DNA from: an uncultured virus (IMG/VR IMGVR_UViG_3300006674_000076)
Taxonomy: Duplodnaviria; Heunggongvirae; Uroviricota; Caudoviricetes
Length of the DNA stretch: 64,000 nucleotides
Reading direction: 5' to 3' (one strand)
IMG/VR virus record: IMGVR_UViG_3300006674_000076
Coordinates: 1 to 64,000 of that record
The notes beneath the pieces were generated by a model that did not search any database, was not told the DNA's origin, and saw only the letters and a list, made by a program, of their open reading frames with translations. The translations under genes were made by a program, and so were the position numbers. Positions 1-64,000 of this stretch are shown piece by piece; within the stretch, counting starts at the first letter, position 1, and every line of letters starts with the position of its first letter.

Positions 1-1
1 T

Positions 2-244
2 TGTGGAGGGGATGTTCTTAACACTGTTGAACACTATGTTCCTTATCAAAACATATGGTATTCCGATATTCCAATGATAACTCCAAGAGGTTATAGCTTT
101 TGTTCGGGCGTTGTAAATAATAAAATATACGTTGCAGGTGGTGCTGGTCAAGGTAATACAGGTTACTATAATAGCACTGAAGAATATGCCCCATCAACTA
201 TAACTGGTTTAGATTCCCTTATTGCTTATTTGGTTATAAAATAA
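2..244 (+). CDS. Kelch-repeat (beta-propeller) tail-associated protein, 3' fragment
   Basis: Manual translation CGGDVLNTVEHYVPYQNIW..PMITPRGY..VNNKIYVAGG..STEEYAP..VIK* shows Kelch GG/Y/W/PR pattern; start lies outside window. Confidence 0.75.
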   Translation, partial: CGGDVLNTVEHYVPYQNIWYSDIPMITPRGYSFCSGVVNNKIYVAGGAGQGNTGYYNSTEEYAPSTITGLDSLIAYLVIK

Positions 245-273
245 TTAACAAAAATTATTGGAGGTGCCAATGT

Positions 274-753
274 ATGATTAAACAACACTTACTAAATCTT
301 GCGGCAGAAAAAAATATTGTAGTTTCTGCTGCAGAAATTGACACATTTATAACAAATTTGCCAAACTACGAAGATGTAATTCGCTCTAATATTACTGTTG
401 AGTTATGGGATGGTGTTTCACCAGTTGGAAATGTAGCTGCTGATGAAATAAAGTCAAGACCAGACTTTCCAAAAACAGAAAATGCAAAGGCTTTTTTCAT
501 AAAAATAGATGGCATACCTTTATATTTTCAGTATCATACAATATTAGGTTATGAGCCGATAACTGAAGAAAACTATTTGACAGAAGCTGAAAAAATAATA
601 AAGCAATATGTTGAGACGAGAGTAATTGAACAGGCAACAAAACTTTTTCTTGAACAGTTTGGTAATCGCACACAGGCTAATACAGTTAATCAACAGCAGC
701 TTGATATAATGGCAGCTTTAACTGATATTGCAATAAAACTGGGGGTGTTATAA
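274..753 (+). CDS. hypothetical protein (tail/lysis junction)
   Basis: 159 aa ORF, GGAGGT RBS. Confidence 0.6.
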   Translation: MIKQHLLNLAAEKNIVVSAAEIDTFITNLPNYEDVIRSNITVELWDGVSPVGNVAADEIKSRPDFPKTENAKAFFIKIDGIPLYFQYHTILGYEPITEENYLTEAEKIIKQYVETRVIEQATKLFLEQFGNRTQANTVNQQQLDIMAALTDIAIKLGVL

Positions 754-906
754 ATGACATACTGGGTAAATATTTACTATCAGCTAATCATAAACGGCAG
801 GAAAACTCTTAACGATGTACCAATGAGCATTAGAGCAGACGTTGAAGCTAAGCTTATTGCAGATGGGNACACAATCAACGCAGACGGCACAGTAACCAAG
901 GGGTAG
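754..906 (+). CDS. small CD1375-like phage protein (50 aa, not in ORF track)
   Basis: MTYWVNIYYQLIINGRKTLNDVPMSIRADVEAKL; IY..LI..G.KT..DVP..R..V pattern; starts directly after previous stop. Confidence 0.6.
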   Translation: MTYWVNIYYQLIINGRKTLNDVPMSIRADVEAKLIADGXTINADGTVTKG

Positions 907-948
907 CCACGCTGCCCTTTTCAATAGAGCTGTGAAAGAAGGTGCAGG

Positions 949-1203
949 ATGCCAGGGGCAGAAATAGCTCAATACGGAGTAGCAATTTTCGCCATAGCAA
1001 TGCTTGGCTACGTATTCGTAAAGATTATCGGCGGTACGAAGCCCGTAGATAACAGCAAAGAACTAGCAGCTGTAATAGAAAATAATACTAAAGCATTAAA
1101 GGAACTAATGACCGTGCTGCATCAGATAGAAGTACAGATGGCACGACAAGAAACCAAGATAGACGAGCTACTTGCAAGGACGAGAGATGAGAAAGATGAC
1201 TGA
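949..1203 (+). CDS. holin-like membrane protein (N-terminal TM plus coiled coil)
   Basis: Hydrophobic N-terminus, first gene of lysis cassette; positional counterpart of 37205..37510. Confidence 0.6.
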   Translation: MPGAEIAQYGVAIFAIAMLGYVFVKIIGGTKPVDNSKELAAVIENNTKALKELMTVLHQIEVQMARQETKIDELLARTRDEKDD

Positions 1204-1417
1204 AGAGCGTTTTTCTAAGAAAGTAGTGCGATGGGTGATATTGCTAAATGCCTTGTTTGTGGTGGCGGTATTGTTTTTATATTGGCACACAGGGTCAGAG
1301 CCAGCAACGNTAATAGTGAGTTGGTTTGCTTTTACCACTGGTGANTTGTGGGCATTNGCNGGAATAAAGAGAGAAGAGACAAAGAAGGGAGGGAGCGACG
1401 ATGAAGGTNTGCATTGA
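1196..1417 (+). CDS. small two-TM lysis-cassette membrane protein
   Basis: RFSKKVV..WHTGSEP..WFAFTTGELW shared with 37503..37718. Confidence 0.65.
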   Translation: MTEERFSKKVVRWVILLNALFVVAVLFLYWHTGSEPATXIVSWFAFTTGXLWAXXGIKREETKKGGSDDEGXH

Positions 1418-2150
1418 TCCTGGNCATGGTGGAAGCCAGCCAGGGGCAGTAGGGTATTTCGGGACGAAAGAAAAGGATATNACGCTTCAGGTTGCTTTAC
1501 AGCTTAGGGATGTACTTAAAAATGCGGGTGTGGATGTGGTAATGACAAGGGAGAGCGATAAAGATGTGAGAACAGCCAAGCAATCAAATGAGCTACAAGC
1601 AAGGTGTGATGTAGCGAATAACTCCAAGGCCGATGTTTTCATTTCAATACATTGTAATGCATCAAATGACTCGTCGGCTCATGGGACGGAGACGTGGTAC
1701 TACCCGAAAGACGCTAAAAGCAAGACTTTAGCACAGTTTATCCAGACGGAGTTGGTGAAACAAATAGGTCTAAAGGACAGAGGAGTTAAACAAGGCAATT
1801 ATTACGTAACACGTTATACAAAAATGCCAGCCGTGTTGGTGGAGTTGGCGTTTATCAGTAATCCCGAGGAGGAGGTATTATTACGAAATAAGGCGTTCCA
1901 AAGGAAGTGTGCTGTAGGGGTAGCTAATGGTGTACTTCGTTTTCTAGGAATGCCTTTAGTAAAGGAGGTGCAAGGCATGAAAGACGTACCGCAGACACAT
2001 TGGGCGTACAAGTATATAAAAGAGTTGTACGATTTGGGAATTGTGCAGGGAGATGAAAAAGGATATTTCTATCCAGACAAGCCAGCTACAAAAGCGGAAG
2101 TTGCTACTATGATAGCCAAGCTATACGAAAAGATAAAAGGAGGGAAGTAG
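1401..2150 (+). CDS. endolysin: N-acetylmuramoyl-L-alanine amidase (Amidase_3) with C-terminal SLH domain
   Basis: IDPxHGG, EKD, SIH, LVELAFISNP motifs; KDVPQTHWAY..GIVQG..FYPDKPATKAEVA is SLH-like. Confidence 0.92.
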   Translation: MKXCIDPXHGGSQPGAVGYFGTKEKDXTLQVALQLRDVLKNAGVDVVMTRESDKDVRTAKQSNELQARCDVANNSKADVFISIHCNASNDSSAHGTETWYYPKDAKSKTLAQFIQTELVKQIGLKDRGVKQGNYYVTRYTKMPAVLVELAFISNPEEEVLLRNKAFQRKCAVGVANGVLRFLGMPLVKEVQGMKDVPQTHWAYKYIKELYDLGIVQGDEKGYFYPDKPATKAEVATMIAKLYEKIKGGK

Positions 2151-2151
2151 A

Positions 2152-2508
2152 ATGCATGACTTATTTTTACAGTTACTTTACGATATCATCGCTATCCTTG
2201 TCCCGATACTTGTCGGCTATGCGATAGCATGGTTGCAAAAAAGGATAGGTACAGAGAAGTTGGAAGCGGTAGTGCGAGAGCTTGCTACCAAGCGAGAATT
2301 GGCACGAGTTGCAGTATTGTTTGTCCAGCAAGCGTACAAAGATTTGGGCGGAGCAGAGAAGTATGACAAGGCGGCAGAGTGGTTGTCCGATGCGGCAGGC
2401 AAAATAGGTATACAATTGTCCGAAGAAGAGGTAAAGGGACTTATTGAAGCCGCATTGAAGGAGCTGAAGACGGAGCTTGGCGAAGCATGGGATGAGTTAG
2501 CGAATTAG
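2152..2508 (+). CDS. phage holin, LL-H-like
   Basis: N-terminal TM, G.EK...A..L..IEAA pattern, follows endolysin. Confidence 0.75.
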   Translation: MHDLFLQLLYDIIAILVPILVGYAIAWLQKRIGTEKLEAVVRELATKRELARVAVLFVQQAYKDLGGAEKYDKAAEWLSDAAGKIGIQLSEEEVKGLIEAALKELKTELGEAWDELAN

Positions 2509-2535
2509 CCGCCTATTACTTTAATATAGGCGTTG

Positions 2536-2579
2536 CCCTCCGAGGTGCTCCCCTCCCTCCTACTCGGAGGGCGTTTTTA
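2536..2579 (+). terminator. intrinsic terminator after lysis cassette with C-rich loop
   Basis: GCCCTCCGAG-N18-CTCGGAGGGC followed by GTTTTT. Confidence 0.75.
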
Positions 2580-2599
2580 TTTGTGGTATTGTGCAGGTA

Positions 2600-2628
2600 T
2601 TGACATATAGCGAAAAATGGTATAGTAT
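2600..2628 (+). promoter_or_regulatory. sigma70/sigA-type promoter of module A first operon
   Basis: TTGACA 2600-2605, TGG-TATAGT/TAGTAT 2621-2628. Confidence 0.65.
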
Positions 2629-2660
2629 ATAAAGAGATAACATGAAAGGAGGGAGTAAGT

Positions 2661-2915
2661 ATGGCAAAGATTGTGTTAGACGTGGCGAAGTTGAGGATGT
2701 GGAGGGCTTATCGTGGATTGACAAAGCACAAGATGTCGCAGTTGATGGGGTATGCTGGCGATGGATATTACTACATTGAAAGCGGCAAGGTAGTTCCATC
2801 GTTAGCGAGGATTAATCAAATTTGTGAGATTTTAGACATCAGTCCGTTGGACATTCTCGTNGTTGAGGATGAGAAGAAGGAGGGAGAGCATGAAAACATT
2901 GAGGAGGTTCGTTGA
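2661..2915 (+). CDS. XRE/Cro-like helix-turn-helix regulator
   Basis: LRMWRAYRGLT..MSQLMG..YYYIESGKVVPSLARINQICEILDIS; strong RBS. Confidence 0.85.
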   Translation: MAKIVLDVAKLRMWRAYRGLTKHKMSQLMGYAGDGYYYIESGKVVPSLARINQICEILDISPLDILXVEDEKKEGEHENIEEVR

Positions 2916-3120
2916 CTTTGTGAATGATGAAGAGACAAGTACCTTGACAGTGCATGTGATGTGTTGTACAAACATTGGAGCGTACGTAAAGNTGTTGGAT
3001 GATTTAGGGTTTACGTTCATTTACATTGACGGAGACTCATGCGAGGCAGAGCTTGAAGGCGAGTATGCAAAAGTGTTTGAAGTAATGCGGATGCTTGAGC
3101 AGGAAGGGTTTACGTGGTAG
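2890..3120 (+). CDS. hypothetical protein
   Basis: GGAGGGAG RBS before ATG 2890. Confidence 0.6.
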   Translation: MKTLRRFVDFVNDEETSTLTVHVMCCTNIGAYVKXLDDLGFTFIYIDGDSCEAELEGEYAKVFEVMRMLEQEGFTW

Positions 3121-4073
3121 CCATGGCGTTACGAGTAAGTAGTGCAGGAGCATGTCCGAGAAGGATAGAACTTGAGGCATGGGGTGTAGAAGGGCTTCCA
3201 TTGTGGGAAGGTTCAGAGCGTGCTTTTGCTGAAGGTAACATGCATGAGCAGTCCATATTGGAGTGGGCATGCGAGAACTTACCAAATGGGCCGTATGTGT
3301 TACATAGCCAGCAGAAGGAAGTTTCTATTTTTTACCACGATAAAGAACTACTTGTGGGGCATATTGATGGATTAGCTACCAATAATGAAGGTGTAACAGT
3401 ATTGCTTGAGGCAAAGGCTTTAGCAAAGAGAGCATTTACAGAGATACGAGAAAAAGGATTGAGAGAAGCACATCCGCAGTATTTCACGCAGGTGCAGTTG
3501 TACTTATATGCGTTGGGGCTGGAAAAAGGGTATTTGATAGCACGGAATAAGGATACTCCAAAGACGAGGTTCTGGGATCACCACATTGAAGAAGTCGTTT
3601 ACGATGCCGAGTTTGTAGAGGCCGAGCTAAAGCGGTTGGAGGAGTTGGCAATTAAGATTGAACAAGGCGTTGAGATTGAGCCACCGTATAATCCCGAGGA
3701 TAATTGGCAGTGCAGACAGCCATATTGTCCGTATACAGAAAAGTGCTTCCCAGAGTATTATAAAAACTCCAGACAGCCTAAAATAGCAAAAGTGGATATG
3801 GAATTATCAGCGTTGGTTGAACAGTACGTTGAGCTTGGCGAAGAGATATCCGAAATGCAAGAGATACGAGAAGGGATAAAGGAGCAAATCATGGAGCGTG
3901 TAGGAAGCGACCCTGTGATAGCTGGCGAGTATGTGGTATATACCAAGGAGCGCATAAGTGAGACAATAGATACCAAGAAGGTGCGGGAGGTAGTACCAGC
4001 TGAAGTGCTTCAGGGTTTAATGAAGGTTTCAAAGTCGCAGGTATTGTATGTTAAGCCTGTGGCTGAAGAATAA
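3114..4073 (+). CDS. PD-(D/E)XK exonuclease (Cas4/RecB/YqaJ-like), partner of Bet
   Basis: CPR, GHIDG, LEAK, QVQLY, C..PYCPY...C; adjacent to Bet. Confidence 0.8.
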   Translation: MVAMALRVSSAGACPRRIELEAWGVEGLPLWEGSERAFAEGNMHEQSILEWACENLPNGPYVLHSQQKEVSIFYHDKELLVGHIDGLATNNEGVTVLLEAKALAKRAFTEIREKGLREAHPQYFTQVQLYLYALGLEKGYLIARNKDTPKTRFWDHHIEEVVYDAEFVEAELKRLEELAIKIEQGVEIEPPYNPEDNWQCRQPYCPYTEKCFPEYYKNSRQPKIAKVDMELSALVEQYVELGEEISEMQEIREGIKEQIMERVGSDPVIAGEYVVYTKERISETIDTKKVREVVPAEVLQGLMKVSKSQVLYVKPVAEE

Positions 4074-4087
4074 AAGGAGGGATAACG

Positions 4088-4990
4088 ATGGACAGTATTG
4101 TAAAGTATAAGTCTGAAAGTGGTGAGGAAGTTTCTTTAAGTGCAGACATTATCAAGCGTTATTTGGTATCAGGCGACCCGAGTAAGGTTGCCGACCAAGA
4201 AGTAATGATGTTCTTAAAGCTGTGCCAGTATCAGAAGCTTAATCCGTTCCTTAACGAGGCCTACCTTGTGAAGTTTGGCAATGAGCCAGCCCAGATAATA
4301 GTTGGTAAAGATGTGTTCATGAGGCGGTTGTCAAACAGCCCGCTGGTAGAAGGTTACCAAGCAGGTATTATCGTTCGCAAGAAAGGAACAGATGAGGTTC
4401 AGTATCGTAATGGGACATTTTATATTCCGGGTGAGGAGCAGTTGCTTGGAGGGTGGAGCAAGATTTGGCGCAAAGGATGGAAAGAGCCAGTAGAGCATTC
4501 TGTTAGTTTGCATGAGTATATCAAGCTGAATGCAAATAATCAGCCGCAGGCTGGGTGGAAGAAGGCAGCAACCCAAATCAGAAAAGTAGCACTAGTGCAG
4601 AATGCCCGAGAAGTTGTTCCCGATTTGAGACAGCTTTACATCAGTGAAGAGATGCAGGTCGATGAGGAGCAGTTGCAAAATGCACAAGTAGAGTTCACAA
4701 TCCACGATGCCGAGGAAGAGGTACAAGAAGAGACGCAGGAAGTAGAATATGCAAGCGATAATGAGTTTATGTCAGATCCACCAATAACAGTGAAGCAAGT
4801 AAAGAGGTTATACGCCATAGCCCACGGAGATACGAAGCTGATAAATGACATAATTGAAGAGTACGGATACGAGAAGTTGCAGGACATTAGGAGAGGAGAT
4901 TACGAGGCGATTTGCAATGCTGTACAAAGTGCGGTGTTGGAACAAGAAGAGCAACTATCAGATACCATTGAACAAGTAGAAGAGCAATAA
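4088..4990 (+). CDS. bet: phage single-strand annealing recombinase, Bet family
   Basis: DQEVMMFLKLCQYQKLNPFLNEAYLVKF, LLGGW, IRKVALVQ. Confidence 0.88.
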   Translation: MDSIVKYKSESGEEVSLSADIIKRYLVSGDPSKVADQEVMMFLKLCQYQKLNPFLNEAYLVKFGNEPAQIIVGKDVFMRRLSNSPLVEGYQAGIIVRKKGTDEVQYRNGTFYIPGEEQLLGGWSKIWRKGWKEPVEHSVSLHEYIKLNANNQPQAGWKKAATQIRKVALVQNAREVVPDLRQLYISEEMQVDEEQLQNAQVEFTIHDAEEEVQEETQEVEYASDNEFMSDPPITVKQVKRLYAIAHGDTKLINDIIEEYGYEKLQDIRRGDYEAICNAVQSAVLEQEEQLSDTIEQVEEQ

Positions 4991-5009
4991 CAGTTAGCAA
5001 AGTCCCGAG

Positions 5010-5051
5010 TGGGAGCAAGTGTAGGTTTTACCAAAGCTTGCTCCCATTTTT
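5010..5051 (+). terminator. intrinsic terminator after bet
   Basis: TGGGAGCAAG..CTTGCTCCCA plus TTTTT. Confidence 0.75.
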
Positions 5052-5142
5052 ATTTCATTTTCAAAGTGTCAGTAAAGTGTCTCAAGGGTAAAACAGTGCA
5101 AATGTAGGAACTACCAAATCCCACTGTATTTTATACAGTTTG

Positions 5143-5258
5143 AAAGTGTCGGTTTTTGTTAACACCTATTTAATACAAAACATGTTGACATTATATCCTA
5201 TGTGGTAATATATATATAGAAAAAGAAAGAAGGAGGGAACGAAGATGAGAACAGAAAG
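5143..5258 (+). repeat. promoter-RBS-start cassette, copy 1 (copy 2 at 6592-6708)
   Basis: AAAGTGTC..GTTAACACCTATTTAATAC..GTTGACATTATATC..TGGTAATAT..AAGAAAGAAGGAGGG..AAGATGAG shared. Confidence 0.85.
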
Positions 5259-5880
5259 AACAGAAAGAACAGAAAGAACAGAAAGAACAGAAGGAGGGAG
5301 AACAATGAGACAGGAAAGACAGGAAGCAAGAGAGTTTGTGCAAGAGAGGTTCAACACCAGCAGTGTAAGGTTACTCGGAAGGTTAATCGCTGAAGCAATC
5401 GCCAAGACAGAACTTAAGGTAGCCAGAAAGGTGTACGGTAATGAGTATGAGGAATTAGCTATTCAGGTAATCGAAGAGATGCTGGAAAATGTCAGCGAAG
5501 CTGCTTACGAGAAGTTAGCCAAAATAAGCAAGGATTACGATAAGGCAATCGAAAACTTCTTGGTTGAAAAGTACCTTGAAAATGGTAACCCAAGCCAGTA
5601 TGCAGTAGAGATGTGGGTAAAGGATACAGCCATAACAAGCGCAATGTACGATGCCTATAGGAAAGCAAACGATGAGTTCTGGAATACGTTTAACGTAAAG
5701 AGATGGTTATACAATCACGGTAGGGATTACGAGGAAAGGTTAGCCCTTGAGGGCATGCTGTTTGCAGTGTTTGATAGCTTAAACAAAGAATTGTTGAACG
5801 CCATAGGTGATATGGAGGATCAGTTAGCGCAAGCCCGCAGAGATGTGGGCTTTTACGTGAAGGAGGAGGCAGGGCAGTAG
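5245..5880 (+). CDS. hypothetical early protein, family I (alternative start 5305)
   Basis: Two RBS/ATG pairs; SEAAYEKL motif resembles 6695 and 7635 ORFs. Confidence 0.65.
   Translation: MRTERTERTERTERTEGGRTMRQERQEAREFVQERFNTSSVRLLGRLIAEAIAKTELKVARKVYGNEYEELAIQVIEEMLENVSEAAYEKLAKISKDYDKAIENFLVEKYLENGNPSQYAVEMWVKDTAITSAMYDAYRKANDEFWNTFNVKRWLYNHGRDYEERLALEGMLFAVFDSLNKELLNAIGDMEDQLAQARRDVGFYVKEEAGQ
5248..5292 (+). repeat. in-frame 9-bp tandem repeat (AGAACAGAA)x5
   Basis: Read directly; encodes RTE x5. Confidence 0.95.
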
Positions 5881-5907
5881 CCCTGCCTTCCCTTTATGGT
5901 AAGGGTG

Positions 5908-5935
5908 TTGACATCCATGCAAAATATGATAATAT
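5908..5935 (+). promoter_or_regulatory. sigA-type promoter
   Basis: TTGACA-N16-TAATAT with TG extension, just after hairpin GGCAGGGC/GCCCTGCC. Confidence 0.6.
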
Positions 5936-5969
5936 GCTATATAGAAGGAACAAACAGGAGGGATGCAAG

Positions 5970-6593
5970 ATGAAGAAGGTCGAAAGGACAGAAAGAGGTA
6001 TAAAGGTGAGGTTAGCGCATTATACCGATAACGGCGGGGATTGGGTCGCTGAGATAGTGGATTTTCACCCTACATTCAAGTTCAACCGTCAATTCCTAAA
6101 TGCCGAGAAAGATTGGAGTTCATCAGGTCGGACAGGCTGGAGTTACTTTGAGCTGGTAGAAGGGCGCGTATACGAGGTAAATGAGCCGTACCGTGGCCGT
6201 TGGTTTATTCAGGTGGTAAATGGTGAGATAGTGGAGCTTACAAAAGAGGACGTAGAAGAATACCTATACCAGAAAAACGAAAACCCAGAAGAAGAATACA
6301 AACCCATAGTAGTTGACACTGCAGATGAAGTGTATGAAGCTGATACCGATGGAACGATGCAGAAGCTTGAGCCAGAGAAGAAGGTCATTGATAAAGCGCA
6401 TTACAAGGTTGCTTCCAGAGGCACATATATAATTGTAACGCCAATATGGGATGGTGGCTGGAAGATATACCTTTATGTAGGTGGAGCTGCGAGATTTCAG
6501 CCGAAGAGTGTCAGAGTAGAAGAGAAGCCAATTATAGCAGGCAAGCATTTATCAGATGTGCTTGCCGATTATCCCGAGTTGAGAGGACAATAA
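5970..6593 (+). CDS. hypothetical early protein, family II
   Basis: Paralog of 8119..8745 (LAHYT, DWVAEI, EKDWS.SG.TGWSY, YEVNEPY.GRWF, GGAARF.PK). Confidence 0.75.
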   Translation: MKKVERTERGIKVRLAHYTDNGGDWVAEIVDFHPTFKFNRQFLNAEKDWSSSGRTGWSYFELVEGRVYEVNEPYRGRWFIQVVNGEIVELTKEDVEEYLYQKNENPEEEYKPIVVDTADEVYEADTDGTMQKLEPEKKVIDKAHYKVASRGTYIIVTPIWDGGWKIYLYVGGAARFQPKSVRVEEKPIIAGKHLSDVLADYPELRGQ

Positions 6594-6708
6594 AGTGTCA
6601 GTATTAGTTAACACCTATTTAATACCAGAGTGGTTGACATTATATCGCATATGGTAATATAGTATATAGAAGAAGAAAGAAGGAGGGAGTAAAGATGAGG
6701 ACAGGAAG
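6592..6708 (+). repeat. promoter-RBS-start cassette, copy 2
   Basis: Direct repeat of 5143-5258; TTGACA at 6634. Confidence 0.85.
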
Positions 6709-7231
6709 AGAGAACTTGAAGGAGTTAGTAGCTATCGAGATGGGTAAGGGTATCAGCCGTGGATTTGCGAGGGCTGAAGGGTGGTTAACATCCAATATTG
6801 ACCACTATGCTGAAGGTTCGTTTGTAGGGTTCATCCTTGGTATGCATTTAATAGACGTGTTAAGCGAGACAGCTTTTAAAGCCCTTGAAGGTGTGCTGGA
6901 CGATTTGGTAGACGAGCTTGAGATGTTCTGTTTAGAGCGTGAGAAAGAAAANGGCAAGGAATATGTGTACTACCATGANGCNATGAGAATTGCAAGAGAT
7001 ATAGCAGGAGCGGTGAGAGAAGAGTTCATGAGCCAGCGTCAAAAGTTGAACGAGATTGAGGACTTGATATATTACGATTGGACATTCGCTAACATGGGTC
7101 TAGAAACAACGGGAAAAGCCATAAGGCACTTTGTATGCCGAGAGTTGGACACAATACTTTACATGAAGGTTTATACCGAGTTCACTGATGCGGTGGATAG
7201 GGTAATCAGAAGGCTGGAGGGTGGGCATTAG
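6695..7231 (+). CDS. hypothetical early protein, family I
   Basis: Strong RBS, own promoter, SETAFKAL motif. Confidence 0.65.
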   Translation: MRTGRENLKELVAIEMGKGISRGFARAEGWLTSNIDHYAEGSFVGFILGMHLIDVLSETAFKALEGVLDDLVDELEMFCLEREKEXGKEYVYYHXXMRIARDIAGAVREEFMSQRQKLNEIEDLIYYDWTFANMGLETTGKAIRHFVCRELDTILYMKVYTEFTDAVDRVIRRLEGGH

Positions 7232-7259
7232 CCCACCTTCCAGTATGGAGGTGATTGCA

Positions 7260-7580
7260 ATGAGGCAGGAAGTGTACACCATAGAAGTAACAGAGAAGGA
7301 GCAGTTGGCTGGGTGGAATCATGCAGACTTGGGTGAGGATGGAGACTTTTTCGCAGAGACAGTATGTATTGACGTAGGCGACATGGACAATGATGATGAT
7401 ATCATAAGCGTTGAGTTGTTCGGCGTGTTTGAAGAAGTAGACGGGGAGCGTAGCGAGGCAAAGATGCTTGTTGACATTGAGATAGGCCAGTTTAAGGCGT
7501 GGCAAGTGCGTGCGGGTGAGTTGTCCGTAAGTGATATTGTAAATGCGGCTTGGGAGACATGGGGCTTATACATTTACTAA
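7260..7580 (+). CDS. acidic hypothetical early protein, family III
   Basis: Paralog of 8760..9077 and 49113..49475 (WNHADLGEDGDF, DDDII). Confidence 0.75.
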   Translation: MRQEVYTIEVTEKEQLAGWNHADLGEDGDFFAETVCIDVGDMDNDDDIISVELFGVFEEVDGERSEAKMLVDIEIGQFKAWQVRAGELSVSDIVNAAWETWGLYIY

Positions 7581-7634
7581 AAGGTGCTGGGGTAGGTATT
7601 GTCCTACCCCTCCATTAAAAGGAGGTGTAAAACA

Positions 7635-8093
7635 ATGGTAAACAAAGAAGCAACAATAAAGGTAGCCCAGCAGGTACATCAGGCGTTAGCAACAGTACAG
7701 CAACACGTTATACAGGAAGGGTATAAGCCGAAATACGACGAAGTGTTTCTAAACGTACAACATTTTGCTTATGAGCTGGTCTCCTTCATGTCCGAAAAGG
7801 CATTTTTGAAACTCGCCGAGCAAGAACAAGCAATAGCATATGCTATTGAAGACTACGAAAATGGTAAGGGGAACAACATCCAACAAGCAATAGAACCAAT
7901 ACGTAAAAGCATGGAACGTGCGGCAAAAAGGCTATTAGACAATTGCTACAAAATACAAGGGTACAACACAAACAAAACAGAAGCAGAAACACTTGTAACG
8001 TTCTACATAGCGGTAGACAAAGAAGTCAGTAAAATACTGGAACAGTTCACTAATAATGTCGCGAGGGACTTAGAAAATGTCTCAAAAACTTAA
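7635..8093 (+). CDS. hypothetical early protein, family I-like
   Basis: AAGGAGGTG RBS; SEKAFLKL motif. Confidence 0.6.
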   Translation: MVNKEATIKVAQQVHQALATVQQHVIQEGYKPKYDEVFLNVQHFAYELVSFMSEKAFLKLAEQEQAIAYAIEDYENGKGNNIQQAIEPIRKSMERAAKRLLDNCYKIQGYNTNKTEAETLVTFYIAVDKEVSKILEQFTNNVARDLENVSKT

Positions 8094-8118
8094 CAGTAAA
8101 CAAAAGGAGGGATAGAAG

Positions 8119-8745
8119 ATGAAGACAGTAGAAAAGACGGACAAGGGAGTCATAATCCAGTTAGCCCACTACACGTCCAGTGGGCGTGATTGGGTAGCAG
8201 AAATTGAAGACACAGACCCACAGTTCGGATTTAAGCGTGCATTCTTAGAACCCGAGAAAGATTGGAGCGCATCCGGAAAAACAGGATGGAGCTATTACGA
8301 ATTAAGGAATGGTAACGTGTATGAGGTCAATGAACCGTACAAAGGCCGTTGGTTCTTCCAAGTGGTTAATGGGGAATGCCTTGAGATTTCTAAAGAAGAC
8401 GTACTGGAGTACTTAGAACAAAAGAAGGCAGCAGTAAACAACGTAGAAGAACTCATGCCCGTAACGTTTAGTGAGCAGGATGAGGTATACGAAGAAAATG
8501 ACAAAGGCGTGCTACAACGTAAGCAACCAACAAAATTTGAGAACGGTAAAGCAGTGTACCTGATTTCTTCTAATAAGACGTATGCCGTCGTTTCACCAAA
8601 AGAGAAAGGTATTTGGAGTGTTTGCTTGTACTTGGGAGGGGCGGCACGTTTTGCCCCTAAATGCGTCAATGTAGAAACGAAGCCACAATTAGAGTTCCAA
8701 CGTGTGAAAGACGTCGTAAACGTTTACGACGCCATAAGCAAATAA
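8119..8745 (+). CDS. hypothetical early protein, family II
   Basis: Paralog of 5970..6593. Confidence 0.75.
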   Translation: MKTVEKTDKGVIIQLAHYTSSGRDWVAEIEDTDPQFGFKRAFLEPEKDWSASGKTGWSYYELRNGNVYEVNEPYKGRWFFQVVNGECLEISKEDVLEYLEQKKAAVNNVEELMPVTFSEQDEVYEENDKGVLQRKQPTKFENGKAVYLISSNKTYAVVSPKEKGIWSVCLYLGGAARFAPKCVNVETKPQLEFQRVKDVVNVYDAISK

Positions 8746-8759
8746 AGGAGGGGAACAAA

Positions 8760-9077
8760 ATGGAGAACATTGAGGTTTACACTGTCAAAGTAACAGAAGA
8801 AGAGCAGTTAAAATGGTGGAATCATGCGGATTTAGGCGAAGATGGAGACTTCTACGTAGAAATGGCAAAATTTGAGGTAACAGGCATGAATGACGATGAC
8901 GACATTATCCGAGTTACGTTACTGGGAACGTTTGAAGAGGTAGACGGAGAACGAGAACAAGCCACAATGAACGTACTACTTAGCAATGGGCAGTTTACAG
9001 TGAAACAGCTGCGTGAAGGCGTACTAACGGTAGCAGACATTGTTTATGCTGGCTGGGATTACTGGGATTTGCTATGA
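8760..9077 (+). CDS. acidic hypothetical early protein, family III
   Basis: Paralog of 7260..7580; AAGGAGG RBS. Confidence 0.75.
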   Translation: MENIEVYTVKVTEEEQLKWWNHADLGEDGDFYVEMAKFEVTGMNDDDDIIRVTLLGTFEEVDGEREQATMNVLLSNGQFTVKQLREGVLTVADIVYAGWDYWDLL

Positions 9078-9301
9078 GGGAGGCATTAAGCATGAACGGA
9101 TGGGAACTTGACACAATTGACAGCCGTGTACAGTTAGTCGTAAACGTCATGTCTACCATCGGATACGTTCCACGTGCCGTTGTAAAACGTTACCAAGACC
9201 AGCTACAATTTTCTAAACATAGCGTCAAAGTAGCTTTCTACAAAAAACTAAAGGCACAATGCCCAAAAGCATTACACTACTTCTTTTTCACGGAGGAGTA
9301 A
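9074..9301 (+). CDS. hypothetical protein
   Basis: ATGA overlap with previous stop. Confidence 0.5.
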   Translation: MREALSMNGWELDTIDSRVQLVVNVMSTIGYVPRAVVKRYQDQLQFSKHSVKVAFYKKLKAQCPKALHYFFFTEE

Positions 9302-9311
9302 GAATGATAGC

Positions 9312-9425
9312 AAAAAAGGAAGGGGGCGGGTATCCCCCGCCCCATTGTGGAGGTGACACGTGCGGTGGGAGGGAGCACAAGGGAGGGAGGGATAGGCGAA
9401 CAGAAGCAGGGGTGGTTTGCTCCCC
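9312..9425 (-). ncRNA. candidate small RNA with C-rich anti-SD loops
   Basis: Minus-strand TGG-TATAAT (9440-9432), small hairpins with CCACCCC/TCCCTCCC/TCACCTC loops, GGGGCGGG/CCCGCCCC terminator plus T6. Confidence 0.55.
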
Positions 9426-9478
9426 ACAAACATTATACCACGAACATGTCGTATAATATAAACAAGGGAGGGAATGCG

Positions 9479-10390
9479 ATGGATTGTCAACAAGCAGTCA
9501 AACAAGTGTTACAAATGCTCGCAGGACAGCAAAACGTGTTAGTGGTTCCCCGTGGATTGGTGGATTTTGTCGGTTCTATAGAAGGCGCAATCCTGCTAAA
9601 CCAAATGCTGTATTGGAGTTCACGTACTGAAGATGGGGAGTTTTGGAAAACGTACGAACAATGGCGTGAAGAAACGTCGTTGTCACAATATCAGGTACGC
9701 AAATACGTGAAGCAGTTCCAAGACATGGGCTTTCTTGAGGTGTCATTCAAAAAGGAAAACGGCACGCCTGTGCTACATTACAAGTTGGATATTGACAAGC
9801 TACTACACAAAATAAGCGAGGTGTTAACTTCACAAGTTCGACCCTGTAAAAACTACAAGGTCGACCTTAAAAAAACTACAAGGTTGACCCTTAAAAAACT
9901 ACAAGGTCCTATATATATACATAGATTACAAACAAAGACTACAAACAAAAATATATGTACGCACAACGCAAATGAACAAAATTCACAAGTTCCACAAAAC
10001 GTGCCCCTTATTGAAGCACTTAGCTTAACACGTATTCCACAAAAACGAGCTGGTCGGGGTAAGGAGCAACCACCGAAGTTAGACGCAATCCAAAAAGACC
10101 GTTTTGAAGAGTTTTGGAAGCTGTATCCCCGTAAACGTAACAAGTACGACGCTATGCGAGCATGGGAGGTGATAGAGCCGGACAGTGAACTGTTTGAACA
10201 AATAATGTCCGGCTTGAGAAAAGCAGTGAATTCAAAAGAATGGAAGGAACAAGACGGGAGGTACATCCCTTATCCGGTAACGTGGTTAAGAAAATACCGG
10301 TGGTTGGATGAGTACACGGAAAACGAAGAACATTTTGACCGGTGGGAAGTGCTTTTAGCACAACGTAAACAAGGAGGGAAAACATTATGA
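9479..10390 (+). CDS. phage replication initiator / replisome organiser
   Basis: AILLNQMLYWS..FWKTYEQWREET wHTH-like N-terminus; FEEFWKLYPRK..YIPYPVTWL C-terminus; internal iterons. Confidence 0.82.
   Translation: MDCQQAVKQVLQMLAGQQNVLVVPRGLVDFVGSIEGAILLNQMLYWSSRTEDGEFWKTYEQWREETSLSQYQVRKYVKQFQDMGFLEVSFKKENGTPVLHYKLDIDKLLHKISEVLTSQVRPCKNYKVDLKKTTRLTLKKLQGPIYIHRLQTKTTNKNICTHNANEQNSQVPQNVPLIEALSLTRIPQKRAGRGKEQPPKLDAIQKDRFEEFWKLYPRKRNKYDAMRAWEVIEPDSELFEQIMSGLRKAVNSKEWKEQDGRYIPYPVTWLRKYRWLDEYTENEEHFDRWEVLLAQRKQGGKTL
9832..9960 (+). repeat. putative origin of module A: four 23-bp-period iterons plus AT-rich tract
   Basis: ACAAG(G/T)T(C/T)GACC..AAAAACT units at 9832, 9855, 9878 and a partial one at 9901; core AAGGTCGACCTT is palindromic. 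Confidence 0.8.
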
Positions 10391-10743
10391 ATGGACAGGT
10401 GCACGTGGGCACTGAGGTGTATGGGCGAATAAGTGGAATGGAATGCCTGATTTTAGCAGTAGACGAAAAAAGCAAAAGCAAGTTAGAAGGCAAATACGTG
10501 TCTAAGCACGGCCTAATTACGTTGTACTGCGATTTAGCGAGAATAAGGATAAATAGGGTAATTGTGCAATCATGGGTAAGAGACGACGTCGCAGACTGGA
10601 GAATTTTGCTATATTGTTCATTTGAAGACAAAGGGGATTTTACCCGTCTACTTCCACACAAGCCTACACTTATTTTGGATTGCTACGACGAAGTTCCGAA
10701 AGACAAAGAAAATGAGTACGTTGAAGTTAGGTGGGTAGCATAA
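10387..10743 (+). CDS. hypothetical protein, family IV
   Basis: Paralog of 10776 and 11568 ORFs (LEGK.VSK, LDC.DE..VRW). Confidence 0.7.
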   Translation: MNGQVHVGTEVYGRISGMECLILAVDEKSKSKLEGKYVSKHGLITLYCDLARIRINRVIVQSWVRDDVADWRILLYCSFEDKGDFTRLLPHKPTLILDCYDEVPKDKENEYVEVRWVA

Positions 10744-10775
10744 GCATGTACAATACAAGTAAGGAGGGAACAAAA

Positions 10776-11105
10776 ATGAAAATGGAAGTTGGAACGGTGG
10801 CGTGTGTGGTAGAGGACAGAAGGGTCTTTGTGTCAGTGCAAAGAGGAGCAATTCCCGAGTTAGATGGCAAGTTCATTAGCAGGCATGTGTTGTTGAAGCT
10901 TGACGATGAAGAGTTGCCCGTAGTAGTTAGGCGTTGCGAGTTGTGGCCGCAGAATAAGTGCGGAACGATAGTGTGGTCTATGCTAATGGAGTTTGAAAGT
11001 GAAGACAAAGACCCTGCATTTTTGGATGGAACTCACCCTGTAATTGTGCTTGATTGTAGAGAAGAGTTCAGCGATGATGAAGATTATATCAGGGTGCAAA
11101 GGTAA
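10776..11105 (+). CDS. hypothetical protein, family IV
   Basis: IPELDGKFISR, PVVV.R, VWSM, LDCREE. Confidence 0.7.
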   Translation: MKMEVGTVACVVEDRRVFVSVQRGAIPELDGKFISRHVLLKLDDEELPVVVRRCELWPQNKCGTIVWSMLMEFESEDKDPAFLDGTHPVIVLDCREEFSDDEDYIRVQR

Positions 11106-11118
11106 GGAGGTGGCGGGA

Positions 11119-11550
11119 ATGACAGGGAATAAAGAGAGTTTGAGAATGAAGCTTGAAGATATTGCAGGAGAGCTGGGGAACATGTCAGATTATCCGGCTA
11201 TAGGGGATTACCAAAAAATGGCACTGCACCTGATTGTAGCATCCATTAGCACAGAACTTGAGAACAGCGACGAGGATATTCCGGATAAGGATGTGGAACA
11301 GGCAGTAGCAATATTTTACGAAAACGTGTTTAGTGAATTAGCAAAAATGGCAAACGAAGTAGAAAGGATTAGCCGAAAAAACCTAACATACAAAGAAGCG
11401 ACGCAAAAATTGTTTAGCATTCATGCGGATTTTGAGAACAAAACGGAACGCAAAATAAAAAGCAGGGTAAAAAGCAAAGCAATAAAACGTGCCTGTTATA
11501 GGGCATTAAGGGAAGTTAGCAATTACGTCTATGACGTAATGCAAATATAA
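11119..11550 (+). CDS. hypothetical protein, family V
   Basis: LEDIAGELGNMSDYPAIGDYQKM matches 48060..48527. Confidence 0.7.
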   Translation: MTGNKESLRMKLEDIAGELGNMSDYPAIGDYQKMALHLIVASISTELENSDEDIPDKDVEQAVAIFYENVFSELAKMANEVERISRKNLTYKEATQKLFSIHADFENKTERKIKSRVKSKAIKRACYRALREVSNYVYDVMQI

Positions 11551-11567
11551 AGAAGGAGGGAGCGGGA

Positions 11568-11912
11568 ATGAAACAGGAAGTTAGGACAGTATCAAGCGTA
11601 GTGCAGGATGGCAAGGCGTATGTGTATGTGTTGCAGTCGTATATCCCAGTATTAGAAGGCAAGAGCGTTAGCAAGATGGCTGTTGTAAAGTTGGGGGACG
11701 TTGAGATCCCTGTAGTAGTAGAGAGGTTTAATGTGTTGCCGCAAATTAAAGGCAATAGGGTAGTTTGGTCAATGGTAGTGGAGTTAAGAAGCCAAGACAT
11801 GAAACTTAACTTTTTACACGGAGCCAGTCCTATAATCGTGTTTGATTGTAGGGACGAGGTAAGCAAGGAAGAAGAAGAAGAAAACTTTATACAGGTGAGG
11901 TGGTTGGCATGA
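11568..11912 (+). CDS. hypothetical protein, family IV
   Basis: IPVLEGKSVSK, PVVVER, VWSM, FDCRDE. Confidence 0.7.
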   Translation: MKQEVRTVSSVVQDGKAYVYVLQSYIPVLEGKSVSKMAVVKLGDVEIPVVVERFNVLPQIKGNRVVWSMVVELRSQDMKLNFLHGASPIIVFDCRDEVSKEEEEENFIQVRWLA

Positions 11913-12259
11913 AAATGGTAGATTTGGAAGGGCGTTTACTTGAGGCAAAAAGTGATATGAGCGAGTTCACGGTGTTGTTTGAGAATGACATTAAGTATGT
12001 TAGGCGTGAGAGGTTAGTCCCAGATGCTTATACTTGTTACGATAATGAGTGGGTCTTGCTAAAGATTAAGGACGTAACAATTGTTGTGGATTGGAGCAAG
12101 GATGAGCCACGGGCTGGGTTAAAGGTAACGTTTACCTCCAAACAAATGCAGAGTATCGTAACAATGCAAAGAACACAAGGGCTTGAGTTGAAGCCAACTA
12201 TAAGGTTCTTACTTGATGATGTTGGAGTGCACGAAAACGTTGTTGAGGTATTGGCATGA
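11909..12259 (+). CDS. hypothetical protein
   Basis: ATGA-coupled on both sides. Confidence 0.55.
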   Translation: MKMVDLEGRLLEAKSDMSEFTVLFENDIKYVRRERLVPDAYTCYDNEWVLLKIKDVTIVVDWSKDEPRAGLKVTFTSKQMQSIVTMQRTQGLELKPTIRFLLDDVGVHENVVEVLA

Positions 12260-13095
12260 ACAAAGAAGATTTGGAACAAAAAATGGAGCTTAGCAAAAAA
12301 CGTTTTGAACGCATGATGGAACTGCTACAAAACGCACCTGTGGTGGAGTACAAAATACTTGACCCGTCCATGTGCATTTGGGAGTACCGTCAATGTGAAA
12401 TATGTGGCAAGGAGGAGGTGATTGAAGAACCGGATTTGGGAGCACAAATAAAACGTATGCGGTATGACGTACGTGAATGTTACAAGACCGTTTATGGTAG
12501 AAAACTACTAAAGCAAAGCGGTCTACAAGGAGAGGAGGTGATGCACTCTTTTGAAAACGCTGTAGTAGACAATTACAATAGGGAGGTGATAGAAACACTG
12601 AGAAAATGGCAGCCGAACGGGGGGAGAGGTATAATCCTCTCCTCCCACCGCACAAAAACGAATCCACTTGGGAACGGAACTGGGAAGTCGTACATGTTAC
12701 ACGCTTTGACGAGAAAGCTATGTTTAGAAGGTTACACGTGTAGGTATGGCAGAACGGTAGACTTCCTTGCCGAACTAAAACGTGCATACGACAGCGACGA
12801 CGGTAGCGAATATGAGGTTACGCAGGCATATATTGACTGTGACGTGCTGCTATGGGATGACCTCGGTAAAGAAAACATACGTTCCGACTGGGCTCCGGAA
12901 CGTTTTTACTATGTCATTGACAGGCGGGTAACCTTAAAGAAACCAATGGTAATAAGTACAAACCTAACAGTAGCGGAGATAGAAGAACATTTTGGCAAAG
13001 ACAATTTTGGCCCAGCGATTGTCAGCAGATTGCTGGGGTCGTGTGATATACTTTACTTGGACGGTTACGATAGAAGGTTAACGCTGGATGCGTAA
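12256..13095 (+). CDS. DnaC/IstB-like AAA+ helicase loader
   Basis: Walker A GNGTGKS, Walker B LLWDDLGKE, ISTNL, SRL, D.R; N-terminal Cys cluster. Confidence 0.88.
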   Translation: MNKEDLEQKMELSKKRFERMMELLQNAPVVEYKILDPSMCIWEYRQCEICGKEEVIEEPDLGAQIKRMRYDVRECYKTVYGRKLLKQSGLQGEEVMHSFENAVVDNYNREVIETLRKWQPNGGRGIILSSHRTKTNPLGNGTGKSYMLHALTRKLCLEGYTCRYGRTVDFLAELKRAYDSDDGSEYEVTQAYIDCDVLLWDDLGKENIRSDWAPERFYYVIDRRVTLKKPMVISTNLTVAEIEEHFGKDNFGPAIVSRLLGSCDILYLDGYDRRLTLDA

Positions 13096-13110
13096 AGGGG
13101 GCCGTTATTT

Positions 13111-13371
13111 ATGTTTGTTGATACGGGTTCAGGTGTGTTTTTGAACACTGATTATATTGGTAGCATGATGCTCATAAGCAATTTCACGGAGGAAGGCAAA
13201 GAACAGTGGTTCATTAAAGCATTTGGGTATTTTCAGCTTCCTGATAGGTACTTACAGCCAGATGGCAGCGTTATTATTGGGCCTTTTACCAGCCAAGAGG
13301 AAGCATTGAAGTTTATAGGATTTGCTGATTCCGAAATTGTCTTCGAGGCCGAAGATGCTGAGGCACATTGA
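13111..13371 (+). CDS. hypothetical protein, family VI
   Basis: IGPF.S.EEA motif shared with 45143..45463. Confidence 0.6.
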   Translation: MFVDTGSGVFLNTDYIGSMMLISNFTEEGKEQWFIKAFGYFQLPDRYLQPDGSVIIGPFTSQEEALKFIGFADSEIVFEAEDAEAH

Positions 13372-14218
13372 TGAGATTAGAGCGGAAGGTTCGGTAATAG
13401 ACTTAAGGCTAACCTCAGATGAGGATATAAAAGGCTCATTGTATTTGCTTTCAGATGTACATTTTGATGCTATGGCTTGTGATAGGGATGCGTTGAAGCG
13501 TAGTTTAGATAGAGCACTCGAGGAAGATGCTTTAATTATCATCGGCGGCGACTGGTTTGACGCAATGCAGGGTAAGTTTGACCCGAGGCGAAATTTGGAC
13601 GAGTTGCGTCCCGAGTATCGCTGTGAGAAGTATTTCGATGTAGTGGTGGAGGATAGTGCAGAGTTTTTAAAGCCCTATGCCAGAAACATTATAGCAGTAA
13701 CCCAAGGTAATCACGAGTTGGCCGTTAGAAAGAATTCAAACACCGATTTGTGCGATAGATTAGTGTTTCATTTACGTTTGGCTGGCAGCCGTGCGGTAAC
13801 AGGGAAGTGGAAGGGCTGGTTCAGGTTTCGTTTTTCAGTTAAGGGTCATTATTCATCGTTGAAAATGTATTATGCACATTCAGCCGCAGGTGCAAATGCT
13901 CCAGTAACCCGAGGCGTGATAGCCACAAACAGACAAGCGGTGTATGAGCCAGATGCTGACATTGTGTGGAATGGCCATACACATACAGCATACATTGTAC
14001 CGATTGTTCGAGATAGATTGAGCAATAAGGGACGAGTTTACCAAGACATCGGCTGGTATGTGCGGACACCGGGCTATAAACGTGATTGGCAAGAAGACGA
14101 TTCGTTTATAGCGCAGAAAGGGTATGGGCCACAGCCCGTAGGATGTGCAAAGGTGGATATTTACGCTGGGTATAAGGGTTTCCCAAGGGTGCATACAAGC
14201 TTGGAGATTGAGGCATGA
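13355..14218 (+). CDS. calcineurin-like metallophosphoesterase
   Basis: SDVH, GGDWFD, GNHE, NGHTH motifs. Confidence 0.85.
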   Translation: MLRHIDEIRAEGSVIDLRLTSDEDIKGSLYLLSDVHFDAMACDRDALKRSLDRALEEDALIIIGGDWFDAMQGKFDPRRNLDELRPEYRCEKYFDVVVEDSAEFLKPYARNIIAVTQGNHELAVRKNSNTDLCDRLVFHLRLAGSRAVTGKWKGWFRFRFSVKGHYSSLKMYYAHSAAGANAPVTRGVIATNRQAVYEPDADIVWNGHTHTAYIVPIVRDRLSNKGRVYQDIGWYVRTPGYKRDWQEDDSFIAQKGYGPQPVGCAKVDIYAGYKGFPRVHTSLEIEA

Positions 14219-14541
14219 ATAGTAAGCGTAAAGGCAAGCGAGGAGAACTTGAGCTCGCAAAGAAACTCCAAGAGTATGGCTTTAATACGAGAAGAGGGCA
14301 GCAATATTCAGGGTTGGGTGGTGATGACGTTGTCGGGCTGGAAGGCATTCACATTGAGTGTAAAAGAGTTGAGCGATTGAACGTTTACGATGCGATGGAA
14401 CAAGCTATAAAAGATGCTAAAGCAGATGAGCTACCAGCAGTATTTTGGCGTAAGAACAAGAAGGAGTGGCTTGTTACGATGACTTTGAGCGATTGGATTG
14501 AGCTTTATAAGGGATGGCTGTGGAGCGAAAAAAATGTTTAA
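14215..14541 (+). CDS. PD-(D/E)XK nuclease, putative Holliday-junction resolvase
   Basis: SKRKGKRGELE..D.V..IECKR. Confidence 0.7.
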   Translation: MNSKRKGKRGELELAKKLQEYGFNTRRGQQYSGLGGDDVVGLEGIHIECKRVERLNVYDAMEQAIKDAKADELPAVFWRKNKKEWLVTMTLSDWIELYKGWLWSEKNV

Positions 14542-14601
14542 TGGGGTCAATGGCGTCATAAAGGGGTCACAAAGGGGTCATATGCGCCACAAAGGGGCCA
14601 A

Positions 14602-14835
14602 GTGCGAGAAGTTTTAGAGTTTGACATGTTATCTCACAGAAAGGATGAGGTAGATAGAATTATGAGCGATGACAAGTTTGATAGTATGGAAATTATAAAT
14701 AGAGAAAGGAAACAAGAGATAATGAAGAGACAGAGTGCGCACGATTATGTTTATTGTCCAGAATGTGGCGCGCCAGTAATTCACGAGAGCGGCTGTGTAG
14801 TGTGTCCGAGTTGTGGGTGGGGTATGTGTGGCTAA
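14602..14835 (+). CDS. small zinc-ribbon protein (start may be 14662)
   Basis: CPECG..HESGCVVCPSCGWGMCG. Confidence 0.6.
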   Translation: MREVLEFDMLSHRKDEVDRIMSDDKFDSMEIINRERKQEIMKRQSAHDYVYCPECGAPVIHESGCVVCPSCGWGMCG

Positions 14836-15766
14836 GCGACTAAGAGCTCCATTTACTTGGTATGGAGGAAAACATTTTATGGTTAAAAAACTCTTGCCTT
14901 TAATACCGAAACACCACACGTATGTGGAGGTGTTTGGTGGTGCTGCCAGCTTACTTTTAGCTAAAGATCCATCGCCAGTGGAGGTGTATAACGACATTGA
15001 CAGTGGGCTAGTTAACTTCTTTAGGGTGCTAAGGGATAAAAATAAGTTTCAGAAATTTTACGAGCAGGTCGTGCTAATGCCTTACTCCCGAGAGGAGTAC
15101 TATGAATGCCGGGAGACCTGGGACAAAGAAGAGGATGACGTGCAGATGGCAGTTAAATGGTTTGTGGTGGCAAGGCAGAGCTTTAGCGGCAATTTCGGCA
15201 GATCCTGGGGATATAGTGTAACAAGTTCAGTACGTGGAATGGCGAATAATATAAGCAAGTACTGGGGAGCCATAGACATGTTACCTGAGGTTGCTGAGAG
15301 GTTGTTACGGGTTCAGATAGAGCACAACGATTTTAGAAAAATTCTTAAGGCGTACGATACCGAAAACACCTTTTTTTACTTAGATCCGCCATATGTGCTA
15401 GATACACGAACCGAAGCTGTGTATCGTTACGAGATGGCTTTAGAAGACCATCAGGAGTTAGTGGATATGCTGCTACACATTACGGGTAAAGCAATGCTAT
15501 CGGGTTACGACCACGAAGTGTATAAGCCGTTAGAAGAAGCTGGGTGGACTAAATTGGTGTTTGAAGCTATGTGCATGGTTCCAGGAAGGACTAGAGCCAC
15601 GAAGTACATCTGTAATGACAGCAATAAGCATAAACTTAAGCGTAAAGAGTGTGTTTGGCTAAATTACGTTCCTGCTCCACATAAGCAGATGGAGCTGCTG
15701 GGCGTAAAGTACGGGACGGAAAACAATGTTAATCCAGGTAATGGCACCGAGACACAAGGTGAATAG
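14828..15766 (+). CDS. Dam-like (D12 class) N6-adenine DNA methyltransferase
   Basis: WYGGK, YVEVFGGAAS, EVYND, FYLDPPY, MLSGY. Confidence 0.9.
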   Translation: MAKRLRAPFTWYGGKHFMVKKLLPLIPKHHTYVEVFGGAASLLLAKDPSPVEVYNDIDSGLVNFFRVLRDKNKFQKFYEQVVLMPYSREEYYECRETWDKEEDDVQMAVKWFVVARQSFSGNFGRSWGYSVTSSVRGMANNISKYWGAIDMLPEVAERLLRVQIEHNDFRKILKAYDTENTFFYLDPPYVLDTRTEAVYRYEMALEDHQELVDMLLHITGKAMLSGYDHEVYKPLEEAGWTKLVFEAMCMVPGRTRATKYICNDSNKHKLKRKECVWLNYVPAPHKQMELLGVKYGTENNVNPGNGTETQGE

Positions 15767-15861
15767 TATTATGAATTACGTCAAAATGCAAACTACGGCA
15801 AAAGTGGGTAGGAGCGGTTGTGTAACTTGTCCGTCATGTGGGTGGAGTTTGTGCGGATGAA

Positions 15862-16821
15862 ATGAGCGAGTATGCTGTAACACCAGAAACACTTAAGATT
15901 AGGCAAGCATGGCCGTTAGAGTTGAAAGTTGAATGGGCAAAAGCCAAAATTAGGGAATGGGTGCATTATTGGGGCTTAGATGGTGTCTATGTTTCATTCA
16001 GTGGTGGTAAAGACAGCACCGTTTTGTTGCATTTGGCACGTGAATTGTATCCAGACATTAAAGCCGTATTTATTGATACTGGACTTGAATATCCAGAAGT
16101 AAGAGAATTTGTTAAAACGTGGGACAATGTGGACTGGATAAAGCCAGAAAAGAGCTTTAGACAAGTTATAGAAAAGCATGGGTATCCAGTTGTATCAAAG
16201 GAGGTTTCTGGTCGCATCGAGCGCATACGCAGAAAGCCAGATGATGTCGAATATGTTAATCACTGGAAATATGGAATTAAGCCCGATGGAACAAAATCGG
16301 CTTTTAGACTTCCTAAAAAGTGGTGGTATTTGATAGATGCAGATTTTAAAATTAGTGATAGATGTTGTTTGGAATTGAAAAAGGGACCAATAAAAAAGTA
16401 TGAGAAGAAAAACAATGTGGTTCCAATTATTGGATTGAAAGTAACCGATGGAATAAAAAGAAGAATGAACTATTGCAAAGAAGGTTGTAATGCTTTTAAT
16501 GCAAAACGTCCGATTAGTAAACCATTGTCCATATGGACTGACCAAGACATTTTGAGATATATCAAAGAAAACAATTTACCGATAGCAAAATGCTACGGTG
16601 ATATAATAGAAGACGAAGATGGAAAATTAAAAACAACTGGCTTAAGTGGGACTGGTTGTATGTTTTGCATGTTTGGAGTGCACATGGAACAGTGTCCAAA
16701 CAGATTTCAGCAAATGAAAATCAATCACCCTAAGCAATGGGAATATTGCATGAAACCGTTTGAAGAAGGCGGTTTGGGGCTAAAACACGTGTTAGAGGTG
16801 TTAAATGTCCCATACGAGTAG
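15862..16821 (+). CDS. PAPS-reductase-family (PP-loop) protein
   Basis: VSFSGGKDS, DTGLE, CC..LKK.P, TGCMFC. Confidence 0.85.
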   Translation: MSEYAVTPETLKIRQAWPLELKVEWAKAKIREWVHYWGLDGVYVSFSGGKDSTVLLHLARELYPDIKAVFIDTGLEYPEVREFVKTWDNVDWIKPEKSFRQVIEKHGYPVVSKEVSGRIERIRRKPDDVEYVNHWKYGIKPDGTKSAFRLPKKWWYLIDADFKISDRCCLELKKGPIKKYEKKNNVVPIIGLKVTDGIKRRMNYCKEGCNAFNAKRPISKPLSIWTDQDILRYIKENNLPIAKCYGDIIEDEDGKLKTTGLSGTGCMFCMFGVHMEQCPNRFQQMKINHPKQWEYCMKPFEEGGLGLKHVLEVLNVPYE

Positions 16822-16844
16822 TTTTATCAAAGAGGTGAAAAATA

Positions 16845-17405
16845 TTGGCTACTAAGAGGGATAAAATATGGCTAAGACAGCCAAATGAACCTCAAAATGA
16901 GTATAATTTGTTTGAAAAATACTTAATGTTAGGCGTTGGACGTTCCTTAGAACAGCTTGCAAAGATGCAGGGAAGAACAAAAGTGCCTGCATCTTATGTT
17001 ACTTTCTATCAAAACTATAATTGGGAGGAGCGAGCCAACGCATATGACGAATACATATTGGAGGAAAGAGGCAAAAAGAGAGCATTTACATCAGATAAAC
17101 TACATGAAGAGCTCACTGGAGTTGCCCAAAAGTTCCTTGATAAGGTTAATCAACGCTTGGCTACTCTCGATGCAGAGTCATTATCGCCAAAAGATGTTAA
17201 AGAATGGGTCGATGCGATTGTAAAAGTGCAAAAATTGAGTGCTGACATGGGCTTAAATTACAGTAAAAACGGCAAAAAGACGTCTTTCAACACTCCTTTG
17301 GTTGAAGTTGTGATAAAACAAGACGAAAAAGAGGAAAAAGAGCTTCCAAAACCGCAAATTATCAATGTAGAAGACGAAAAAGAAGCGATTGGTGGTGAAG
17401 AATAG
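16845..17405 (+). CDS. putative terminase small subunit (TTG start)
   Basis: Position upstream of TerL; W.RQPNE..Y..F..Y..RSL..W.ERA.AYD pattern. Confidence 0.7.
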   Translation: MATKRDKIWLRQPNEPQNEYNLFEKYLMLGVGRSLEQLAKMQGRTKVPASYVTFYQNYNWEERANAYDEYILEERGKKRAFTSDKLHEELTGVAQKFLDKVNQRLATLDAESLSPKDVKEWVDAIVKVQKLSADMGLNYSKNGKKTSFNTPLVEVVIKQDEKEEKELPKPQIINVEDEKEAIGGEE

Positions 17406-18625
17406 TGCCAAAAGCCAAAATACAGTTCATTCCACATGCTGGACAGCTTAAAGCTTGGAATTCCGAGAAGCGAATTGTCGCTGTAATAGCTGGTTCAGGC
17501 GGTGGGAAGTCCCTATTGGGCTCATTTTGGCTGTTAAGAGAGATACAGAAAGACCCAAGAGCCACTTTTATGGCTGTAGCACCGACATATTCAATGCTAA
17601 TTCGTAATTTGATGCCTTATATTCAGAATTTGCTTGAACCTTACGGTGCTTATTATAGAACTAACGAAAAAGTGTGGTATTTGCCAGAAGGCGGACGTGT
17701 AATAATGGGTTCTGCTGATAATCCACTGTCTTTAGAAGGCGCACACGTTAAAGCTGTATGGCTTGATGAAGCTGGACAGATGGACGCTTTAGTTTGGGAC
17801 GTTGTTAGAAGAAGAACTGCTTTTCATAGAGGTAGGATTTTGATTACAACTACTCCATACTTTTGGAACTGGATTAAAACTGATGTATACGATAAATGGG
17901 CTTCAGGNGAAGATGATGAAATAGACGTAATTACATTTGATTCAAAGACAAATCCTTATTTCCCAGTAGAAGAGTTTGAACGTTTACGAGCCACAATGCC
18001 AGATTGGAAGTTTAAGATGTTTTACGAGGCGCAATGGGCAAGACCGTCAGGCTTGGTTTATGCTGATTTCAGGGAGGACGTGAATTTATGTCAGCCGTTT
18101 GATGTGCTACCAAGCTGGCGTAGATACATAGGTGTAGACTTCGGATTTAATAACCCAAGTGCGGCTGTTTGGATTGCAGTAGACCCAGAAACTGAAATAT
18201 GGTATGTATATCGTGAATATAAGAAAAAAGGCAAAACAGCGCAGGAATTAGCTAACGAAATATCTAATCTTTCCAGCGATGAGTTTATATATAAGATTTA
18301 CGGAGACCCATCTTCTCCACAATCTTTGAAAGAATTGAGAAAATACTTCCAAGGAGCTGTAGTGCCAGCCGAAAATAAGGTTTTAGATGGCATAGGCTCT
18401 GTTATTGTTAAAATGCGAAGCGGTAATTTGAAAATATTCAGTAATCTAACGGAAATACAAGATGAATTAAAATCTTATAGATGGAAAATGTCAGATGAAA
18501 TGATTTTCGATGAGCCGATAAAAGAGAATGACCACTTATTAGACGCTATGCGATACGTTATTTACAGCACAAGCAAATCACAAGGCGTAAGAAAAGTTCC
18601 AGTCCCAAAACCTGTGGGGTGGTGA
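17405..18625 (+). CDS. terL: terminase large subunit
   Basis: AGSGGGKS, WLDEAG, ITTTP, GVDFGFNNP, DHLLDAMRY. Confidence 0.93.
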   Translation: MPKAKIQFIPHAGQLKAWNSEKRIVAVIAGSGGGKSLLGSFWLLREIQKDPRATFMAVAPTYSMLIRNLMPYIQNLLEPYGAYYRTNEKVWYLPEGGRVIMGSADNPLSLEGAHVKAVWLDEAGQMDALVWDVVRRRTAFHRGRILITTTPYFWNWIKTDVYDKWASXEDDEIDVITFDSKTNPYFPVEEFERLRATMPDWKFKMFYEAQWARPSGLVYADFREDVNLCQPFDVLPSWRRYIGVDFGFNNPSAAVWIAVDPETEIWYVYREYKKKGKTAQELANEISNLSSDEFIYKIYGDPSSPQSLKELRKYFQGAVVPAENKVLDGIGSVIVKMRSGNLKIFSNLTEIQDELKSYRWKMSDEMIFDEPIKENDHLLDAMRYVIYSTSKSQGVRKVPVPKPVGW

Positions 18626-18626
18626 A

Positions 18627-20066
18627 ATGATAACAAGTTTAGACAGCATAAGACAAGGACAATCCTTCCCTCCATTCTCGGAAATGCCGAGATTAGATAG
18701 ATACCGTGTAAATAAGCAACTATTTGACAATAAGCCACAAGCAGTTTGGGTAGATTTGGTTAGAAGGCTAGAGGGAGACCAAGGCGCAAGCTTATTGCTT
18801 GCCTTGAATTATCCACAAAGGATTTCTAAACTATGGGCTGACATGTTATTCGGTGAAACGCCGAGAATTACGGTATATCCAGAAACTCCCGAAAATAATA
18901 CCGATATTGCTCAAATGTTGTTGGCATCAGACTTTTGGAATGTGTCTTATCAAGTTGCGTTAGACGTATCACGCTATGGAACTGGAATATATAAGTTGTG
19001 GCTTGATGGAACTCCTAAATTCCAAGCTATACCACCACACATGTGGTTCCCAGTAGTTAATCCAAACGATATAAATAGTGTCTACGCTCATATTATCGCT
19101 TGGATATCAAAAGGTGGAGAATTGTATGGCTACGGCTCAGATGAAGTTTTGCTAATGGAAATACACACTGCAGGTAAAATAGAATACAGAGCACACAAGA
19201 TGCAAGGTGGATTTATCGGAGAAGACATCACAGAGCTTGTATTTGATAAAAGAGAAGAAGAAACTGGCGTTGATATCCCACTTATATTTCCAGTGCATAA
19301 TATAAATGCTTCAGACACTCCTATTGGACAAGATGATTATGAAGCCATAGAACCGATACTGTATGAGTTAGACCAAAGATTATCGCAGATATCAAGAATA
19401 TTAAATAAGCATTCAGACCCGCACATGGCTGGACCTGAAACAGCACTTGAACAAGACGAAATGGGACGTTATGTATTCAGAGGTGGAGCGAAATACTTCC
19501 CACTTGAGCCTGGAGACCCGATACCACAATATATTACTTGGGACGGTCAACTGAGAGCGGCATTTGATGAAATACAGTTTTTGGTAGAGCAGTTGTTTGT
19601 CATATCTGAAGTGTCTCCAGTATTGTTTGGCATAACTCAAGGTTCATTGAGAACTGGTGCTGGGCTAAGGAAAGAGCTTATAGCTCCGATATCTAAGTCA
19701 AACAGATTGAGAATGCGCTTTGACCCAGTGATTAGAAATATGCTGTTAACTGCGGGCACTTTATGGAAAAAGGATTGGAAAGAGATTAATATTAGCTGGC
19801 AGGAAGGATTGCCAGTTAATGACCTTGAGCAGGCTCAGATTTACACGATGCTGTATAACGCTGGATTAGTGTCTCAAGAAACTGCGGTAAAGAAATTGTT
19901 TGCATTGGACAGCCAGACATTGAATGAAGAGCTTAGCAGAATTAATGAAAACGCAACAATTAAGAATGAGAAAACTAAGACGCTTATTGATAACAAATAT
20001 GGAGTAGCAGCTGAAAGTTCATTGAATGCAATTCAAGGAGACGGAACGTTAAACAAGGAACTGTAA
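18627..20066 (+). CDS. portal protein (SPP1 gp6-like)
   Basis: 479 aa after TerL; late SQETAVK motif. Confidence 0.85.
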   Translation: MITSLDSIRQGQSFPPFSEMPRLDRYRVNKQLFDNKPQAVWVDLVRRLEGDQGASLLLALNYPQRISKLWADMLFGETPRITVYPETPENNTDIAQMLLASDFWNVSYQVALDVSRYGTGIYKLWLDGTPKFQAIPPHMWFPVVNPNDINSVYAHIIAWISKGGELYGYGSDEVLLMEIHTAGKIEYRAHKMQGGFIGEDITELVFDKREEETGVDIPLIFPVHNINASDTPIGQDDYEAIEPILYELDQRLSQISRILNKHSDPHMAGPETALEQDEMGRYVFRGGAKYFPLEPGDPIPQYITWDGQLRAAFDEIQFLVEQLFVISEVSPVLFGITQGSLRTGAGLRKELIAPISKSNRLRMRFDPVIRNMLLTAGTLWKKDWKEINISWQEGLPVNDLEQAQIYTMLYNAGLVSQETAVKKLFALDSQTLNEELSRINENATIKNEKTKTLIDNKYGVAAESSLNAIQGDGTLNKEL

Positions 20067-20186
20067 ATGCCAAGGCGAAATCGTAGAAAGCATGAAAATT
20101 ACGATTTAGAATTTAATAAATTAAAAAGAAAGGAGAAATATCACAAAAAGAGGTGTAAGAAGCATGGCAGAAAGAGTAAGTCATAA
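20067..20186 (+). CDS. 39-aa highly basic peptide (not in ORF track)
   Basis: MPRRNRRKHENYDLEFNKLKRKEKYHKKRCKKHGRKSKS; conserved with synonymous changes at 59461..59583. Confidence 0.7.
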   Translation: MPRRNRRKHENYDLEFNKLKRKEKYHKKRCKKHGRKSKS

Positions 20187-20475
20187 ACCGTGGGGAAGTT
20201 TTTCAGAAAGTGATTATACGTTAGAACAATTAGCCAGAGCATCGTTGATTCACATGAAAGAACCGCCAGAAACAAAAGCTGATTGCAAATTACCAATTAG
20301 AGAGCCGAATGGCACGTTGAATGCGAACGCTATTGTAGCGGCGGCTATTAGAATACATCAAACAGACGCACCAATGGAAAAGAAAAGAAAGGCGGCAAGA
20401 AAGTTGGTTTCTCTTTATAGAAACGTTCTAAAAAGGGAACCACCAGAGAGCCTGTTACGTTTAGCGGGCATGTGA
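20164..20475 (+). CDS. conserved head-module protein of unknown function
   Basis: Highly similar protein at 59567..59878. Confidence 0.75.
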   Translation: MAERVSHKPWGSFSESDYTLEQLARASLIHMKEPPETKADCKLPIREPNGTLNANAIVAAAIRIHQTDAPMEKKRKAARKLVSLYRNVLKREPPESLLRLAGM

Positions 20476-20538
20476 TATAATTATAACAGGTAACAAAATA
20501 CACGCTGACAACGAGCGGTTAATCCGTTGGAAGGAGGT
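20473..20538 (+). promoter_or_regulatory. extended -10 promoter and conserved structured leader of scaffold gene
   Basis: TGA-TATAAT; ACGCTGACAACGAGCGG..CGTTGGAAGGAGGT also at 59915-59950. Confidence 0.6.
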
Positions 20539-20547
20539 AATAAATTC

Positions 20548-21144
20548 ATGGACGAGAAGAAAGAAATACTAAATCAAGGTGATGAAAATGTTCAGGAACA
20601 GATGCAAGAGCAAGGGCAGGAAAAAGGGCAGGTAGAGAGAACCTTCACCCAAGAAGAGCTTGAAAAAATAATTGCAGATAGACTTGAACGTGAAAGACGG
20701 AAATATAAAGATTACGATGAATTAAAAAAGATAGCAGAAGAGTATAAGCAAATCAAAGAAGCTCAGATGACAGAACAAGAAAAACTTGAGATGCGGTTAG
20801 CGGAACTTGAACGTGCTGTGTTAGAGAAAGAGCTTGAGGCGCAGGAAGCCACGATTGAGAAAACGAAGATGAAAGTAGCAATGGAATTAGGCTTACCTGC
20901 GGACTCTCTGGATTTCATCTCTGGTTCTACAGAGGAAGAAATCAGAGAGGCGGCTACCAAGTTTAAGAATTTAATTGGTAGCAATGCGGTAAAAGTAGGG
21001 CAACCCTCAGCTCCAGCATCTGCGCAGACAGGGTCAAAGATATGGACACGTAGCGAAATAGAAAACATGACACGTGAGGAAATGATACAATACCGAGATG
21101 AAATTCAGCAAGCCATGAAAGAAGGAAGAATTATTGATAAGTAG
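20548..21144 (+). CDS. capsid scaffolding protein
   Basis: TFTQEELEKIIADRLERER coiled coil, immediately before capsid gene. Confidence 0.8.
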   Translation: MDEKKEILNQGDENVQEQMQEQGQEKGQVERTFTQEELEKIIADRLERERRKYKDYDELKKIAEEYKQIKEAQMTEQEKLEMRLAELERAVLEKELEAQEATIEKTKMKVAMELGLPADSLDFISGSTEEEIREAATKFKNLIGSNAVKVGQPSAPASAQTGSKIWTRSEIENMTREEMIQYRDEIQQAMKEGRIIDK

Positions 21145-21161
21145 TGAGGTGAAATATTAGT

Positions 21162-22088
21162 ATGGCAAAATATCAAACAGATGACAACTATAAGTTAACA
21201 TTTGGAACTCCAGCGTCAACTATAATTCCAACATTTTGGAGTTCTGTGCTGCTGGAGGATTTACGTAAGGAGCTTGTGTTTGGATCGCTAACAAACGCCC
21301 GATACATCGGACAGGTAAGGTATGGGCAAACGTTGAAGGTATTTAGCGTATCAGACACAAAGATAACCGACTACTCTCCAGATACTGGATTTCCTTCTGG
21401 TTGGGAACCAGATAGAGCCAGAACCAAAGAAGAGATGACCCTCACCATTGACCAAGCCAAAGCCTTCCAATTCTTCATTGAAGATTTAGAAGACAGAGCC
21501 GTATTAGTGGACTTGATGTCAAGCATTATGCGCGAAACAACGTATTCTCTAAGGGACGTAGTTGACCAGTACATTGCTAGTAAGTTTGAAGAAGGAGCAA
21601 CTCCAGTGTTTACTGGCGCTGGTGGTGTAGAAGTTGTGAAAACACTGAATTCAAATTATACACTGTATGATTTGCTAGTTGATATAGATACGTTGATGAA
21701 CAAAAACAATGTGCCACAGAGTGGTAGATGGGTAGTAGTTTCACCTGAAGTACGGGCTCTATTACTTAAGGATAGCAGGTTTATTGCTAACGCTTCGTCT
21801 CCACAGGCGTATATGAACTTAGTTAATGGCGAAGTTGGACAAGCTGCTGGCTTTACGATAAAAATGAGCAACAATATACCAGACACTCCAGACGCTAGCG
21901 CTAATTTCAGGTTCTATGCTGGCACTAATGACGCATTGGCATTTAAATATGATGTAGAGAAGATTGAAACATATAGACCAGAGAATAGATTTGCTGATGC
22001 TGTAAAAGGGCTGTTTGTATTCGGGGCTAAACTAATCAGACCAGTCTGCGCCTACAAAGTAAAAGTAACTTTACCATCTGGAACTTAG
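21162..22088 (+). CDS. major capsid protein
   Basis: IPTFWS..LL, LTIDQAKAF, NVP..GRW.VV.P, FADAVKGL.V.GAK; 308 aa. Confidence 0.85.
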   Translation: MAKYQTDDNYKLTFGTPASTIIPTFWSSVLLEDLRKELVFGSLTNARYIGQVRYGQTLKVFSVSDTKITDYSPDTGFPSGWEPDRARTKEEMTLTIDQAKAFQFFIEDLEDRAVLVDLMSSIMRETTYSLRDVVDQYIASKFEEGATPVFTGAGGVEVVKTLNSNYTLYDLLVDIDTLMNKNNVPQSGRWVVVSPEVRALLLKDSRFIANASSPQAYMNLVNGEVGQAAGFTIKMSNNIPDTPDASANFRFYAGTNDALAFKYDVEKIETYRPENRFADAVKGLFVFGAKLIRPVCAYKVKVTLPSGT

Positions 22089-22106
22089 TAGAAATAACAA
22101 AAAGAT

Positions 22107-22134
22107 GCTGGGGAAGGGAAACCCCTTCCCCAGC
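22107..22134 (+). terminator. hairpin after capsid gene
   Basis: GCTGGGGAAGGG-AAAC-CCCTTCCCCAGC. Confidence 0.7.
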
Positions 22135-22150
22135 AGTTTAGGAGGTATAC

Positions 22151-22375
22151 ATGGCGGTTTTGTATGATAAAAAGAACAAGCACTACGTTTACGTTGAAGA
22201 TGAAGAAGCCAAGAAACTGCTTCGTGCTTATGATTGGTTGGAGGTGATGAGATGGGACTTGAAGTCGGACAAGACAGCTACGTTACAGTCGAATACGCAG
22301 ACGAATACTTCAGAGCAAGAGACTTCGACGGAACAGACATCTGGAAAGACCTCACGAAAGAACAAAAGGAAATAA
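22151..22375 (+). CDS. small protein overlapping head-tail adaptor gene
   Basis: AGGAGGT RBS; conserved at 61616..61846. Confidence 0.7.
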   Translation: MAVLYDKKNKHYVYVEDEEAKKLLRAYDWLEVMRWDLKSDKTATLQSNTQTNTSEQETSTEQTSGKTSRKNKRK

Positions 22376-22827
22376 TTCTTAAACAAGCGGCGGCTCTTAT
22401 TGATACTTTGGTATTTAAAGGTGCTAAGAAAGACCCATCTCAGCCAATGTGTTTCCCCAGAGTTCTTATTGTAAAGCACGGAGTAGAATTTGCAAAAGAG
22501 CTTTATGATGTGAGTTCAGCTTCTGAAGTTGTGGCACGAATGTATCCGCAAGAGCCATTCTATTATAAGGTTGGAGACAATGAATACATTGATATTGGCA
22601 CTCCAGAAATAGTTAAATTGGCTCAATGCGAACAAGCTAAATATTTGATGGAAATAGCCAATGACCCAAGGATAAAAGCGATAATGTCTGGAGTAACTTC
22701 TGTAACCGTTGGCTCTGTAAGAGAAACGTATGATACTGACAAAGCAACGGCTAAAACAGCGGTTATATCTCCCATGGCAAAGTCTTTGCTGAAGCCTCTG
22801 TTGGCTGGAGCAGTAGGACAGATATGA
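22252..22827 (+). CDS. head-tail adaptor/connector
   Basis: SYVTVEYADEYF..Q...FPR..P..VK.AQCE.A; position. Confidence 0.7.
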   Translation: MGLEVGQDSYVTVEYADEYFRARDFDGTDIWKDLTKEQKEIILKQAAALIDTLVFKGAKKDPSQPMCFPRVLIVKHGVEFAKELYDVSSASEVVARMYPQEPFYYKVGDNEYIDIGTPEIVKLAQCEQAKYLMEIANDPRIKAIMSGVTSVTVGSVRETYDTDKATAKTAVISPMAKSLLKPLLAGAVGQI

Positions 22828-23138
22828 GCATTGTAGACAAATACTTAACGCAGACAGCTTACGTGTTAGAGCAGTTAGGAACTAACAGATACGGTGAATA
22901 TGAAACTGTTAGTAAACCGATTAAGTGCAGGTTAGAGATGTCACAAAGATACTTGGGAGAGATAACCAGAGCTTTAATGATAACCGAATACCAAGCTAAA
23001 GCGTTAATGTTTTGTAAAGAACCAGTAACTCTCGGGCAAAAAGTAATGTATAAAGGTAATGAATACACAGCGATACAGGTTAACGAAATAATCAATATTG
23101 ACGGCTCTCTATCTCATTATGAGGTAATATTAGGGTGA
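22824..23138 (+). CDS. putative head-closure protein
   Basis: Position and size; nearly identical copy at 62289. Confidence 0.6.
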   Translation: MSIVDKYLTQTAYVLEQLGTNRYGEYETVSKPIKCRLEMSQRYLGEITRALMITEYQAKALMFCKEPVTLGQKVMYKGNEYTAIQVNEIINIDGSLSHYEVILG

Positions 23139-23545
23139 GAAAAGTAAAGATAAAAATATCTAAGACTGACCCGTGGATTTCTAAAGCTGAAGAATACCAA
23201 GAAATACTTGAAGATGCTTTCATTAAAGACGGCGTAATCATTAACCTTAGAAAGAAAAGCGTAGATGCATTCTACTATGCTAAAGAAGTGCTTGCACCAG
23301 AAGATACTGGCAATTTAAGAAGCACGATGCAGTTGAGTGAAAGCTCATCTTCAGATAAGATTACTTTTACATTCTCGGTATCTGCGTTTGACTTTGACGA
23401 AGGAGTGGCTTACGGCAGATTACACGAATTAGTGCATGATGGCGTTTATAGATATCACAAAGAAGGAACGATGAACCAATACATGCTTAGAGCAATCAAT
23501 AAGAAATTTGGCACCAACTTTAAGCACTACACTTCAGCTTTCTAA
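23135..23545 (+). CDS. HK97 gp10-like neck protein
   Basis: AP.DTGNLRS and Y...HE motifs. Confidence 0.7.
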   Translation: MRKVKIKISKTDPWISKAEEYQEILEDAFIKDGVIINLRKKSVDAFYYAKEVLAPEDTGNLRSTMQLSESSSSDKITFTFSVSAFDFDEGVAYGRLHELVHDGVYRYHKEGTMNQYMLRAINKKFGTNFKHYTSAF

Positions 23546-23560
23546 GAGAGGGAATGAGAT

Positions 23561-23950
23561 ATGTTAGCGGCAGAAACAGTGTATGACCTTGTAGCAGAAG
23601 CAATAAACGGAAGGTGTGAGCTGTTTGTCGGCACACCACCTTTTAATTTAGATGACTTGGTAGCACTTTACGATACTGGTATTGGAGATGGAGCTGAAGT
23701 TAACGGTTCAACGATGGAAAAAGCAATCATCATGGTAGTTGTCCGTTCTAAAAGATATGCTGATGGCTCTGCCATAATTGAAGATATTTATAAGCATCTC
23801 AACGATGTAAACAAAGATGGGTATGAATACAAAGATGGTGCATATATTATAATGATAAGAGCATCAAGACCTCCATCTTATGAAGGTTTAGATGCGAGGC
23901 AAAGGCACATATTTACGCAACAATTTAATGTAATGCGAGAGGTGAAATAA
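23561..23950 (+). CDS. putative tail terminator
   Basis: Position before tube gene; P.Y.G.D...R..F..F ending. Confidence 0.65.
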   Translation: MLAAETVYDLVAEAINGRCELFVGTPPFNLDDLVALYDTGIGDGAEVNGSTMEKAIIMVVVRSKRYADGSAIIEDIYKHLNDVNKDGYEYKDGAYIIMIRASRPPSYEGLDARQRHIFTQQFNVMREVK

Positions 23951-23953
23951 AGA

Positions 23954-24361
23954 ATGGCTATAAGCGGCGCATACGGAAAAATATTCGTTACAAAAGAAGG
24001 CGGTTCAAAAGTTAAAATCGCAGAGATGTCAAGGTGGACTTTGAACTTGGACGTTAACGATGTAGACGTAACTAACTTTGATACTGAAGGTTGGGTAGAA
24101 AGATTGACTACATTTAAAGATTGGACTGCTTCTTGTGAGGGCAATTTAGTAATTGGAGACCAAGGACAAATGAATTTGATACATGCTTACATAAACGGAG
24201 AACCAGTGACAATAGAGATGACTATTGGCAAACCCGACCAAGAACAGCTTGTAATATCTGGCAAAGCTTATATGAGTTTAACATTAGAAGCTTCTACAGA
24301 TAGTCAAGCAACGTTCTCTGCTGACTTCAACGGCATGGGTGCTTTGACAATTTCTCCATAA
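23954..24361 (+). CDS. major tail tube protein
   Basis: WTLNL..DVTNFD..GW......KDWTASCEG..FS.DF.G.G.L. Confidence 0.8.
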   Translation: MAISGAYGKIFVTKEGGSKVKIAEMSRWTLNLDVNDVDVTNFDTEGWVERLTTFKDWTASCEGNLVIGDQGQMNLIHAYINGEPVTIEMTIGKPDQEQLVISGKAYMSLTLEASTDSQATFSADFNGMGALTISP

Positions 24362-24365
24362 TAGC

Positions 24366-24758
24366 ATGATTACAGGTCTAATCGGTAGTGTTTGGTGTCT
24401 AAGCAAAATAGAAGATTTGACAAAACCGATAGACCGTGTTAAGGAGAGCCTGCCATTTTGTGGTGGGCTCTCCAATTGGCATTTTGAAATGATAATGAGT
24501 GAAGCTTTGGTTGATGGCTCTAAAAGTGTTACACCAGTTGGTTGGTTGTTAACATCAGATGGGTTTTGGGCAATGCAAAGATGGATTGATAATCCGTATG
24601 GTTACGCTTTTGTGGAATTAAACTTAAACTTAGAAGATGTGCAAACTGCGATATGCGGTTACGTTTTACTTCCACCTATTGATGTTGAAGAAGGAGTATT
24701 GACGTATCAAAGGTTACAATTCCAAACGCTTGGAATACCATTTTTCATAAAAAAGTAA
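24366..24758 (+). CDS. tail protein, possible diverged tube paralog
   Basis: Colinear weak similarity to 23954 ORF. Confidence 0.5.
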   Translation: MITGLIGSVWCLSKIEDLTKPIDRVKESLPFCGGLSNWHFEMIMSEALVDGSKSVTPVGWLLTSDGFWAMQRWIDNPYGYAFVELNLNLEDVQTAICGYVLLPPIDVEEGVLTYQRLQFQTLGIPFFIKK

Positions 24759-24772
24759 TGGAGGTGCAATGA

Positions 24773-25093
24773 ATGAGTGACAGTAAAATAAGGATTGAAA
24801 ATGGAGTTAGGGTGGCAGATGTCTTTGTAGGCGACAAGTCTTACGTTGTTAAAGCTAAAAAAGTTAAAGAGCTAAGAGAGATTATGCAGAAGATAACCAA
24901 GGATAAAAACTTGCAGACTGAAGGAGATGCCGTAGAAAACATTGACAAACTGGTTAAGATGTGCAAGCTAATGTTCCCAGAGATTAACCCAGACGATATA
25001 GACAATGCATACATGTCACAGCTTGTGGAATTAACTAATCTGTGGCAAGAGCTAAATTTTTCAGAGCTGGAAATGGAGGGGAGCTCTACATAG
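24773..25093 (+). CDS. tail assembly chaperone (gpG-like)
   Basis: Between tube and tape measure; slippery A AAT TTT at 25054-25060. Confidence 0.75.
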   Translation: MSDSKIRIENGVRVADVFVGDKSYVVKAKKVKELREIMQKITKDKNLQTEGDAVENIDKLVKMCKLMFPEINPDDIDNAYMSQLVELTNLWQELNFSELEMEGSST

Positions 25094-25527
25094 TTAATCC
25101 AATAGCCATGTCACTATCCTTGGGACTTGCTATTGAAACTGATAACAAGGGAGACATGCTAAAAGTGTTCTTCCCTTCAACGTTCTTGATTGACATTTTG
25201 CAGTATCTAAACATAACTCCATTCCAGCTTGAAGAGATGTATATGAACGATTTACTGTTTTGGGCTAAGCTCGTTGCTGAGAAGAAGAGAGAAGATATGC
25301 TAGAAGAATACCAGAATAAATGGGGAGTGCTTATATCTTCAGTGATAAATACTGGATACAATATTGTCAGGGCTTGGGGAGCGAAAATACACACAAGCAT
25401 ATCTCCAGATGATATTTATCCGTTCATAAAAGACTTAAGGTTTAGCGAAGATGAGAGAAAGAAGCTTGAGCAAAGGACAGTGGAATCAGCCGTGGAGCTC
25501 GGCATACCTGCTCCGAAGGTGAAGTAA
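25042..25527 (+). CDS. tail assembly chaperone -1 frameshift extension (gpGT-like)
   Basis: Overlapping ORF in -1 frame ending at tape measure start. Confidence 0.7.
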   Translation: MARAKFFRAGNGGELYIVNPIAMSLSLGLAIETDNKGDMLKVFFPSTFLIDILQYLNITPFQLEEMYMNDLLFWAKLVAEKKREDMLEEYQNKWGVLISSVINTGYNIVRAWGAKIHTSISPDDIYPFIKDLRFSEDERKKLEQRTVESAVELGIPAPKVK

Positions 25528-28086
25528 ATGGCAGATGTAATGGGCAAAGGTAGTGGCGAACAGTTTAACATTGAAGTAACTGTTAATGTAACGCAGGCAA
25601 AAACAGCTTTAGCTGGCATCAGTAAAAGCCTTGACAGTATTACTAAGAAGGTTGGCACATTAACAAGCAAAATAATTGATTTGCAGTCACGTATTACTGC
25701 TTTATATTCTCAGCCAATAAATACGCAGTTAATGTTAAATGTCAGCTTCGTCTCTGCCAATGTTGATGAAGCGTCTTTAGATGCCGCAGTCCAAAACATC
25801 GTATCACGAATTAAAGCAAGGTTGCAGTTAGCTGGAGAACAAAACCAGTTCGCTTTGCCAGTAACTCTTACTTCTAAGGGTGGCAAAGGTGCTACGAGTG
25901 TAGACGCCATCGTTGCAATGACGACTGCAATGCAACAGGCTGTAACAGAGCTAACCAAAAACATACAGAATACATCGGAAAGCATAAACAAGTTAGATGA
26001 AGGCTTATCTAAAGTAACAAAGAAAGCTACGCAGCTTAAGAGAGTATCTGGCGGTAGAGGACAAGGCGGTTTATTAGATAAGGTATTCTTGTCAAGACGC
26101 GTAACGTATTCCACTGTTTATGAAACCATATTCGGACAGCTTGGTTACTTGGTTTGGGCTGTAAGAAACGTATCACTAACTGCATCTAATATTGGTAGAA
26201 CAATAAAGTCGATGGTTATTGACACGGTTGGTGTTCAGCAAAACTTCATGCTAACACTAACAGCCATTACTGGTTCTTTAGAAAAAGCAAACGAGCTTAA
26301 GAATACCATTTGGGAGATATCCAGAACTGTTGGCGTAGACATGGCATCTCTAATGCATACGGCTCAGCAGGCGGCTGTTTACAATATTCCTTATCAAAGG
26401 ATACAAGATATGCTACAAACCATACCTGTATTTGCACAAATGGTTGGCACTGTTAGTGGTGGTGGAGCTGCTGGAGCTTCGGCTATAACAAGCAGAGCAA
26501 TTATGGCTATAGGTCAGATGTATAAAAAAGGTAAGGTAGTAGCAGAAGAAAGAAGGCAGCTTGCCAACATTGGCATTAATATCGTAGAACTCATAGCACA
26601 GGGAATGAATAAGCCACCAGCAGAAGTAGAAGACATGATGAGAAAAGGGCTTCTAACAAACGTAGATGAAGTCGTAGGAATGATTATGAAAGAGCTTAGC
26701 AAGAAAACAGATGCCATCGTTAAATACATAGGAACTACCACTACTGGTGCACTTAATATAGCCATTTCTTCGTTAAACCAGATATGGACAACAGTTGCTG
26801 GAACAATAGCTAAAGTGCTAATGCCAGTGCTGTTAACCGTTTCTTCGGTTCTTCAAAGAATAGCAGCTCAAGTTACTGAAACTGGTAATCTATTTTTAGC
26901 GATAAAAAATAACGTAAGCAGCTGGCTGTATAACATGATAGTAACTACATACGCTTGGCTTGTTAATATATATAATATTATCGCCAACATATTCAAAGTG
27001 GTTATAAATATACTATTTGGGACAAGTAACATATTAAGACCGATACTAATGACTCTTATGGCTGGAACTCTGATATTTTGGATTACATCTTCAGTCCTAA
27101 GACTGATGAAACCTATGATTGGGTTCTTAATGACCATTTGGAAGCTGTCATTCTATATCAAAGAAAACTATAAGAAGTGGATTGGTTGGATTAGTGGTGC
27201 AGCCAAGGGATTAGTTGGAGTAATAACTGGAGCTACAAGTTTAAGTGCTGTATTATCTGGAATAATGGCTAAAGCCACTATTGCTGCCAATATGCTAACG
27301 CTTGGTATAGCTACTGGCATATTTGCTCTTTCACTTTATTTGGTTAACGTTGTAGATAGAACCTTAAATCGCAAGATTAACCAATCGCTTGATAAACTGG
27401 AACAACAAACAAAGGAAGCATCTGACACTATGAAAAACGCTTTTATACAGCCTACACAAGCTACAGCCAAGATGAAGGACAACATGTCCAGCGTTGCAGA
27501 TAGCACAAAAGAAATTAAGGATAACCTACAAAGCTTTGACGTAATACATGCTATAGAACAACAAGCAGAGATGGTGGCGAACATCCCAGAAGTTCCAGAA
27601 ACAATTATTGATATTGAGATGCAAGACTACTCTAAATTCTTAGACAATTTGGTAAAAGAAGCCACCAATATTGATACAAGTATTACATCGGCTGTTATTC
27701 CTAAGCTTGAAGATATGTCTATAAACTTTAGAGATATTTGGGAAACAGTTAAAGGAGACCTGAAAAATGTGTTTAAGTTTTTAATAGATGGGTTCACCAA
27801 TCTTTGGAATGATATCAAACTTATGCTTGGCATAGGACAAGACATAGGACCTACAAGATTTATGACTCCGTATGAAGCATCTGCTGGATGGACACAGCAG
27901 TTAACAAAAAGTAGTATACCTCCACTTGTTCAAGTAGAGCCAAAGTTCACGCCAGCACCATCGTGGTATAAGCCAGGTGTAACAGAGCCTAAAATAGTGC
28001 TCGAGATAAAAGAAAGCAAGAATGAATACCCAGAGTTCATAACGAGAGAAATACTTATAAATGGTAATAGGGTTCAAATTCCCTAA
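25528..28086 (+). CDS. tape measure protein
   Basis: 852 aa; A.GQM..KGKV.AEE.RQL tape-measure motif, hydrophobic central stretch. Confidence 0.88.
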   Translation: MADVMGKGSGEQFNIEVTVNVTQAKTALAGISKSLDSITKKVGTLTSKIIDLQSRITALYSQPINTQLMLNVSFVSANVDEASLDAAVQNIVSRIKARLQLAGEQNQFALPVTLTSKGGKGATSVDAIVAMTTAMQQAVTELTKNIQNTSESINKLDEGLSKVTKKATQLKRVSGGRGQGGLLDKVFLSRRVTYSTVYETIFGQLGYLVWAVRNVSLTASNIGRTIKSMVIDTVGVQQNFMLTLTAITGSLEKANELKNTIWEISRTVGVDMASLMHTAQQAAVYNIPYQRIQDMLQTIPVFAQMVGTVSGGGAAGASAITSRAIMAIGQMYKKGKVVAEERRQLANIGINIVELIAQGMNKPPAEVEDMMRKGLLTNVDEVVGMIMKELSKKTDAIVKYIGTTTTGALNIAISSLNQIWTTVAGTIAKVLMPVLLTVSSVLQRIAAQVTETGNLFLAIKNNVSSWLYNMIVTTYAWLVNIYNIIANIFKVVINILFGTSNILRPILMTLMAGTLIFWITSSVLRLMKPMIGFLMTIWKLSFYIKENYKKWIGWISGAAKGLVGVITGATSLSAVLSGIMAKATIAANMLTLGIATGIFALSLYLVNVVDRTLNRKINQSLDKLEQQTKEASDTMKNAFIQPTQATAKMKDNMSSVADSTKEIKDNLQSFDVIHAIEQQAEMVANIPEVPETIIDIEMQDYSKFLDNLVKEATNIDTSITSAVIPKLEDMSINFRDIWETVKGDLKNVFKFLIDGFTNLWNDIKLMLGIGQDIGPTRFMTPYEASAGWTQQLTKSSIPPLVQVEPKFTPAPSWYKPGVTEPKIVLEIKESKNEYPEFITREILINGNRVQIP

Positions 28087-28100
28087 TAAGGTGATACAGA

Positions 28101-28499
28101 ATGCCAGAAAATAGAGTTATGTTAGAAATAGATGGGGCAAAGATGCCCACTCCAACGGAGATTAAATACGGCGAATATGTGTTGTCAAAAGCCGAGAGAA
28201 ATCTACTAGGGAACATGGCATTCGCTTACATAAACAAGAAGATAAGGATTGATGTAAGATATGCGGCTTTAAGAGAAGATGAATTAAAGAACCTAAAATT
28301 ACACTTATACTACACAAACGCTGGTGGTAAATGCATACATCAGGTAACCGTTATATTCCCTTCTATGGCTGGACCAAATGACAAAAGCGTTGTAACATCG
28401 TTTAGAGCTTATGTCGGAGACTTAGAATACTCTACGCTAATACTTAAGCCAGACGGTATGTGGTATAAAGACGTTACATTCCAGTTGGTGCAATTATGA
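28101..28499 (+). CDS. putative distal tail protein
   Basis: Follows TMP; IDG..MPTP..RN..G....F.AY.GD..Y.DV.F.L. Confidence 0.6.
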   Translation: MPENRVMLEIDGAKMPTPTEIKYGEYVLSKAERNLLGNMAFAYINKKIRIDVRYAALREDELKNLKLHLYYTNAGGKCIHQVTVIFPSMAGPNDKSVVTSFRAYVGDLEYSTLILKPDGMWYKDVTFQLVQL

Positions 28500-29872
28500 T
28501 AGCGATAACAGACTTTTACGGTAGACTTTATGGCTCTGGCATATCTGAGACATTAGATGCTGATGACATCTTAGAAGCACAGTTCATGCAGAACATGTTT
28601 TGGGAAGGTAGAACTGTTGTTAAAGGCACTGGATATATCAAAATACTGGACTACGAAGAGAAATACAACATAGTTAATCCAAAGTCCAGCTTTGCCACAT
28701 TAAAAAGCTACGAAGATGTTAAGCTTAATGGCTATTTCATACTAAAAGACGAAAACGACAACACAAAGAGAATTGATTTTGATAGATGGTTTCTTAAAGA
28801 AATAGAGTTCTCTAAAGTTAATAAGGTGGCTACGCTACATTTTGAAGATGTTCTTGGTAAGTTTGATAGAATGACTTATGAGGGTTATGGATTAGTGAAG
28901 CCAGTCACAGTAAGTGGCTATTATTGGAGAATATTAAATGGTAATCCATATAAGGCATTTCCACAAATGGTTAGTAAACCATTCCTGTTTGAGGGCACGG
29001 AAGAAAATGCAGGCGACTTGTGGTGTGCATTAAAGCAAGGAACGTATTTTAGCATTCTATCAAGCTTGTCGCAGTCTGTTGGAGCTGTGCTGTGGGCTAA
29101 TCTTAAAGGAGAAATAATGGCTGATTGGGTAACATTAGAAAATTTGTATATGTCAGGAGATTACATATTCCCTAATCAGCAGGTTGATGTTAACAGTGTG
29201 ACAGATGTTAGAGCAGTTGTAATAGGTGGTTTGGGTATTCCTTCTTTGGCTGTAAAGTACGACTTTGACAACGGAGAAAAAGTAACCATCAGACTCAAAG
29301 GCAGAACTCCAAGATTTACACAGCAACAGTTATATAAGACAATGGAAGTAATGGTACCAGTAGATAACAAGCTGTTTATCAAAGAATACAGACCTGATAA
29401 ATACAATCCTACTGGTTATATGTTTTTAGATGTAGATGAAACTGGAGTAGCATCGTGTTATTATGGTGGAGGTGCTGTGTTTTACTACATTATTCCAACA
29501 CAGGTAGACAGCTTAATGATGTATAGTGGAACTGTAGAAGGAATAATTCCAATTACTGAAGAAGTGCCATTGAACCAGTATATAGATGAAGTTAGCACTG
29601 TAGACCCTACTTTGACTTTAGACTTTCCGATTTTGCAGAACAAAGATTTAATTGAGACAACGTATTTAAGATACAAGAACAGTCCATTCAGAAAGAAACA
29701 TATTGAGATATCTGTAATACCAAGCAGATTAGATGAAATAGCTCCTTATCCCTGCAAGTTTAAGGTAATGAACGAAGATAACTCTGTGGCGTATGATACA
29801 ATATTACATGGTATTAGACATAAATTCAAAGAGGGTGGCTATTCTTATGATGCATTTTGCGTGTTGGTGTAA
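28496..29872 (+). CDS. putative tail tip/baseplate hub protein
   Basis: 458 aa, position. Confidence 0.55.
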   Translation: MIAITDFYGRLYGSGISETLDADDILEAQFMQNMFWEGRTVVKGTGYIKILDYEEKYNIVNPKSSFATLKSYEDVKLNGYFILKDENDNTKRIDFDRWFLKEIEFSKVNKVATLHFEDVLGKFDRMTYEGYGLVKPVTVSGYYWRILNGNPYKAFPQMVSKPFLFEGTEENAGDLWCALKQGTYFSILSSLSQSVGAVLWANLKGEIMADWVTLENLYMSGDYIFPNQQVDVNSVTDVRAVVIGGLGIPSLAVKYDFDNGEKVTIRLKGRTPRFTQQQLYKTMEVMVPVDNKLFIKEYRPDKYNPTGYMFLDVDETGVASCYYGGGAVFYYIIPTQVDSLMMYSGTVEGIIPITEEVPLNQYIDEVSTVDPTLTLDFPILQNKDLIETTYLRYKNSPFRKKHIEISVIPSRLDEIAPYPCKFKVMNEDNSVAYDTILHGIRHKFKEGGYSYDAFCVLV

Positions 29873-29877
29873 TAATC

Positions 29878-30189
29878 ATGAGATATGATGAGAGACCACA
29901 GGCAGAAGTAAAAGTTTTAGGAACTAACACAAACATTTCTAAAACATATGGAGACAGGATTTGTAAAATAGTTAGAGAACAACCAGATGGAGAAGGCAAA
30001 TATAAGATTGTTAAGTTTTATGATGCAGACAACAATCTCATTATGGTTAGCGAATTGCAAGAATTGAATGGAGTATACAAATATAGAACTGAAAAATATT
30101 ACAATAGTAACGGAGTTCTGCAGAGAACTATAACCTATTACTTGCAATACGATTCAGACGGTAACCTTGTAAGCGAGGAGGTTCTGTAA
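29878..30189 (+). CDS. hypothetical tail-region protein
   Basis: ORF with YD.DGNL-like ending. Confidence 0.55.
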   Translation: MRYDERPQAEVKVLGTNTNISKTYGDRICKIVREQPDGEGKYKIVKFYDADNNLIMVSELQELNGVYKYRTEKYYNSNGVLQRTITYYLQYDSDGNLVSEEVL

Positions 30190-30191
30190 GC

Positions 30192-30398
30192 GTGTTTCCA
30201 GAATTGTGGCATGGATTATATCAAAGCTCTTTTGAAGACGTTAGAATAAGCATGGGCTTATTGACTTGTGTTGAGTGGTGGCATGGATTCTTTGGAGAAG
30301 CGTTTAAGAAATACTATTTGTTTGAGTATGTGAACGTGCCTTATATCTTATCTCTTCAGCCAGTATCAGATAGTTGTTTCGTGGAGAAGATATCATGA
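30192..30398 (+). CDS. hypothetical protein
   Basis: GAGGAGG RBS, fills gap, ATGA overlap. Confidence 0.45.
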   Translation: MFPELWHGLYQSSFEDVRISMGLLTCVEWWHGFFGEAFKKYYLFEYVNVPYILSLQPVSDSCFVEKIS

Positions 30399-31657
30399 AC
30401 GAAAGCATAAAAATAAATGACATAATCATACCTGTAGAAGGCAAGGTGAGAATTGAGCTATTAGACGATTACGACAAGCCAATTAAAGTCGTTGAACAAA
30501 AAAACACAATAGCTGACAAAGTTTATAGAGACATAAAATGGACTTTAAGGAATTATTTTAACAATGGTTGTCCCAATAATAGCGACGAAAAACCTCCTTG
30601 GACTTGGTCTCCGTTTAGGGTTATTACCTTACTTTCTGATTGGTTCATATATCACCCGATGGAGGCGAACTTTGAAATCATAGATTTTAAAGATAGCTCG
30701 GAATTTTCTGCAGGGACTAATGTTAACTCGGAAAGAGCGAGGAGAGTTTTTACGTTTGATAAAAATGAAGCTAATGGAACTATAAAAAGCGTAACACTTG
30801 GTCAATTAACTCCACGAACAGGTCTTTTCTGGTCACATTTGGGATTTGGTTCTGCTTGTTTGCCATATGGAATAACATATTGGAAAGAAACAAATGAAAG
30901 TGGTAAGATATGCAAAAATTTTATTTTAACAGAACCGTATGTGGCTGGCAGAACAAGTCTGACGTATTTTAAATATTCTGGAGCGCTTGTTCCAGAATAT
31001 TTAAAACGCGTCAGCACAATGTTTGGACCAACATACTACGGAGTAGCTTTCGATGGTTCTCGGGCTTGGCTGGTTGGAACTGGAGGAAGAATAAAAGTTG
31101 GCAATCCTGATGACCTTACTGGTTGGTGGGATTACGGACTTCCAATTGCCCCAAACGGAATACAATTGGGAACTAACGCAAGAGGATTGGCATATGATGG
31201 TAGCAACTTGTGGTTATTAGAGACAAACGATACAACTTCATGGTTTTTTAAATTAGACACAAGTAATGTTGTAGACATACGAATAATAGATTATTTCGAG
31301 ACACCAAGACCAAATCTTCATGGTTTAGAATATTACGATGGGCATTTATTCACGTTAGACGATAGCATTTTTCACAGTCAGGGGTGCTCTGCAATGCTGA
31401 AAATAAATATAAACTCTCACAACATTGTAAGAACCATTAGGCTAAACGACTGTGCAAACGATATTGCTTGGGACGGTTCTAATTTGTTATCAACAAGATA
31501 TAATTATTATTCTGATGGCACACAATATGGTTCGATAGGTTTAGAACAAACATTTTATTATGAATTTATTGATACTTATTTAAATTTAGAAGAACCGATT
31601 ATTAAAACAAATAAGTATAAGATGAGGATTATATATGACCATATATTCCAAGATTAA
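30395..31657 (+). CDS. tail-region beta-propeller protein 1
   Basis: Repeated G(V/L)A(F/Y/W)DGS.LW blades; C-terminal L..PIIKT..R..YD..F. Confidence 0.6.
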   Translation: MNESIKINDIIIPVEGKVRIELLDDYDKPIKVVEQKNTIADKVYRDIKWTLRNYFNNGCPNNSDEKPPWTWSPFRVITLLSDWFIYHPMEANFEIIDFKDSSEFSAGTNVNSERARRVFTFDKNEANGTIKSVTLGQLTPRTGLFWSHLGFGSACLPYGITYWKETNESGKICKNFILTEPYVAGRTSLTYFKYSGALVPEYLKRVSTMFGPTYYGVAFDGSRAWLVGTGGRIKVGNPDDLTGWWDYGLPIAPNGIQLGTNARGLAYDGSNLWLLETNDTTSWFFKLDTSNVVDIRIIDYFETPRPNLHGLEYYDGHLFTLDDSIFHSQGCSAMLKININSHNIVRTIRLNDCANDIAWDGSNLLSTRYNYYSDGTQYGSIGLEQTFYYEFIDTYLNLEEPIIKTNKYKMRIIYDHIFQD

Positions 31658-32888
31658 CGAAAACAACATTATTGGGAATGTAACAATAGAAAAAATTAAT
31701 GACACTGAAAACATTAAGATAAGCGGAAACAACCATTTAACTTTTTATTGTAGACAGTTGTTAAAGAACAAGGTTAAAATTTGGTTCGGAAGGAATATAC
31801 CGAAAGTTAGATTTCCACAATTTCCGACTCTATTTTCTTTGGCACTGTTGAATAAACCGTATGTTGATGGGAACGAAGTAAAGGAAAACGATATAATATC
31901 AATAAAAGTCGCTCCGCAGGCTACAAATAGTAGCAATGCGTCCTCCAGCAAAGTTCATTGGGTCTTTGATTTCGAAGAGGCAGATGGGCAGGGAAATATA
32001 GAAAGTGTAGTGTGGAGACATGTTTTTGGAAATATTTTGTTTGAGCATACATTTTATAATGAATACAATTACTCAATTTATATAGGTGGCATGTGTTTTG
32101 CCAACGGTAAGGTTTATGTTGCCGCCAGGGGGCACATATATTCAATTGATGTTAATTCGCATGAAATTAATGATGTGGCTTATATTGAAAAAGATGGCTA
32201 TGAAAAATATATAGATTACTTAATTTTCCGAGATGGTTATCTTATAGGGTGTTTTTCTGACCAAGACGATATTGGCTACTATGCCGATATATTTTTTGTG
32301 AATATTAACACATTGCAAATAGACAAAGAATTAATTATTAGGCGAAGTAGCCCAATAAGATATCGGACTATAGAATATGATGGTCAAAGATTAATTGGCT
32401 CTAACAATGGTTTTATACACTTAATAAATCCTGATACTGGCGAAATAATACAAGAATTTAGCATAGACCACTGGATAGATTCAATTGTTTATTTAAACGG
32501 CAAATACTGGGTTTACTACTATGCTAAATTTTTGTGCACATTAGATATAAATACTGGTCAACTAACGCAAATATTTAGACCTGGCTTTGTGTATGCTGAA
32601 ATGAGCGCATATGGTAATAATTTAATTATTCCTAATGATAATGGTTATATTATTGTTTTTGATACAATATCTGAGAGAATTGTAGAAATGGTGCCCACGC
32701 CGTCGCATTATCCTACAAAAGCCATTTTTGATGGAACGCATTATTGGATTTTCTGCGATGATTTTGAGTCTATAGTAGAATACGGCAAACCAATATATGG
32801 AGTAACTTCTTACTACAACCTACCAACTCCGATTGTCAAAACGTCAAATGATATAATTAGAGTAACATATGATTTTCTGTTTACGTGA
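31635..32888 (+). CDS. tail-region beta-propeller protein 2
   Basis: Blade-like repeats; same C-terminal LPTPIVKT..R..YDF.F. Confidence 0.6.
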   Translation: MTIYSKINENNIIGNVTIEKINDTENIKISGNNHLTFYCRQLLKNKVKIWFGRNIPKVRFPQFPTLFSLALLNKPYVDGNEVKENDIISIKVAPQATNSSNASSSKVHWVFDFEEADGQGNIESVVWRHVFGNILFEHTFYNEYNYSIYIGGMCFANGKVYVAARGHIYSIDVNSHEINDVAYIEKDGYEKYIDYLIFRDGYLIGCFSDQDDIGYYADIFFVNINTLQIDKELIIRRSSPIRYRTIEYDGQRLIGSNNGFIHLINPDTGEIIQEFSIDHWIDSIVYLNGKYWVYYYAKFLCTLDINTGQLTQIFRPGFVYAEMSAYGNNLIIPNDNGYIIVFDTISERIVEMVPTPSHYPTKAIFDGTHYWIFCDDFESIVEYGKPIYGVTSYYNLPTPIVKTSNDIIRVTYDFLFT

Positions 32889-32897
32889 GGTGATGAT

Positions 32898-33212
32898 ATG
32901 GACTTTTACATAAAACAAGGAGATACATTGCCGATATTCGCAGTTCAGCTGTTAGATGATAATGGCAATCCAATTGATTTGTCAGGTAGCACAGTTCAGT
33001 TATGGGTAGAAGGCCTGGGAGTTAATCCCAAGGTTATGACAATATACGATGATGCAGTGGTCATGTATAAATTCTCTTCAGAAGAAACAAAAAACTTTGG
33101 CACTTATTTAGCAGAGATTAAAGTTTTATTCAGCAATGGAGACATTATAACTCTACCAACAATTGGAAACATAAAAATACACGTGTATTACACGGTAAGT
33201 GAGGTGATATAA
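32898..33212 (+). CDS. BppU N-terminal-like baseplate protein
   Basis: IKQGDT..L.D.NG.PIDLSG..G.Y.AE..V.F..G...T.P. Confidence 0.65.
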   Translation: MDFYIKQGDTLPIFAVQLLDDNGNPIDLSGSTVQLWVEGLGVNPKVMTIYDDAVVMYKFSSEETKNFGTYLAEIKVLFSNGDIITLPTIGNIKIHVYYTVSEVI

Positions 33213-33215
33213 AGA

Positions 33216-33614
33216 ATGGCATCACAGAATGTTTTCACAGATTATGCGGAGAAAAAGGCTCTTGATGCGGTATTCAATGATCCTGCGAGAACATACGAAA
33301 TGGCTTTGTATACAGTAACTCCTACGGAGACGACATCTGGAACCGAAGTATCTACTAACAGCACTGGATATTCCAGACAAACAATTTCTTTTGGTGAGGC
33401 TACTGGCTCTGGAACTACTCCATCTAAAGTAACAAACGACATTATGGTTACATTCGGTCCAGCTTCTAGTAACTGGGGCACTGTAACTGGCATAGCGATA
33501 TTTGACGATTTGGGCAATATGCTTGTTTATGGAACGCTTGAAGCTTCTCAAACAGTAGCCACTGGTAACAAAGTTGAATTCGCAGTCGGAGCTGTAGAAA
33601 TTAGTTTAGACTAA
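33216..33614 (+). CDS. minor tail/fibre-attachment protein
   Basis: ALYT..P..EV...GYSR..F..A...WGTVT...IFD..GN.L.YG.L. Confidence 0.6.
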   Translation: MASQNVFTDYAEKKALDAVFNDPARTYEMALYTVTPTETTSGTEVSTNSTGYSRQTISFGEATGSGTTPSKVTNDIMVTFGPASSNWGTVTGIAIFDDLGNMLVYGTLEASQTVATGNKVEFAVGAVEISLD

Positions 33615-33665
33615 TTGGTTCGGGGGAGTTAAACACTCCCCCGCTTACAATTAAAAGGTGATGAG

Positions 33666-35156
33666 ATGGCGAACATAAGACAAACCGTTGATTTAACACA
33701 AGGAACTTTAAGTAATCTTATTGTTGAAGATGGCAAGTTAAAGTTACCAAATGTTAATGCTCCAACGTTTACTCGTAGTTCGATTGCTTATAAGAGTGAT
33801 GGTTCACAAGTTGCGGTGAATGTGCCGAGGTTCGAAGCTGGTAAGTTTGGGCAGGGCATATTGATTGAAGAAGGAACAACAAATTTATTACCAAGCAATG
33901 ATGCGCAAGGAAAAACGCAGTTCAGTTCTAACAATAGCAGTCGTTCATCAAATACACTTGAAACATCGTTTGGTCTAAATGATTTATATAGTTTGAAGAG
34001 TGTCCAGCTTGTTGTTACTACTAATAAAGGATTTTATTCTCCATCTTATCCTACGGTAGTTGGTAACGTTTATACTTTTAGCTATTATGTTTACAATGCC
34101 ACTTCAACGTCACATAATTTTACAGCGAGGTTCCACTTTTATGACGGTTCTGGAAAAGTAGTTGAGCGTTTTGAGTCAAACAGCATTCCTGTCCCAGCTC
34201 AGCAATGGAAAAGGATTAGCGTTACGGCTACCGCTCCGTCAGGTTCAACGCAATGTAGGGTAGTGGGTTGGGAGAGTGGAACTACCAGCCAAGTTGGAGA
34301 TGTATATTATTTCGATAACTTCCAGCTCGAGCAGAAAGAATACGCTACAAGTTGGACTGTAGGAACGAGGCAACCTGAGGTTATAACAGTTCCAACGGCA
34401 GGGATATTGAACGCTGGAGAAGGTTCAGCGAGTGTGTGGGTTTATGTAAATGATTTAATTAAGAATACGAGCGCGTGGAGGTATATTCTCGCTCATGGAA
34501 CATCAGACACAGCTAATTTTATTGCCCTTAGACATGGAACAGATAATATGTGGTATGCGATGACTTCTAATGGAGCAGGTCAGCAAAGTATAGTTAAGAT
34601 AAATGATACTTTGCTGATTGGCTGGCATCATTTCGCTATGAGGTGGTCTGTAAGTGAACTTGCTCTGTTTATAGATGGGGTAAAAGTAGGCTCTGTAAAC
34701 AACCCTTATTTACCTTCAGCTATGAACACTAATTTTAGTATTGGTAAGTGGCTGCTTGATGCGTATGGCTGGGTAAATACATACATTGATGATTTAGCGC
34801 TTTATAACCGAGCTTTAAGCGATAGCGAAGTGCAGGCGATATACAGTAGCAATCAGCCAGCTCCGATAACAGAGAATACCACATACGCCTTGAGGTTTGA
34901 TGGAGGGTTAAATTTTGGAAGAGGTGGTTACTACATTTCTCCAGAATACGACTTGTCTACAGTTGGTAATTATGTTAAACACAGAGTTTACTGGCAAGAA
35001 GATGCAGACAAAGAAGAATGCTTAGTTTACGCTAAATTAGACAATCAATCTGATTGGACGCAGCTGACTAATGGTGGTTCTTTACCAATCGTAGAAGGAC
35101 AAGACCTGACTGGCAGGAAGATACAGTTCAAGGTAAAACTGCTGGACTTGGTATGA
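33666..35156 (+). CDS. receptor-binding candidate with carbohydrate-binding and LamG/ConA-like domains
   Basis: IEEGTTNL, WKRISVT..AP, GWHHFA..LFIDG..IDDLALYNRALS..EV. Confidence 0.75.
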   Translation: MANIRQTVDLTQGTLSNLIVEDGKLKLPNVNAPTFTRSSIAYKSDGSQVAVNVPRFEAGKFGQGILIEEGTTNLLPSNDAQGKTQFSSNNSSRSSNTLETSFGLNDLYSLKSVQLVVTTNKGFYSPSYPTVVGNVYTFSYYVYNATSTSHNFTARFHFYDGSGKVVERFESNSIPVPAQQWKRISVTATAPSGSTQCRVVGWESGTTSQVGDVYYFDNFQLEQKEYATSWTVGTRQPEVITVPTAGILNAGEGSASVWVYVNDLIKNTSAWRYILAHGTSDTANFIALRHGTDNMWYAMTSNGAGQQSIVKINDTLLIGWHHFAMRWSVSELALFIDGVKVGSVNNPYLPSAMNTNFSIGKWLLDAYGWVNTYIDDLALYNRALSDSEVQAIYSSNQPAPITENTTYALRFDGGLNFGRGGYYISPEYDLSTVGNYVKHRVYWQEDADKEECLVYAKLDNQSDWTQLTNGGSLPIVEGQDLTGRKIQFKVKLLDLV

Positions 35157-35157
35157 C

Positions 35158-37185
35158 ATGGCAGAAGCTCTCTTTGTAGGAACAGCAGTTTCTCGTCTTA
35201 AAGCTACTGCAAAGATAAATAGAAATCCTACAGTAACTAATTTACAGTTCGCATTCTATGACCAGTTCGTTGAGTTAATTGGTGTTTCTTCGTTAAAAGC
35301 CGAAAACAGAAAAGCAATACTTAGAGCTGTATCCAGCGTTAAAGCCAACGCAAGGCTAAACAAGAATCCTACTGTTACTAATCTACAATTCGCATTCTAC
35401 GACCAGTTCGTTGAGTTAATTGGTGTTTCTTCGTTAAAAGCTGAACACAGAAAAGCAGTTTTAAGGGGTGTTTCATCGTTAACCGCTAACCCAACACTTG
35501 TTGTAGCAGGCAGTTTTGAAGGTGACGCTGTATCATCGTTAAAGGTAGTTTTGACATTTGTTATAGGTGCACAAGCTCATCTTAACGCAGAGTCATCTCT
35601 AATAGCCAATGGTAACGCAGTAAAACAATTATATTTTACTGGTTCAAGCACGTCTTACGCTAAGGTGTTTACTTCTTTTGTAAATCAAGCCAGAAGCGGA
35701 CTTAACGGAGTATCTTATCTAACAGCAAAAGCTAATGCAGTAAAGCTTGCCAGCGTTAAATCACAAGCCGTATCAACCATTAAGGCTAATGCAAACATTG
35801 TATTATCTGCAAGCTTCATCGGGTCTGCCGAATCTTCCTTAACTGCAAATGCATTTGTTTACACTGGCCTATTGGGTCAGTTCAGGGGCATAGCAGTTTC
35901 TTCTTTAACATTAAATCCTTTGGTTCATAAGTATTGTCAGGCAAAACTAAATGGGATAACAACAGCTACCGTTAGAGGTAATGCTGTTAAATATAATAGT
36001 TCTAAATTGTATGGTGTATCTTCATTAAAAGCAAGAGCCACGAAGGTTAAAACTGCACGTGCTATCTTAAAAGCAGTTTCCAACGTAAAGGCTAAAGCGA
36101 TAACAATAAAATACCCTGCATTCATTGGGCAAGCAGTATCTAATGGCACATTTATAGGCAACACAGTAATAAGTGCTCAGTTCATCGGACAGGCAGTTTC
36201 TAATGTAACTGTTACAGCCACACCACCAGTATTTGCATTCAAAGGCAGTGCCACGTCTTACATTAAATGTGTGGGTAATGTAGTTAAGAGTAATAGCGCA
36301 AAATTAAAGGCAGTAAGTTCAGTAAAATCCATACCCAGAATTGTAAAAACAGCCCGTTTTAGTGGAATTGCGATTAGTTATTCGCGAATTTCTACAGAAC
36401 GCAAAATACAAGCATCTGCTAAATTAAATGCTGTATCTTCCTTAAGAGCTTACGGGTATAACCCAGATGAAGTTAATTACTTCAGAGGCAGTGCAGTATC
36501 CAGTCTTAAGTGCGAAGCTGCAATCGTAAAGACAGCTACAGCCAAAGTTAAAGGTGTTACAAGCATTAAAGCGTTTGGCAACTCAGTTAAACTGTTAAAG
36601 TTCAATGGTAAGGCGATATCTCAACTTAAAGCTAAGTCTACTAAAGTAAAAACTGGAACTGTTAAAATTAGTGCTAAATCGTATGGTAAGTTTAATGCAG
36701 TGCAGATACACTATCCACACTTTACAGGCAGTGCTACATCTACAATTTCAGTTACGTATAGAGTGCCAAATGCCGTAACTGTAAGTGCTGTAAGCAGTCT
36801 TAAGGCTTCCTGCACATTAACAAAATATGCAAGAGCTAAATTAAATGGATACACTACAATTACGGCTGTGCCACAGATGACAATAAGTGCTAAAGCCAAG
36901 CTATACGGTATATCTACAGCCACAGCTTATCCTACTGCATCGTTAAGCGCAAAGCTAAGCGGAGTAACTACATTAACAGCATTCGGTAGTGTGCCGCTTT
37001 ATGCCAGTGTAAAACTTAGTGGGGTGTCTTACGGTAAGTTTGTAAGCACTTGGTATGAACGTGAAACAGCTCCAAGTATGATAGAACCCATAGGTGTTGG
37101 TATAAACATTAAGCCCATTGGTGATAAAATAACAGTAAAGCCGCTTGGTGGTGGTATTAACATCAAGCGACGCAACGTTCCTTGA
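35158..37185 (+). CDS. repetitive fibre-like tail protein
   Basis: About 20-aa A.(F/L).G.A.S.L.A repeats; recent 141-bp-period duplication at 35224/35365. Confidence 0.65.
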   Translation: MAEALFVGTAVSRLKATAKINRNPTVTNLQFAFYDQFVELIGVSSLKAENRKAILRAVSSVKANARLNKNPTVTNLQFAFYDQFVELIGVSSLKAEHRKAVLRGVSSLTANPTLVVAGSFEGDAVSSLKVVLTFVIGAQAHLNAESSLIANGNAVKQLYFTGSSTSYAKVFTSFVNQARSGLNGVSYLTAKANAVKLASVKSQAVSTIKANANIVLSASFIGSAESSLTANAFVYTGLLGQFRGIAVSSLTLNPLVHKYCQAKLNGITTATVRGNAVKYNSSKLYGVSSLKARATKVKTARAILKAVSNVKAKAITIKYPAFIGQAVSNGTFIGNTVISAQFIGQAVSNVTVTATPPVFAFKGSATSYIKCVGNVVKSNSAKLKAVSSVKSIPRIVKTARFSGIAISYSRISTERKIQASAKLNAVSSLRAYGYNPDEVNYFRGSAVSSLKCEAAIVKTATAKVKGVTSIKAFGNSVKLLKFNGKAISQLKAKSTKVKTGTVKISAKSYGKFNAVQIHYPHFTGSATSTISVTYRVPNAVTVSAVSSLKASCTLTKYARAKLNGYTTITAVPQMTISAKAKLYGISTATAYPTASLSAKLSGVTTLTAFGSVPLYASVKLSGVSYGKFVSTWYERETAPSMIEPIGVGINIKPIGDKITVKPLGGGINIKRRNVP

Positions 37186-37204
37186 GCTAATGAGGTGATA
37201 ACTA

Positions 37205-37510
37205 TTGGAAACAGAGATAATTAAATTCATTATAAATTTCGGTGGTCTTGCAGTAGCTCTTTTAGCTGTATATGTAATATTTCTCATGTTACAAAATAAA
37301 ACTACAAATCATGTTGGAACTCCGAGAGACGCTGAAGAAATCAGTATTAAAATAGGTCGTATTGAGAAAAAGGTAGATTACATTTCTAACGGCATTGACA
37401 GTAATTCCATTGACACCAAAGAATTAAAACGAATGGTTAGAGCACTCGAACAAGATGTTAAGGCATTAAGAGAAGTAGTAGACAAGATAAGAGATGATAC
37501 AGATGCGTAG
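37205..37510 (+). CDS. holin-like membrane protein (TM plus coiled coil)
   Basis: GAGGTG RBS, TTG start. Confidence 0.6.
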   Translation: METEIIKFIINFGGLAVALLAVYVIFLMLQNKTTNHVGTPRDAEEISIKIGRIEKKVDYISNGIDSNSIDTKELKRMVRALEQDVKALREVVDKIRDDTDA

Positions 37511-37718
37511 GTTTTCTAAGAAAGTAGTATCAACAGTGATAACCTTAAACGTAATATTCGCTGCTGCTGTATTAATTGTGTTTTGGCATACTGGATCTGA
37601 ACCAACTGTCTTAGTCGGTAGCTGGTTTGCATTTACTACGGGTGAACTATGGACTCTCTCAACCATTAGAAAGAAAGAAATAGAAAAGGGAGCTGATAAC
37701 AATGAAGATATGCATTGA
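37503..37718 (+). CDS. small two-TM lysis-cassette protein
   Basis: Homolog of 1196..1417. Confidence 0.65.
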   Translation: MRRFSKKVVSTVITLNVIFAAAVLIVFWHTGSEPTVLVGSWFAFTTGELWTLSTIRKKEIEKGADNNEDMH

Positions 37719-38454
37719 TGCTGGACATGGTGGCAGTCAGCCTGGCGCTGTAGGTTATTCTGGAACACTTGAAAAAGATATCACTTTAGCAGTAGCCTTA
37801 AAGTTACGTCAAATACTGCTTAAACAAGGTTTTAGCGTAGTAATGACACGAGAAAGCGACAAAGATGTTAGAACTACTAAACAGCCTAACGAACTGCAAG
37901 CAAGATGCGATGTGGCTAACAAATCTGGAGCGGATTACTTTGTTTCAATACACTGCAACGCATCAGACAGCCTGTCAGCGCACGGAACTGAAACGTGGTA
38001 TACAGAGAAAGACGTTAAAAGCAAAGTCTTTGCTAACTGCATACAATCTGCATTAGTTAAGCAGATAAAGAGAACAGATAGAGGAACCAAATGCGGAAAC
38101 TACTATGTAACTAAATACACTCACATGCCAGCTGTATTAGTGGAACTTGCATTCATAAGCAACCCAGAGGAAGAGAAACTGTTAAAAGATGAGATATTCC
38201 AATGGAAGTGTGCGCTTGGCATAGCAAACGGTATCTTAGTAATGGCAGGCAAACAGCCACTTAAGGAGGTGAATTTATTGTTCAAAGATGTTCCCACAAC
38301 GCATTGGGCATACAAGGACATAGAGAAACTGCAAAAGCTTGGCGTAGTCAAAGGTGATGAAAAGGGTAATTTCAATCCAGACAAAACGGTTACAAGGGCT
38401 GAAGTATCTGCAATGTTATCAAGGCTTTATGATGTAATCAAATCAGGAAAATAA
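37702..38454 (+). CDS. endolysin: Amidase_3 plus SLH
   Basis: IDAGHGG, EKD, SIH, LVELAFISNP; FKDVPTTHWAY..FNPDKTVTRAE. Confidence 0.92.
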   Translation: MKICIDAGHGGSQPGAVGYSGTLEKDITLAVALKLRQILLKQGFSVVMTRESDKDVRTTKQPNELQARCDVANKSGADYFVSIHCNASDSLSAHGTETWYTEKDVKSKVFANCIQSALVKQIKRTDRGTKCGNYYVTKYTHMPAVLVELAFISNPEEEKLLKDEIFQWKCALGIANGILVMAGKQPLKEVNLLFKDVPTTHWAYKDIEKLQKLGVVKGDEKGNFNPDKTVTRAEVSAMLSRLYDVIKSGK

Positions 38455-38477
38455 AAATAGAAAGGCGGTGAACGTAA

Positions 38478-38801
38478 ATGGAGGAACTGTTAGCGTTACT
38501 ATTTGTAGTTTTAGTGGGAATAGCTGGCTACCTACTTGGATTATTCATTAAAAACAGCAGATGGGCAAACATATTTGACCTAATTAAGACCAAGCAAGAG
38601 CTTGCCAGAACTGTAGTTAGAGCCATTGAGCAGATGTATAAGGAATTTGGCGGAGAAGAGAAACTTGAAAGAGCCTTGGAAATGCTGTCGGATTGGTTTG
38701 AGAGACTTGGATTAAGTTACACAGAAGAGGAACTAAGGGCATTAATTGAAGATGCCGTAAAATACTTCAACGATAACTTCTGGAAGGCTGAAAACAAATA
38801 G
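38478..38801 (+). CDS. phage holin, LL-H-like
   Basis: TM N-terminus; GGEEK..A..IEDAV. Confidence 0.75.
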   Translation: MEELLALLFVVLVGIAGYLLGLFIKNSRWANIFDLIKTKQELARTVVRAIEQMYKEFGGEEKLERALEMLSDWFERLGLSYTEEELRALIEDAVKYFNDNFWKAENK

Positions 38802-38825
38802 GTGGACGGGTTTAACCCGTCCACC
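38801..38825. terminator. hairpin between convergent holin and bet
   Basis: GGTGGACGGGT-TTA-ACCCGTCCACC. Confidence 0.7.
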
Positions 38826-38826
38826 G

Positions 38827-39918
38827 TTAAAATGGAATGTCATCTGAATCTTCATCACCAAGTGCGGCGTTTACTTCTTTGATTATTTCGCTTGTGCTTT
38901 GAGTAGCTGTGGGTATTGAAGCTTGAGGCTCTGTTGATGCTACACCCATTCTCATTTTTAACGTTTCAATGATGCTTGATGCTTCTTGCATCGTAAGTTC
39001 GTTAAGACTGTTTTTGTTAAATCCATCTAAGAACTCATCAATGTAATCCTGATAGTAGTTTCCGTGAACTTGCTTGGCTAAGCTGACAATGTAGTTTACT
39101 TGTTTCGCCGAGGCTTGTCTTGTGTCTCCTTTTGGAATTTTAGCTTTAGAAGATGCTTTTACTGGTTTGGGCGATTCTTCATGTTTAACTTGAGCTTGCA
39201 ATGGGTTTATCTTGGCACTTGCAGTTATTATCGTTGGCTCTTCTGGAACAGTTTCTTCTGGCACTTCTGCTTCCTCTTCTTCTATGATTTCTCTTATTTC
39301 ATACGGAACTTCAATTGGAGTTTCATCTAAAGATGTTTCGTCAACTGCTGGCATCTCTTCAGCTGTATAAAGCTGTGAAAAATCTTCTGGAAACGCTTCA
39401 CGTAAGCACTGCACAACTGCAACCTTTCTTATCATCGTTGCTGGCATAGAAGACCAGTTAGCCATGGGTCTGCCATCTGGTAATCGCTTCATATATTCTC
39501 TTAAACTAACCGTAACCTCAAAAGGCACTTTCAAGTCTTTTCGGTATACTTTAGCCCAACCGCCAACAAGTTCTTCATCGTCTAACACCAATGTCCCCTT
39601 ACGGAATGTTGTTTCGTTACCTTTTCTAACAATTACTCCAGCCTCTAATCCATCAAAATTAGGATTTCTTGCCGCTCTCTTCATGAACGTATCTTTTCCC
39701 GTGATAATGCTTGCAGGTTGATTATCTTGATATTTCACAAGGTATGCTTCACGAATGAACGGGTTTAAGCGTTGATATTTGCAAATGTTCAGGAACATCA
39801 TTACTTCTTGGTCTGTAACTTTATCAGATTTGCCTGAAACGAGATACTTTTTTACGACCTCTGGTGTTAGGACAATTTCTCCACTGTCTGTCTTGTAACG
39901 CACAATTTCATTACTCAT
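38827..39918 (-). CDS. bet: Bet-family recombinase
   Basis: DQEVMMFLNICKYQRLNPF, LVGGWAKVYRKD, MPATMIRKVAVVQCLREAFP; acidic DDIPF tail. Confidence 0.9.
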   Translation of the reverse strand: MSNEIVRYKTDSGEIVLTPEVVKKYLVSGKSDKVTDQEVMMFLNICKYQRLNPFIREAYLVKYQDNQPASIITGKDTFMKRAARNPNFDGLEAGVIVRKGNETTFRKGTLVLDDEELVGGWAKVYRKDLKVPFEVTVSLREYMKRLPDGRPMANWSSMPATMIRKVAVVQCLREAFPEDFSQLYTAEEMPAVDETSLDETPIEVPYEIREIIEEEEAEVPEETVPEEPTIITASAKINPLQAQVKHEESPKPVKASSKAKIPKGDTRQASAKQVNYIVSLAKQVHGNYYQDYIDEFLDGFNKNSLNELTMQEASSIIETLKMRMGVASTEPQASIPTATQSTSEIIKEVNAALGDEDSDDIPF

Positions 39919-39938
39919 CGTTTTTCCTCCTTTCTGTG

Positions 39939-40544
39939 TTATATTATATCACTTTTTAACTTGAAACGCAAGCCATAAAACTCTTTCAAAGCATTGAATA
40001 TAGCTAAAGCCGTCTTATATTGGTTGTTTGGGTCAATTATGAACTCGAAATCCTGCGGATTGCTTAATGTTACTGGTTTTATATCAACTCCTTCACAGTT
40101 GCATGCCATAAGAAAATAAGTCTTTGCACCCGTAAAAACCTTATTCGGAATGCCAGTTTCTTCTACCAAATGCTTCAACACTGTTCCAGCCAAATAACGA
40201 GACCTTGTTGTCTTAACTCGAGTATAGACTATGGAAGAGCCTCTGTCTTCTTTTCGTTGTCCATTCCAGCGCACACCTATAGAAATTGCCACATCACAAT
40301 TTAATTTTCTGCAGAAAAAGGCTCTTTCAATGCCTTCCATAGCGAGATTTCTCTCTTTGCTTATGCATTCGTCTCCCTGTCTTGATAAAAAAACCTGATT
40401 GTAAGTAGCTCTCTCTATAAGCTCTTTCAAATACATGGCGATAGAGAATGTAATGTCTTTGCCATAAACCCTGCTTCCATCTGGCATTTGAACTCTACCG
40501 CCATATATTGTTGAACCAAATTGTGGGTCAATGAATATTTTCAT
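39939..40544 (-). CDS. Amidase_3-fold protein lacking catalytic residues
   Basis: KIFIDPQFG, GKDITF, DVAISIG, IKPVTLSNP align with the endolysins but H/E/H/E are replaced. Confidence 0.7.
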   Translation of the reverse strand: MKIFIDPQFGSTIYGGRVQMPDGSRVYGKDITFSIAMYLKELIERATYNQVFLSRQGDECISKERNLAMEGIERAFFCRKLNCDVAISIGVRWNGQRKEDRGSSIVYTRVKTTRSRYLAGTVLKHLVEETGIPNKVFTGAKTYFLMACNCEGVDIKPVTLSNPQDFEFIIDPNNQYKTALAIFNALKEFYGLRFKLKSDII

Positions 40545-40986
40545 GTTTAACACCTTCTTTAAATGAATTTACTACTGCTCTAATAATGTTTAATAGCGTT
40601 TTGTTACCGTAATACTCAAAGATATTTTTGTCTCTATGATATTTGCCTAATCCAAGTCTTTCGAATGTTGATAGAACGTGTTCTTTTTCATGTTCATATT
40701 TTTTATACTGCCTTTTTGAGCATACGAAATTAACAAAATCGTCAGCATCAAACATTACACGTTTAAAACCACCTTTCTTTACACGTTTTGTCGGTATACT
40801 TTGTTTGCTCAGCAATGGACTATCTTCAAACAACGCATATAACGGATATTTGACGTAACGAGACCTAATGCTTTCTAATGTGAACAGCATACCAATTATA
40901 TATATTGCGTCTAATCCGAAAGCATTCGACAATTCATTCACAACTGGAACTATACCATAAAAAATGCTTTTCTGAACGTATCTCAT
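40528..40986 (-). CDS. hypothetical protein
   Basis: Coupled in minus-strand operon. Confidence 0.55.
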   Translation of the reverse strand: MRYVQKSIFYGIVPVVNELSNAFGLDAIYIIGMLFTLESIRSRYVKYPLYALFEDSPLLSKQSIPTKRVKKGGFKRVMFDADDFVNFVCSKRQYKKYEHEKEHVLSTFERLGLGKYHRDKNIFEYYGNKTLLNIIRAVVNSFKEGVKHENIH

Positions 40987-41393
40987 TAATATCTACTCCT
41001 TTCTTCGTTTACAGTCTTAACAATGTCATCAGAGTATTTCTCAAGCGTTTGAATAGCAAGATAAATATCAACATTTTCATCAAACAAGAGATGGAATGGG
41101 AAGTTATTTTCAGCTATATCGTTTACCTTTACTTCTATCGTTGCCATTTTGTTGTTTAAGTGCAGTATTGTGCATTTAACATTGTAACTGCCAACTTCAT
41201 CAAACAAAAGTATTTTGCCTTGTTTACTGCAAATGTTTTTGATGTAAGTTTTGTCTGGTTTCTCTTTAAATCGTAGCTTCAGCGTTCCTTTCATGTCATC
41301 TGTAAGAAAATTCTTAACGTTGATGAAAACAAATTCGCCTACTTCGTTTGTCTTTTTCTTAAAAACCTCGCTCGGTATGCAGTATTCTATCAT
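40986..41393 (-). CDS. hypothetical protein
   Basis: GGAGGTG RBS; downstream of perfect promoter. Confidence 0.6.
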   Translation of the reverse strand: MIEYCIPSEVFKKKTNEVGEFVFINVKNFLTDDMKGTLKLRFKEKPDKTYIKNICSKQGKILLFDEVGSYNVKCTILHLNNKMATIEVKVNDIAENNFPFHLLFDENVDIYLAIQTLEKYSDDIVKTVNEERSRY

Positions 41394-41412
41394 TTGTATC
41401 ACCTCCAACATC

Positions 41413-41451
41413 ATTATAACATGTTTATCACACAATGTCAAGTGTTATAAT
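41413..41451. promoter_or_regulatory. overlapping divergent promoters
   Basis: Minus: TTGACA(41441-36)-N17-TATAAT(41418-13); plus: TGT-TATAAT 41446-41451. Confidence 0.8.
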
Positions 41452-41457
41452 GAAAAT

Positions 41458-42159
41458 ATGGAAAACGAATTAATACATGTAAGCGTATCGTCATTGCTAT
41501 CTGGCTGTCCCAGATACATACTTTGGCATGCGGTAAATCCAACCGAAGACAAAAGCTTTGATTTGTCATTCGGAACTCTTGTGCATTTATCTATAAGCGA
41601 ACACGGGAAATCAGGAGAAAAAGCCATCGATGAGAAGATTGTGGAACAGTCCATTTCAACTGTGCTCCCAGAATGGCAAAAAGCTGGAGCATACAATCAA
41701 TTGTTTGAAACTGTAAAAACACTTACACAAGCGGCACTCGGCTATTTGGAGGTAAACGATTATATCGGGAAGGCACAATATGAAGTGCCAGTGATAGAAA
41801 CCATAGAGAACATTGACATAAGAGGCATAGCAGACGTTGTTGGTAACAACCACGTCATAGACTGGAAAACAGGAAGTTATATAAACAAGAAACACAAAAT
41901 ACAAGTAGCGATATACTGCTACCTCTTATCTAAGCACGGTCTTATTTCAATTCCTTGTCAAGGAAGTATCGTGTATATATACGACACAATCAAACAAGGA
42001 TTTCCCACAGTAGTTGATTTTGCGGTTGACGAAGAAAGTATTGAGCTCGTGGATACGTATATAACTTCTTTGCTGAAACTAATTAACGAACAAGGAGACA
42101 TTCCAAGACAGGGAGATAATTGTAGGTTCTGCCCTTATAAGAAGTTGTGCTTCGCTTAA
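41458..42159 (+). CDS. PD-(D/E)XK Cas4/RecB-like exonuclease
   Basis: CPRY, FGTLVH, GIAD, DWKTG, QVAIY, CRFCPYKKLC. Confidence 0.85.
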   Translation: MENELIHVSVSSLLSGCPRYILWHAVNPTEDKSFDLSFGTLVHLSISEHGKSGEKAIDEKIVEQSISTVLPEWQKAGAYNQLFETVKTLTQAALGYLEVNDYIGKAQYEVPVIETIENIDIRGIADVVGNNHVIDWKTGSYINKKHKIQVAIYCYLLSKHGLISIPCQGSIVYIYDTIKQGFPTVVDFAVDEESIELVDTYITSLLKLINEQGDIPRQGDNCRFCPYKKLCFA

Positions 42160-42161
42160 AG

Positions 42162-42297
42162 TTATCCACAAAGTTTTCCACAAGTTATCCACAGAGTTAT
42201 CCACAGGCACTATATAGGAATTTCCTAAGCTCATTATAGTTTTCCACAGTTTCCACAGCACTACTACTACTAATATATATATTTTATTTATTTAATT
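42162..42297 (+). promoter_or_regulatory. oriC-like element: six DnaA boxes, DnaA-trios, AT-rich tract
   Basis: TTATCCACA 42162, 42185, 42197; TTTTCCACA 42174, 42240; GTTTCCACA 42249; GCA; (CTA)4 42261-42272; AT tract. Confidence 0.85.
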
Positions 42298-42424
42298 ACG
42301 TATATAAGGAAAGAAAAACAAAGAATAAGATAAGAGTAACAATATAAGGTGTTCAAAACGAAAAAAAAAAATACAAAAATACTTTACTTCATTCTTAAAA
42401 TATGTTATAATTTAACTTAAAGAC

Positions 42425-43201
42425 ATGAATAAGTTGTTTTGTGGTGATAATATAGAAATTACACAAACTCTTCCTTTAGAAAGTATTGATTTGATTTACA
42501 TTGACCCTCCTTTCTTTACAAACAGGAATTATAAAGGTTTAGTTGAACAACGTGAAGAAACAGGTTTTGTAGATAAATGGAAAGGCGGTATTGACCATTA
42601 TATTCGATGGCTTAAAAAAAGAGTAGAAGCTATGTATCCGTTACTAAAAAACAGCGGTTCGTTCTATTTGCACTGCGATTGGCATGCTAACGGATACATA
42701 AGGATAATGCTGGACCAAATATTCGGATACAAAAATTTTCAAAATGAGATAATTTGGCATTATGGTCTTGGTGGAAGCTCTCCTAAACGCTTCTCGAGAA
42801 AACACGATACGATTTTGTTCTACACTAAAACAAACGATTATAAATTTTATCCACATATGGTTCCAGCATCTTCACAAAAAATGAAAGGACAGCTTAAAAA
42901 GGTTGATGACGTGTGGGATATTCCATCTATAAATAACATGGCTAAAGAACGTGTTGGTTACCCAACACAAAAACCAGAAGCGCTTTTAGAGAGGATTATA
43001 AAGGCATCATCTGATGAAGAAGATGTGGTGGCAGATTTCTTTTGTGGCAGTGGGACAACGCTTGTGGTTGCACAAAGATTAAATAGAAAATGGATAGGAG
43101 TTGATGTTTCATCACACGCTGTTTCTTTGACTCAAAAGAGACTTGAGGAAGAGTGCGGGGTTAGAAAAGGGCTTGACTTCGAAGTTATAGGTTTAGCGTA
43201 A
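42425..43201 (+). CDS. N6/N4 DNA methyltransferase (beta class)
   Basis: IYIDPPF, YPTQKPEALLERII, DFFCGSGTT. Confidence 0.92.
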   Translation: MNKLFCGDNIEITQTLPLESIDLIYIDPPFFTNRNYKGLVEQREETGFVDKWKGGIDHYIRWLKKRVEAMYPLLKNSGSFYLHCDWHANGYIRIMLDQIFGYKNFQNEIIWHYGLGGSSPKRFSRKHDTILFYTKTNDYKFYPHMVPASSQKMKGQLKKVDDVWDIPSINNMAKERVGYPTQKPEALLERIIKASSDEEDVVADFFCGSGTTLVVAQRLNRKWIGVDVSSHAVSLTQKRLEEECGVRKGLDFEVIGLA

Positions 43202-43285
43202 GATGTGTTATAATGTAAGTGTGTTAAAAAATAGAAAAAGGAGATGAAAGAAAATGGAATTTAAGAAGATTGTTGGTGAGAGCCT

Positions 43286-43495
43286 ATGTTAAATGTTCTG
43301 TTAGCCCTGATTATAGTTTCCCTTTGGCTTGGACTTTGCATTGTTGGTGTTGTAGGTTGGATTTATTTGAGTTACGTGATTTGGACTGTGCAGTGGGAAA
43401 ACATTACCACAGGTTTAATTTTGTTGGTGGTGATAACCGTCTTTTGTCTTGCTCTGTATTTATGGAGCGTGTTACAAAGGAGGGGAAATAAATGA
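43286..43495 (+). CDS. small membrane protein
   Basis: Two hydrophobic segments; the best RBS precedes an out-of-frame ATG at 43254, so start uncertain. Confidence 0.5.
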   Translation: MLNVLLALIIVSLWLGLCIVGVVGWIYLSYVIWTVQWENITTGLILLVVITVFCLALYLWSVLQRRGNK

Positions 43496-44592
43496 GCATG
43501 ACTGGAAAAATGACTATTCAGAAACATGAGATTTCGTGGATTGTTGAGAGCGGACTGCCATTTATTAGTAAATCTCCATTTGATTGGACGCACAACTTCA
43601 TAGTTACTGGCGATGGCAAGGAATTTAAGGTTATAGCGAGTAATCAGAACTGCTATGCCGAATTCAAAGGAACTTATCAAGGAGACCCTGTTTTGTTCGC
43701 TGTGAATGGAACTATGTTCAGCCAAGTGATAACTAAAGAGGAAGCTGACACATTAGATATCTTGGTTTACGATGAAGAAATTATTTTAAAACGAGATAGG
43801 CGTAAAATAAAGTTGGCTACTGACGAAATTCCAATAGAATTGCTACCAGAGAACGAAGGTGAAATGGAGCCAATAGATATATTTGAGCTTAAGCATGCTG
43901 TCGATTGTGTTCAAAGTTGTGTAGCACCTGCTAAAACGTCTTTGTATGAGCAGTATAAAGGCATTGTATTTGATACTCTTGATGACAAATTAACGCTTGT
44001 AGCTACTGACACGGTGAAAATGAGCGTGTATAAAATGGACGTTCCATTTAACAACAAGGTTATAGTTCCATCTAAGCCTCTTGCAAGCGCAGTTAAGGTA
44101 TTACAGAAATTCAAAGGCGGTTGTAGAATAGGCGTTGTTGGAGAAACGCTTGTATTAAAGAACGAATACTGCAGATTTGTGTTCCCATCTTACGATACCA
44201 TGTTCATTCAATGGGCATCTGTTATTAAACATCATATGTCTGAAGTTACGGGTTGGATAGAAGTATCTACCTACGATTTTGTAAGGGCACTTGATAGAGT
44301 GAAAGTGCTATCTAACACGATGTTTAAGTATTATCCCGAGTTTGTGCCTGGAGCTTCTTCACTGTTCTTAAAGATTGAAGGTGATGTAATCTACAGTGAA
44401 AGATTAGAAGCGACAATTACAGGTAATGTCATTCCATTCAAAGCAGAGCCTTCAGCGTTATATGACATTGTTGCACCAATAAAAGAAGACAGGTTAGAAA
44501 TTGGCGTTGAAGCAAACACTGGAGAAGCGATAGTGATTAGACCCAAGGGCAGTGAAAAACAGATGGCATTTTGTGGGTTAGCCACTTATTAG
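43492..44592 (+). CDS. dnaN: DNA polymerase III beta-clamp homolog (divergent)
   Basis: 366 aa; G..F....LTLVATDT.KM, VIVPSK.L, F.RAL.RV.VLS, IVIRP ending. Confidence 0.78.
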   Translation: MSMTGKMTIQKHEISWIVESGLPFISKSPFDWTHNFIVTGDGKEFKVIASNQNCYAEFKGTYQGDPVLFAVNGTMFSQVITKEEADTLDILVYDEEIILKRDRRKIKLATDEIPIELLPENEGEMEPIDIFELKHAVDCVQSCVAPAKTSLYEQYKGIVFDTLDDKLTLVATDTVKMSVYKMDVPFNNKVIVPSKPLASAVKVLQKFKGGCRIGVVGETLVLKNEYCRFVFPSYDTMFIQWASVIKHHMSEVTGWIEVSTYDFVRALDRVKVLSNTMFKYYPEFVPGASSLFLKIEGDVIYSERLEATITGNVIPFKAEPSALYDIVAPIKEDRLEIGVEANTGEAIVIRPKGSEKQMAFCGLATY

Positions 44593-44606
44593 AAAGGAGT
44601 GATAAT

Positions 44607-45131
44607 ATGATTTACAGAGGAAATGAAGCATTAGAAAAGTTAACAGAAGCAATGGGAGAGTTAAAGATTGGCTTTAGAACAAGGGCTCACAATGTTAGTT
44701 CTCTTCAGCATGTAATATTTGAGAAATACAAATCTGTAGGCGTTACAGTGCTTTCACAACAGCCATTTAGCTTTTACTGGGATACAGGTAAAGAAATCCA
44801 AGAAAACATCAACCACCTGTTATTGTTGTTCAGAAGCACTGTTGATTATTCCCTAAAAAGCAGATGCTATGCGCTAATGAACGATAAGCCTAATGTGTTG
44901 CCGAAAGACTGGGAAACTGTGCTAGATATACTAATAGAATCGTCTTACAATGATAATATCAAAGTGAACATACCAGAGAACTTACATCAGCATTCACGGT
45001 TTAATATTGTTTTGTTTCACTCGTTTAAAATGCCACGATGGGATAGTAGCATGCCGATTATAGTTACGACAATCTTAGACATGCCGTTTGAATGGATTAT
45101 CTTAGACTACATTGATGTTTTTGATTGTTAG
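44607..45131 (+). CDS. hypothetical protein with SRC motif
   Basis: AAGGAG RBS; SLKSRC. Confidence 0.55.
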   Translation: MIYRGNEALEKLTEAMGELKIGFRTRAHNVSSLQHVIFEKYKSVGVTVLSQQPFSFYWDTGKEIQENINHLLLLFRSTVDYSLKSRCYALMNDKPNVLPKDWETVLDILIESSYNDNIKVNIPENLHQHSRFNIVLFHSFKMPRWDSSMPIIVTTILDMPFEWIILDYIDVFDC

Positions 45132-45142
45132 GAGGTGAAAGC

Positions 45143-45463
45143 ATGTTCATATACACAGATGACGATGAGGCGATAAATGGTCTTTGGATAAAAAGGATAA
45201 AGATTGAATATGACAGCGATGAGAAGCTGGGAACTGGATACTTCTTAAAGCTGTATGGTGATTTCGGAGCTGATGATAATAATCCAAACCTTGTGCGTTA
45301 TTCAGCTTGGATTGGTCCTTTTGATACGTTTGCAGAAGCGCAGAAAGAATTAGATGGAATTGATAGCCAAATTTCTACTCTCAATCTATATCCGAGTGAT
45401 GAAGTAAAAGTTGAATTCGAAATGGACGATTCCAAAGATGCGCTTGACAAAAAGGAAGAATAG
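45143..45463 (+). CDS. acidic hypothetical protein, family VI
   Basis: Similar to 13111..13371. Confidence 0.6.
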   Translation: MFIYTDDDEAINGLWIKRIKIEYDSDEKLGTGYFLKLYGDFGADDNNPNLVRYSAWIGPFDTFAEAQKELDGIDSQISTLNLYPSDEVKVEFEMDDSKDALDKKEE

Positions 45464-45472
45464 TGCTATAAT
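45444..45472 (+). promoter_or_regulatory. consensus sigA promoter
   Basis: TTGACA-N17-TATAAT with TG. Confidence 0.85.
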
Positions 45473-45494
45473 ACAAGCAGGAGGTGAATAAACG

Positions 45495-45659
45495 ATGGTG
45501 AAGCAGGTTGTTGGTGGATTGATGGTAGGTTGCGCAATCCTATTATTTATGTTCTTGCTAACCTGTCTAACGTTCCCATTTAATATGATATCCTTTGTGC
45601 CACTAATATTAGGCTACATATTAGCCAGTTGGTTGATAAAAGGAAATAAAGATGCTTGA
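45495..45659 (+). CDS. 54-aa membrane peptide (not in ORF track)
   Basis: AGGAGGTG RBS; MVKQVVGGLMVGCAILLFMFLL..LILGYILASWLIKGNKDA. Confidence 0.65.
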   Translation: MVKQVVGGLMVGCAILLFMFLLTCLTFPFNMISFVPLILGYILASWLIKGNKDA

Positions 45660-45684
45660 CATTTTGTTTCAAAAGTGTTATAAT
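45656..45684 (+). promoter_or_regulatory. consensus sigA promoter
   Basis: TTGACA-N17-TATAAT with TG. Confidence 0.85.
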
Positions 45685-45708
45685 GAAAATGAAAGGAGGT
45701 AAAAGGAA

Positions 45709-45930
45709 ATGTATGAGATGGACAGCAACAAAAAGATGGCTTTAAACTTAAAGTTGGCGATGTATGTCAAAGTAGAGAAGTTCGATGCTGAAGACTATGC
45801 CGTTTGGGCTGTGTATCCAGCATGCTTTTATGGCGCATCTAAAGAACACCCATATGAGGTTTGTTTGGCACGTTTTGAAACAGAGGAACAAGCGCAGGCT
45901 TATTTGGAAGACATTGTAGCCAATTATTAA
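45709..45930 (+). CDS. hypothetical protein (family VI-like ending)
   Basis: AAGGAGGT RBS; terminator GGGAGACGG/CCGTCTCCC follows. Confidence 0.65.
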   Translation: MYEMDSNKKMALNLKLAMYVKVEKFDAEDYAVWAVYPACFYGASKEHPYEVCLARFETEEQAQAYLEDIVANY

Positions 45931-46250
45931 TCTCTCACCCTCCTTTTTTCGGGGAGACGGTTATTTCCGTCTCCCTTCTTTTTACTGTATAGTGAAACGC
46001 CTGAACGTGTAGATTGCGTTTTTACGTATATGTGTGAAGATTTACTCACGCATATCACCAAAACGTAAAATTGAGCAAAAGTGATGTGATAAATACTACG
46101 TTAGACGACCATGTTTTAGTGTGTATTTGACGAAATACGTTTTTAAATGGGGATATCGTGTAAATTAAAAAGGCAGGACGAGGGGGTAGCGTCCTGCCCT
46201 AAGGAAGGAGGAGAGAGTGTGGAGGTGGAAGCGGAGGTGACTCGATGCTT

Positions 46251-46559
46251 CTATATGGAAGGTGTTGCCCGCTTCACCAGTTTTATTCCGTTTGGTATTT
46301 CTATTATATCATATTCTGTGCCTTGAGCCAACTCTTTCATACGGTCAATGAAGGCTTCAGCTGTTGTCATCGTGTCATCGTAATACTCATCGCCAGTGCC
46401 ATATCTAAAAGTCCAGTAATCAATTAATTGATTTTCTAGGCACATCACGGCTGTTTCGTAATCCAACATGTCCCACAGGTTTTTGTTTAAATGCTTATCT
46501 CTTTCGTTCCATACTACTTCCGCTAACCCATAACCCAACTCTTCAAACATGTTGTCCAT
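46251..46559 (-). CDS. acidic hypothetical protein
   Basis: Own promoter TTGACA-N18-TATAAT (46621-46592), AAGGAGG RBS, terminator at about 46167-46199. Confidence 0.7.
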   Translation of the reverse strand: MDNMFEELGYGLAEVVWNERDKHLNKNLWDMLDYETAVMCLENQLIDYWTFRYGTGDEYYDDTMTTAEAFIDRMKELAQGTEYDIIEIPNGIKLVKRATPSI

Positions 46560-46610
46560 TCGTTTCGCCTCCTTTCTTATTTCTTGATTATATTATACCA
46601 CAAATCCTTG

Positions 46611-47474
46611 CTAATTGTCAATCACTAATTCAGGAATGATTTGTGGGAAGTTAACAGAACCTAATTTTATTGTCAGCTTCACACAGCCTGTTGGAGTGGG
46701 TCCGAACCCTTTCTGAGTGCCAAAGCTTGTTCTATTCTCCCATTCTTCCTTATAACCTGGACTTCTCACAAACCAGCAAATGTCTTTGAAAGGTCTGCAC
46801 TTCATACTTATTCGCTCTCTGGCTATTGGCACGATGTAACCTTGGTGATTATGTCCATTCCAAACTACGTTTGCATCTGGCAAATACACTGCTTGTCTGT
46901 TAGTTTCAATCACTCCACGTGTTACTTTACTATTGCCTCCTCCTCCGTTGTGCGAGTAATACAGCTTTACTGACGCATTACGATTATAAGCTTTTAGGAA
47001 AAAGACAATCCAGCCAGTCCATTCGCCTGTTACTGCGTTAGCTCCTTTTAAGTTTAACAGCATCGTCAATCGGTTCATTAAATCAATGTTGTTTCTTTTC
47101 TTTACTTCAGTTTCATGATTGCCTTGAGCCACCAAGATGATATTCGGAGCGTAAGGAGATAAAAACTCAGCACTATCCTGAACCACATAGTCAAAATAAT
47201 CCTGCCTGCGATATTCGGGACGCAGTTCATCTAAGCTGGAACGTGGGTCAAATCTTCCTTGCATTGCATCAAACCAATCTCCACCAAGCACGATAAGTGC
47301 GTCTTCTTCTTTGGCTTTATTCAAATGCTTCTCAAGTGCTTTGCGGTTGCACATAACAGAGTCAAAATGCACGTCTGAAAACAGGTATATTTTTAAGATT
47401 AACTCGCTATCGTTAACTGCATTAATCGGTAAAACACCCTCTTTAAACTTTGAAGTTTGCACCAATACGTTCAC
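46611..47474 (-). CDS. calcineurin-like metallophosphoesterase
   Basis: Homolog of 13355..14218 with the same motifs. Confidence 0.85.
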   Translation of the reverse strand: MNVLVQTSKFKEGVLPINAVNDSELILKIYLFSDVHFDSVMCNRKALEKHLNKAKEEDALIVLGGDWFDAMQGRFDPRSSLDELRPEYRRQDYFDYVVQDSAEFLSPYAPNIILVAQGNHETEVKKRNNIDLMNRLTMLLNLKGANAVTGEWTGWIVFFLKAYNRNASVKLYYSHNGGGGNSKVTRGVIETNRQAVYLPDANVVWNGHNHQGYIVPIARERISMKCRPFKDICWFVRSPGYKEEWENRTSFGTQKGFGPTPTGCVKLTIKLGSVNFPQIIPELVIDN

Positions 47475-47627
47475 GCTTTCACCTCTTTTGCAATTAACAT
47501 GCAAATATTATAACATAAGCATGCATGTATAAACCTGTCTCTTTTGCAGTTAATCGGGGAATTTAAAATTTTAATATCATTTTTATGGTTTTTAAGACAT
47601 CATTTTAAGAATTTTCATATTAAAATC

Positions 47628-47757
47628 GCTTTTTTAACAGCTTTTTTATGTTGCTTTTTTATCACTTTTTTTAGCCTTTTTTAGAATGCTTTTTTATCCG
47701 CTTTTTTTAACGTCCTTTTTTATGTCCTTTTTTAAGCTCTTTTTTAAGCTCTTTTTA
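47628..47757. repeat. array of 11 C-T(5-7)-A tracts, about 12-bp period
   Basis: Tract starts 47630, 642, 655, 666, 677, 690, 702, 716, 728, 740, 752. Confidence 0.85.
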
Positions 47758-47998
47758 TGTTCCAAAACATTTAGCCGTCAAGATTTTATATAACCAAACA
47801 TTCGCACCTTCAAAATATTTTGCTTGTCTAACAATCTAACAGACAAACAAAATATCCCAAAAAGATGCCAGAGAAAAAAAATATTTTATGTTTCTAAATG
47901 TTTGTGTCTCTCACGATGTCCACCTTCCTTTATATGGTTTTACGGTTATATTATACCATGAAAAAAGCATGAAACATGGGCATACATTTGTATACCTA

Positions 47999-48026
47999 TT
48001 GACAAGTGGCTATAAAGTGGTATAAT
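47999..48026 (+). promoter_or_regulatory. sigA promoter
   Basis: TTGACA-N16-TATAAT with TG. Confidence 0.8.
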
Positions 48027-48059
48027 AGAATCATGAGACAAAGAAAGGAGCGTGAGAGA

Positions 48060-48527
48060 ATGCAGGTAAGAAGTGAAAGAGAAAGAATAAACGAAATGCT
48101 GGAAGACATCAGCGGACAGCTTTATAACATTTCTGATTATCCAGCTATTACGGATTACCAGACAATGGTCGAAAAAATGCTTTTTTCTCGCATCAATGCG
48201 GCACTTGAAGAAATGAACGAAGAAGAAGCACGGGACATTATCGCTGATATAGAAGAAGCACGGGACATATTTTTATTTGATTTTTTCGAAGAAATGTATA
48301 AATTAGCGGAGAAAATCGAAAAAATCAGCGAAAAAGAAAAAAGCTTAAAGATGCTTGCTATAACGCTTAAAGAAGCATACCAGGAAGCAATTCGTTTATA
48401 TTGGAGCTTTGGGGATACTTTATATGCTGAAATATTTAAAAACATAAAATCTGAAAAGCTTAAAGATGCTTGCTTTAAACTGCTTGACGAATTACTGGAC
48501 TACCTGACCGAAGCATTACATTTTTAA
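48060..48527 (+). CDS. hypothetical protein, family V
   Basis: Homolog of 11119..11550. Confidence 0.7.
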   Translation: MQVRSERERINEMLEDISGQLYNISDYPAITDYQTMVEKMLFSRINAALEEMNEEEARDIIADIEEARDIFLFDFFEEMYKLAEKIEKISEKEKSLKMLAITLKEAYQEAIRLYWSFGDTLYAEIFKNIKSEKLKDACFKLLDELLDYLTEALHF

Positions 48528-48530
48528 AGC

Positions 48531-48559
48531 TTGACAAAATACTTAAAAAGTGGTATAAT
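48531..48559 (+). promoter_or_regulatory. consensus sigA promoter
   Basis: TTGACA-N17-TATAAT with TG. Confidence 0.85.
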
Positions 48560-48590
48560 ATAACTAACAATAAAAAAGGAGGCAGAGACA

Positions 48591-48995
48591 ATGACAAAAA
48601 AAGAGCTATGGGACAAAACGGCAGGCATAGAATGGGACATTTTCAATGAAGTGTTATACGTAGTGTTTGAAGAAGAAAAGGAAGATAACGAAGAACTAAG
48701 CGAAGAAGAACTCAAAAAGCTGTATGAAGCAACGGACTTAAACGAGAGAAGCGGATATGACACACTAGAGTATATTTGTAATCGTTATGTTTATTACAGC
48801 GACCTGCTGGCTTGGTATTCTAAGGACTTAAGGCATATGCATTATGTAAACGATTATGCAGAGGAGTTTGGAGCTTGCGAATCTGGAAGCTTTGACATTT
48901 GGAAGCTTCTTGCTCGTGCGCAGGCACAATATTATACTGAGCAAGTAGACGCTTTAAACATGACACTGCGAGACATTCTCAGATTTGTAGACTGA
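48591..48995 (+). CDS. acidic protein, Ocr-like DNA-mimic candidate
   Basis: VYYSDLL..EEFG..DIWKLL; terminator at about 49014-49041. Confidence 0.5.
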   Translation: MTKKELWDKTAGIEWDIFNEVLYVVFEEEKEDNEELSEEELKKLYEATDLNERSGYDTLEYICNRYVYYSDLLAWYSKDLRHMHYVNDYAEEFGACESGSFDIWKLLARAQAQYYTEQVDALNMTLRDILRFVD

Positions 48996-49050
48996 AGCGC
49001 ATCAGCTACAGCGTGGGACAGCATGAAGCTGTCCCATTTTTCATTTGGTA

Positions 49051-49079
49051 TTGACAAAATGCCAAAAGTATGCTATAAT
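49051..49079 (+). promoter_or_regulatory. consensus sigA promoter
   Basis: TTGACA-N17-TATAAT with TG. Confidence 0.85.
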
Positions 49080-49112
49080 AAAACCATGAAACAAAGAAAG
49101 GAGATGAGAAAA

Positions 49113-49475
49113 ATGCTGAGAGACCTTGGGAACGGTAAAGCGATTCTCGAATTTGAAGACTGGGAGAGAGAATCAAGGTATAACTGGATGGACTTTGCAG
49201 AGCTTGGAGACTTCATAGCATCTTACCTTATTTTAAATGTTGAAGGAATGACTGATGATGACACCATAAACGAATTTGAAGCGGTAGGATATCTGACTAC
49301 ACCAGAGGACCAAGTTAAGAAAATTTCTCTTAGCGTGCTAATTGACTGGAATGTCACTACTTGGATACCTGTTAAACTCGGAGAATTGAAAAGCGGAGAA
49401 GCAAGCGCATTCGACATTTACAGGACTGTGTGGGATTACTTCGAATTTGTGGAGATTGACAAAGTAGAGGCCTAA
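49113..49475 (+). CDS. acidic hypothetical protein, family III
   Basis: GDF....V.GMTDDD.I..G..GEL.SG...DI...WDY shared with 7260/8760 ORFs. Confidence 0.65.
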   Translation: MLRDLGNGKAILEFEDWERESRYNWMDFAELGDFIASYLILNVEGMTDDDTINEFEAVGYLTTPEDQVKKISLSVLIDWNVTTWIPVKLGELKSGEASAFDIYRTVWDYFEFVEIDKVEA

Positions 49476-49756
49476 TAAGAATTTGAGAAGCTGGGACATT
49501 CTTCAGTGTCTCAGCTTCTCTTTTTTATCGCTTCACACATTCCATAAAATAACTTATCTTAGGTAATATGTTTTAATTTATTAATTTAATTATTAATAAT
49601 AATATGTATTCTTATTCTATTCTTTAACTTCTTTAATATCTTCCTTATATTCTTTACTCTTAACTATTAATATATCTTAGAATATATAAAGCTTTGTCTT
49701 ATTCTACATCTGTAGAATGAAGAAAAAGAAAAAAGATAAGGCTTGAAGAATTTACC

Positions 49757-49990
49757 ATTTTTAAGCGCTTTTTTATGTTTTTTTTAAAATCCTTTTTTAA
49801 TTTTCTTTTTTTTATCCTTTTTTAACTGCCTTTTTTTATCTTTTTTTTTACCTTTTTTAAGTGCCTTTTTTAAGTGCCTTTTTTTGTTAAGCCTATGTTA
49901 AGCCAATGTTAAGAGATTCAGGCCTCCGATTGTTAAGCCAAAGTTAAGAACGTTAAGCCAATGTTAAGGCATGGTTAAAAACATGTTAAA
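49757..49990. repeat. second T-tract array followed by nine GTTAA(G/A) repeats at about 11-bp period
   Basis: T tracts 49758-49885; GTTAAG/A at 49886, 897, 908, 932, 943, 952, 963, 974, 985. Confidence 0.85.
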
Positions 49991-50218
49991 ATTCTGGCAT
50001 GCCTTAACATAAATATTAAATAGGCCTCCAGGCCTGTTTATACCTATATTATACCACAGTTTAAGGCCTAAGTGTTAAATTAATATTAAGCGTGCTAACT
50101 GGGTTATAAAATTGAATGATNCTAAATTATANATTAAACGATTCAAAATAGCCTGTATGCTCAAAAGTGGTATACANANAANNACCTAAAAAGTTAACAC
50201 TGGCTTAACACAAAAGTG

Positions 50219-50247
50219 TTGACAAGTATAGCATACAGTGGTAGGAT
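50219..50247 (+). promoter_or_regulatory. sigA promoter
   Basis: TTGACA-N17-TAGGAT with TG. Confidence 0.7.
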
Positions 50248-50299
50248 ATAGTTAGGTCATCTGAAGATGACCAAAAATAAAAAAAGGAAGGTGGAGGCA

Positions 50300-50641
50300 G
50301 TGAGTAACAAGCAAAAAGTAGGAGTTAGGTGGCTTGATTATGTCGGCTTCTTCGAGCCTGCATTTTACAAGGATTGTCACATTCAAGGCATTAAAGCTGA
50401 GGCAGAAGCCATTAATAAGTGCATTGTAACTGTGTCGATCTTTTGCACGATCTGGCTTGAGAACGGATGCGACATAAATCGCTGGATTAGTTATAATGTG
50501 AAAAGTGAGCTCGACACTGTGCCACTTAGCATAGATGAGTTCTACGCACTTAGGCCTGAGCACTTCATTACGCTGGTACAGCAAAATTATTATCCCGTGA
50601 CTGCATTTATGCAGATATATAAGGAAGGTGATTTGGCATGA
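50300..50641 (+). CDS. hypothetical protein
   Basis: AAGGAAGGTGGAGG RBS, GTG start. Confidence 0.6.
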   Translation: MSNKQKVGVRWLDYVGFFEPAFYKDCHIQGIKAEAEAINKCIVTVSIFCTIWLENGCDINRWISYNVKSELDTVPLSIDEFYALRPEHFITLVQQNYYPVTAFMQIYKEGDLA

Positions 50642-50805
50642 ATATTGACAGGATAGAGCGCTTAATAAGTGAGTTCATAGCTGAACTAGAAGACTTCGGA
50701 ACTGATGGAAACTATCATGTGTTAAACGCTATTGATAACCTAACAGCAGCATTGATGGAGCTTGAAGAATTAGAACTTATACCAGAACTGAACATGGAAG
50801 AATAA
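50638..50805 (+). CDS. 55-aa very acidic peptide (not in ORF track)
   Basis: MNIDRIERLISEFIAELEDFG..MELEELELIPELNMEE; RBS, ATGA overlap, terminator at about 50825-50855. Confidence 0.65.
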   Translation: MNIDRIERLISEFIAELEDFGTDGNYHVLNAIDNLTAALMELEELELIPELNMEE

Positions 50806-51559
50806 CAGTTAAACTGCTATTATGGAAGGTGCACCTAACACGGTGCACCTTCTTTATTGTGTAAATGAGCGCATTATAACCGAAGTCTAAACCCAAGTCT
50901 ATAACTGGAATTAAAGTGGTATACTTTTGTTAACCTGTGGAAAGCCCCCCCGTTAAAAAAGTTATCCACAGCCGCTCGTCTACTTCCCTCTCGTAAATTT
51001 TAGGTAAAAATCCGATTTAAGGCATTTTAACGAATTTACGATACCGAAATTGTAAAATTAGGCATTCTAGATATATTTGTGAGTAAATTATCATGAATAT
51101 CGTCAAAACGCAAAATACACGAAAAGTGGGTATGGAAAAATCAATGTTTCTTGGCACTGATTTTTAGTGAAAACAGGGTTTTAAGATTTAAGTGAAAAGA
51201 GTTTGAAAATCGTTTTTGAGCTATTACTAAGATAAACAATAGAAGATAAGAGTAACATATTAAAGATAAGAAGAACATATTCTTCTTCTTTTTCTTTTTT
51301 TAACTTAAAATATATAATTAAAGAAAAGAAAGAAGATATTCCTCTTATTCTTATCTTTTTATTTTTAAATATATATAATTAAAATAAAAGAAATAAGATA
51401 ATCTTCTTCTTATTCTTATAATTAATTAATAATTAAAAAAAAGAAAAGAAGAATATATTAATTAATTAATATAAGGTTCTAAAGAAATATATATTAAAAT
51501 ATATATGTTCTTTGGTTTTTAATTAATAAATAATACTTAAGATAAGTAGGAGGTAAAAT

Positions 51560-51898
51560 ATGGACTTATTCTTTAGTTTAAATACAGTAGAAGATAAAAA
51601 CAAAGAGATAGAAATGTTACTTATAAACAACGTAGAGAATTTTTTCATTAAATTAAAAGCTGGAAAGCTTAAAAAAGAAGATTTAAGTAACATAGCGTCA
51701 TTGTTTAGTTTAACAGAATTAGAAAGAGGATTGTTATTGTTAGAATATTACAGCTTCTTGGGAATTAAATTCTTCAATCGTTATTTTGGAAAATTAATAT
51801 ACGTAAACGTTTCAGACAGAAAACTATCTGAAGAGACGAAAAACAGAATAAGAGAGATTTGTATTAAAAACTGTCCTGAAATAAAAGATGAGATGTAA
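51560..51898 (+). CDS. hypothetical protein
   Basis: AGGAGGT RBS after AT-rich tract. Confidence 0.6.
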   Translation: MDLFFSLNTVEDKNKEIEMLLINNVENFFIKLKAGKLKKEDLSNIASLFSLTELERGLLLLEYYSFLGIKFFNRYFGKLIYVNVSDRKLSEETKNRIREICIKNCPEIKDEM

Positions 51899-51942
51899 AT
51901 TTGTGAAGCAAAGCGTGTTATAATAAGATGGGAGGTGAAAAA

Positions 51943-52647
51943 GTGAACATACTGTTAACAAACGATGACGGTTATGAAGCTGAAGGCTTTAGAGAGTTAA
52001 AACACGCCTTAGAAGCAGAAGGACACTTTGTGATTGCTTGTTCAACTACAAAAAATGCCAGTGGTTGTGGTTCTGGAAGAGATTTATCGCTACTTTGGGA
52101 AGTAGAAGTTCATGAAGATGGAAAAACTCCAATATTTGCTATTAGGACAGATAAAACGGTAAATTGTATAGATTTCGGTAAGTTTTATTTTGAAACGCTT
52201 GGTAAGGATATAGATATGGTCTTAGTTGGAATTAATCACGGACCTAATTTCACGTGGACTGATTTATACAATTCTGGCACAATGGGTGCAGGAGCTTACG
52301 CAGTTCATAAAAAACACACTTCTATAGCGTTATCTGAAATAAACGGACATTACCAATATTTTCCAGAATTAGCCAAATTCGTTGTTGAAAAAATATACCA
52401 ATTCGATGTTCCTGAGGGAACGCTGTTAAGTATTAACTTTCCAGATTGTAAGCCTGATGAATTCAAAGAAGATTTTGCAGTGCTTCCTTCTAATTTAGAT
52501 GGTGGTTGGCACAGATATTTTGAAACGCATTCAGATGGCAACGTAATGTATGTAAAAGTGTTACCAGTCCGTGTTCGTAGTATAGCTGAAGAGTTTTTAT
52601 CACAAAACAAAGCTGTTGTGCAATTCTTAAAAGTGCCTTACGAGTAG
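51943..52647 (+). CDS. surE: SurE-family 5'/3'-nucleotidase
   Basis: ILLTNDDG, SG.G, GINHGPN, SGTMGA. Confidence 0.85.
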   Translation: MNILLTNDDGYEAEGFRELKHALEAEGHFVIACSTTKNASGCGSGRDLSLLWEVEVHEDGKTPIFAIRTDKTVNCIDFGKFYFETLGKDIDMVLVGINHGPNFTWTDLYNSGTMGAGAYAVHKKHTSIALSEINGHYQYFPELAKFVVEKIYQFDVPEGTLLSINFPDCKPDEFKEDFAVLPSNLDGGWHRYFETHSDGNVMYVKVLPVRVRSIAEEFLSQNKAVVQFLKVPYE

Positions 52648-52656
52648 GAGGTAGCC

Positions 52657-53232
52657 ATGTTTATCGTATTTGAAGGAATAGATGGTTCAGGGAAAACAAC
52701 GACAGCAAAAATTGTTACCGACATGCTTGTAGAGATGGGAGTTCCTGCCATTTATACTTATGAGCCGTATTTCTACAAAGACATCATTAAAAATTATGTT
52801 CACGATTACATTTTAGCTACTGCATTGTTCAGTGCAGACCGAATCAGACATGTAAAAGAAGTGATAAAGCCAGCACTTGATAAAGGAGAATGGGTTATTT
52901 GTGATAGATACGCTGAATCCACTTGGGTATACGAATATTACTGTGTATTAGGTGCAGATGAAGAAATAGTTAAGAATTTCATTGAAGCCACAGCATTAAT
53001 AAAGCCAGATGTTGAGTTTTTGTTTGACATAGACCCACAAATAGCTTTAACACGCAAAAATGGAGACATGTTTGAGAATCTAACAGTGCTGTCTAATGCC
53101 AGATTTGGCTATATGGAATCGCCTTTGTATGCAAAACGCAGGTATGTAATTTATGCAGACGATTTATACGATGCTGTAAGTAAAGTATTGAACACGTTGA
53201 AAGCCGAAATTGAGGAAGTAATAGATGGCTAA
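52657..53232 (+). CDS. tmk: thymidylate (dTMP) kinase
   Basis: FIVFEGIDGSGKTT, EP, LF.ADR..H, VICDRY..S..Y, PD..F.FD. Confidence 0.9.
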   Translation: MFIVFEGIDGSGKTTTAKIVTDMLVEMGVPAIYTYEPYFYKDIIKNYVHDYILATALFSADRIRHVKEVIKPALDKGEWVICDRYAESTWVYEYYCVLGADEEIVKNFIEATALIKPDVEFLFDIDPQIALTRKNGDMFENLTVLSNARFGYMESPLYAKRRYVIYADDLYDAVSKVLNTLKAEIEEVIDG

Positions 53233-54138
53233 AAGGCTACGTTCACCAATTANGTGGTTTGGAGGAAAAGGAAACATGGTTGCTAAATTATTGCCGTTAA
53301 TTCCGAAGCACAAAATATATGTTGAACCATTTGGTGGAGCCGCCAATCTTTTAATAGCGAAAGAACCTTCTCCTATTGAGATTTATAACGACTTAGATAG
53401 CGGGTTAGTTAATTTCTTTAGAGTGTTGAGAGATAAAGAAAAGTTCAGACAGTTTTATGAGCAAGTGTGTCTAATTCCTTATTCACGTGAAGAGTTTTAC
53501 TATTGCAGAGATGCTTGGGAAAAAGAAGAAGATGATGTTATGCGAGCAGTCAAATGGTTTGTAGCGGCGAGACAATCTTTTAGCGGCGTATTTGGTCAAG
53601 GGTGGAGTTTCATCGTAACACATACTGTTAGAGGAATGCCATCAACTACAAGTGGATGGATAAGTGCTATAGAATTATTGCCACAGGTTTGCGATAGGCT
53701 ATTTAGAGTTCAAATAGAACATAAAGATTTCAGAGAAATAATTACAGCATATGACACAAAAGANACATTTTTTACCTCGACCCGCCATACGTTCCATCTA
53801 CAAGGTCTGGCGGCAAATACAATCATGAAATGTCAATAAAAGACCATGAAGAATTAGTTAAAATGTTATTAAAAATTAAAGGCAAAGCCATGTTATCTGG
53901 CTATGACAACGAAATATATAATAAATTAGAGCGCAACGGTTGGTATAAGTTGTGTTTTGATGTTGTTTGTAGCGCGGCTGGCAGAACACGATATACCAAT
54001 TTGAAAGGAAATGGTTCTGGAATAGAGAACCAGCGTCGCACCGAATGTGTTTGGTTAAGTCCAAACTGTGAAACCATACCCAAAGAAACCAAGCAGTTAA
54101 CACTTATTGAAGANTTTNCNNATAATGAAACAAGTTAA
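53225..54138 (+). pseudogene. Dam-like methyltransferase split by a 1-nt frameshift (or sequencing error)
   Basis: T6 at 53768-53773 where T7 would restore FFYLDPPY as in 14828..15766. Confidence 0.75.
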
Positions 54139-54841
54139 CATTCCAAAGCAACGAAAAATAGAGTTTGACTTAAGGATTGCGTTAGACCCGCAGACAATCT
54201 TAAGACTGTTTCAATCCACACCCTTATTACAAGACTATTGGCGTGTTTTAGAACGTCAAGAAGTGCAAATTGTTAGTTCTGGAGACTACTGGAAGCTATA
54301 TTTTCCCTACTTGAACAAGTATTCTTTGGTATCTACAGTGTTTTTCAACGCTTATTCCATAGATAGAACCAGTTATTCGGCACATGCCGCAGGCTGGCTT
54401 TACTATGCAGGCTTAGTTTGGTGTTGTAAAAGAGACGATTTTTGGGAAAGATTTAATAAAACAGCGCCGAAATTAGATAAAGTGATGCGAAATTTNCACT
54501 TTTACGACGATGCTGAATGGGATTTAGTTAAAAACAGAGTTGCTGATTTATCTTTATTGTGGCTTGCAACGTCAATAAATAATGGTAAAGTGCCTTGGAA
54601 ATCAAGAACAATGGGTAAATTGATACATATATCAAGACCCAATTTGATTTATTACTTGTTAATACGCACTGGAATTGCGAAAGTATTATGGATACATTCC
54701 AGAGAACACACAATTTACTTGCAAATAAATGAGGATTTAGATGAAGATTTGTGGGTAGATATCATTGAGCTTAATGTAAAAGGGCTTAATGCATTAAGAG
54801 TTGGTAAGCGATACAAGGGCATGGTGTATAATATAAAGTAG
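54125..54841 (+). CDS. hypothetical protein
   Basis: 238-aa ORF in operon. Confidence 0.55.
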   Translation: MKQVNIPKQRKIEFDLRIALDPQTILRLFQSTPLLQDYWRVLERQEVQIVSSGDYWKLYFPYLNKYSLVSTVFFNAYSIDRTSYSAHAAGWLYYAGLVWCCKRDDFWERFNKTAPKLDKVMRNXHFYDDAEWDLVKNRVADLSLLWLATSINNGKVPWKSRTMGKLIHISRPNLIYYLLIRTGIAKVLWIHSREHTIYLQINEDLDEDLWVDIIELNVKGLNALRVGKRYKGMVYNIK

Positions 54842-54874
54842 GATATGAAAAATATTAAAGGGGAAGTGAAAGAA

Positions 54875-55261
54875 ATGCAAACAGAATATGAGTTTTTTAT
54901 AGCTGGAAGACCGAGACCAAAGCAAAGAGCAAAATATTCTGCGAAGACAGGTAAGTTCTACACTCCCAAAGAAACTTTGGTATACGAAAAATACATTAAC
55001 GATATAACTAAAGAGCACGTTCCACTGCCCTTAATTGGTGGAATTAAGCTTGAATTAGACATGTATTACTCAGCAACGACAAAAAAACCAGATATAGATA
55101 ACGTAATTAAGTCGTTATTAGACGGAATGACAGGAGCGGCTTATGTAGACGACTCTCAAGTGATGGAAATACACGCTATAATTAGATTGGTTTCTGGCAG
55201 AGAAGGGCAGGGAGTGAAAGTAAAGATAACAGAGGTAAATAAAGATGATTATAAGGTGTGA
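54875..55261 (+). CDS. rusA: RusA-family Holliday-junction resolvase
   Basis: G.P.PKQR, YTPK.T, KPDIDNVIKSLLDGM, DDSQV. Confidence 0.88.
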   Translation: MQTEYEFFIAGRPRPKQRAKYSAKTGKFYTPKETLVYEKYINDITKEHVPLPLIGGIKLELDMYYSATTKKPDIDNVIKSLLDGMTGAAYVDDSQVMEIHAIIRLVSGREGQGVKVKITEVNKDDYKV

Positions 55262-56223
55262 AAGAAATGAATGAATACGCTGTTACGCCAGAGACATTAA
55301 AAATTAGACAGGCATGGCCGTTAGACTTAAAAGTTGAGTGGGCAAAAGCGAAAATTAGAGAGTGGGTGCATTATTGGGGCTTAGATGGTGTCTATGTTTC
55401 GTTCAGCGGCGGTAAAGACAGCACCGTTTTATTGCACTTAGCACGAGAATTGTATCCAGATATAAAAGCTGTATTCATAGATACTGGACTTGAATTTCCA
55501 GAAGTAAGAGAATTTGTTAAAACTTGGGATAATGTTGATTGGGTTATACCACCCAAAAGTTTTAGAAAGGTGATTGAATATCATGGTTATCCTGTTGTTT
55601 CAAAAGAGGTTTCTGCTATTGTCGAACAAATAAGAAGAAAACCAGACGACGAATTTAATGTAAATCGTTGGAAATATGGTATTTTGAGAGACGGAACTAA
55701 AACAACTTACTGTTTACCCAAAAAGTGGTGGTTTTTAATAGATACGGATTTCAAAATTAGCGACAGATGTTGCTATGAGCTTAAAAAAGCTCCAATGAAG
55801 AGATATGAGAAAGAACATAAAGTTGTTCCAATGATGGGAACTAAGGTTAAAGATGGAATGTTGAGAAGAACTGTCTATTATAGAACTGGTTGCAATGCAT
55901 TTGAAGGTAGAAGACCAATAAGCAGACCACTATCCATTTGGACAGACCAAGATATTCTTAGGTATATTAAAGAAAATAATATCCCAATAGCCAAGTGTTA
56001 TGGAGAAATTGTAGAGGAAAACGGCGTTTTAAAAACAACTGGAGTAAGTGGCACTGGTTGTATGTTTTGCATGTTTGGTGTTCAATCAGAAAAGTGCCCT
56101 AATAAATTTCAAAAAATGAAAGTAAATCACCCGAAGCACTGGGAATATTGTATGAAACCATTTGAAGAGGGTGGTTTAGGACTAAAACACGTATTAGAGG
56201 TGTTAAATGTCCCATACGAGTAG
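55258..56223 (+). CDS. PAPS-reductase-family protein
   Basis: Homolog of 15862..16821. Confidence 0.85.
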   Translation: MKEMNEYAVTPETLKIRQAWPLDLKVEWAKAKIREWVHYWGLDGVYVSFSGGKDSTVLLHLARELYPDIKAVFIDTGLEFPEVREFVKTWDNVDWVIPPKSFRKVIEYHGYPVVSKEVSAIVEQIRRKPDDEFNVNRWKYGILRDGTKTTYCLPKKWWFLIDTDFKISDRCCYELKKAPMKRYEKEHKVVPMMGTKVKDGMLRRTVYYRTGCNAFEGRRPISRPLSIWTDQDILRYIKENNIPIAKCYGEIVEENGVLKTTGVSGTGCMFCMFGVQSEKCPNKFQKMKVNHPKHWEYCMKPFEEGGLGLKHVLEVLNVPYE

Positions 56224-56246
56224 TTTTATCAAAGAGGTGAAAAATA

Positions 56247-56807
56247 TTGGCTACTAAGAGGGATAAAATATGGTTGAGACAACCAAATGAACCTCAAAAT
56301 GAGTATAATTTGTTTGAAAAATACTTAATGTTAGGCGTTGGACGTTCCTTAGAACAGCTTGCAAAGATGCAAGGAAGAACAAAAGTGCCTGCATCTTATG
56401 TTACTTTCTATCAAAACTATAATTGGGAGGAGCGAGCCAACGCATATGACGAATACATATTGGAAGAAAGAGGCAAAAAGAGAGCATTTACATCAGATAA
56501 ACTACATGAAGAGCTCACTGGAGTTGCCCAAAAGTTCCTTGATAAGGTTAATCAACGCTTGGCTACTCTCGATGCAGAGTCATTATCGCCAAAAGATGTT
56601 AAAGAATGGGTCGATGCGATTGTAAAAGTGCAAAAATTGAGTGCTGACATGGGCTTAAATTACAGTAAAAACGGCAAAAAGACGTCTTTCAACACTCCTT
56701 TGGTTGAAGTTGTGATAAAACAAGATGAAAAAGAGGAAAAAGAGCTTCCAAAACCACAAATTATCAATGTAGAAGACGAAAAAGAAGCGATTGGTGGTGA
56801 AGAATAG
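56247..56807 (+). CDS. putative terminase small subunit
   Basis: Protein identical to 16845..17405. Confidence 0.7.
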   Translation: MATKRDKIWLRQPNEPQNEYNLFEKYLMLGVGRSLEQLAKMQGRTKVPASYVTFYQNYNWEERANAYDEYILEERGKKRAFTSDKLHEELTGVAQKFLDKVNQRLATLDAESLSPKDVKEWVDAIVKVQKLSADMGLNYSKNGKKTSFNTPLVEVVIKQDEKEEKELPKPQIINVEDEKEAIGGEE

Positions 56808-58027
56808 TGCCAAAAGCCAAAATACAGTTCATTCCACATGCTGGACAGCTTAAAGCTTGGAATTCTGAGAAGCGAATTGTTGCTGTAATAGCTGGTTCAG
56901 GCGGTGGGAAGTCCCTATTGGGCTCATTTTGGCTGTTAAGAGAGATACAGAAAGACCCAAGAGCCACTTTTATGGCTGTAGCACCGACATATTCAATGCT
57001 AATTCGTAATTTGATGCCTTATATTCAGAATTTGCTTGAACCTTACGGTGCTTATTATAGAACTAATGAAAAAGTATGGTATTTACCAGAAGGCGGAAGA
57101 GTAATAATGGGCTCTGCTGATAACCCATTAAGTTTAGAAGGAGCACACGTTAGAGCTGCTTGGTTAGACGAAGCTGGACAGATGGACGCTTTAGTTTGGG
57201 ACGTTGTTAGAAGAAGAACTGCTTTTCATAGAGGTAGAATTTTGATTACAACTACTCCATACTTTTGGAACTGGATAAAGACTGAGGTATACGATAAATG
57301 GGCTTCAGGAGAAGATGAAGATATTGAAGTAATAACCTTTGACTCAAAGACTAATCCTTACTTCCCTATTGAAGAGTTTGAAAGGCTAAGAGCTACGATG
57401 CCAGATTGGAAGTTTAAGATGTTCTACGAAGCACAGTGGACGAGACCTTCAGGCTTAGTTTACGCTGACTTCAGAGAAGATATCAATTTGGTGCAGCCAT
57501 TTGATATTCCAAGCGATTGGCGTAGATACATCGGTGTAGACTTCGGGTTTAATAACCCATGTGCAGCAGTTTGGGTTGCAGTTGACAAAGACACAGATAC
57601 TTGGTATGTTTACAGAGAATACAAGAAGAAAGGTAAAACGGCACAGGAATTTGCAACTGAAATATCCAATATATCTTATGATGAGTTTATTTACAAAATA
57701 TACGGAGACCCATCATCTCCACAATCTTTGAAAGAATTACGTAAATACTTCCAAGGAGCAGTATCACCAGCAGACAACAAGGTATTAGATGGCATCGGAG
57801 CTGTAACTGTGCGAATTAGAAATGGCAGTTTGAAGATATTCGCTAATTTAGATGGTTTATTAGATGAGTTAAAGTCATATAGATGGAAGATGAGTAACGA
57901 TACAATGTATGATGAGCCAGTTAAAGAAAACGACCACTTGCTGGACGCACTAAGATATGTTGTTTATTCAACGTATAAGAGTAACAACATAAGAAAGATA
58001 CCTGTTCCTAAACCGATGGGGTGGTGA
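56807..58027 (+). CDS. terL: terminase large subunit
   Basis: Same motifs as 17405..18625. Confidence 0.93.
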   Translation: MPKAKIQFIPHAGQLKAWNSEKRIVAVIAGSGGGKSLLGSFWLLREIQKDPRATFMAVAPTYSMLIRNLMPYIQNLLEPYGAYYRTNEKVWYLPEGGRVIMGSADNPLSLEGAHVRAAWLDEAGQMDALVWDVVRRRTAFHRGRILITTTPYFWNWIKTEVYDKWASGEDEDIEVITFDSKTNPYFPIEEFERLRATMPDWKFKMFYEAQWTRPSGLVYADFREDINLVQPFDIPSDWRRYIGVDFGFNNPCAAVWVAVDKDTDTWYVYREYKKKGKTAQEFATEISNISYDEFIYKIYGDPSSPQSLKELRKYFQGAVSPADNKVLDGIGAVTVRIRNGSLKIFANLDGLLDELKSYRWKMSNDTMYDEPVKENDHLLDALRYVVYSTYKSNNIRKIPVPKPMGW

Positions 58028-58028
58028 G

Positions 58029-59459
58029 ATGTTAACAAGTTTAGATGTGATATCACAAGGTAAGTCTTTTCCACCTTTTACAGAACTGCCAAGGCTTGAT
58101 AGATACAGGACTAATAAATTTCTATTTGATAATAAGCCACAAGCAGTATGGGTAGATTGGGCACGTAGATTAGAGGGCGACCAAGGTTTAGGCATGATGG
58201 TAGCTCTGAACTATCCACAACGCTTGTCTAAGCTGTGGGCTGATATGCTATTTGGAGAAACACCAAGGATAACCGTTTACCCAGAAACGCAAGAGAATGT
58301 AACCGATATGACAAAGATGTTGCTTGTTTCAGACTTTTGGAACGTGTCTTATCAGGTTGCATTAGATGTTTCCAGATATGGCACTGGCATTTACAAGTTA
58401 TGGTTAGACGGTGTTCCAAGGTTCCAAGCCATTCCTCCTCATATGTGGTTCCCAATAATTAATCCAAGCAATATGCATGAAGTTGTAGCACATGTTATAG
58501 CTTGGTTGTCTAAAGATACTGATAATAGCGGAGACAATACGTTGTTGATGGAAATACATACTGCTGGCAAGATTGAATACAGAGCGTATAAAATGCACAG
58601 TGGCATTATCGGAGATGACATTACCGATTTAGTTTACGAAAACAGAGAAGAAGAGACTGGAGTTGATATACCGCTTATATTCACAGTGCATAACATAAAC
58701 GCTTCAGATAGTCCCATCGGGCAAGACGATTACGAGGCTATAGAACCTATTTTGTATGAACTTAATCAGAGGTTATCACAAATTGCAAGGATTCTAAATA
58801 AGCATTCAGACCCACATATGGCAGGACCAGAGACAGCCTTGGAGCAAGATGAAATGGGAAGATATGTATTTAGAGGTGGTGCTAAATACTTCCCATTAGA
58901 AGCTGGAGACCCGATACCACAGTATATAACTTGGGACGGTAAATTACAAGCTGCATTTGACGAGATTAAATTCTTAGTAGAACAGTTGTTTGTAATATCT
59001 GAGGTATCTCCAGTGCTGTTTGGCATGACTGAAGGTTCGCTTAGAACTGGTGCTGGACTACGTAAAGAGTTGATAGCTCCAATATCTAAATCCAACAGAT
59101 TGAGAATGCGTTTTGACCCAGTGATTAGAAATATGATACTAACTGCTGGTGCGTTGTGGAACAAAGATTGGAAAGAGATAAACGTTAGCTGGCAGGAAGG
59201 GTTACCAATTAACGACCTTGAACAAGCTCAGATTTACACGATGCTATATAAGACTGGATTGGTATCTCAGGAGACTGCTGTTAAAAAGCTGTTCTCTTTG
59301 GATAGCCAAACGCTAAACGAAGAACTATCTAAGATAAACCAATCAGCAACGGTTAAAAAGGGCGATGCTGCAACGTTGATTGATAACAAATACGGCGTAG
59401 CAGCGGAAAGTGCTCTAAATGCAGTGCAAGGTGACGGGACGTTAAACACGGAAATTTAA
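58029..59459 (+). CDS. portal protein
   Basis: Homolog of 18627..20066. Confidence 0.85.
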   Translation: MLTSLDVISQGKSFPPFTELPRLDRYRTNKFLFDNKPQAVWVDWARRLEGDQGLGMMVALNYPQRLSKLWADMLFGETPRITVYPETQENVTDMTKMLLVSDFWNVSYQVALDVSRYGTGIYKLWLDGVPRFQAIPPHMWFPIINPSNMHEVVAHVIAWLSKDTDNSGDNTLLMEIHTAGKIEYRAYKMHSGIIGDDITDLVYENREEETGVDIPLIFTVHNINASDSPIGQDDYEAIEPILYELNQRLSQIARILNKHSDPHMAGPETALEQDEMGRYVFRGGAKYFPLEAGDPIPQYITWDGKLQAAFDEIKFLVEQLFVISEVSPVLFGMTEGSLRTGAGLRKELIAPISKSNRLRMRFDPVIRNMILTAGALWNKDWKEINVSWQEGLPINDLEQAQIYTMLYKTGLVSQETAVKKLFSLDSQTLNEELSKINQSATVKKGDAATLIDNKYGVAAESALNAVQGDGTLNTEI

Positions 59460-59460
59460 C

Positions 59461-59583
59461 ATGCCACGCAGGAATAGAAGGAAGCACAAAGAACCAGAAG
59501 ATTATTACGAAAACATCAAGTTGAAGAGAAAAGACAAGTTTTATCGTAAAAAGAGGTGGAAGAAAAATGGCAGAAAGAGTTAG
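59461..59583 (+). CDS. 40-aa highly basic peptide (not in ORF track)
   Basis: MPRRNRRKHKEPEDYYENIKLKRKDKFYRKKRWKKNGRKS. Confidence 0.7.
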   Translation: MPRRNRRKHKEPEDYYENIKLKRKDKFYRKKRWKKNGRKS

Positions 59584-59878
59584 CCATAAGCCTTGGGGCA
59601 GATTCTCAGAAAGTGATTATACATTGGAGCAGTTAGCTCGTGCTTCTTTAATACACATGCAGGAGCCACCCAAAACCAAGGCTGATTGCAAATTACCAAT
59701 TAGAGAACCAGATGGAACTTTGAATGCAAACGGCATAGTAGCAGCTGCGATAAGAATACATCAAACAGATGCACCAATGGAAAAGAAACGCAAAGCAGCA
59801 AGGAAACTTGTATCTCTATATAGAAACGTTCTTAATAGAGAACCACCAGACAGCTTGAAAAGATTAGCTGAAATGTAA
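59567..59878 (+). CDS. conserved head-module protein
   Basis: Homolog of 20164..20475. Confidence 0.75.
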   Translation: MAERVSHKPWGRFSESDYTLEQLARASLIHMQEPPKTKADCKLPIREPDGTLNANGIVAAAIRIHQTDAPMEKKRKAARKLVSLYRNVLNREPPDSLKRLAEM

Positions 59879-59952
59879 GTAATGCATGTGGTATAATAAT
59901 TATTAGTAAAAATTACGCTGACAACGAGCGGTAAATCGTTGGAAGGAGGTTT

Positions 59953-60552
59953 ATGATGGCAGACGAAGTTAAACAAGTCCAAAGCAGTAATGAGGTTAAC
60001 GAAACTCAAGCAGTTAGTGAACCTATACAAGAGCAAGAAACTCCTAAGGTATTTACACAAGAGGAGTTAGAAAAGATTATTGCAGAAAGGCTTGAAAGAG
60101 AAAGAAAGAAATACAAAGATTACGACGAATTAAAGAAAGTTGCAGAAGAGTATAAGAAGATGAAAGAAGCACAGATGACAGAAGAAGAAAAATTACAGAG
60201 CAAGTTAGCTGAATTAGAAGCGGCTGTGCTTGAGAAAGAGTTGGAGGTGCAGGAAGCCATGATTGAAAAAACAAAGATGAAAGTAGCGATGGAAATGGGC
60301 TTACCTGCTGACGCTTTAGATTTCATCTCTGGTTCTACAGAGGAAGAAATCAGAGAAGCGGCTGAGAAGTTTAAGAATTTACTTGGAGGAAATTACTCCA
60401 AGGTTGGTAAGCCTTCAGCTCCTGCAACAGCACAGTCTGGGTCGAAGGTATGGACACGTAGCGAAATTGAAAACATGTCACGAGAAGAACTAATACAGCA
60501 CAGAGAAGAGATTAAACAAGCCATGAAAGAAGGCAGAATAATTGACAAATAA
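59953..60552 (+). CDS. capsid scaffolding protein
   Basis: Homolog of 20548..21144. Confidence 0.8.
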   Translation: MMADEVKQVQSSNEVNETQAVSEPIQEQETPKVFTQEELEKIIAERLERERKKYKDYDELKKVAEEYKKMKEAQMTEEEKLQSKLAELEAAVLEKELEVQEAMIEKTKMKVAMEMGLPADALDFISGSTEEEIREAAEKFKNLLGGNYSKVGKPSAPATAQSGSKVWTRSEIENMSREELIQHREEIKQAMKEGRIIDK

Positions 60553-60569
60553 AGAGGTGAAATATAAAT

Positions 60570-61550
60570 ATGGCTAATGAAATTTTTAGTAAAGATACAA
60601 GTGGAACCTTTACTAAAATTGTGCCCGGCGAAATAGTTCCCACTTTTTGGAGCGCAACATTATTAGAGGACCTTAAGAAAGAGCTGGTGTTTGGTTCTTT
60701 AACCAACGCACAGTATATTGGTGAAGTAAAATACGGTCAAACGTTAAAGATATTCAACGTATCTGGCGTAACAATTACAAATTATAGTCCAGTAGATGGA
60801 TTTGGCAACGCATGGACTCCAAGCAGAGCTAAAGCTGAAGAAGTAACTACATTAACAATTGATAATGCAAAGGCATTTCAGTTCTTCATAGAGGACCTTG
60901 AAAATAGAGCAGTTCTCGTAGACTTAATGTCTGCGATAATGAGAGAAACCACTTATAAATTAAGAGATGTTGTAGACCAGTATATCGCAGGGCTATTTGA
61001 AGCTGGAGCTACTCCATTCCTGACTGATACAGGAGGAGAGATTGCGGCACAGCTAACCAATACTTACACTTTCTACGACCTATTGGTTGACGTTGACACT
61101 TTAATGAATAAAAACAACGTTCCAAGGAATGGTCGTTGGATTGTCGTTCCACCAGAATTGAGAGCTCTACTGCTTAAGGACAATAGGTTTGTAGCCAACG
61201 CTTCTTCTCCACAAGCTTATGTATCTTTGCTGAATGGTGAAGTTGGTCAGGCGGCTGGATTTACTGTTAAGATGAGCAACAACGTTCCTACGCTTAGTGG
61301 AACATTAGATGGTTCTTATCGTTTCTACGCTGGAACTAACGATGCGTTGGCATTTGCATATGATGTAGAGAAGATTGAAACATACAGACCTGAGAACAGA
61401 TTTGCAGATGCCGTTAAAGGATTGTTTGTATACGGAGCTAAGGTAATCAGACCAGTTTGCGTTTACAAAGTTGCAGTTAAACTACCTGTTCCAGAACCAG
61501 AACAACCAGGACAAGGTAATACTGGTGGTAATGGTGGTAATAGTTCATAA
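60570..61550 (+). CDS. major capsid protein with Pro/Gly/Asn C-terminal extension
   Basis: Homolog of 21162..22088; hairpin CGGGAGCTGTC/GACAGCTCCCG follows. Confidence 0.85.
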   Translation: MANEIFSKDTSGTFTKIVPGEIVPTFWSATLLEDLKKELVFGSLTNAQYIGEVKYGQTLKIFNVSGVTITNYSPVDGFGNAWTPSRAKAEEVTTLTIDNAKAFQFFIEDLENRAVLVDLMSAIMRETTYKLRDVVDQYIAGLFEAGATPFLTDTGGEIAAQLTNTYTFYDLLVDVDTLMNKNNVPRNGRWIVVPPELRALLLKDNRFVANASSPQAYVSLLNGEVGQAAGFTVKMSNNVPTLSGTLDGSYRFYAGTNDALAFAYDVEKIETYRPENRFADAVKGLFVYGAKVIRPVCVYKVAVKLPVPEPEQPGQGNTGGNGGNSS

Positions 61551-61615
61551 TTACGTTTATCACATTATTAGCGGGAGCTGTCATGCGACAGCTCCCGAGA
61601 TAAATGGAGGTTAAA

Positions 61616-61846
61616 ATGGCAGTATTGTATGATAAGAAAAACAAGCATTACGTTTATGTAGAGGACGAAGAAGTTGAAACACTGATAAAAGCTTATGATT
61701 GGCTGGAGGTGGTCAGATGGCACTCACAATTGGTACCAACAGTTACGTCGACGTCGGATACGCAGACGAATACTTCAGAGCAAGAGACATCGACGGAACA
61801 GGAATCTGGAAAGACCTCACGAAAGAACAAAAAGAAGCAATATTAG
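61616..61846 (+). CDS. small protein overlapping adaptor gene
   Basis: Homolog of 22151..22375. Confidence 0.7.
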   Translation: MAVLYDKKNKHYVYVEDEEVETLIKAYDWLEVVRWHSQLVPTVTSTSDTQTNTSEQETSTEQESGKTSRKNKKKQY

Positions 61847-62292
61847 TTCAAGCTGCATCTTTGCTTGATACTTTAATTTATAAAGGTGCCAAGAAAGACC
61901 CTAATCAGCCAATGGCATTTCCAAGAGTTCTAATGATTAAACACGGAGTAGAATTTGCAGCTGAGCTTTTAGACACTGGCTCCATTTATGAGGCTATCGC
62001 ACAGTTATACCCACAAGAACCTTATATTTACAGGGTTGGAGATATAGAATACATTGACATTGGAACTCCAGAGATAATTAAGATGGCACAATGCGAACAG
62101 GCAAAGTATTTACTTGAAATGGCTAATGACCCGAGAATACAAGCTATTATGTCTGGAGTATCGTATGTAGCAGTAGGTTCAGTTAGAGAGGCATACAATA
62201 CTGATAGGGTTAGTGCTAAAACGGTGATAATTTCTCCTATGGCTAAGTCTTTAATAAAACCGTTAATCGCTGGAGCAGTTGGACAGATATGA
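61717..62292 (+). CDS. head-tail adaptor/connector
   Basis: Homolog of 22252..22827. Confidence 0.7.
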   Translation: MALTIGTNSYVDVGYADEYFRARDIDGTGIWKDLTKEQKEAILVQAASLLDTLIYKGAKKDPNQPMAFPRVLMIKHGVEFAAELLDTGSIYEAIAQLYPQEPYIYRVGDIEYIDIGTPEIIKMAQCEQAKYLLEMANDPRIQAIMSGVSYVAVGSVREAYNTDRVSAKTVIISPMAKSLIKPLIAGAVGQI

Positions 62293-62603
62293 GCATTGTA
62301 GACAAATACTTAACGCAGACAGCTTACGTGTTAGAGCAGTTAGGAACTAACAGATACGGTGAGTATGAAACTGTTAGTAAACCGATTAAGTGCAGGTTAG
62401 AGATGTCGCAAAGCTACTTGGGAGAGATAACCAGAGCTTTAATGATAACTGAATACCAAGCTAAAGCGTTAATGTTTTGTAAAGAACCAGTAACTCTCGG
62501 GCAAAAAGTAATGTATAAAGGTAATGAATACACAGCGATACAGGTTAATGAAATAATCAATCTCGACGGCTCTCTATCTCATTATGAGGTAATATTAGGG
62601 TGA
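62289..62603 (+). CDS. putative head-closure protein
   Basis: Nearly identical to 22824..23138. Confidence 0.6.
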   Translation: MSIVDKYLTQTAYVLEQLGTNRYGEYETVSKPIKCRLEMSQSYLGEITRALMITEYQAKALMFCKEPVTLGQKVMYKGNEYTAIQVNEIINLDGSLSHYEVILG

Positions 62604-63010
62604 GAAAAGTAAAGATAAAAATATCTAAGACTGACCCGTGGATTTCTAAAGCTGAAGAATACCAAGAAATACTTGAAGATGCTTTCATTAAAGACGGCGT
62701 AATCATTAACCTTAGAAAGAAAAGCGTTGATGCATTCTACTATGCTAAAGAAGTGCTTGCACCAGAAGATACTGGCAATTTAAGAAGCACGATGCAGTTG
62801 AGTGAAAGCTCATCTTCAGATAAGATTACTTTTACATTCTCGGTATCTGCGTTTGACTTTGACGAAGGAGTGGCTTACGGCAGATTACACGAATTAGTGC
62901 ATGATGGCGTTTATAGATATCACAAAGAAGGAACGATGAACCAATACATGCTTAGAGCAATTAATAAGAAATTTGGCACTAACTTTAAGCACTACACTTC
63001 AGCTTTCTAA
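62600..63010 (+). CDS. HK97 gp10-like neck protein
   Basis: Protein identical to 23135..23545. Confidence 0.7.
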   Translation: MRKVKIKISKTDPWISKAEEYQEILEDAFIKDGVIINLRKKSVDAFYYAKEVLAPEDTGNLRSTMQLSESSSSDKITFTFSVSAFDFDEGVAYGRLHELVHDGVYRYHKEGTMNQYMLRAINKKFGTNFKHYTSAF

Positions 63011-63025
63011 GAGAGGGAATGAGAT

Positions 63026-63415
63026 ATGTTAGCGGCAGAAACAGTGTATGACCTTGTAGCAGAAGCAATAAACGGAAGGTGTGAGCTGTTTGTCGGCACA
63101 CCACCTTTTGATTTAGATGACTTGGTAGCACTTTACGATACTGGTATTGGAGATGGAGCTGAAGTTAACGGTTCAACGATGGAAAAAGCAATCATCATGG
63201 TAGTTGTCCGTTCTAAAAGATATGCTGATGGCTCTGCCATAATTGAAGATATTTACAAGCATCTCAACGATGCAAACAAAGATGGGTATGAATACAAAGA
63301 TGGTGCATATATTATAATGATAAGAGCATCAAGACCTCCATCTTATGAAGGTTTAGATGCGAGGCAAAGGCACATATTTACGCAACAATTTAATGTAATG
63401 CGAGAGGTGAAATAA
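63026..63415 (+). CDS. putative tail terminator
   Basis: Nearly identical to 23561..23950. Confidence 0.65.
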   Translation: MLAAETVYDLVAEAINGRCELFVGTPPFDLDDLVALYDTGIGDGAEVNGSTMEKAIIMVVVRSKRYADGSAIIEDIYKHLNDANKDGYEYKDGAYIIMIRASRPPSYEGLDARQRHIFTQQFNVMREVK

Positions 63416-63418
63416 AGA

Positions 63419-63826
63419 ATGGCTATAAGCGGCGCATACGGAAAAATATACGTTAAACAAGGTGGAACCAATGTTAAAATCGCAGAGATGTCAAGGTGGA
63501 CCTTGAACTTGGACGTTAACGATGTGGACGTAACTAACTTCGATACTGAAGGTTGGGTAGAAAGACTGACCACATTCAAGGATTGGACTGCATCTTGTGA
63601 AGGGAACCTTGTCATTGGCGATGTCGGACAGATGGCTTTAATAGATGCTTACATAAACGGAGAACCAGTTACTATTGAGATGACAATTGGCAAGCCTTCT
63701 TCTCCACAATTGGTAATATCTGGCAAAGCGATGATGAGTTTAACATTAGAAGCATCTACAGACAGTCAGGCAACGTTCTCTGCTGACTTCAACGGCATGG
63801 GTGCGTTGACAATACATACTACATAG
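63419..63826 (+). CDS. major tail tube protein
   Basis: Homolog of 23954..24361. Confidence 0.8.
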   Translation: MAISGAYGKIYVKQGGTNVKIAEMSRWTLNLDVNDVDVTNFDTEGWVERLTTFKDWTASCEGNLVIGDVGQMALIDAYINGEPVTIEMTIGKPSSPQLVISGKAMMSLTLEASTDSQATFSADFNGMGALTIHTT

Positions 63827-63827
63827 C

Positions 63828-64000
63828 ATGATTACAGGTCTAATCGGTAGTGTTTGGTGTCTAAGCAAAATAGAAGATTTGACAAAACCGATAGACCGTG
63901 TTAAGGAGAGCCTGCCATTTTGTGGTGGGCTCTCCAATTGGCATTTTGAAATGATAATGAGTGAAGCTTTGGTTGATGGCTCTAAAAGTGTTACACCAGT
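63828..64000 (+). CDS. tail protein, 5' fragment
   Basis: DNA matches start of 24366..24758; cut by window edge. Confidence 0.7.
   Translation, partial: MITGLIGSVWCLSKIEDLTKPIDRVKESLPFCGGLSNWHFEMIMSEALVDGSKSVTP

Follow-up and report, generated by a model that had tools for sequence, protein, structure and literature searches.

Modular (mosaic) evolution is familiar in tailed phages such as the lambdoid phages and the dairy siphophages, and is reportedly the subject of Botstein's module theory. The locus described here resembles these phages in that non-homologous modules occupy one slot between conserved linkers (the holin gene on one side, a PAPS-reductase gene and terS on the other), and in that, across contigs and samples, the same modules accompany one or the other of two structural lineages, but it represents an uncultivated group from anaerobic digesters and no integrase was found. 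One of its two early modules recalls the lambda O/P module, since its initiator gene contains iterons and a gene for a DnaC-like AAA+ loader comes after it, although the initiator, whose function is predicted, is DnaD/PHROG-270-like and shows no sequence similarity to lambda O that could be detected. The order of the parts, module A to the tail end of B and then module B to the tail end of A, is that of plasmid or phage cointegrates (heterodimers), from which the locus differs in its open record, a third lysis type, and uneven contig depths. Contigs that repeat a genome are also described in IMG/VR, where the CheckV paper, which treats them as 'potential concatemers', calls them 'probably artifacts of metagenomic assembly' (Nayfach et al., 2021; PMC8116208), and a study of wastewater phages reports the same (PMC10747093). 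Like the contigs of the CheckV paper, the present one is metagenomic, linear, without host DNA, and far longer than its unit genome (1.93 laps of a 39.4-kb period); unlike them, its laps are sibling strains (78–95% identical) with non-homologous early modules, and not copies.

The window, by which we mean the whole stretch of 64,000 nucleotides analyzed here, is the first part of an IMG/VR virus record that is linear and 75,921 bp long (IMGVR_UViG_3300006674_000076). Along the record, the order lysis, early module, PAPS, terS, head, and tail repeats, and the full path runs through lysis0, module A, head1, a shared tail block, tail1a, tail-end1, lysis1, module B, head2, the shared block, tail2, and lysis2 (Table 1), so that lap 1 has A at its start and lysis1 at its end and lap 2 has B at its start and lysis2 at its end. 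The two terS ORFs are offset by exactly 39,402 bp, as the sequence-only reading had noted, and the record thus goes round a siphophage map about 1.9 times, the unit length resting on this period and on comparison with a sibling record, G001. The terS copies are 100% identical in amino acid sequence and the terL copies 87%. In self-BLAST, 15851–22060 matches 55256–61471 at 78.6% identity and 22141–29930 matches 61606–69434 at 94.6%, with exact blocks of 60–410 bp common to both laps at 16.8–17.8 and 22.8–29.8 kb; those in the terS/terL region measure 80–260 bp and those in the shared block up to 410 bp. Lap 2 runs on to position 75921 and ends with lysis cassette 2 (74860–75919), giving three non-identical cassettes in the record, where the same reading had counted the two inside the window. 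Its other structural claims hold: there is a second complete set of head and tail genes, and no tyrosine or serine recombinase (PF00589, PF00239) was hit at E<=1 across 75.9 kb. Nor were host genes seen among the ORFs scanned, or att-like flanks found; the units abut directly, holin to early genes.

Table 1. Features of the window, with positions counted from its first nucleotide.
Feature	Position	Strand	Remarks
Tail-end ORFs of 'lap 0'	1..1203	+	ORF 949–1203 common to siblings with lysis0 then module A
Lysis cassette 0	1401..2508	+	Amidase_3+SLH endolysin 1401–2150, holin 2152–2508
Module A (early/replication)	2661..15766	+	profile matches
HTH	2661–2915	+	module A
Cas4-domain exonuclease	3114–4073	+	module A
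RecT	4088–4990	+	module A
DnaD/O-like initiator	9347–10390	+	module A; PHROG 270 at 6.6e-34; DnaD_N at 1.7e-4 (below Pfam cut-off)
Three 23-bp direct repeats (iterons)	9832..9908	+	inside initiator ORF; putative origin of module A
DnaC-like loader	12256–13095	+	module A; IstB_IS21 at 2.6e-17, PHROG 50 at 2.5e-37
Metallophos	13322–14218	+	module A
PDDEXK_15 resolvase-like	14215–14541	+	module A
D12 Dam MTase	14813–15766	+	module A
PAPS-reductase-like gene, copy 1	15838..16821	+	81% aa identity to copy 2; right border of module slot
terS and terL, lap 1	16845..18625	+	terS 16845–17405; terL 17405–18625
Head genes, lap 1	18627..22088	+	SPP1-type portal, scaffold, major capsid protein; 73–91% aa identity to lap 2
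Shared block	22141..29930	+	adaptor, major tail protein, tape measure 25528–28086, distal tail
Lap-1-specific tail genes (tail1a)	29931..32886	+	present in one sibling record (G004), with module B upstream
Tail-fibre region	32887..37718	+	mosaic breakpoints 32887, about 33900, 34872/34901, 35698
Lysis cassette 1	37702..38801	+	endolysin 37702–38454, holin 38478–38801
Module B	38827..55261	mixed	profile matches
RecT	38827–39918	-	module B
Amidase_3	39939–40553	-	module B
Cas4/PDDEXK_1 nuclease	41251–42159		module B
DnaA-box cluster	42162..42248	+	5 boxes, 3 perfect and 2 one-mismatch; putative DnaA-dependent origin of module B
N6_N4 MTase	42425–43201		module B
DnaN-like clamp	43492–44592		module B
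Metallophos	46611–47504	-	module B
SurE	51928–52647		module B
Tmk	52657–53232		module B
Split Dam	53225–54138		module B
RusA	54845–55261		module B
PAPS-reductase-like gene, terS, and terL, copy 2	55258..58027	+	terS 56247–56807, terL 56807–58027
Lap-2 head genes and start of second shared-block copy	58029..64000	+	within window

The ends of the record are alike only as siblings are: 1194–2382 matches 74653–75841 at 81% identity, and the cassette at the start is 81% identical to that at the contig end and 65% identical to cassette 1. No exact end repeat of 11–200 bp was found at the record ends, in agreement with the linear class given by IMG/VR, and relatives of the ORFs in 1–924 were found in none of the fetched loci. 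The laps being 78–95% identical and the early modules unlike, the mean 20-mer frequency of the record is 1.10, not clearly above the value of 1 beyond which a genome counts as repeated. The CheckV k-mer threshold, as we take it to be, would not flag this contig. The window has 27 single or double Ns, and 13 of the 21 testable sites fall on columns that are polymorphic among siblings, compared with 23% of neighboring columns (p=2e-4), which supports the earlier suggestion that the Ns reflect mixed templates.

Modules A and B are real alternatives in the same slot, with the holin on the left and the PAPS-reductase gene on the right, and the module swap proposed from the sequence alone therefore stands. 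By BLASTP, only four protein pairs are common to the two modules: RecT (51% identity), Metallophos (56%), Dam (68% and 49% for its halves), and one small ORF (33%). The functions that the modules had been said to share are indeed a Cas4-like nuclease, a Metallophos phosphoesterase, Dam, and a recombinase, the last being a RecT-family protein and not Bet. Profile matches and repeats bear out the account of module A as an iteron initiator with a DnaC-like loader and a PD-(D/E)XK resolvase, and the five-box cluster and gene calls agree with that of module B as a putative oriC-like site with DnaN and RusA. Module A would thus be an iteron-initiator and helicase-loader module, as predicted from an initiator with direct repeats followed by the AAA+ loader. 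Module B has a candidate DnaA-dependent origin beside replication genes, in which five DnaA boxes lie within 87 bp, 1.2 kb upstream of the DnaN-like gene; with what we assume to be the box consensus, 22 boxes were found window-wide compared with 19.3 expected, so that the total is not enriched and only the clustering is notable. The swap between siblings is real but ordinary phage mosaicism, that is, classical modular phage evolution, and involves no new principle.

The same blocks are put together differently in sibling contigs. We found 115 relatives of TerL in IMG/VR, and those at 83–99% identity, almost all from one metagenome, display many other A/B mosaics. A lysis0-type cassette precedes module A in four sibling records, and in two other metagenomes (L095 and L096) a cassette nearer to lysis2 (83%) than to lysis0 (77%) lies ahead of an A-like module. 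Lysis1 precedes module B in G001 and likewise in the more distant relatives L113 and L114, and single Logan contigs bridge endolysin1 to the RecT of module B in runs X2 and X3, from two other studies. Because siblings pair lysis0/2-type cassettes with A and lysis1 with B, neither lap of the record closes on itself. At the other border of the slot, RusA is followed by PAPS ahead of head genes in seven records, and Dam of module A is followed by PAPS in only one, which is of the other structural lineage. This second lineage (TerL about 50% identical) also has modules A and B in sibling contigs: A is paired with a lineage-2 terL in G011 (44,243 bp, from another metagenome), which holds a single copy of terL, of lysis, and of module A within roughly one lap, and B is paired with lineage-2 genes in L026 and L031, with head1-like genes in G004, and with head2-like genes in G001. 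The same modules therefore occur with other partners in independent genomes, though most sibling records come from one assembly, may themselves be chimeric, and do not make the junction census an independent one. The lap that does close for module B, of about 38.3 kb, is supplied by G001 (53,175 bp), which consists of head2-like genes, the shared block, tail2a-like genes, the segment 32887–33890, and then 35698–52648 (tail end, lysis1, and module B), before continuing into another structural lineage. No end repeats were found in the siblings and relatives checked, of which 15 records are classed as linear and one as a provirus.

Public runs were compared through Logan contigs against positions 20001–40000 only, a stretch that is present in 19 runs of 12 studies. 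Contigs of X1, X2, X3, and X20 leave the path of the record at 22288, 27249/27753, 32887, 33931, 34872/34901, and 35698, and these departure points are the breakpoints between G001 and the record, whose tail-fibre sequence tracks the abundant G001 haplotype from 35698 on. The run contigs, together with the exact inter-lap blocks, indicate that the assembly graph branches at the points where the path passes from one haplotype to another, and about four such segments stand in series along the record. Cover was uneven between runs: X2 and X3 have almost no contigs at 30.0–32.7 kb, depth in X3 is 0–2.9 at 20.0–22.0 kb, and X20 is thin along the whole stretch, but gaps of this kind prove nothing and are not counted as evidence. 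Roughly measured, depth in X1 is 390–471 at 35.7–40.0 kb, for contigs fitting with 0–3 differences, and 92–114 at the lap-1 head genes and 124 at tail1a; contig depth is no copy number, and this about four-fold difference along lap 1 could also be caused by segments shared between strains.

The 76-kb chain is quite probably a product of assembly, a walk through a braided ring of mosaic strains, and we infer that no single molecule has this order. The ring would be the circular, permuted map, about 38–39.5 kb long, of a headful-packaging siphophage with many mosaic strains in the sample. If an assembler, or a contig-merging step, uses each edge of the graph once, exact blocks common to the strains would keep its path from closing after one lap, and the path would continue for 1.9 laps, picking another variant each time. 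The sequence-only reading had left the choice between a natural cointegrate and an assembler passing through two circles by way of shared blocks; the evidence favors the walk, but the ring, with its three or more types of lysis and tail end and its second lineage, is more tangled than a pair of circles.

A physical hetero-concatemer or cointegrate, in which siblings in one cell recombined in shared blocks by means of RecT and exonuclease and the intracellular intermediate was then assembled, is an unlikely source of the record. A single crossover in a shared block between an A-circle and a B-circle would give exactly this order, which speaks against the walk, and since both modules have RecT and a nuclease, recombinants are plausible when siblings infect the same cell; both modules also have a junction resolvase. 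Many strains are present together in one sample, packaging from concatemers is suggested by the terminase and the SPP1-type portal, and the depth gaps could stem from a minor strain that shares segments with the major one. However, a heterodimer circle should close and the ends of the record differ, so that the chain would have to contain no fewer than three unlike units; contig depth, as a rough measure, varies about four-fold along lap 1; contigs from other studies join the same blocks differently; short-read graphs give this order without any such molecule; and a 76-kb molecule would presumably be unpackageable by a phage with a map of about 39 kb. That such hetero-concatemers exist in the digester, with co-infecting siblings recombining at the conserved linkers (terS and the tail block) and module shuffling caught in the act, seems to us quite doubtful.

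Far less probable than either are two readings that take the chain at face value. A tandem array of prophages (polylysogeny), carried on a chromosome or plasmid of a bacterium, would place related genomes head to tail, and the locus that is the nearest genome match, in a Peptococcaceae MAG, is prophage-like, but the missing recombinases, host genes, and att-like flanks, and the holin-to-early-gene joins that recur in one-lap sibling contigs, make this very improbable. Equally hard to credit is a true phage genome of about 76–88 kb whose structural genes were duplicated internally and then diverged. Completeness by CheckV is 86% for the 75.9-kb record and only 32–55% for siblings of 20–44 kb, figures that imply a reference length of about 80–88 kb; yet G011 has terL, lysis, and module A a single time each, the laps carry different replication modules with a full second set of head and tail genes, and at the mosaic breakpoints other runs have contigs that depart from the record. 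The reference used by CheckV could be a chain as well, and completeness was not usable as a measure of genome size.

To begin replication, A-type phages would use an iteron-binding DnaD/O-like initiator and a DnaC-like helicase loader of their own, and B-type phages would recruit host DnaA to the box cluster and supply their own sliding clamp. Both may use RecT and exonuclease for recombination-dependent synthesis of concatemers, which a junction resolvase (PD-(D/E)XK or RusA) would debranch and terS/terL would package. The host is likely a Bacillota bacterium with an S-layer, as suggested by the SLH endolysin and the Peptococcaceae locus. A terL scan of genome contigs returned only four distant loci, the best being that locus, at 48%; megablast of 15800–38500, 2400–15850, and 38450–55260 against the phage collection gave no match; and a RecT-B scan of metagenome contigs reached 68% at best, with no near relative from which a closed circle could be read. 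A CRISPR-like repeat, used to look for the host, had no match in the Peptococcaceae MAG; of 401 genomes sampled from that phylum, 25 have a member of its family and one (G185) has the exact repeat, but none of the latter's 16 examined spacers matches the phage sequence.

The main value of these observations concerns data quality. A public virus catalogue lists the record as a 76-kb genome that is 86% complete, and since its k-mer frequency is near 1, a chain of siblings probably passes the usual concatemer check; the reference lengths for these phages may be too high. For the phages themselves, the contigs document a widespread digester swarm in which structural lineages, at least two in number, trade two replication strategies and two resolvase types, and which offers a clean natural illustration of modular exchange.

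The contig (the full 75,921-bp record, 39% G+C, classed as linear in IMG/VR) runs through successive rounds, or laps, of one siphophage map of about 39 kb. Direct repeats spaced 39,393-39,465 bp apart pair 15.85-24.5 kb with 55.26-64.0 kb, and ORF coordinates place the two terS genes exactly 39,402 bp apart, the offset already reported from inspection of the sequence alone (hereafter, the sequence-only reading). The pattern named by that reading, a chain of sibling phage genomes, is real and well described, with the correction that the contig does not close: its start and end are siblings with 81% identity, and it carries no exact terminal repeat in the 11-200 bp range, so it is not the circle of a two-genome heterodimer. 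The two lysis cassettes counted earlier are present in the window, and a third lies at 74.65-75.92 kb of the contig. Megablast of 15800-38500, 2400-15850, and 38450-55260 against the phage collection gave no match.

Positions of repeats, modules, and other features along the contig
Feature	Coordinates	Counterpart	Detail
Self-alignment, whole contig	15851-22060	55256-61471	78.6%
Self-alignment, whole contig (shared block)	22141-29930	61606-69434	94.6%
Self-alignment, whole contig	32887-33617	71248-71977	75%
Contig start and end	1194-2382	74653-75841	
terS ORF	16845-17405	56247-56807	
Lysis cassettes in window	1401-2508	37702-38801	
Module A	2661-15766		lap 1
Promoter-like 70-nt blocks, module A	5143-5212	6592-6661	84% identical
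Paralogous ORFs, module A	5934-6593	8119-8745	PHROG 26647
Putative iterons	9832-9908		23 bp, three copies
Module B	38827-55261		lap 2
Second Amidase_3	39939-40553		minus strand
DnaA-box cluster	42162-42248		five boxes
T-tract arrays	47630-47770	49757-49885	type CTTTTTTA
TGTTAAGCC repeats	49885-49980		
AT-rich block	51238-51550		59-nt repeats, palindromes
SurE/Tmk genes	51928-53232		
Dam gene, module B	53225-54138		204 and 102 aa
Ns around module-B Dam	53253, 53764, 54114-54121, 54496		
Tail-fibre tandem repeat	35184-35465		141 nt, 2 copies
Tail-fibre tandem repeat	70457-71101		132 nt, ~5 copies
Tail-fibre tandem repeat	72748-73881		129 nt, ~9 copies
Spacer-like match	24476-24509		34 nt

By Pfam and PHROGs, which bore out the earlier gene calls, the structural genes are a siphophage set (terS, terL with Terminase_6N/6C, SPP1-type portal, scaffold, major capsid protein, adaptor, major tail protein, and an 852-aa tape measure), both cassettes of the window encode Amidase_3+SLH endolysins with LLH-type holins, and modules A and B occupy one slot from the holin to the PAPS-reductase gene, as had been proposed. 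Module A encodes an HTH protein, a Cas4-domain exonuclease, RecT, a DnaD/O-like initiator (PHROG 270, 6.6e-34), a DnaC-like loader, Metallophos, PDDEXK_15, and a D12 Dam methylase; module B encodes RecT and Metallophos on the minus strand, a second Amidase_3, a Cas4/PDDEXK_1 nuclease, an N6_N4 methylase, a DnaN-like clamp, SurE, Tmk, a Dam gene in two ORFs, and RusA. BLASTP finds in common only RecT (51%), Metallophos (56%), Dam (68% and 49%, two halves), and a small ORF (33%); with a Cas4-type nuclease in each module, the shared functions listed by the sequence-only reading stand, except that its "Bet" is a RecT-family protein. Its contrasts also hold: the putative resolvases are PDDEXK_15 in A and RusA in B, and an iteron initiator with a DnaC-like loader, the putative iterons lying inside the initiator gene, faces an oriC-like site with a DnaN-like clamp, where clustered DnaA boxes form a putative DnaA-dependent origin. 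Across the window such boxes are at chance level (22 found, 19.3 expected), so only their clustering counts. No initiator was detected in module B.

Each 70-nt block in module A holds a TTGACA ... TAATAT pair, and the blocks lie upstream of two ORFs. In module B, the T-tract arrays (about eight units each, 10-14-nt spacing, 2.1 kb apart), the TGTTAAGCC repeats beside them, and the AT-rich block all lie in gene-poor DNA and could be origin or regulatory sites. The second Amidase_3, without an SLH domain, adjoins RecT among the early genes, an odd location for a cell-wall amidase, and the adjacent genes for a SurE-like 5'-nucleotidase and thymidylate kinase, found in module B only, may serve nucleotide-pool or DNA-modification functions. 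Around the two overlapping Dam ORFs there are Ns, and siblings alternate there between A-like and B-like alleles; the split probably reflects a consensus drawn from mixed strains and not a true frameshift.

A terL scan of IMG/VR returned 115 relatives, those at 83-99% identity almost all from one metagenome, and the near relatives, aligned on the contig, prove to be mosaics in which A and B pieces follow one another in many orders. Among the contigs examined, module A stands behind a cassette of the type of lysis0 or lysis2 (the first and third cassettes) and module B behind lysis1 (the second). A join census gives lysis0 followed by module A in four records; in two from other metagenomes (L095 and L096) an A-like module is preceded by a cassette nearer lysis2 (83%) than lysis0 (77%), and in the siblings L094 and L097 a repeat region like that of a lap-2 tail segment, tail2b, lies ahead of lysis0 and module A. 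Lysis1 followed by module B occurs in the sibling record G001 and in the more distant L113 and L114. On the contig, lap 1 runs from A to lysis1 and lap 2 from B to lysis2, so that, given these pairings, neither lap is self-closing. The order in G001 (head2-like, 94.9%; shared block; tail2a-like, 96%; then 32887-33890, 34785-35542, and 35698-52648 at 95%, comprising tail end, lysis1, and module B) gives a closable module-B lap, which as a ring would measure about 38.3 kb; G001 continues past it for 16 kb of another structural lineage without nucleotide match to the contig, which makes it a second contig exceeding one lap. In the best module-A siblings (G013-G015), the structural parts upstream likewise lack any nucleotide match to the contig's structural genes, and a 44,243-bp record from another metagenome (G011) has a single copy each of terL (47% identity), lysis, and module A. 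In seven records the PAPS gene is immediately preceded by the RusA block of module B; in only one of the census is it preceded, as in lap 1, by the module-A Dam, and that record is of the other terL lineage.

A fraction of 0.59-0.82 of the 31-mers sampled from 33001-43000 is present in 19 public runs from 12 studies (2016-2024; anaerobic digesters, biogas, wastewater, sludge, and one freshwater sample). The B-type phage has a wide distribution and is well conserved. We compared Logan contigs of four runs (X1, the best match for this segment and possibly the source sample, X2, X3, and X20) with 20001-40000. Single contigs of X2 and X3 span endolysin1 to the module-B RecT, with a diverged 268-nt holin allele between, so that two further studies contain the lysis1-module B join. 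The four runs have contigs that depart from the contig path at 22288, 27249/27753, 32887, 33931, 34872/34901, and 35698, the points at which G001 diverges from it. In X1, contigs fitting with 0-3 differences have depths of 390-471 at 35.7-40.0 kb, 396 in the shared block, 92-114 on the lap-1 head genes (20.0-22.3 kb), and 124 on 31.5-32.3 kb; contig depth is not copy number, segments common to several strains sum over strains, and the sole inference drawn is that the lap-1-specific head and tail genes are absent from the majority of lysis1 and module B carriers.

Between the laps there are 41 exactly matching blocks of at least 60 bp, at 16.8-17.8 and 22.8-29.8 kb, where the sequence-only reading had placed them, and these provide the means for an assembler walk. 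The Ns, single or double (27 in the window, 46 in the whole contig), had been ascribed to mixed templates, in keeping with their enrichment on sibling-polymorphic columns: 13 of 21 N sites, each with at least two aligned siblings, are polymorphic, compared with 23% of neighbouring columns (Fisher p=2e-4). Several N clusters fall inside the tail-fibre tandem repeats. The TerS protein is 100% identical between laps, with a 260-nt exact block, and the flanking PAPS-reductase and TerL are at 81% and 87%, which points to terS as a site of recent exchange or as a hot spot of recombination.

The sequence-only reading had offered a cointegrate or an assembler walking two circles. Closure, joins, departing run contigs, exact blocks, and Ns favour the latter, and the chain is most likely an assembly walk, not one molecule. 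A physical hetero-concatemer of sibling phages is unlikely, even though RecT, a nuclease, and a junction resolvase are encoded by each module, the sample harbours many coexisting strains, and a single crossover joining an A-ring to a B-ring would give exactly the contig order; the sibling joins, moreover, come mostly from one assembly and are themselves possibly chimeric. However, with ends that fail to close, one molecule would need at least three unlike units, contigs from siblings and other studies give joins by which neither lap can be closed, and run contigs leave the path at mosaic breakpoints, with exact blocks of up to 410 bp allowing a walk. Tandem prophages are highly improbable; no tyrosine or serine recombinase was found at E<=1 in the 75.9-kb contig, consistent with the earlier report of no integrase. 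We give equally little credence to a true genome of 76-88 kb. CheckV completeness is 86% for the contig (75.9 kb), 75% for G001 (53 kb), and 32-57% for records of 20-44 kb, except one of 38.8 kb (G006) at 76%; most values imply a reference length near 80-88 kb, or double the terS period, and that reference may itself be a chain.

IMG/VR contigs with one genome repeated are deemed probable assembly artefacts in the CheckV paper (PMC8116208), and one wastewater study removed contigs built of concatemers of smaller phage genomes (PMC10747093). Our contig differs from those of the CheckV paper, in which the same genome recurs, in that its laps are siblings, and its mean 20-mer frequency is consequently only 1.10. 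It would presumably escape the CheckV k-mer test. In practical terms, chains of siblings probably slip past the usual check for concatemers and may distort genome-length references.

The SLH domain of the endolysins, together with the nearest prophage-like locus (terL 48%) being in a Peptococcaceae MAG, points to a Bacillota host with an S-layer. The only repressor candidate detected is one Cro/CI-type HTH. Separately, an X1 contig carries the spacer-like match between two copies of a 30-nt CRISPR-repeat-like sequence (loose ends 24475 and 24510), which looks like a host spacer against gene 24366-24758; the repeat family occurs in 25 of 401 sampled genomes of that MAG's phylum, exactly in one (G185), none of whose 16 spacers examined matches the phage. 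Family knowledge suggests a scheme for replication and packaging. In A-type phages, their own initiator would start replication on the iterons within its gene, with host helicase loaded by the DnaC-like protein; B-type phages would draw host DnaA to the clustered boxes and provide the clamp themselves. In both, RecT and the exonuclease would later drive recombination-dependent concatemer synthesis, the resolvase (PD-(D/E)XK or RusA) would clear branches, and terS/terL with the SPP1-type portal would package DNA, probably by headful. The module swap itself is genuine, recurs across several contigs and samples, and offers a textbook example of how phages evolve by modules.

Follow-up and report, generated by a model that had tools for sequence, protein, structure and literature searches.

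Introduction

Ahead of a replication initiator gene, an uncultured tailed phage carries a short gap between genes whose lower strand reads like a complete transcription unit, with a putative promoter, a C-rich body and a terminator. What might such a unit do, and in which form does it act: as an RNA of the minus strand, as a leader of the plus strand, or as DNA? We consider the question in the opening 64 kb of an IMG/VR virus record that is linear and 75.9 kb long; this stretch of 64,000 nt is called the window throughout. The record looks like two phage genomes joined. The host is probably a member of the Bacillota: the portal protein has 21 matches among isolated phages, 20 of them to phages of named Bacillota hosts and one to another Caudoviricetes record, and the matches listed are 28-32% identical.

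A preliminary description of the locus proposed a small RNA (sRNA) with several anti-Shine-Dalgarno loops, divergent from the initiator gene and acting on the ribosome-binding sites (RBSs) of early genes. To our knowledge, regulatory RNAs encoded by phages of Gram-positive hosts are few, and the majority target host genes. The reading that we favor, with moderate confidence, is that a terminated non-coding RNA of about 114 nt would base-pair at the start region of the gene that heads the divergent replication operon and reduce that gene's translation.

Anatomy of the Locus

The genes around the locus are all on the plus strand, and the candidate unit lies on the opposite (minus) strand. It is held in a 177-nt gap between an ORF of 75 aa (9074-9301, function not assigned) and the ATG of the initiator gene at 9479. 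The initiator gene (9479..10390, plus strand) is recognized by its match to PHROG phrog_270, 'replication initiation protein' (E = 5.2e-34); its N-terminus is DnaD-like, with a Pfam DnaD_N score of 22.4 bits that is below the cut-off of 27. Inside the gene, at 9832-9908, are three tandem 23-bp repeats, which are better candidates for iterons and make an origin in the gap unlikely. An N-terminal extension of the initiator from a GTG at 9347 was also rejected: it is broken by a 1-nt deletion at 9348 in natural variants, and the homology with the related record L004 starts at the ATG. When 21 proteins from the early and junction regions were compared with PHROGs, neither a repressor nor an integrase was matched.

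Reading along the minus strand, the unit begins with the putative extended -10 promoter TGGTATAAT at 9440-9432, which has no recognizable -35 box. If transcription starts 7 nt after the -10 box and ends in the T-run, the predicted sRNA is about 114 nt long (9425-9312), and its body of about 82 nt is 46% C and 16% G. The 5′ sequence GGGAGCA (9424-9418) can pair with UGCUCCC at 9377-9371 in a helix that we call P1. The segment UCCCUCCCUUGU (9388-9377) is the perfect complement of the initiator's ribosome-binding region. Farther along is the 11-mer GUGUCACCUCC (9359-9349), which includes UCACCUCC, the complement of GGAGGUGA. The predicted intrinsic terminator is the hairpin GGGGCGGG/CCCGCCCC at 9343-9323, with 8 G-C pairs and a 5-nt loop, followed by a T6 run at 9317-9312; a terminator scan found this hairpin to be the sole terminator-like site with 8/8 G-C pairs in 1-17000. 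Between the end of the T6 run and the stop codon of the upstream plus-strand ORF (9299-9301) there are 10 nt, so the RNA would overlap no coding sequence.

Other motifs in the body, again on the minus strand, are CCCTCCCTCCCTT, GTGC-TCCCTCCCACC-GCAC and GTG-TCACCTC-CAC, and the 5′ segment, GGGGAGCA...UGCUUC, contains AACCACCCC. The minus-strand promoter, the motifs, the hairpin and the T6 run are all where the preliminary description had placed them. A peptide encoded on the minus strand (a 50-aa ORF at 9277-9429) was rejected, as the ORF crosses the terminator and lacks a Shine-Dalgarno sequence.

C-Rich Composition and the Early-Gene Signature

The locus is the most G-rich plus-strand stretch of the window, and hence C-rich on the minus strand: counted over 80 nt at a time, G reaches 47.5% here, and the mean for the whole 64 kb is 23.0% (sd 6.0%). 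CCCTCCC has seven matches in the window, four of them inside 9367-9472. The plus-strand heptamer GGAGGGA occurs 17 times, and all occurrences are confined to 1388-11555; 13 are at RBSs of early genes, three are inside the locus and one is gene-internal. The later genes of the window have RBSs of the GAGGTGA type instead. The predicted RNA has three copies of UCCCUCC and one of UCACCUCC, all complementary to Shine-Dalgarno sequences. The claimed complementarity to early RBSs, including AAGGGAGGGA ahead of the initiator ATG at 9479, is thus borne out. A second C-rich stretch of the window is found at 46201-46250, also on the minus strand.

A Small Family of Relatives

Relatives were sought among viral contigs by way of the initiator protein and then by DNA patterns made from the conserved blocks. 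The family so obtained consists of 12 distinct versions in 16 viral records and falls into three lineages. Lineage A1 is the window with two nearly identical records. Lineage A2 is L004 with L005, whose initiator is 71% identical at the protein level and whose RNA stretch is 65% identical at the DNA level. Lineage B has 11 records with ten distinct versions. Since a single metagenome supplied 14 of the 16 records and the lineages number only three, the family is narrow and the independence of its members is limited.

As the terminators of the different lineages cannot be aligned in a common register, the family was represented by an nhmmer profile in preference to a covariance model. It matches the window at 9424-9312 (minus strand) with E = 6.6e-17 and has no other match there below E = 0.26; in 692 kb of fetched DNA it matches family members only. 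Rfam gave no family at the gathering score in the whole window, and nothing relevant up to E = 10 in 8800-9900; the Clostridiales-2 RNA (RF02937) reached 20.4 bits, against a threshold of 58.6, on the plus strand at 9309-9376 (E = 0.055 in a 1.1-kb search).

Searches elsewhere added little. Among isolated phages, BLAST found no match to the locus or its surroundings in either near or distant mode. Among species-representative genomes, the relatives of the initiator were distant cyanobacterial matches to the N-terminus only, and a scan of one metagenome returned L043, which is the same record as L004, and distant N-terminal matches. Pattern scans of genome_contigs gave chance matches only, all within coding sequences of bacteria that are not related. 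In the remoter initiator relatives (L007-L010) the initiator is not preceded by a gap; of these, L010 was read directly, as was L006. The other viral pattern hits are chance matches and not family members, being without a C-rich body, P1 or a properly placed terminator (L022, L024, L055-L061, L064, L065, L067, L070-L072, L074, L196-L199, L204-L206, L208, L209, L211-L213, L217, L219-L223, L226, L227, L229, L230, L234, L243, L246, L248, and L251).

The surroundings of the unit change from lineage to lineage. In A1 and A2 it faces the initiator gene; in lineage B its neighbor is instead a ParB_N-DNA methylase gene at the head of the operon, and the initiator gene is two genes on. The neighboring gene on the terminator side also varies between records, and the family is mosaic, with break points within the unit. 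Judged by these arrangements, the unit moves as a cassette. Also kept in all versions is a TATAAT on the plus strand (9452-9457), which lies 14 bp from the sRNA -10 box, reads TGCTATAAT in lineage B and is without a -35 box; it may be the promoter from which the initiator operon is transcribed. The cassette thus has the appearance of two promoters placed back to back, and we infer that both boxes probably function as such.

What Is Conserved

All versions keep TGnTATAAT, followed after 6-8 nt by GGGAGC at the expected start of transcription. A GCUCCC segment pairs with this GGGAGC across a loop of 41-43 nt to form P1, the six core pairs of which are invariant in all 12 versions. As the core never varies, there is no covariation in it. 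The seventh pair is A-U in two versions, G-U in seven, G-G in two and N in one. P1 is part of the minimum-energy fold in 11 of the 12 versions; in the window the fold with P1 lies 1.3 kcal/mol above the minimum.

The lineages differ in how the C-rich sequences are displayed. In lineage A an open loop of some 42 nt and a linker present them; in lineage B the complement is shown in the 12-nt apical loop of a hairpin that is itself within the P1 loop. In the P1-type folds of L004 and of a natural variant (see below), the probability of the C-rich motifs being unpaired is mostly at least 0.9. The 11-mer GUGUCACCUCC is found in every version, and in lineage B it occupies another position (RNA nt 13-23) than in lineage A.

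At the 3′ end, it is structure rather than sequence that is conserved. All 12 versions have a terminator hairpin, with energies from -20.9 to -26.9 kcal/mol (-20.9 for the tail in the window) and at least three unrelated sequences. Between lineages the terminator sequence is wholly different, and inside lineage B it varies according to which gene lies next to it. The U-tail is strong in the window (T6) and weak in A2 and in one type of lineage B.

The preliminary description had drawn several small anti-Shine-Dalgarno hairpin loops on stems of 3-4 bp. Neither L004 nor lineage B nor the natural variant retains them, and the folding energy of the whole RNA is unremarkable (z = -0.74, with 49 of 200 shuffles folding at least as well). 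What folding and comparison across the relatives do uphold is P1 with its large open loop.

Complementarity to the Neighboring Gene

On the plus strand of the window, ACAAGGGAGGGA is a direct repeat, at 9377-9388 and 9462-9473, with the copies 85 nt apart. The second copy lies in the initiator's ribosome-binding region and is the proposed target, where the predicted duplex covers the Shine-Dalgarno sequence. None of 500 dinucleotide shuffles of the RNA body had a perfect match as long as these 12 nt. The energy of the duplex is -28.5 kcal/mol, as opposed to -20.7 ± 2.6 for the shuffles, 6 of 500 being equal or better.

A corresponding match is present in lineage B, with another sequence and another gene. 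There, CCUCCUUUGUCU of the RNA is a perfect 12-nt complement of AGACAAAGGAGG before the ParB-methylase gene. As few as 0-1 of 500 shuffles had a match as long, and the duplex, at -23.8 kcal/mol against about -13.7 ± 2.3 for the shuffles, was equaled by 0-1 of 500. Pairing the RNA of one lineage with the site of another gives only 5-7 nt. In lineage A2, the RNA matches its own initiator site over 8 nt and two wobble pairs, a length found in 120 of 500 shuffles; the duplex energy is worse than that of most shuffles, and the initiator site ranks seventh of ten nearby start regions. The initiator as a conserved, specific target in all lineages is accordingly rejected, since it fails in L004. By predicted pairing, then, a match between the RNA and its neighbor holds in two of the three lineages, with the 12-mer and the target gene differing between the two.

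How specific is the pairing within the phage? Among 96 crudely defined translation-start regions of the window, the initiator ranks second for duplex energy, behind a doubtful internal start at 12541. Over 25 early start regions the mean is -21.3 kcal/mol, against -18.9 ± 0.9 for shuffled RNAs (1 of 200 shuffles as good). The single best energy against the early genes was matched by 72 of 200 shuffles and is not special, because any C-rich RNA pairs with Shine-Dalgarno sequences. Overall, with 12 versions in 16 records and the 12-nt complement, the locus does look like an sRNA with anti-RBS sequences divergent from the initiator, which was the core of the preliminary description.

Expression and Natural Variants

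The stretch occurs in runs from ten digester or wastewater studies, among them two metatranscriptome libraries (X14 and X17). One metatranscriptome contig of 127 nt covers 9317-9414 and others cover the flanks; the strand and the ends are unreadable in these contigs, and carry-over of DNA is possible. Among the contigs of run X14, none lies over 9087-9668. Those of run X17, from one study, leave the promoter gap at 9415-9475 uncovered, which fits two divergent transcripts and proves nothing.

A natural variant from the DNA run X4 differs at 6 of 114 positions in the sRNA stretch and at 3 of 53 in the gap with promoter and RBS; in the coding DNA on either side, about 21 of 1621 positions differ. 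The locus, in which the differences are denser, is therefore not tightly constrained in sequence. Of the changes, one falls in the 12-mer, where a wobble pair is kept, and one in the target, where it makes a mismatch; there is no compensation.

How the Unit Might Act

The favored reading can be laid out in steps. Host RNA polymerase would start at about 9425 from the extended -10 promoter, back to back with the plus-strand TATAAT, and would stop at the GC hairpin and T6. The 5′ GGGAGCA would then clamp onto the UGCUCCC about 42 nt downstream, closing P1 and leaving the large, G-poor and C-rich loop and the C-rich linker unpaired. In the cell, the loop segment UCCCUCCCUUGU would pair with the ribosome-binding region of the initiator mRNA, 30S subunits would be kept off, and less initiator would be made. 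Further early genes might also be bound at their GGAGGGA and GGAGGUGA sites, by the three UCCCUCC copies and UCACCUCC.

It is conceivable, and in our judgment rather unlikely, that the proposal extends to a portable RNA control cassette of digester Bacillota phages, the loop being re-written to match the RBS of the gene that heads the operon. One arm of the symmetric promoter pair would then serve the replication operon and the other the small RNA, and the loop would match the initiator in the window or the ParB-methyltransferase in lineage B. The UCCCUCC copies would match the GGAGGGA signature, carried only by the phage's early genes. The outcome would be a dosage-dependent brake on replication together with a general shut-off of early translation, an RNA counterpart of the RegA/RegB system of phage T4 in phages in which no protein repressor was seen.

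The conserved structure alone cannot tell the strand, and the function could in principle reside in the plus strand, as an initiator leader with stacked Shine-Dalgarno-like sites and a short upstream ORF, or as a G-quadruplex run. Such a leader would tune ribosome loading or mRNA stability, and the promoter and terminator of the minus strand would be incidental look-alikes. In both A lineages a short ORF with its start codon does come after the invariant GGAGGTGACAC, a perfect Shine-Dalgarno sequence: in the window GTG after 6 nt and an ORF of 11 codons, and in L004 ATG after 9 nt and an ORF of 25 codons in the same frame. The changes of the natural variant inside the 11-codon ORF are synonymous in two of three cases and Arg to Lys in the other; there are five G3 runs within 9367-9391; and a hairpin of the L006 type is also found at about 7585-7615, after a plus-strand gene and without the sRNA body. 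The two short ORFs, however, differ in length and share 3 of 10 aligned residues, and in lineage B the same 11-mer is followed by no ATG, GTG or TTG. Several points favor the minus strand. The unit faces different plus-strand genes across the phages, yet the minus-strand -10 box is kept at a fixed distance from the conserved GGGAGC block. U-rich tails follow the hairpins on the minus strand only; the seventh P1 pair, G-U in seven versions, would be C-A on the plus strand; and one lineage B terminator has a U-G closing pair. Weighing these, we think a plus-strand function quite improbable. We attach a still smaller probability, a very low one, to an element that acts as DNA and has no RNA of its own, whether as repeats to which the initiator or some regulator binds within a divergent control region, or as remnants of recombination among the RBS regions of mosaic early genes. 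Direct repeats of the GGGAGGGA type on the plus strand (D6, D10, D12) would suit it, as would the dyad symmetry between the two -10 boxes (CACATnnATGTG in lineage B, ACATGT in the window) and the break points inside the unit of a mosaic family. The stretch also resembles full early-gene RBS regions with their spacers, GGGAGGGAGCACA being the site before L004 gene 3880. Against this, iteron-like repeats (3 x 23 bp) are already present inside the initiator gene, and scars would not keep a promoter, a P1 with a fixed loop and a terminator across three lineages and several contexts.

If the RNA is real, it may still work mainly in cis, and this could happen alongside pairing in trans rather than to its exclusion. 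As with λ OOP and P22 sar, it would be fully complementary to its target, here an early plus-strand transcript that reads through the gap from an upstream promoter. Either the 114-bp duplex or head-on transcription would lead to cleavage or arrest of this transcript, so that the initiator is no longer coupled to the genes before it; the C-rich motifs would be secondary. The layout is suitable: with the surrounding genes all on the plus strand, a plus-strand promoter at 6634-6663 has 11 of 12 consensus matches, and a simple scan detected no plus-strand terminator between it and 9479. The unit also lies between a small early gene and the initiator gene, on the opposite strand, just as OOP lies between cII and O in λ. 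This account leaves unexplained why a C-rich, G-poor make-up has been kept (46%, 41%, and about 35% C in the three lineages) and why the common 11-mer is found at non-homologous places. Furthermore, the 12-nt matches lie outside the overlap, in two lineages with different neighbors, and the RNA would end short of the upstream coding sequence. We regard a mainly cis role as unlikely, if by no means far-fetched.

Returning to the anti-RBS reading, its interest is that a small family shows a matched pair, the RNA loop and the RBS region of the next gene, which changes together with that gene. If the RNA is made, it would offer a compact example, open to direct testing, of phage replication genes under RNA control. 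The locus also ties the early-gene-specific GGAGGGA signature to a repressor that may match it. Until there is a host or an expression system, its practical value is modest.

Comparison with Known Systems

The candidate would be, like OOP and sar, a short, terminated RNA directed against the early operon, and its position between a small early gene and the initiator gene is that of OOP as well. OOP is antisense to cII and involves RNase III, according to the sections of a source that touch on it (PMC12197685). In contrast to OOP and sar, which overlap their targets in full, the candidate overlaps no coding sequence or RBS, and matches the initiator through a 12-nt copy of its own, 85 nt away.

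The c4 antisense RNA of phages P1 and P7, as outlined in parts of the same source, has short exposed segments that are complementary to sequences around the RBS of a nearby gene that it does not overlap (PMC12197685). To the extent of that outline, the likeness is in the 12-nt complement to the RBS region of a neighbor that is not overlapped, which applies to A1 and B and, at only 8 nt, hardly to A2. c4 is made from the same transcript as its target, whereas the candidate RNA would have its own promoter, divergent from the target operon. Moreover, the Rfam C4 model gives no match, and the host group differs.

SprX (RsaOR) is carried by converting phages of S. aureus; in the portions of the report that describe its action, a C-rich stretch pairs with the spoVG RBS and blocks ribosome loading (PMC4005690). 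On that partial account, SprX and the candidate would both be phage-carried sRNAs with an unpaired C-rich stretch complementary to an RBS, and the SprX host is one of the Bacillota, as that of the candidate probably is. The two are without sequence or Rfam relation. SprX targets the host gene spoVG, whereas the candidate matches a gene of the phage's own replication operon, and in the candidate the C-rich part would form an open loop, roughly 42 nt in length, that a 5′ clamp helix closes.

The preliminary description had also connected the locus with the RsaE/RoxS, RNAIII, and FsrA families, a connection that Rfam, by giving no match, does not sustain. sRNAs of the RsaE/RoxS type are chromosomal, conserved across Bacillales, and carry CCCC in hairpin loops. 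From general knowledge and from passages of one study, these and other UCCC-motif sRNAs of Bacillota present unpaired C-rich anti-Shine-Dalgarno motifs, followed by a terminator (PMC2790875). Several unpaired C-rich motifs complementary to Shine-Dalgarno sequences are likewise predicted in the candidate, in which, unlike in RsaE/RoxS, the motifs are UCCCUCC and UCACCUCC.

Finally, the 3′ UTR of the icaR mRNA of S. aureus has a C-rich anti-Shine-Dalgarno element before the terminator, which pairs with the 5′ end of the same mRNA, as the pertinent parts of the report have it (PMC3868564). Insofar as these parts describe it, the icaR element is the nearest analogue of the second C-rich stretch of the window, at 46201-46250; being part of an mRNA, it is unlike the candidate unit, which has its own putative promoter and no ORF. 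In sum, as Rfam gives no match and the architecture and position are different, we view the candidate as a new family that would act like the known anti-RBS RNAs.

Organization of the window

Over positions 1–64,000, the record appears to be a fusion of two related phage genomes. In the first, an endolysin and a holin (1401–2505) are followed by the early module, and this in turn by a late module at 16.8–38 kb. Near 38.8 kb begins another early region, which lies partly on the minus strand and has a RecT of its own. A second late module starts at 56.2 kb, with the same ORF lengths as the first (186, 406, and 476–479 aa). Across the window, 27 positions are N. None of the 21 proteins scanned matched an integrase or a repressor.

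In the first genome, the early genes (1388–11555, plus strand) have in common an unusual extended ribosome-binding signature, AAGGAGGGA; ribosome-binding sites of the GGAGGTGA type are those of the late genes and of the second genome. Also in the early module are small paralogous genes without known function, in two sets: a pair (7221–7580 and 8760–9077) that shares ...EEQL..WNHADLGEDGDF..., and a trio (10387–10743, 10776–11105, and 11568–11912) that has ...VVWSM... in common, with ...V.W.A or a similar motif at the end. Downstream of the gene at 7221–7580 lies a minus-strand hairpin (7585–7615; GGGGUAGG...CCUACCCC, then CACCUUUUAG) that is homologous to the terminator of the lineage B sRNAs and stands without an sRNA body. 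Either this hairpin is a remnant, or it belongs to the end of the plus-strand gene.

The initiator gene and its putative promoter region

Within the initiator gene, a 23-bp unit (ACAAGGTCGACCCTTAAAAAACT-like) is repeated three times in tandem (9826–9908, plus strand), accompanied by dispersed 17-nt copies. It is likely that these repeats are the iterons of a replication origin that lies inside the gene. Upstream of the gene, a core with dyad symmetry lies between the two opposed −10 boxes (9432–9457, boxes included), as it does at the corresponding place in the viral contigs L066 and L006. The core is ACATGT in the window, CACATGAATGTG in lineage B, and GCATGGGTATGC in L004, a contig of lineage A2. 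A dimeric regulator could use it as an operator, or it could simply reflect the symmetry of a bidirectional promoter.

Other C-rich and terminator-linked elements

In the region 46166–46268, a 50-nt stretch of 48% C and 8% G, containing UCACCUCC, CCACCUCC, and CUCCUCCUUCC, follows the 3′-end of gene 46251–46559 on the minus strand, and a strong terminator comes next. This stretch ranks second in the window for plus-strand G-richness, and may represent a 3′-UTR anti-Shine-Dalgarno element or a 3′-UTR-derived sRNA of the second phage genome. At the plus-strand terminators at 2540–2580 (GCUCCCCUCCCUCC) and 45931–45990 (CUCUCACCCUCCUUUUUU), C-rich runs resembling anti-Shine-Dalgarno sequences precede or form the terminators. 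C-rich tracts right before terminators may be a habit of these phages.

The pattern scan also caught an unrelated promoter-to-terminator unit near position 1500 of two viral contigs outside the sRNA family, L243 and L251. The unit consists of TGTGGTATAAT and then a long-range helix, GGGAGCGG...CCGCUCCC, with a U-run directly after, and possibly represents a further small RNA, from other phages.

Follow-up and report, generated by a model that had tools for sequence, protein, structure and literature searches.

Here we report that an element at positions 42162-42352 of a viral window (the whole stretch of DNA analysed, 64,000 nt) may well be a phage-borne, chromosome-style replication origin fired by host DnaA, a reading of its sequence to which we give a probability of roughly 0.55. 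This reading rests on the anatomy of the element and its resemblance to chromosomal origins, on its conservation and mobility, and on the absence of recognisable initiator genes from the phage unit that carries it.

Genome context and anatomy of the element

The window belongs to a 75.9-kb IMG/VR contig, which consists of three related phage units (A, B and C) in tandem and may be a mixed-strain assembly path of related units. What the preliminary description of this DNA had called module B is a whole phage unit (unit B, 38802-75921, or 38.8-75.9 kb; limits set by gene order only). The description had placed the element among phage genes with a DnaN homologue downstream and had listed four co-oriented DnaA boxes, an abutting pair, a GCA spacer, a (CTA)4 repeat and an AT tract; these neighbours and parts were all recovered at their positions (Table 1).

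Table 1. Features of the element, of its surroundings in unit B and of the initiation region of sibling unit A
Feature	Position	Strand	Basis or remark
O/DnaD-like replication-initiation protein (sibling A)	9347-10390		phrog_270, 6.6e-34
DnaC-like loader (sibling A)	12256-13095		phrog_50, 2.5e-37
RecT-family single-strand annealing protein	38827..39918	-	Pfam RecT 7.4e-44; phrog_2760 3.5e-63
PD-(D/E)XK / Cas4-like nuclease	41251..42159	+	Pfam PDDEXK_1 2.1e-17, Cas_Cas4 5.8e-09
Four co-oriented DnaA boxes	42162..42205	+	0, 1, 0, 0 mismatches to TTATCCACA
34-bp spacer with small palindrome AGGAA-T-TTCCT	42206..42239	.	sequence reading
Two abutting DnaA boxes (box pair of basal unwinding element)	42240..42257	+	gap 0
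GCA spacer, proximal box to first trio	42258..42260	.	sequence reading
(CTA)4, four 3'-GAT-5' DnaA-trios	42261..42272	-	sequence reading
AT-rich tract, candidate DNA unwinding element	42273..42352	.	82.5% A+T over 80 bp
Sigma-70-type promoter-like site, TTTACT-17-TATAAT with TG	42383..42411	+	consensus match only, 10/12
N4/N6 DNA methyltransferase	42425..43201	+	Pfam N6_N4_Mtase 1.8e-55
69-aa hydrophobic small protein	43286..43495	+	directly upstream of clamp gene and overlapping it
Highly divergent DnaN-like beta sliding clamp	43492..44592	+	Pfam, PHROGs, predicted fold
174-aa ORFan	44607..45131	+	always after clamp gene; 43% identical to post-clamp ORF of unit C
Second small DnaA-box site, inverted pair CTGTGGAAA ... 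AGTTATCCACAG	50936..50970	.	box scan

The box array reads TTATCCACA (42162-42170), TTTTCCACA (42174-42182), TTATCCACA (42185-42193) and TTATCCACA (42197-42205), with start-to-start distances of 12, 11 and 12 bp, and the abutting pair consists of TTTTCCACA (42240-42248; 1 mismatch) followed by GTTTCCACA (42249-42257; 2 mismatches). Over the trios, the + strand reads as three TACT motifs of the TnnT form that characterises the DnaD recognition element (DRE); trios and DRE are used here as defined in passages of PMC8287927 and PMC10201434. The 80-bp AT tract (42273-42352) ranks within the top 1.1% of the 80-bp windows of unit B, and the 60 bp downstream of the trios contain 87% A + T. The promoter-like site (42383..42411) points rightward, away from this tract. 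The total number of boxes with at most one mismatch in the 64,000-nt window is not above chance (22, 19.3 expected); their clustering is, with five such boxes within 100 bp and a maximum of 2 in 200 first-order Markov shuffles of the 75.9-kb contig.

RecT is the first of the leftward early genes of unit B and shares 54% amino acid identity with the copy in sibling unit C. The nuclease probably starts near 41458, as its 233-aa relatives would suggest, and its stop codon lies 2 nt ahead of the first DnaA box. The methyltransferase gene, which separates the element from the clamp gene, is a dispensable insertion: it is missing from contigs 000793 and 000128, and only a 3' remnant is left in contig L172, which also has a different, 76-aa hydrophobic ORF at the position of the 69-aa protein. 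No family was found for the 69-aa protein in Pfam or PHROGs, nor for the 174-aa ORFan in the profile searches. A local GC-skew minimum near 42 kb is uninformative because the skew follows gene orientation, there and at a second dip at 46-48 kb. From SLH-domain endolysins and habitat labels, the host may loosely be placed among S-layer-bearing Bacillota of digesters. Host searches gave no match to the clamp alignment among genome contigs, a single 28%-identical match to the large terminase among 399 scored genomes of one class, and weak terminase matches in two of five further genomes.

Match to chromosomal origins

A scan of 596 Gb for the pattern TCCACA-N2-5-TCCACA-N2-6-CTACTACTA matched the arrangement of box, box, spacer and (CTA)3 at no fewer than 120 bacterial loci, with about 5 matches expected by chance (uniform-base arithmetic). 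At 35 of the 40 loci checked, the two longest ORFs included DnaA and/or DnaN, and the arrangement was dnaA-element-dnaN on the same strand. The earlier assignment of the phage layout to the basal unwinding layout of chromosomes is borne out. Among the 120 chromosomal matches listed, 109 have 4 nt between the proximal box and the trios and 9 have 3 nt, the minority class to which the GCA spacer of the phage belongs; from the upstream box to the first trio, 67 of them have 13 bp and 49 have 12 bp, the distance found in the phage (42249-42260). The string TTTTCCACAGTTTCCACA of the box pair is also present in chromosomal origins (e.g. L025 and L095), and the 34-bp spacer length recurs at the chromosomal loci L024 and L067. 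Together with that spacer, the upstream boxes of the phage, at -78, -66, -55 and -43 from the proximal pair, reproduce chromosomal arrays such as those of L024 and L067; the boxes in the oriC of a Lachnospiraceae MAG lie at -77, -66, -54 and -43, and at least three co-oriented upstream boxes were found at 14 of 80 chromosomal loci.

According to the definition given in passages of PMC8287927 (Pelliciari 2021), a basal unwinding system (BUS) comprises, next to the trios, a DnaA box that departs from TTATCCACA at no more than 2 positions; a second box in tandem with it, no more than 3 bp away and with up to 4 mismatches; a distance of at most 16 bp (13 being commonest) from the first box to the first trio; and at least three trios of the form 3'-NAN-5', with GAT preferred. 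The trio-side box, tandem second box, spacer and trio number of the phage element all lie within these limits, and in each respect that can be measured its layout is that of chromosomal basal-unwinding elements. Strand separation that depends on DnaA and ATP, and for which boxes and trios are both required, completes the definition and would be predicted for the phage element. A chromosomal oriC lies on a bacterial chromosome beside dnaA/dnaN; the element was found on a virus contig, with phage neighbours and a phage-specific clamp, and the 75.9-kb contig gave no match to Bac_DnaA, a profile that was positive in 13 of 14 control genomes.

Conservation and variation

The element is located between phage nuclease and clamp genes in seven contigs, six from one metagenome and one (L172) from another, and is also covered by contigs of four further studies. 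All or part of the stretch is present in 20 public runs, which come from 15 studies with digester, biogas and wastewater labels; in 11 of these runs, at least half of its sampled words were found. The nucleotide identity between L172 and unit B is 66.6% for the nuclease gene, 57.6% for the clamp gene and 90% for the intergenic region, and reaches 100% in a 93-nt core formed by the box pair, the spacer, the trios and 60 nt of the AT tract. The search for relatives proposed in the preliminary description has yielded relatives that keep the motif, with an intact core where the flanking genes are at 58-67% nucleotide identity. The box pair is invariant in all seven contigs; two box polymorphisms among the relatives both fall on the degenerate box position 3, the 34-bp spacer has two polymorphic sites, and one relative has three upstream boxes. 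Trios number four in six contigs and three in one, three being the minimum stated in passages of PMC8287927. In the L003/L007 haplotype, the AT-tract sequence has been replaced yet is still AT-rich, and the promoter region has been replaced with the element kept.

The misassembly already considered in the preliminary description, in which reads of the host oriC would have been built into a contig of the phage, is hardly credible. Its one point of departure is the contig itself, an unusual tandem of related units that may represent a mixed-strain path, and it is contradicted by the recurrence of the junctions from the nuclease stop through the element to the clamp operon in seven contigs of two metagenomes, by the 20 runs that contain the stretch or part of it, by the contigs of the four further studies, by the lack of dnaA in the contig, and by an adjacent clamp that is not a cellular dnaN.

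More weight attaches to the proposal that the conserved site is a DnaA sensor or sink and not an origin, although we consider it unlikely. The element would then tie an early rightward operon (methyltransferase, clamp) to the DnaA-ATP level, or its amplified copies would titrate DnaA and block host initiation, in the manner of datA or the DnaA-box clusters of B. subtilis. The promoter-like site, a consensus match 110 bp beyond the trios, would drive the clamp operon, and six boxes per genome copy would titrate DnaA anyway; moreover, according to passages of bioRxiv 10.1101/866236, T5-like phages keep 8 DnaA boxes in a presumed non-origin region, whose replication role the authors argue against. 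However, regulation or titration needs neither trios at the exact chromosomal distance nor an AT tract, and trios and AT tract are among the parts that are 100% identical across divergent genomes and present in 7/7 contigs. The promoter-like site is 130-250 bp downstream of the boxes and overlaps none of them, the L003/L007 haplotype loses the promoter region but not the element, and unit B would be left without any recognisable means of initiation.

The divergent beta clamp

Profile matches and a predicted three-domain fold place the clamp in the beta sliding clamp family. The central domain scored 32.1 bits with Pfam DNA_pol3_beta_2 (cut-off 27), and residues 35-355 matched phrog_947 (5.5e-17); the match to TIGR00663 (5.1e-10) is below the cut-off of that model, and the protein is therefore not an equivalog of cellular DnaN. 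The AF2 model (pLDDT 93.7) has its best Foldseek match in DnaN of B. subtilis (4tr6_A; TM 0.91, 17% identity), and identity to the cellular-type sequences in alignment A4 is 15-21%. The only close relatives are P0003 (43%) and P0004 (31%); none was detected in 50,697 deposited phage records, and a word-index search recovered only the clamp itself.

The succession of element and dnaN on one strand is the chromosomal order, as would be expected of a captured host oriC-dnaN fragment whose boxes and trios are decaying passengers. Such an inert relic is very unlikely: the non-coding element is intact in spite of a clamp that retains only 17% identity to its best structural match, and the core is fully identical where the flanking genes are not. 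Unit C, in addition, has the clamp without the element, and element and clamp are therefore not one inherited block.

Initiator search and sibling units

The preliminary description had credited sibling unit A with initiation parts of the lambda type and unit B with none. In unit A, an O/DnaD-like initiator and a DnaC-like loader were indeed found (Table 1). For unit B, searches of Pfam (E up to 5), PHROGs and NCBIfam revealed no recognisable initiator, loader, helicase, primase or integrase, and one fold and two Atlas look-ups added no Rep or initiator; about 13 ORFans were left without a family. For one of these ORFs, h14 (54107-54841, 244 aa, containing Ns), the family fold predicted from four sequences was poor (pLDDT 50) and its matches were weak (best Z 5.7), some of them to winged-helix proteins. 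The Atlas held no usable match for the relative of h14 or for h11, whose family comprises 14 unnamed relatives. Since unit B has no recognisable initiator gene, its replication is probably started by host DnaA.

Units B and C have in common RecT, amidase, nuclease, clamp and post-clamp ORF. In both C-type contigs, the gap between nuclease and clamp is only 65 bp, with no box cluster and no element, and an 883-aa primase-helicase with iterons is encoded. This C-type protein was absent from all five B-type records searched, in a search run without a positive control. Unit C also contains a palindrome with two perfect DnaA boxes beside the iterons.

Similar elements in other viruses and plasmids

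The same pattern was detected in 26 further viral contigs, none of which has DnaA or DnaN in the fetched flanks; 13 of them (about 8 distinct elements) have at least three co-oriented upstream boxes. They include Microviridae genomes and the GenBank gokushovirus KT264804. Some of these viruses encode replication proteins of their own (a Microviridae Rep; Prim-Pol in L142), so the element need not replace an initiator. BLAST matched T5-like phages to part of the box array. Lactococcus phage 949, which matches part of the array, has two boxes only and no trios. Among plasmid records, there were only partial matches to the array, the best of which covers 37% of the query. The literature search returned nothing linking Microviridae with a DnaA box, and a single software prediction, for phage G, was the only account it gave of a basal unwinding element in a phage.

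Other origin-like DNA in unit B

Unit B contains two arrays of about 10-11 phased CTTTTTTA tracts (47629-47760 and 49768-49885), both upstream of strong promoter-like sites, and the second is followed directly by five exact and three near GTTAAGCC repeats (49886-50209). Stretches richer in A + T than the tract of the element occur at 49531-49663 (up to 88.7%) and 51286-51549 (up to 92.5%), and the inverted box pair (50936..50970) lies about 300 bp ahead of the most AT-rich repeats of the unit.

These features would suit a hidden phage initiator for which the element is only an auxiliary DnaA site. Such a protein might bind to the GTTAAGCC repeats at 49.9 kb, for instance, or work on the AT-rich repeats at 51.3 kb. 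The iteron-like repeats, phased T-tracts and very AT-rich repeats point in this direction, as do the inverted box pair with its counterpart beside the unit C iterons, the ORFans without family, and the other viruses that pair the element with a Rep or primase of their own. We nevertheless regard this explanation as rather improbable. The searches of unit B turned up no initiator-like family or fold; h8 and h10, the ORFans beside the repeats, have homologues in unit A, where a separate initiator is encoded; the T-tract arrays may simply be curved-DNA promoter elements; and a full trio module exceeds the single auxiliary boxes of known Rep-dependent origins.

Proposed mechanism and significance

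For an origin fired by host DnaA, we infer DnaA binding, unwinding, helicase loading and origin use at the element. Host DnaA-ATP would fill the four phased boxes and the abutting pair, and the DnaA oligomer, oriented by the co-directional boxes, would extend onto the four bottom-strand 3'-GAT-5' trios and open the adjacent AT tract. The loading system of the host (DnaD, DnaB and DnaI in a Bacillota host) would place the host helicase, for which the top-strand TnnT motifs of the DnaD-recognition type would be on offer, and the host replisome would copy the phage. Negative supercoiling may be supplied by the rightward promoter beyond the AT tract and by read-through from the nuclease gene, a proposed parallel to the transcription from dnaA to dnaN across chromosomal origins. 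RecT and the nuclease could turn theta products into concatemers for packaging by the terminase.

A chromosomal oriC fires only about once per cell cycle, and B. subtilis copes badly with additional DnaA-box DNA; a lytic phage would have to override this control. The divergent clamp, located downstream like chromosomal dnaN, probably feeds or deregulates host-driven initiation, in a manner on which we can only speculate. More broadly, it is quite possible that some phages gave up their initiator and replicate as natural minichromosomes, that the compact, self-contained oriC cassette is a mobile module swapped within one phage group against initiator modules, such as the O/DnaD-like and DnaC-like pair of unit A and the primase-helicase of unit C, and adopted independently by unrelated viruses, including 4.7-kb gokushoviruses, and that the clamp aids escape from once-per-cycle DnaA control.

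If true, an origin of this kind would be a natural exception to the replicon rule that each mobile element brings its own initiator, in a virus whose sole origin-specific contribution is cis-acting DNA that copies the logic of the host origin. Phage replication would be tied directly to the DnaA-ATP cycle of the host, with effects on infection timing and on the competition with the chromosome for DnaA. The element would also offer a ready-made, compact origin, probably with a broad host range, for vectors to be used in anaerobes that are uncultured or hard to transform, and it would be a natural system in which to examine the DnaA-trio mechanism away from chromosomes. The three interchangeable initiation modules (A, B and C) in one phage group would show how such modules are exchanged, and the occurrence of the full architecture in Microviridae and other viral contigs suggests that the phenomenon is more widespread and largely undescribed.

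Comparison with known systems

The genome of the 499-kb megaphage G is likewise credited with DnaA boxes, a spacer, a DnaA-trio and an AT-rich region, but in a passage of PMC12484599 this is an Ori-Finder-type 'OriC' software prediction given in one sentence, without analysis of conservation, geometry or context. T5-like phages also have a conserved DnaA-box cluster, in the injection-stop region, which is called reminiscent of oriC; their boxes are paired within inverted repeats, and trios are not mentioned in these passages of bioRxiv 10.1101/866236.

With the BUS of oriC, the phage element shares tandem co-oriented boxes, a short spacer, at least three bottom-strand GAT trios, an AT tract, phased upstream boxes and a dnaN-type gene downstream on the same strand. 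It differs in its location on a phage without a dnaA gene, in a trio-proximal spacer of 3 nt instead of the usual 4, and in a clamp only distantly related to cellular DnaN. The BUS of bacterial oriC was reportedly described by Richardson in 2016 and 2019, with boxes 6/7 of incC and the DnaA-trios of B. subtilis as an example.

The clusters of DnaA boxes at datA and in B. subtilis, which titrate or inactivate DnaA, also comprise several high-affinity boxes outside the chromosomal origin; they are not known to have trios or an unwinding tract. Rep-dependent origins (P1 oriR, pSC101, F and lambda) likewise let a mobile element recruit host DnaA via boxes, but have their own initiator and iterons and are not known to have a DnaA-trio module, and DnaA only assists at P1 oriR, pSC101 and lambda; the phage element, in contrast, combines a complete unwinding module with no recognisable initiator. 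The oriC minichromosomes are laboratory plasmids driven only by oriC. Like them, the phage would rely entirely on host DnaA and the host loading machinery and would bring no Rep; unlike these constructs, it would be a natural, packaged 37-kb virus with recombination and clamp genes.

Structure of the element

The oriC-like element of unit B consists of an array of DnaA boxes, a spacer, an abutting box pair, a GCA trinucleotide, a run of CTA repeats and an AT tract, and the DNA matches the preliminary description of these parts exactly (see table). The number of DnaA boxes in the whole window does not stand out from chance (22 vs 19.3 expected); their clustering is above chance, with five boxes (at most one mismatch) in 100 bp and never more than two in 200 Markov shuffles of the contig. 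On the top strand, the trios form three TACT motifs, in agreement with the TnnT form of the Bacillus subtilis DnaD recognition element given in the accessible part of PMC10201434.

Features of contig IMGVR_UViG_3300006674_000076
Feature	Position	Remarks
Unit X, lysis end	1-2508	
Unit A	2509-38801	
Dam-type methyltransferase gene, unit A	14813-15766	single gene, 317 aa
Unit B	38802-75921	contig end falls within holin gene
Amidase_3 (N-acetylmuramoyl-L-alanine amidase) gene	39939-40553	- strand
Four co-oriented DnaA boxes	starts 42162, 42174, 42185, 42197	0, 1, 0 and 0 mismatches
Spacer	between box array and box pair	34 bp
Abutting DnaA box pair	starts 42240, 42249	1 and 2 mismatches
(CTA)4	42261-42272	preceded by GCA directly 3' of box pair; followed by AT tract
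Two arrays of phased CTTTTTTA tracts	47629-47760, 49768-49885	~10-11 tracts each, 12-13-bp period
Iteron-like GTTAAGCC repeats	49886-50209	5 exact and 3 near copies, mostly 11-bp spacing, two inverted
Ns	50122-50185	
ORF, 124 aa	50267-50641	no family assigned
Inverted DnaA box pair	50936-50970	5' of AT-rich stretch
Most AT-rich stretch of unit B	51230-51560	up to 92.5% A+T per 80 bp
Split Dam-type methyltransferase, unit B	53225-53839, 53830-54138	overlapping ORFs
Ns	54110-54120	near split methyltransferase; also within 54107-54841
Tail-fibre region, unit B	70.4-73.9 kb (locus L175, 12450-15900)	tandem repeats of ~125-135 nt, 80-93% identity

Likeness to chromosomal origins

The accessible part of PMC8287927 defines the basal unwinding system of bacterial oriC by a DnaA box with up to 2 mismatches, to which a second box may be added in tandem, a spacer no longer than 16 bp (13 being commonest) and three or more NAN trios (GAT being commonest), and the phage element agrees with every search rule given there. 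The corresponding geometry (TCCACA-N2-5-TCCACA-N2-6-CTACTACTA) was found at at least 120 loci across many phyla in a 596-Gb genome collection, with about 5 matches expected by chance (uniform-base arithmetic). Among the matches listed, the distance from the upstream box to the trios was 13 nt in 67/120 and 12 nt, as in the phage, in 49/120; the proximal spacer was 4 nt in 109/120 and 3 nt, again the phage value, in 9/120. DnaA and/or DnaN was one of the two longest ORFs in 35 of the first 40 of these loci (the exceptions being L031, L042, L047, L052 and L056). The gene order at the chromosomal loci is dnaA, element, dnaN, all on one strand, and the phage element has the same polarity towards its clamp gene as the chromosomal element has towards dnaN.

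The upstream boxes of the phage lie at -78, -66, -55 and -43 relative to the pair, and those of a Lachnospiraceae MAG origin at -77, -66, -54 and -43, likewise with a 34-bp spacer. Positions -55 and -43 are common to several other chromosomal origins, and at least three co-oriented upstream boxes are present in 14 of 80 chromosomal loci. The spacer sequences of phage and chromosomal origins have no similarity. The resemblance is one of architecture and not of recent copying from the compared genomes.

As far as sequence goes, the earlier interpretation is supported; to the reading of the element as a phage origin fired by host DnaA we assign a probability of about 0.55. The boxes would also agree with a sensor or sink for DnaA, an unlikely reading that leaves the trios at chromosomal distance and the AT tract, the best-conserved parts, unexplained.

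Conservation and occurrence

In six contigs of one metagenome, including that of the window, and in a seventh contig (L172) from a different metagenome, the same nuclease and clamp genes flank the element. Among the seven, the boxes show two changes, each at degenerate position 3, the spacer also shows two, and one contig has three rather than four CTA copies; the upstream array of L172 has three boxes rather than four. Two contigs lack the methyltransferase gene that otherwise separates the element from the clamp operon; in these the element lies ~430 bp upstream of the clamp gene. In L172 a remnant of the methyltransferase gene is left. Identity between the window and L172 is 66.6% in the nuclease gene, 57.6% in the clamp gene and 90% in the intergenic region, in which the 93 nt from the box pair through the spacer and trios to nucleotide 60 of the AT tract are 100% identical. 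This core may reflect either very strong constraint or recent cassette exchange, each of which would alike point to a functional, portable unit.

Two further explanations were rejected: the conservation data contradict a relic, and the recurrence of the same junctions in several contigs contradicts a host oriC misassembled at this place, a possibility raised in the preliminary description. Among public data, 20 runs from 15 studies, with labels such as digester, biogas fermenter and wastewater, contain the stretch in whole or in part, and 11 of the 20 contain at least half of its sampled words. Contigs from four studies cover the element, and in one of these studies a high-depth contig links it to a different upstream sequence.

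Phage units and replication genes

The source contig is a linear IMG/VR virus record of 75,921 bp, the first 64 kb of which form the window. Self-comparison and annotation revealed a tandem of three related phage units. The late genes of units A and B are 81-97% identical, and their early regions are unlike. The tail-fibre region of unit B also encodes a beta-propeller-repeat protein, and its difference from that of unit A probably reflects host-range variation. Comparable unit chains, some convergent, occur in further contigs of the same metagenome (G001, G002); the head-to-tail chain may be an assembler's walk through circularly permuted genomes of co-occurring strains, or a real array. No dnaA was found in the contig by a search that was positive in 13 of 14 control genomes, and no integrase was seen in the ORFs scanned, which lie outside the late region of unit A (18.6-37.7 kb).

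The recognisable DNA-metabolism genes of unit B, which precede the terminase, structural and lysis genes, encode RecT, a Cas4-like nuclease, two methyltransferases (one split), the clamp, a metallophosphoesterase, SurE, thymidylate kinase, RusA and a PAPS-reductase-like protein. The split of the Dam-type methyltransferase is either a frameshift or a sequencing error. Neither family assignment nor lenient profile searches of the 13-14 unassigned ORFs (Pfam E <= 5, NCBIfam E <= 1) revealed an initiator, loader, helicase, primase or polymerase in unit B; among the genes of unit A are those for a replication-initiation (O/DnaD-like) protein and for a DnaC-like loader. Both results bear out the preliminary description, which had reported initiation parts in the latter unit and no recognisable initiator, loader or helicase in the former.

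A third sibling type, unit C, is represented by contig 000793 (locus L020) and by locus L173 from another metagenome. It has in common with unit B RecT, the Amidase_3 protein, the hypothetical ORF h1, the nuclease, the clamp (30%) and the post-clamp ORF (43%); its nuclease-clamp gap is only 65 bp and holds no box cluster. The amidase gene of unit B lies among the leftward early genes beside RecT; the lysis cassette has a separate SLH-domain endolysin. Unit C encodes a primase-helicase of 883 aa with a CHC2 zinc finger, DUF927 and a Cch HTH; this protein was not found in five B-type records by a search run without positive control. In the region 3' of its gene (L020, 10640-11050), a palindrome holds two perfect DnaA boxes as an inverted pair, and six or more TGGAGTAAGG iterons, oriented either way, come next; this region is probably the unit C origin, with DnaA as helper. 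Because unit B has the element without a recognisable initiator and its siblings A and C encode initiation proteins of their own, the element and initiator genes appear, in a small sample of seven B-type vs two C-type contigs, to be alternative states within one phage group.

Other DNA of unit B bears on another reading, in which the element would be an auxiliary site for an unrecognised phage initiator. Each of the phased CTTTTTTA arrays, confined within this contig to unit B, precedes a strong promoter-like site (TTGACA-17-TATAAT type) by 250-350 bp; the arrays may serve as promoter elements of curved DNA, as arrays that bind protein or as repeated units of unwinding. The GTTAAGCC repeats, between the second array and the promoter of the 124-aa ORF, are candidate operators or a candidate second origin. 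Within the most AT-rich stretch are three direct repeats of 59 nt and several inverted repeats, long but imperfect. The two arrays and the repeat run, the presence of regions exceeding the AT tract of the element in A+T, the second, small inverted DnaA box pair and the many ORFans of the unit (a single fold was attempted, with low confidence) all favour a hidden initiator, which we nevertheless consider unlikely.

The clamp

The 366-aa clamp exceeds the Pfam threshold for its central domain only, and a match to phrog_947 spans nearly its whole length. A search of 1.84 billion representatives yielded only two closer relatives (43% and 31%). Its predicted fold, based on an alignment of mostly distant cellular-type sequences, is a beta clamp with high confidence, and the best structural match is B. 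subtilis DnaN (TM 0.91, 17% identity). Beside a DnaA-fired origin, one may speculate that it supplies clamps to the host replisome on many phage copies or, alternatively, draws off clamp-bound regulators of DnaA.

Occurrence in other viruses

The pattern is also present in 26 other viral contigs, in whose fetched flanks HMMs built from the chromosomal loci detected neither DnaA nor DnaN. Thirteen of the 26 (about 8 distinct elements) also have an upstream array of three or more co-oriented boxes, with -43, -55 and -66 as the typical positions. The 73 ORFs of 16 of these loci include Pfam families for Microviridae capsid and Rep, SU10-type capsid, a siphovirus tail protein, endolysins and Prim-Pol, and the loci with these families are genuine viruses. 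The full architecture, with 4-5 phased DnaA boxes, box pair, GC spacer, (CTA)4-6 and AT tract, is found in gokushovirus (Microviridae) genomes (the ~4.7-kb contigs L148, L149, L163 and L168, and L176 1700-1880, GenBank KT264804), in the gap 3' of the replication-protein gene. Further unrelated viral contigs of 12-162 kb from other metagenomes (L141/L146/L164, L147, L152, L157, L160, L161 and L170) likewise combine the box-pair/trio pattern with at least three co-oriented upstream boxes.

In the literature searched, we found no account of phages with a conserved basal unwinding element and no paper pairing 'Microviridae' with 'DnaA box'. Among known systems, T5-like phages have eight DnaA boxes, proposed in the accessible part of 10.1101/866236 to act as an injection stop, and for megaphage G one sentence in the accessible part of PMC12484599 gives an 'OriC' predicted by software that includes a DnaA-trio.
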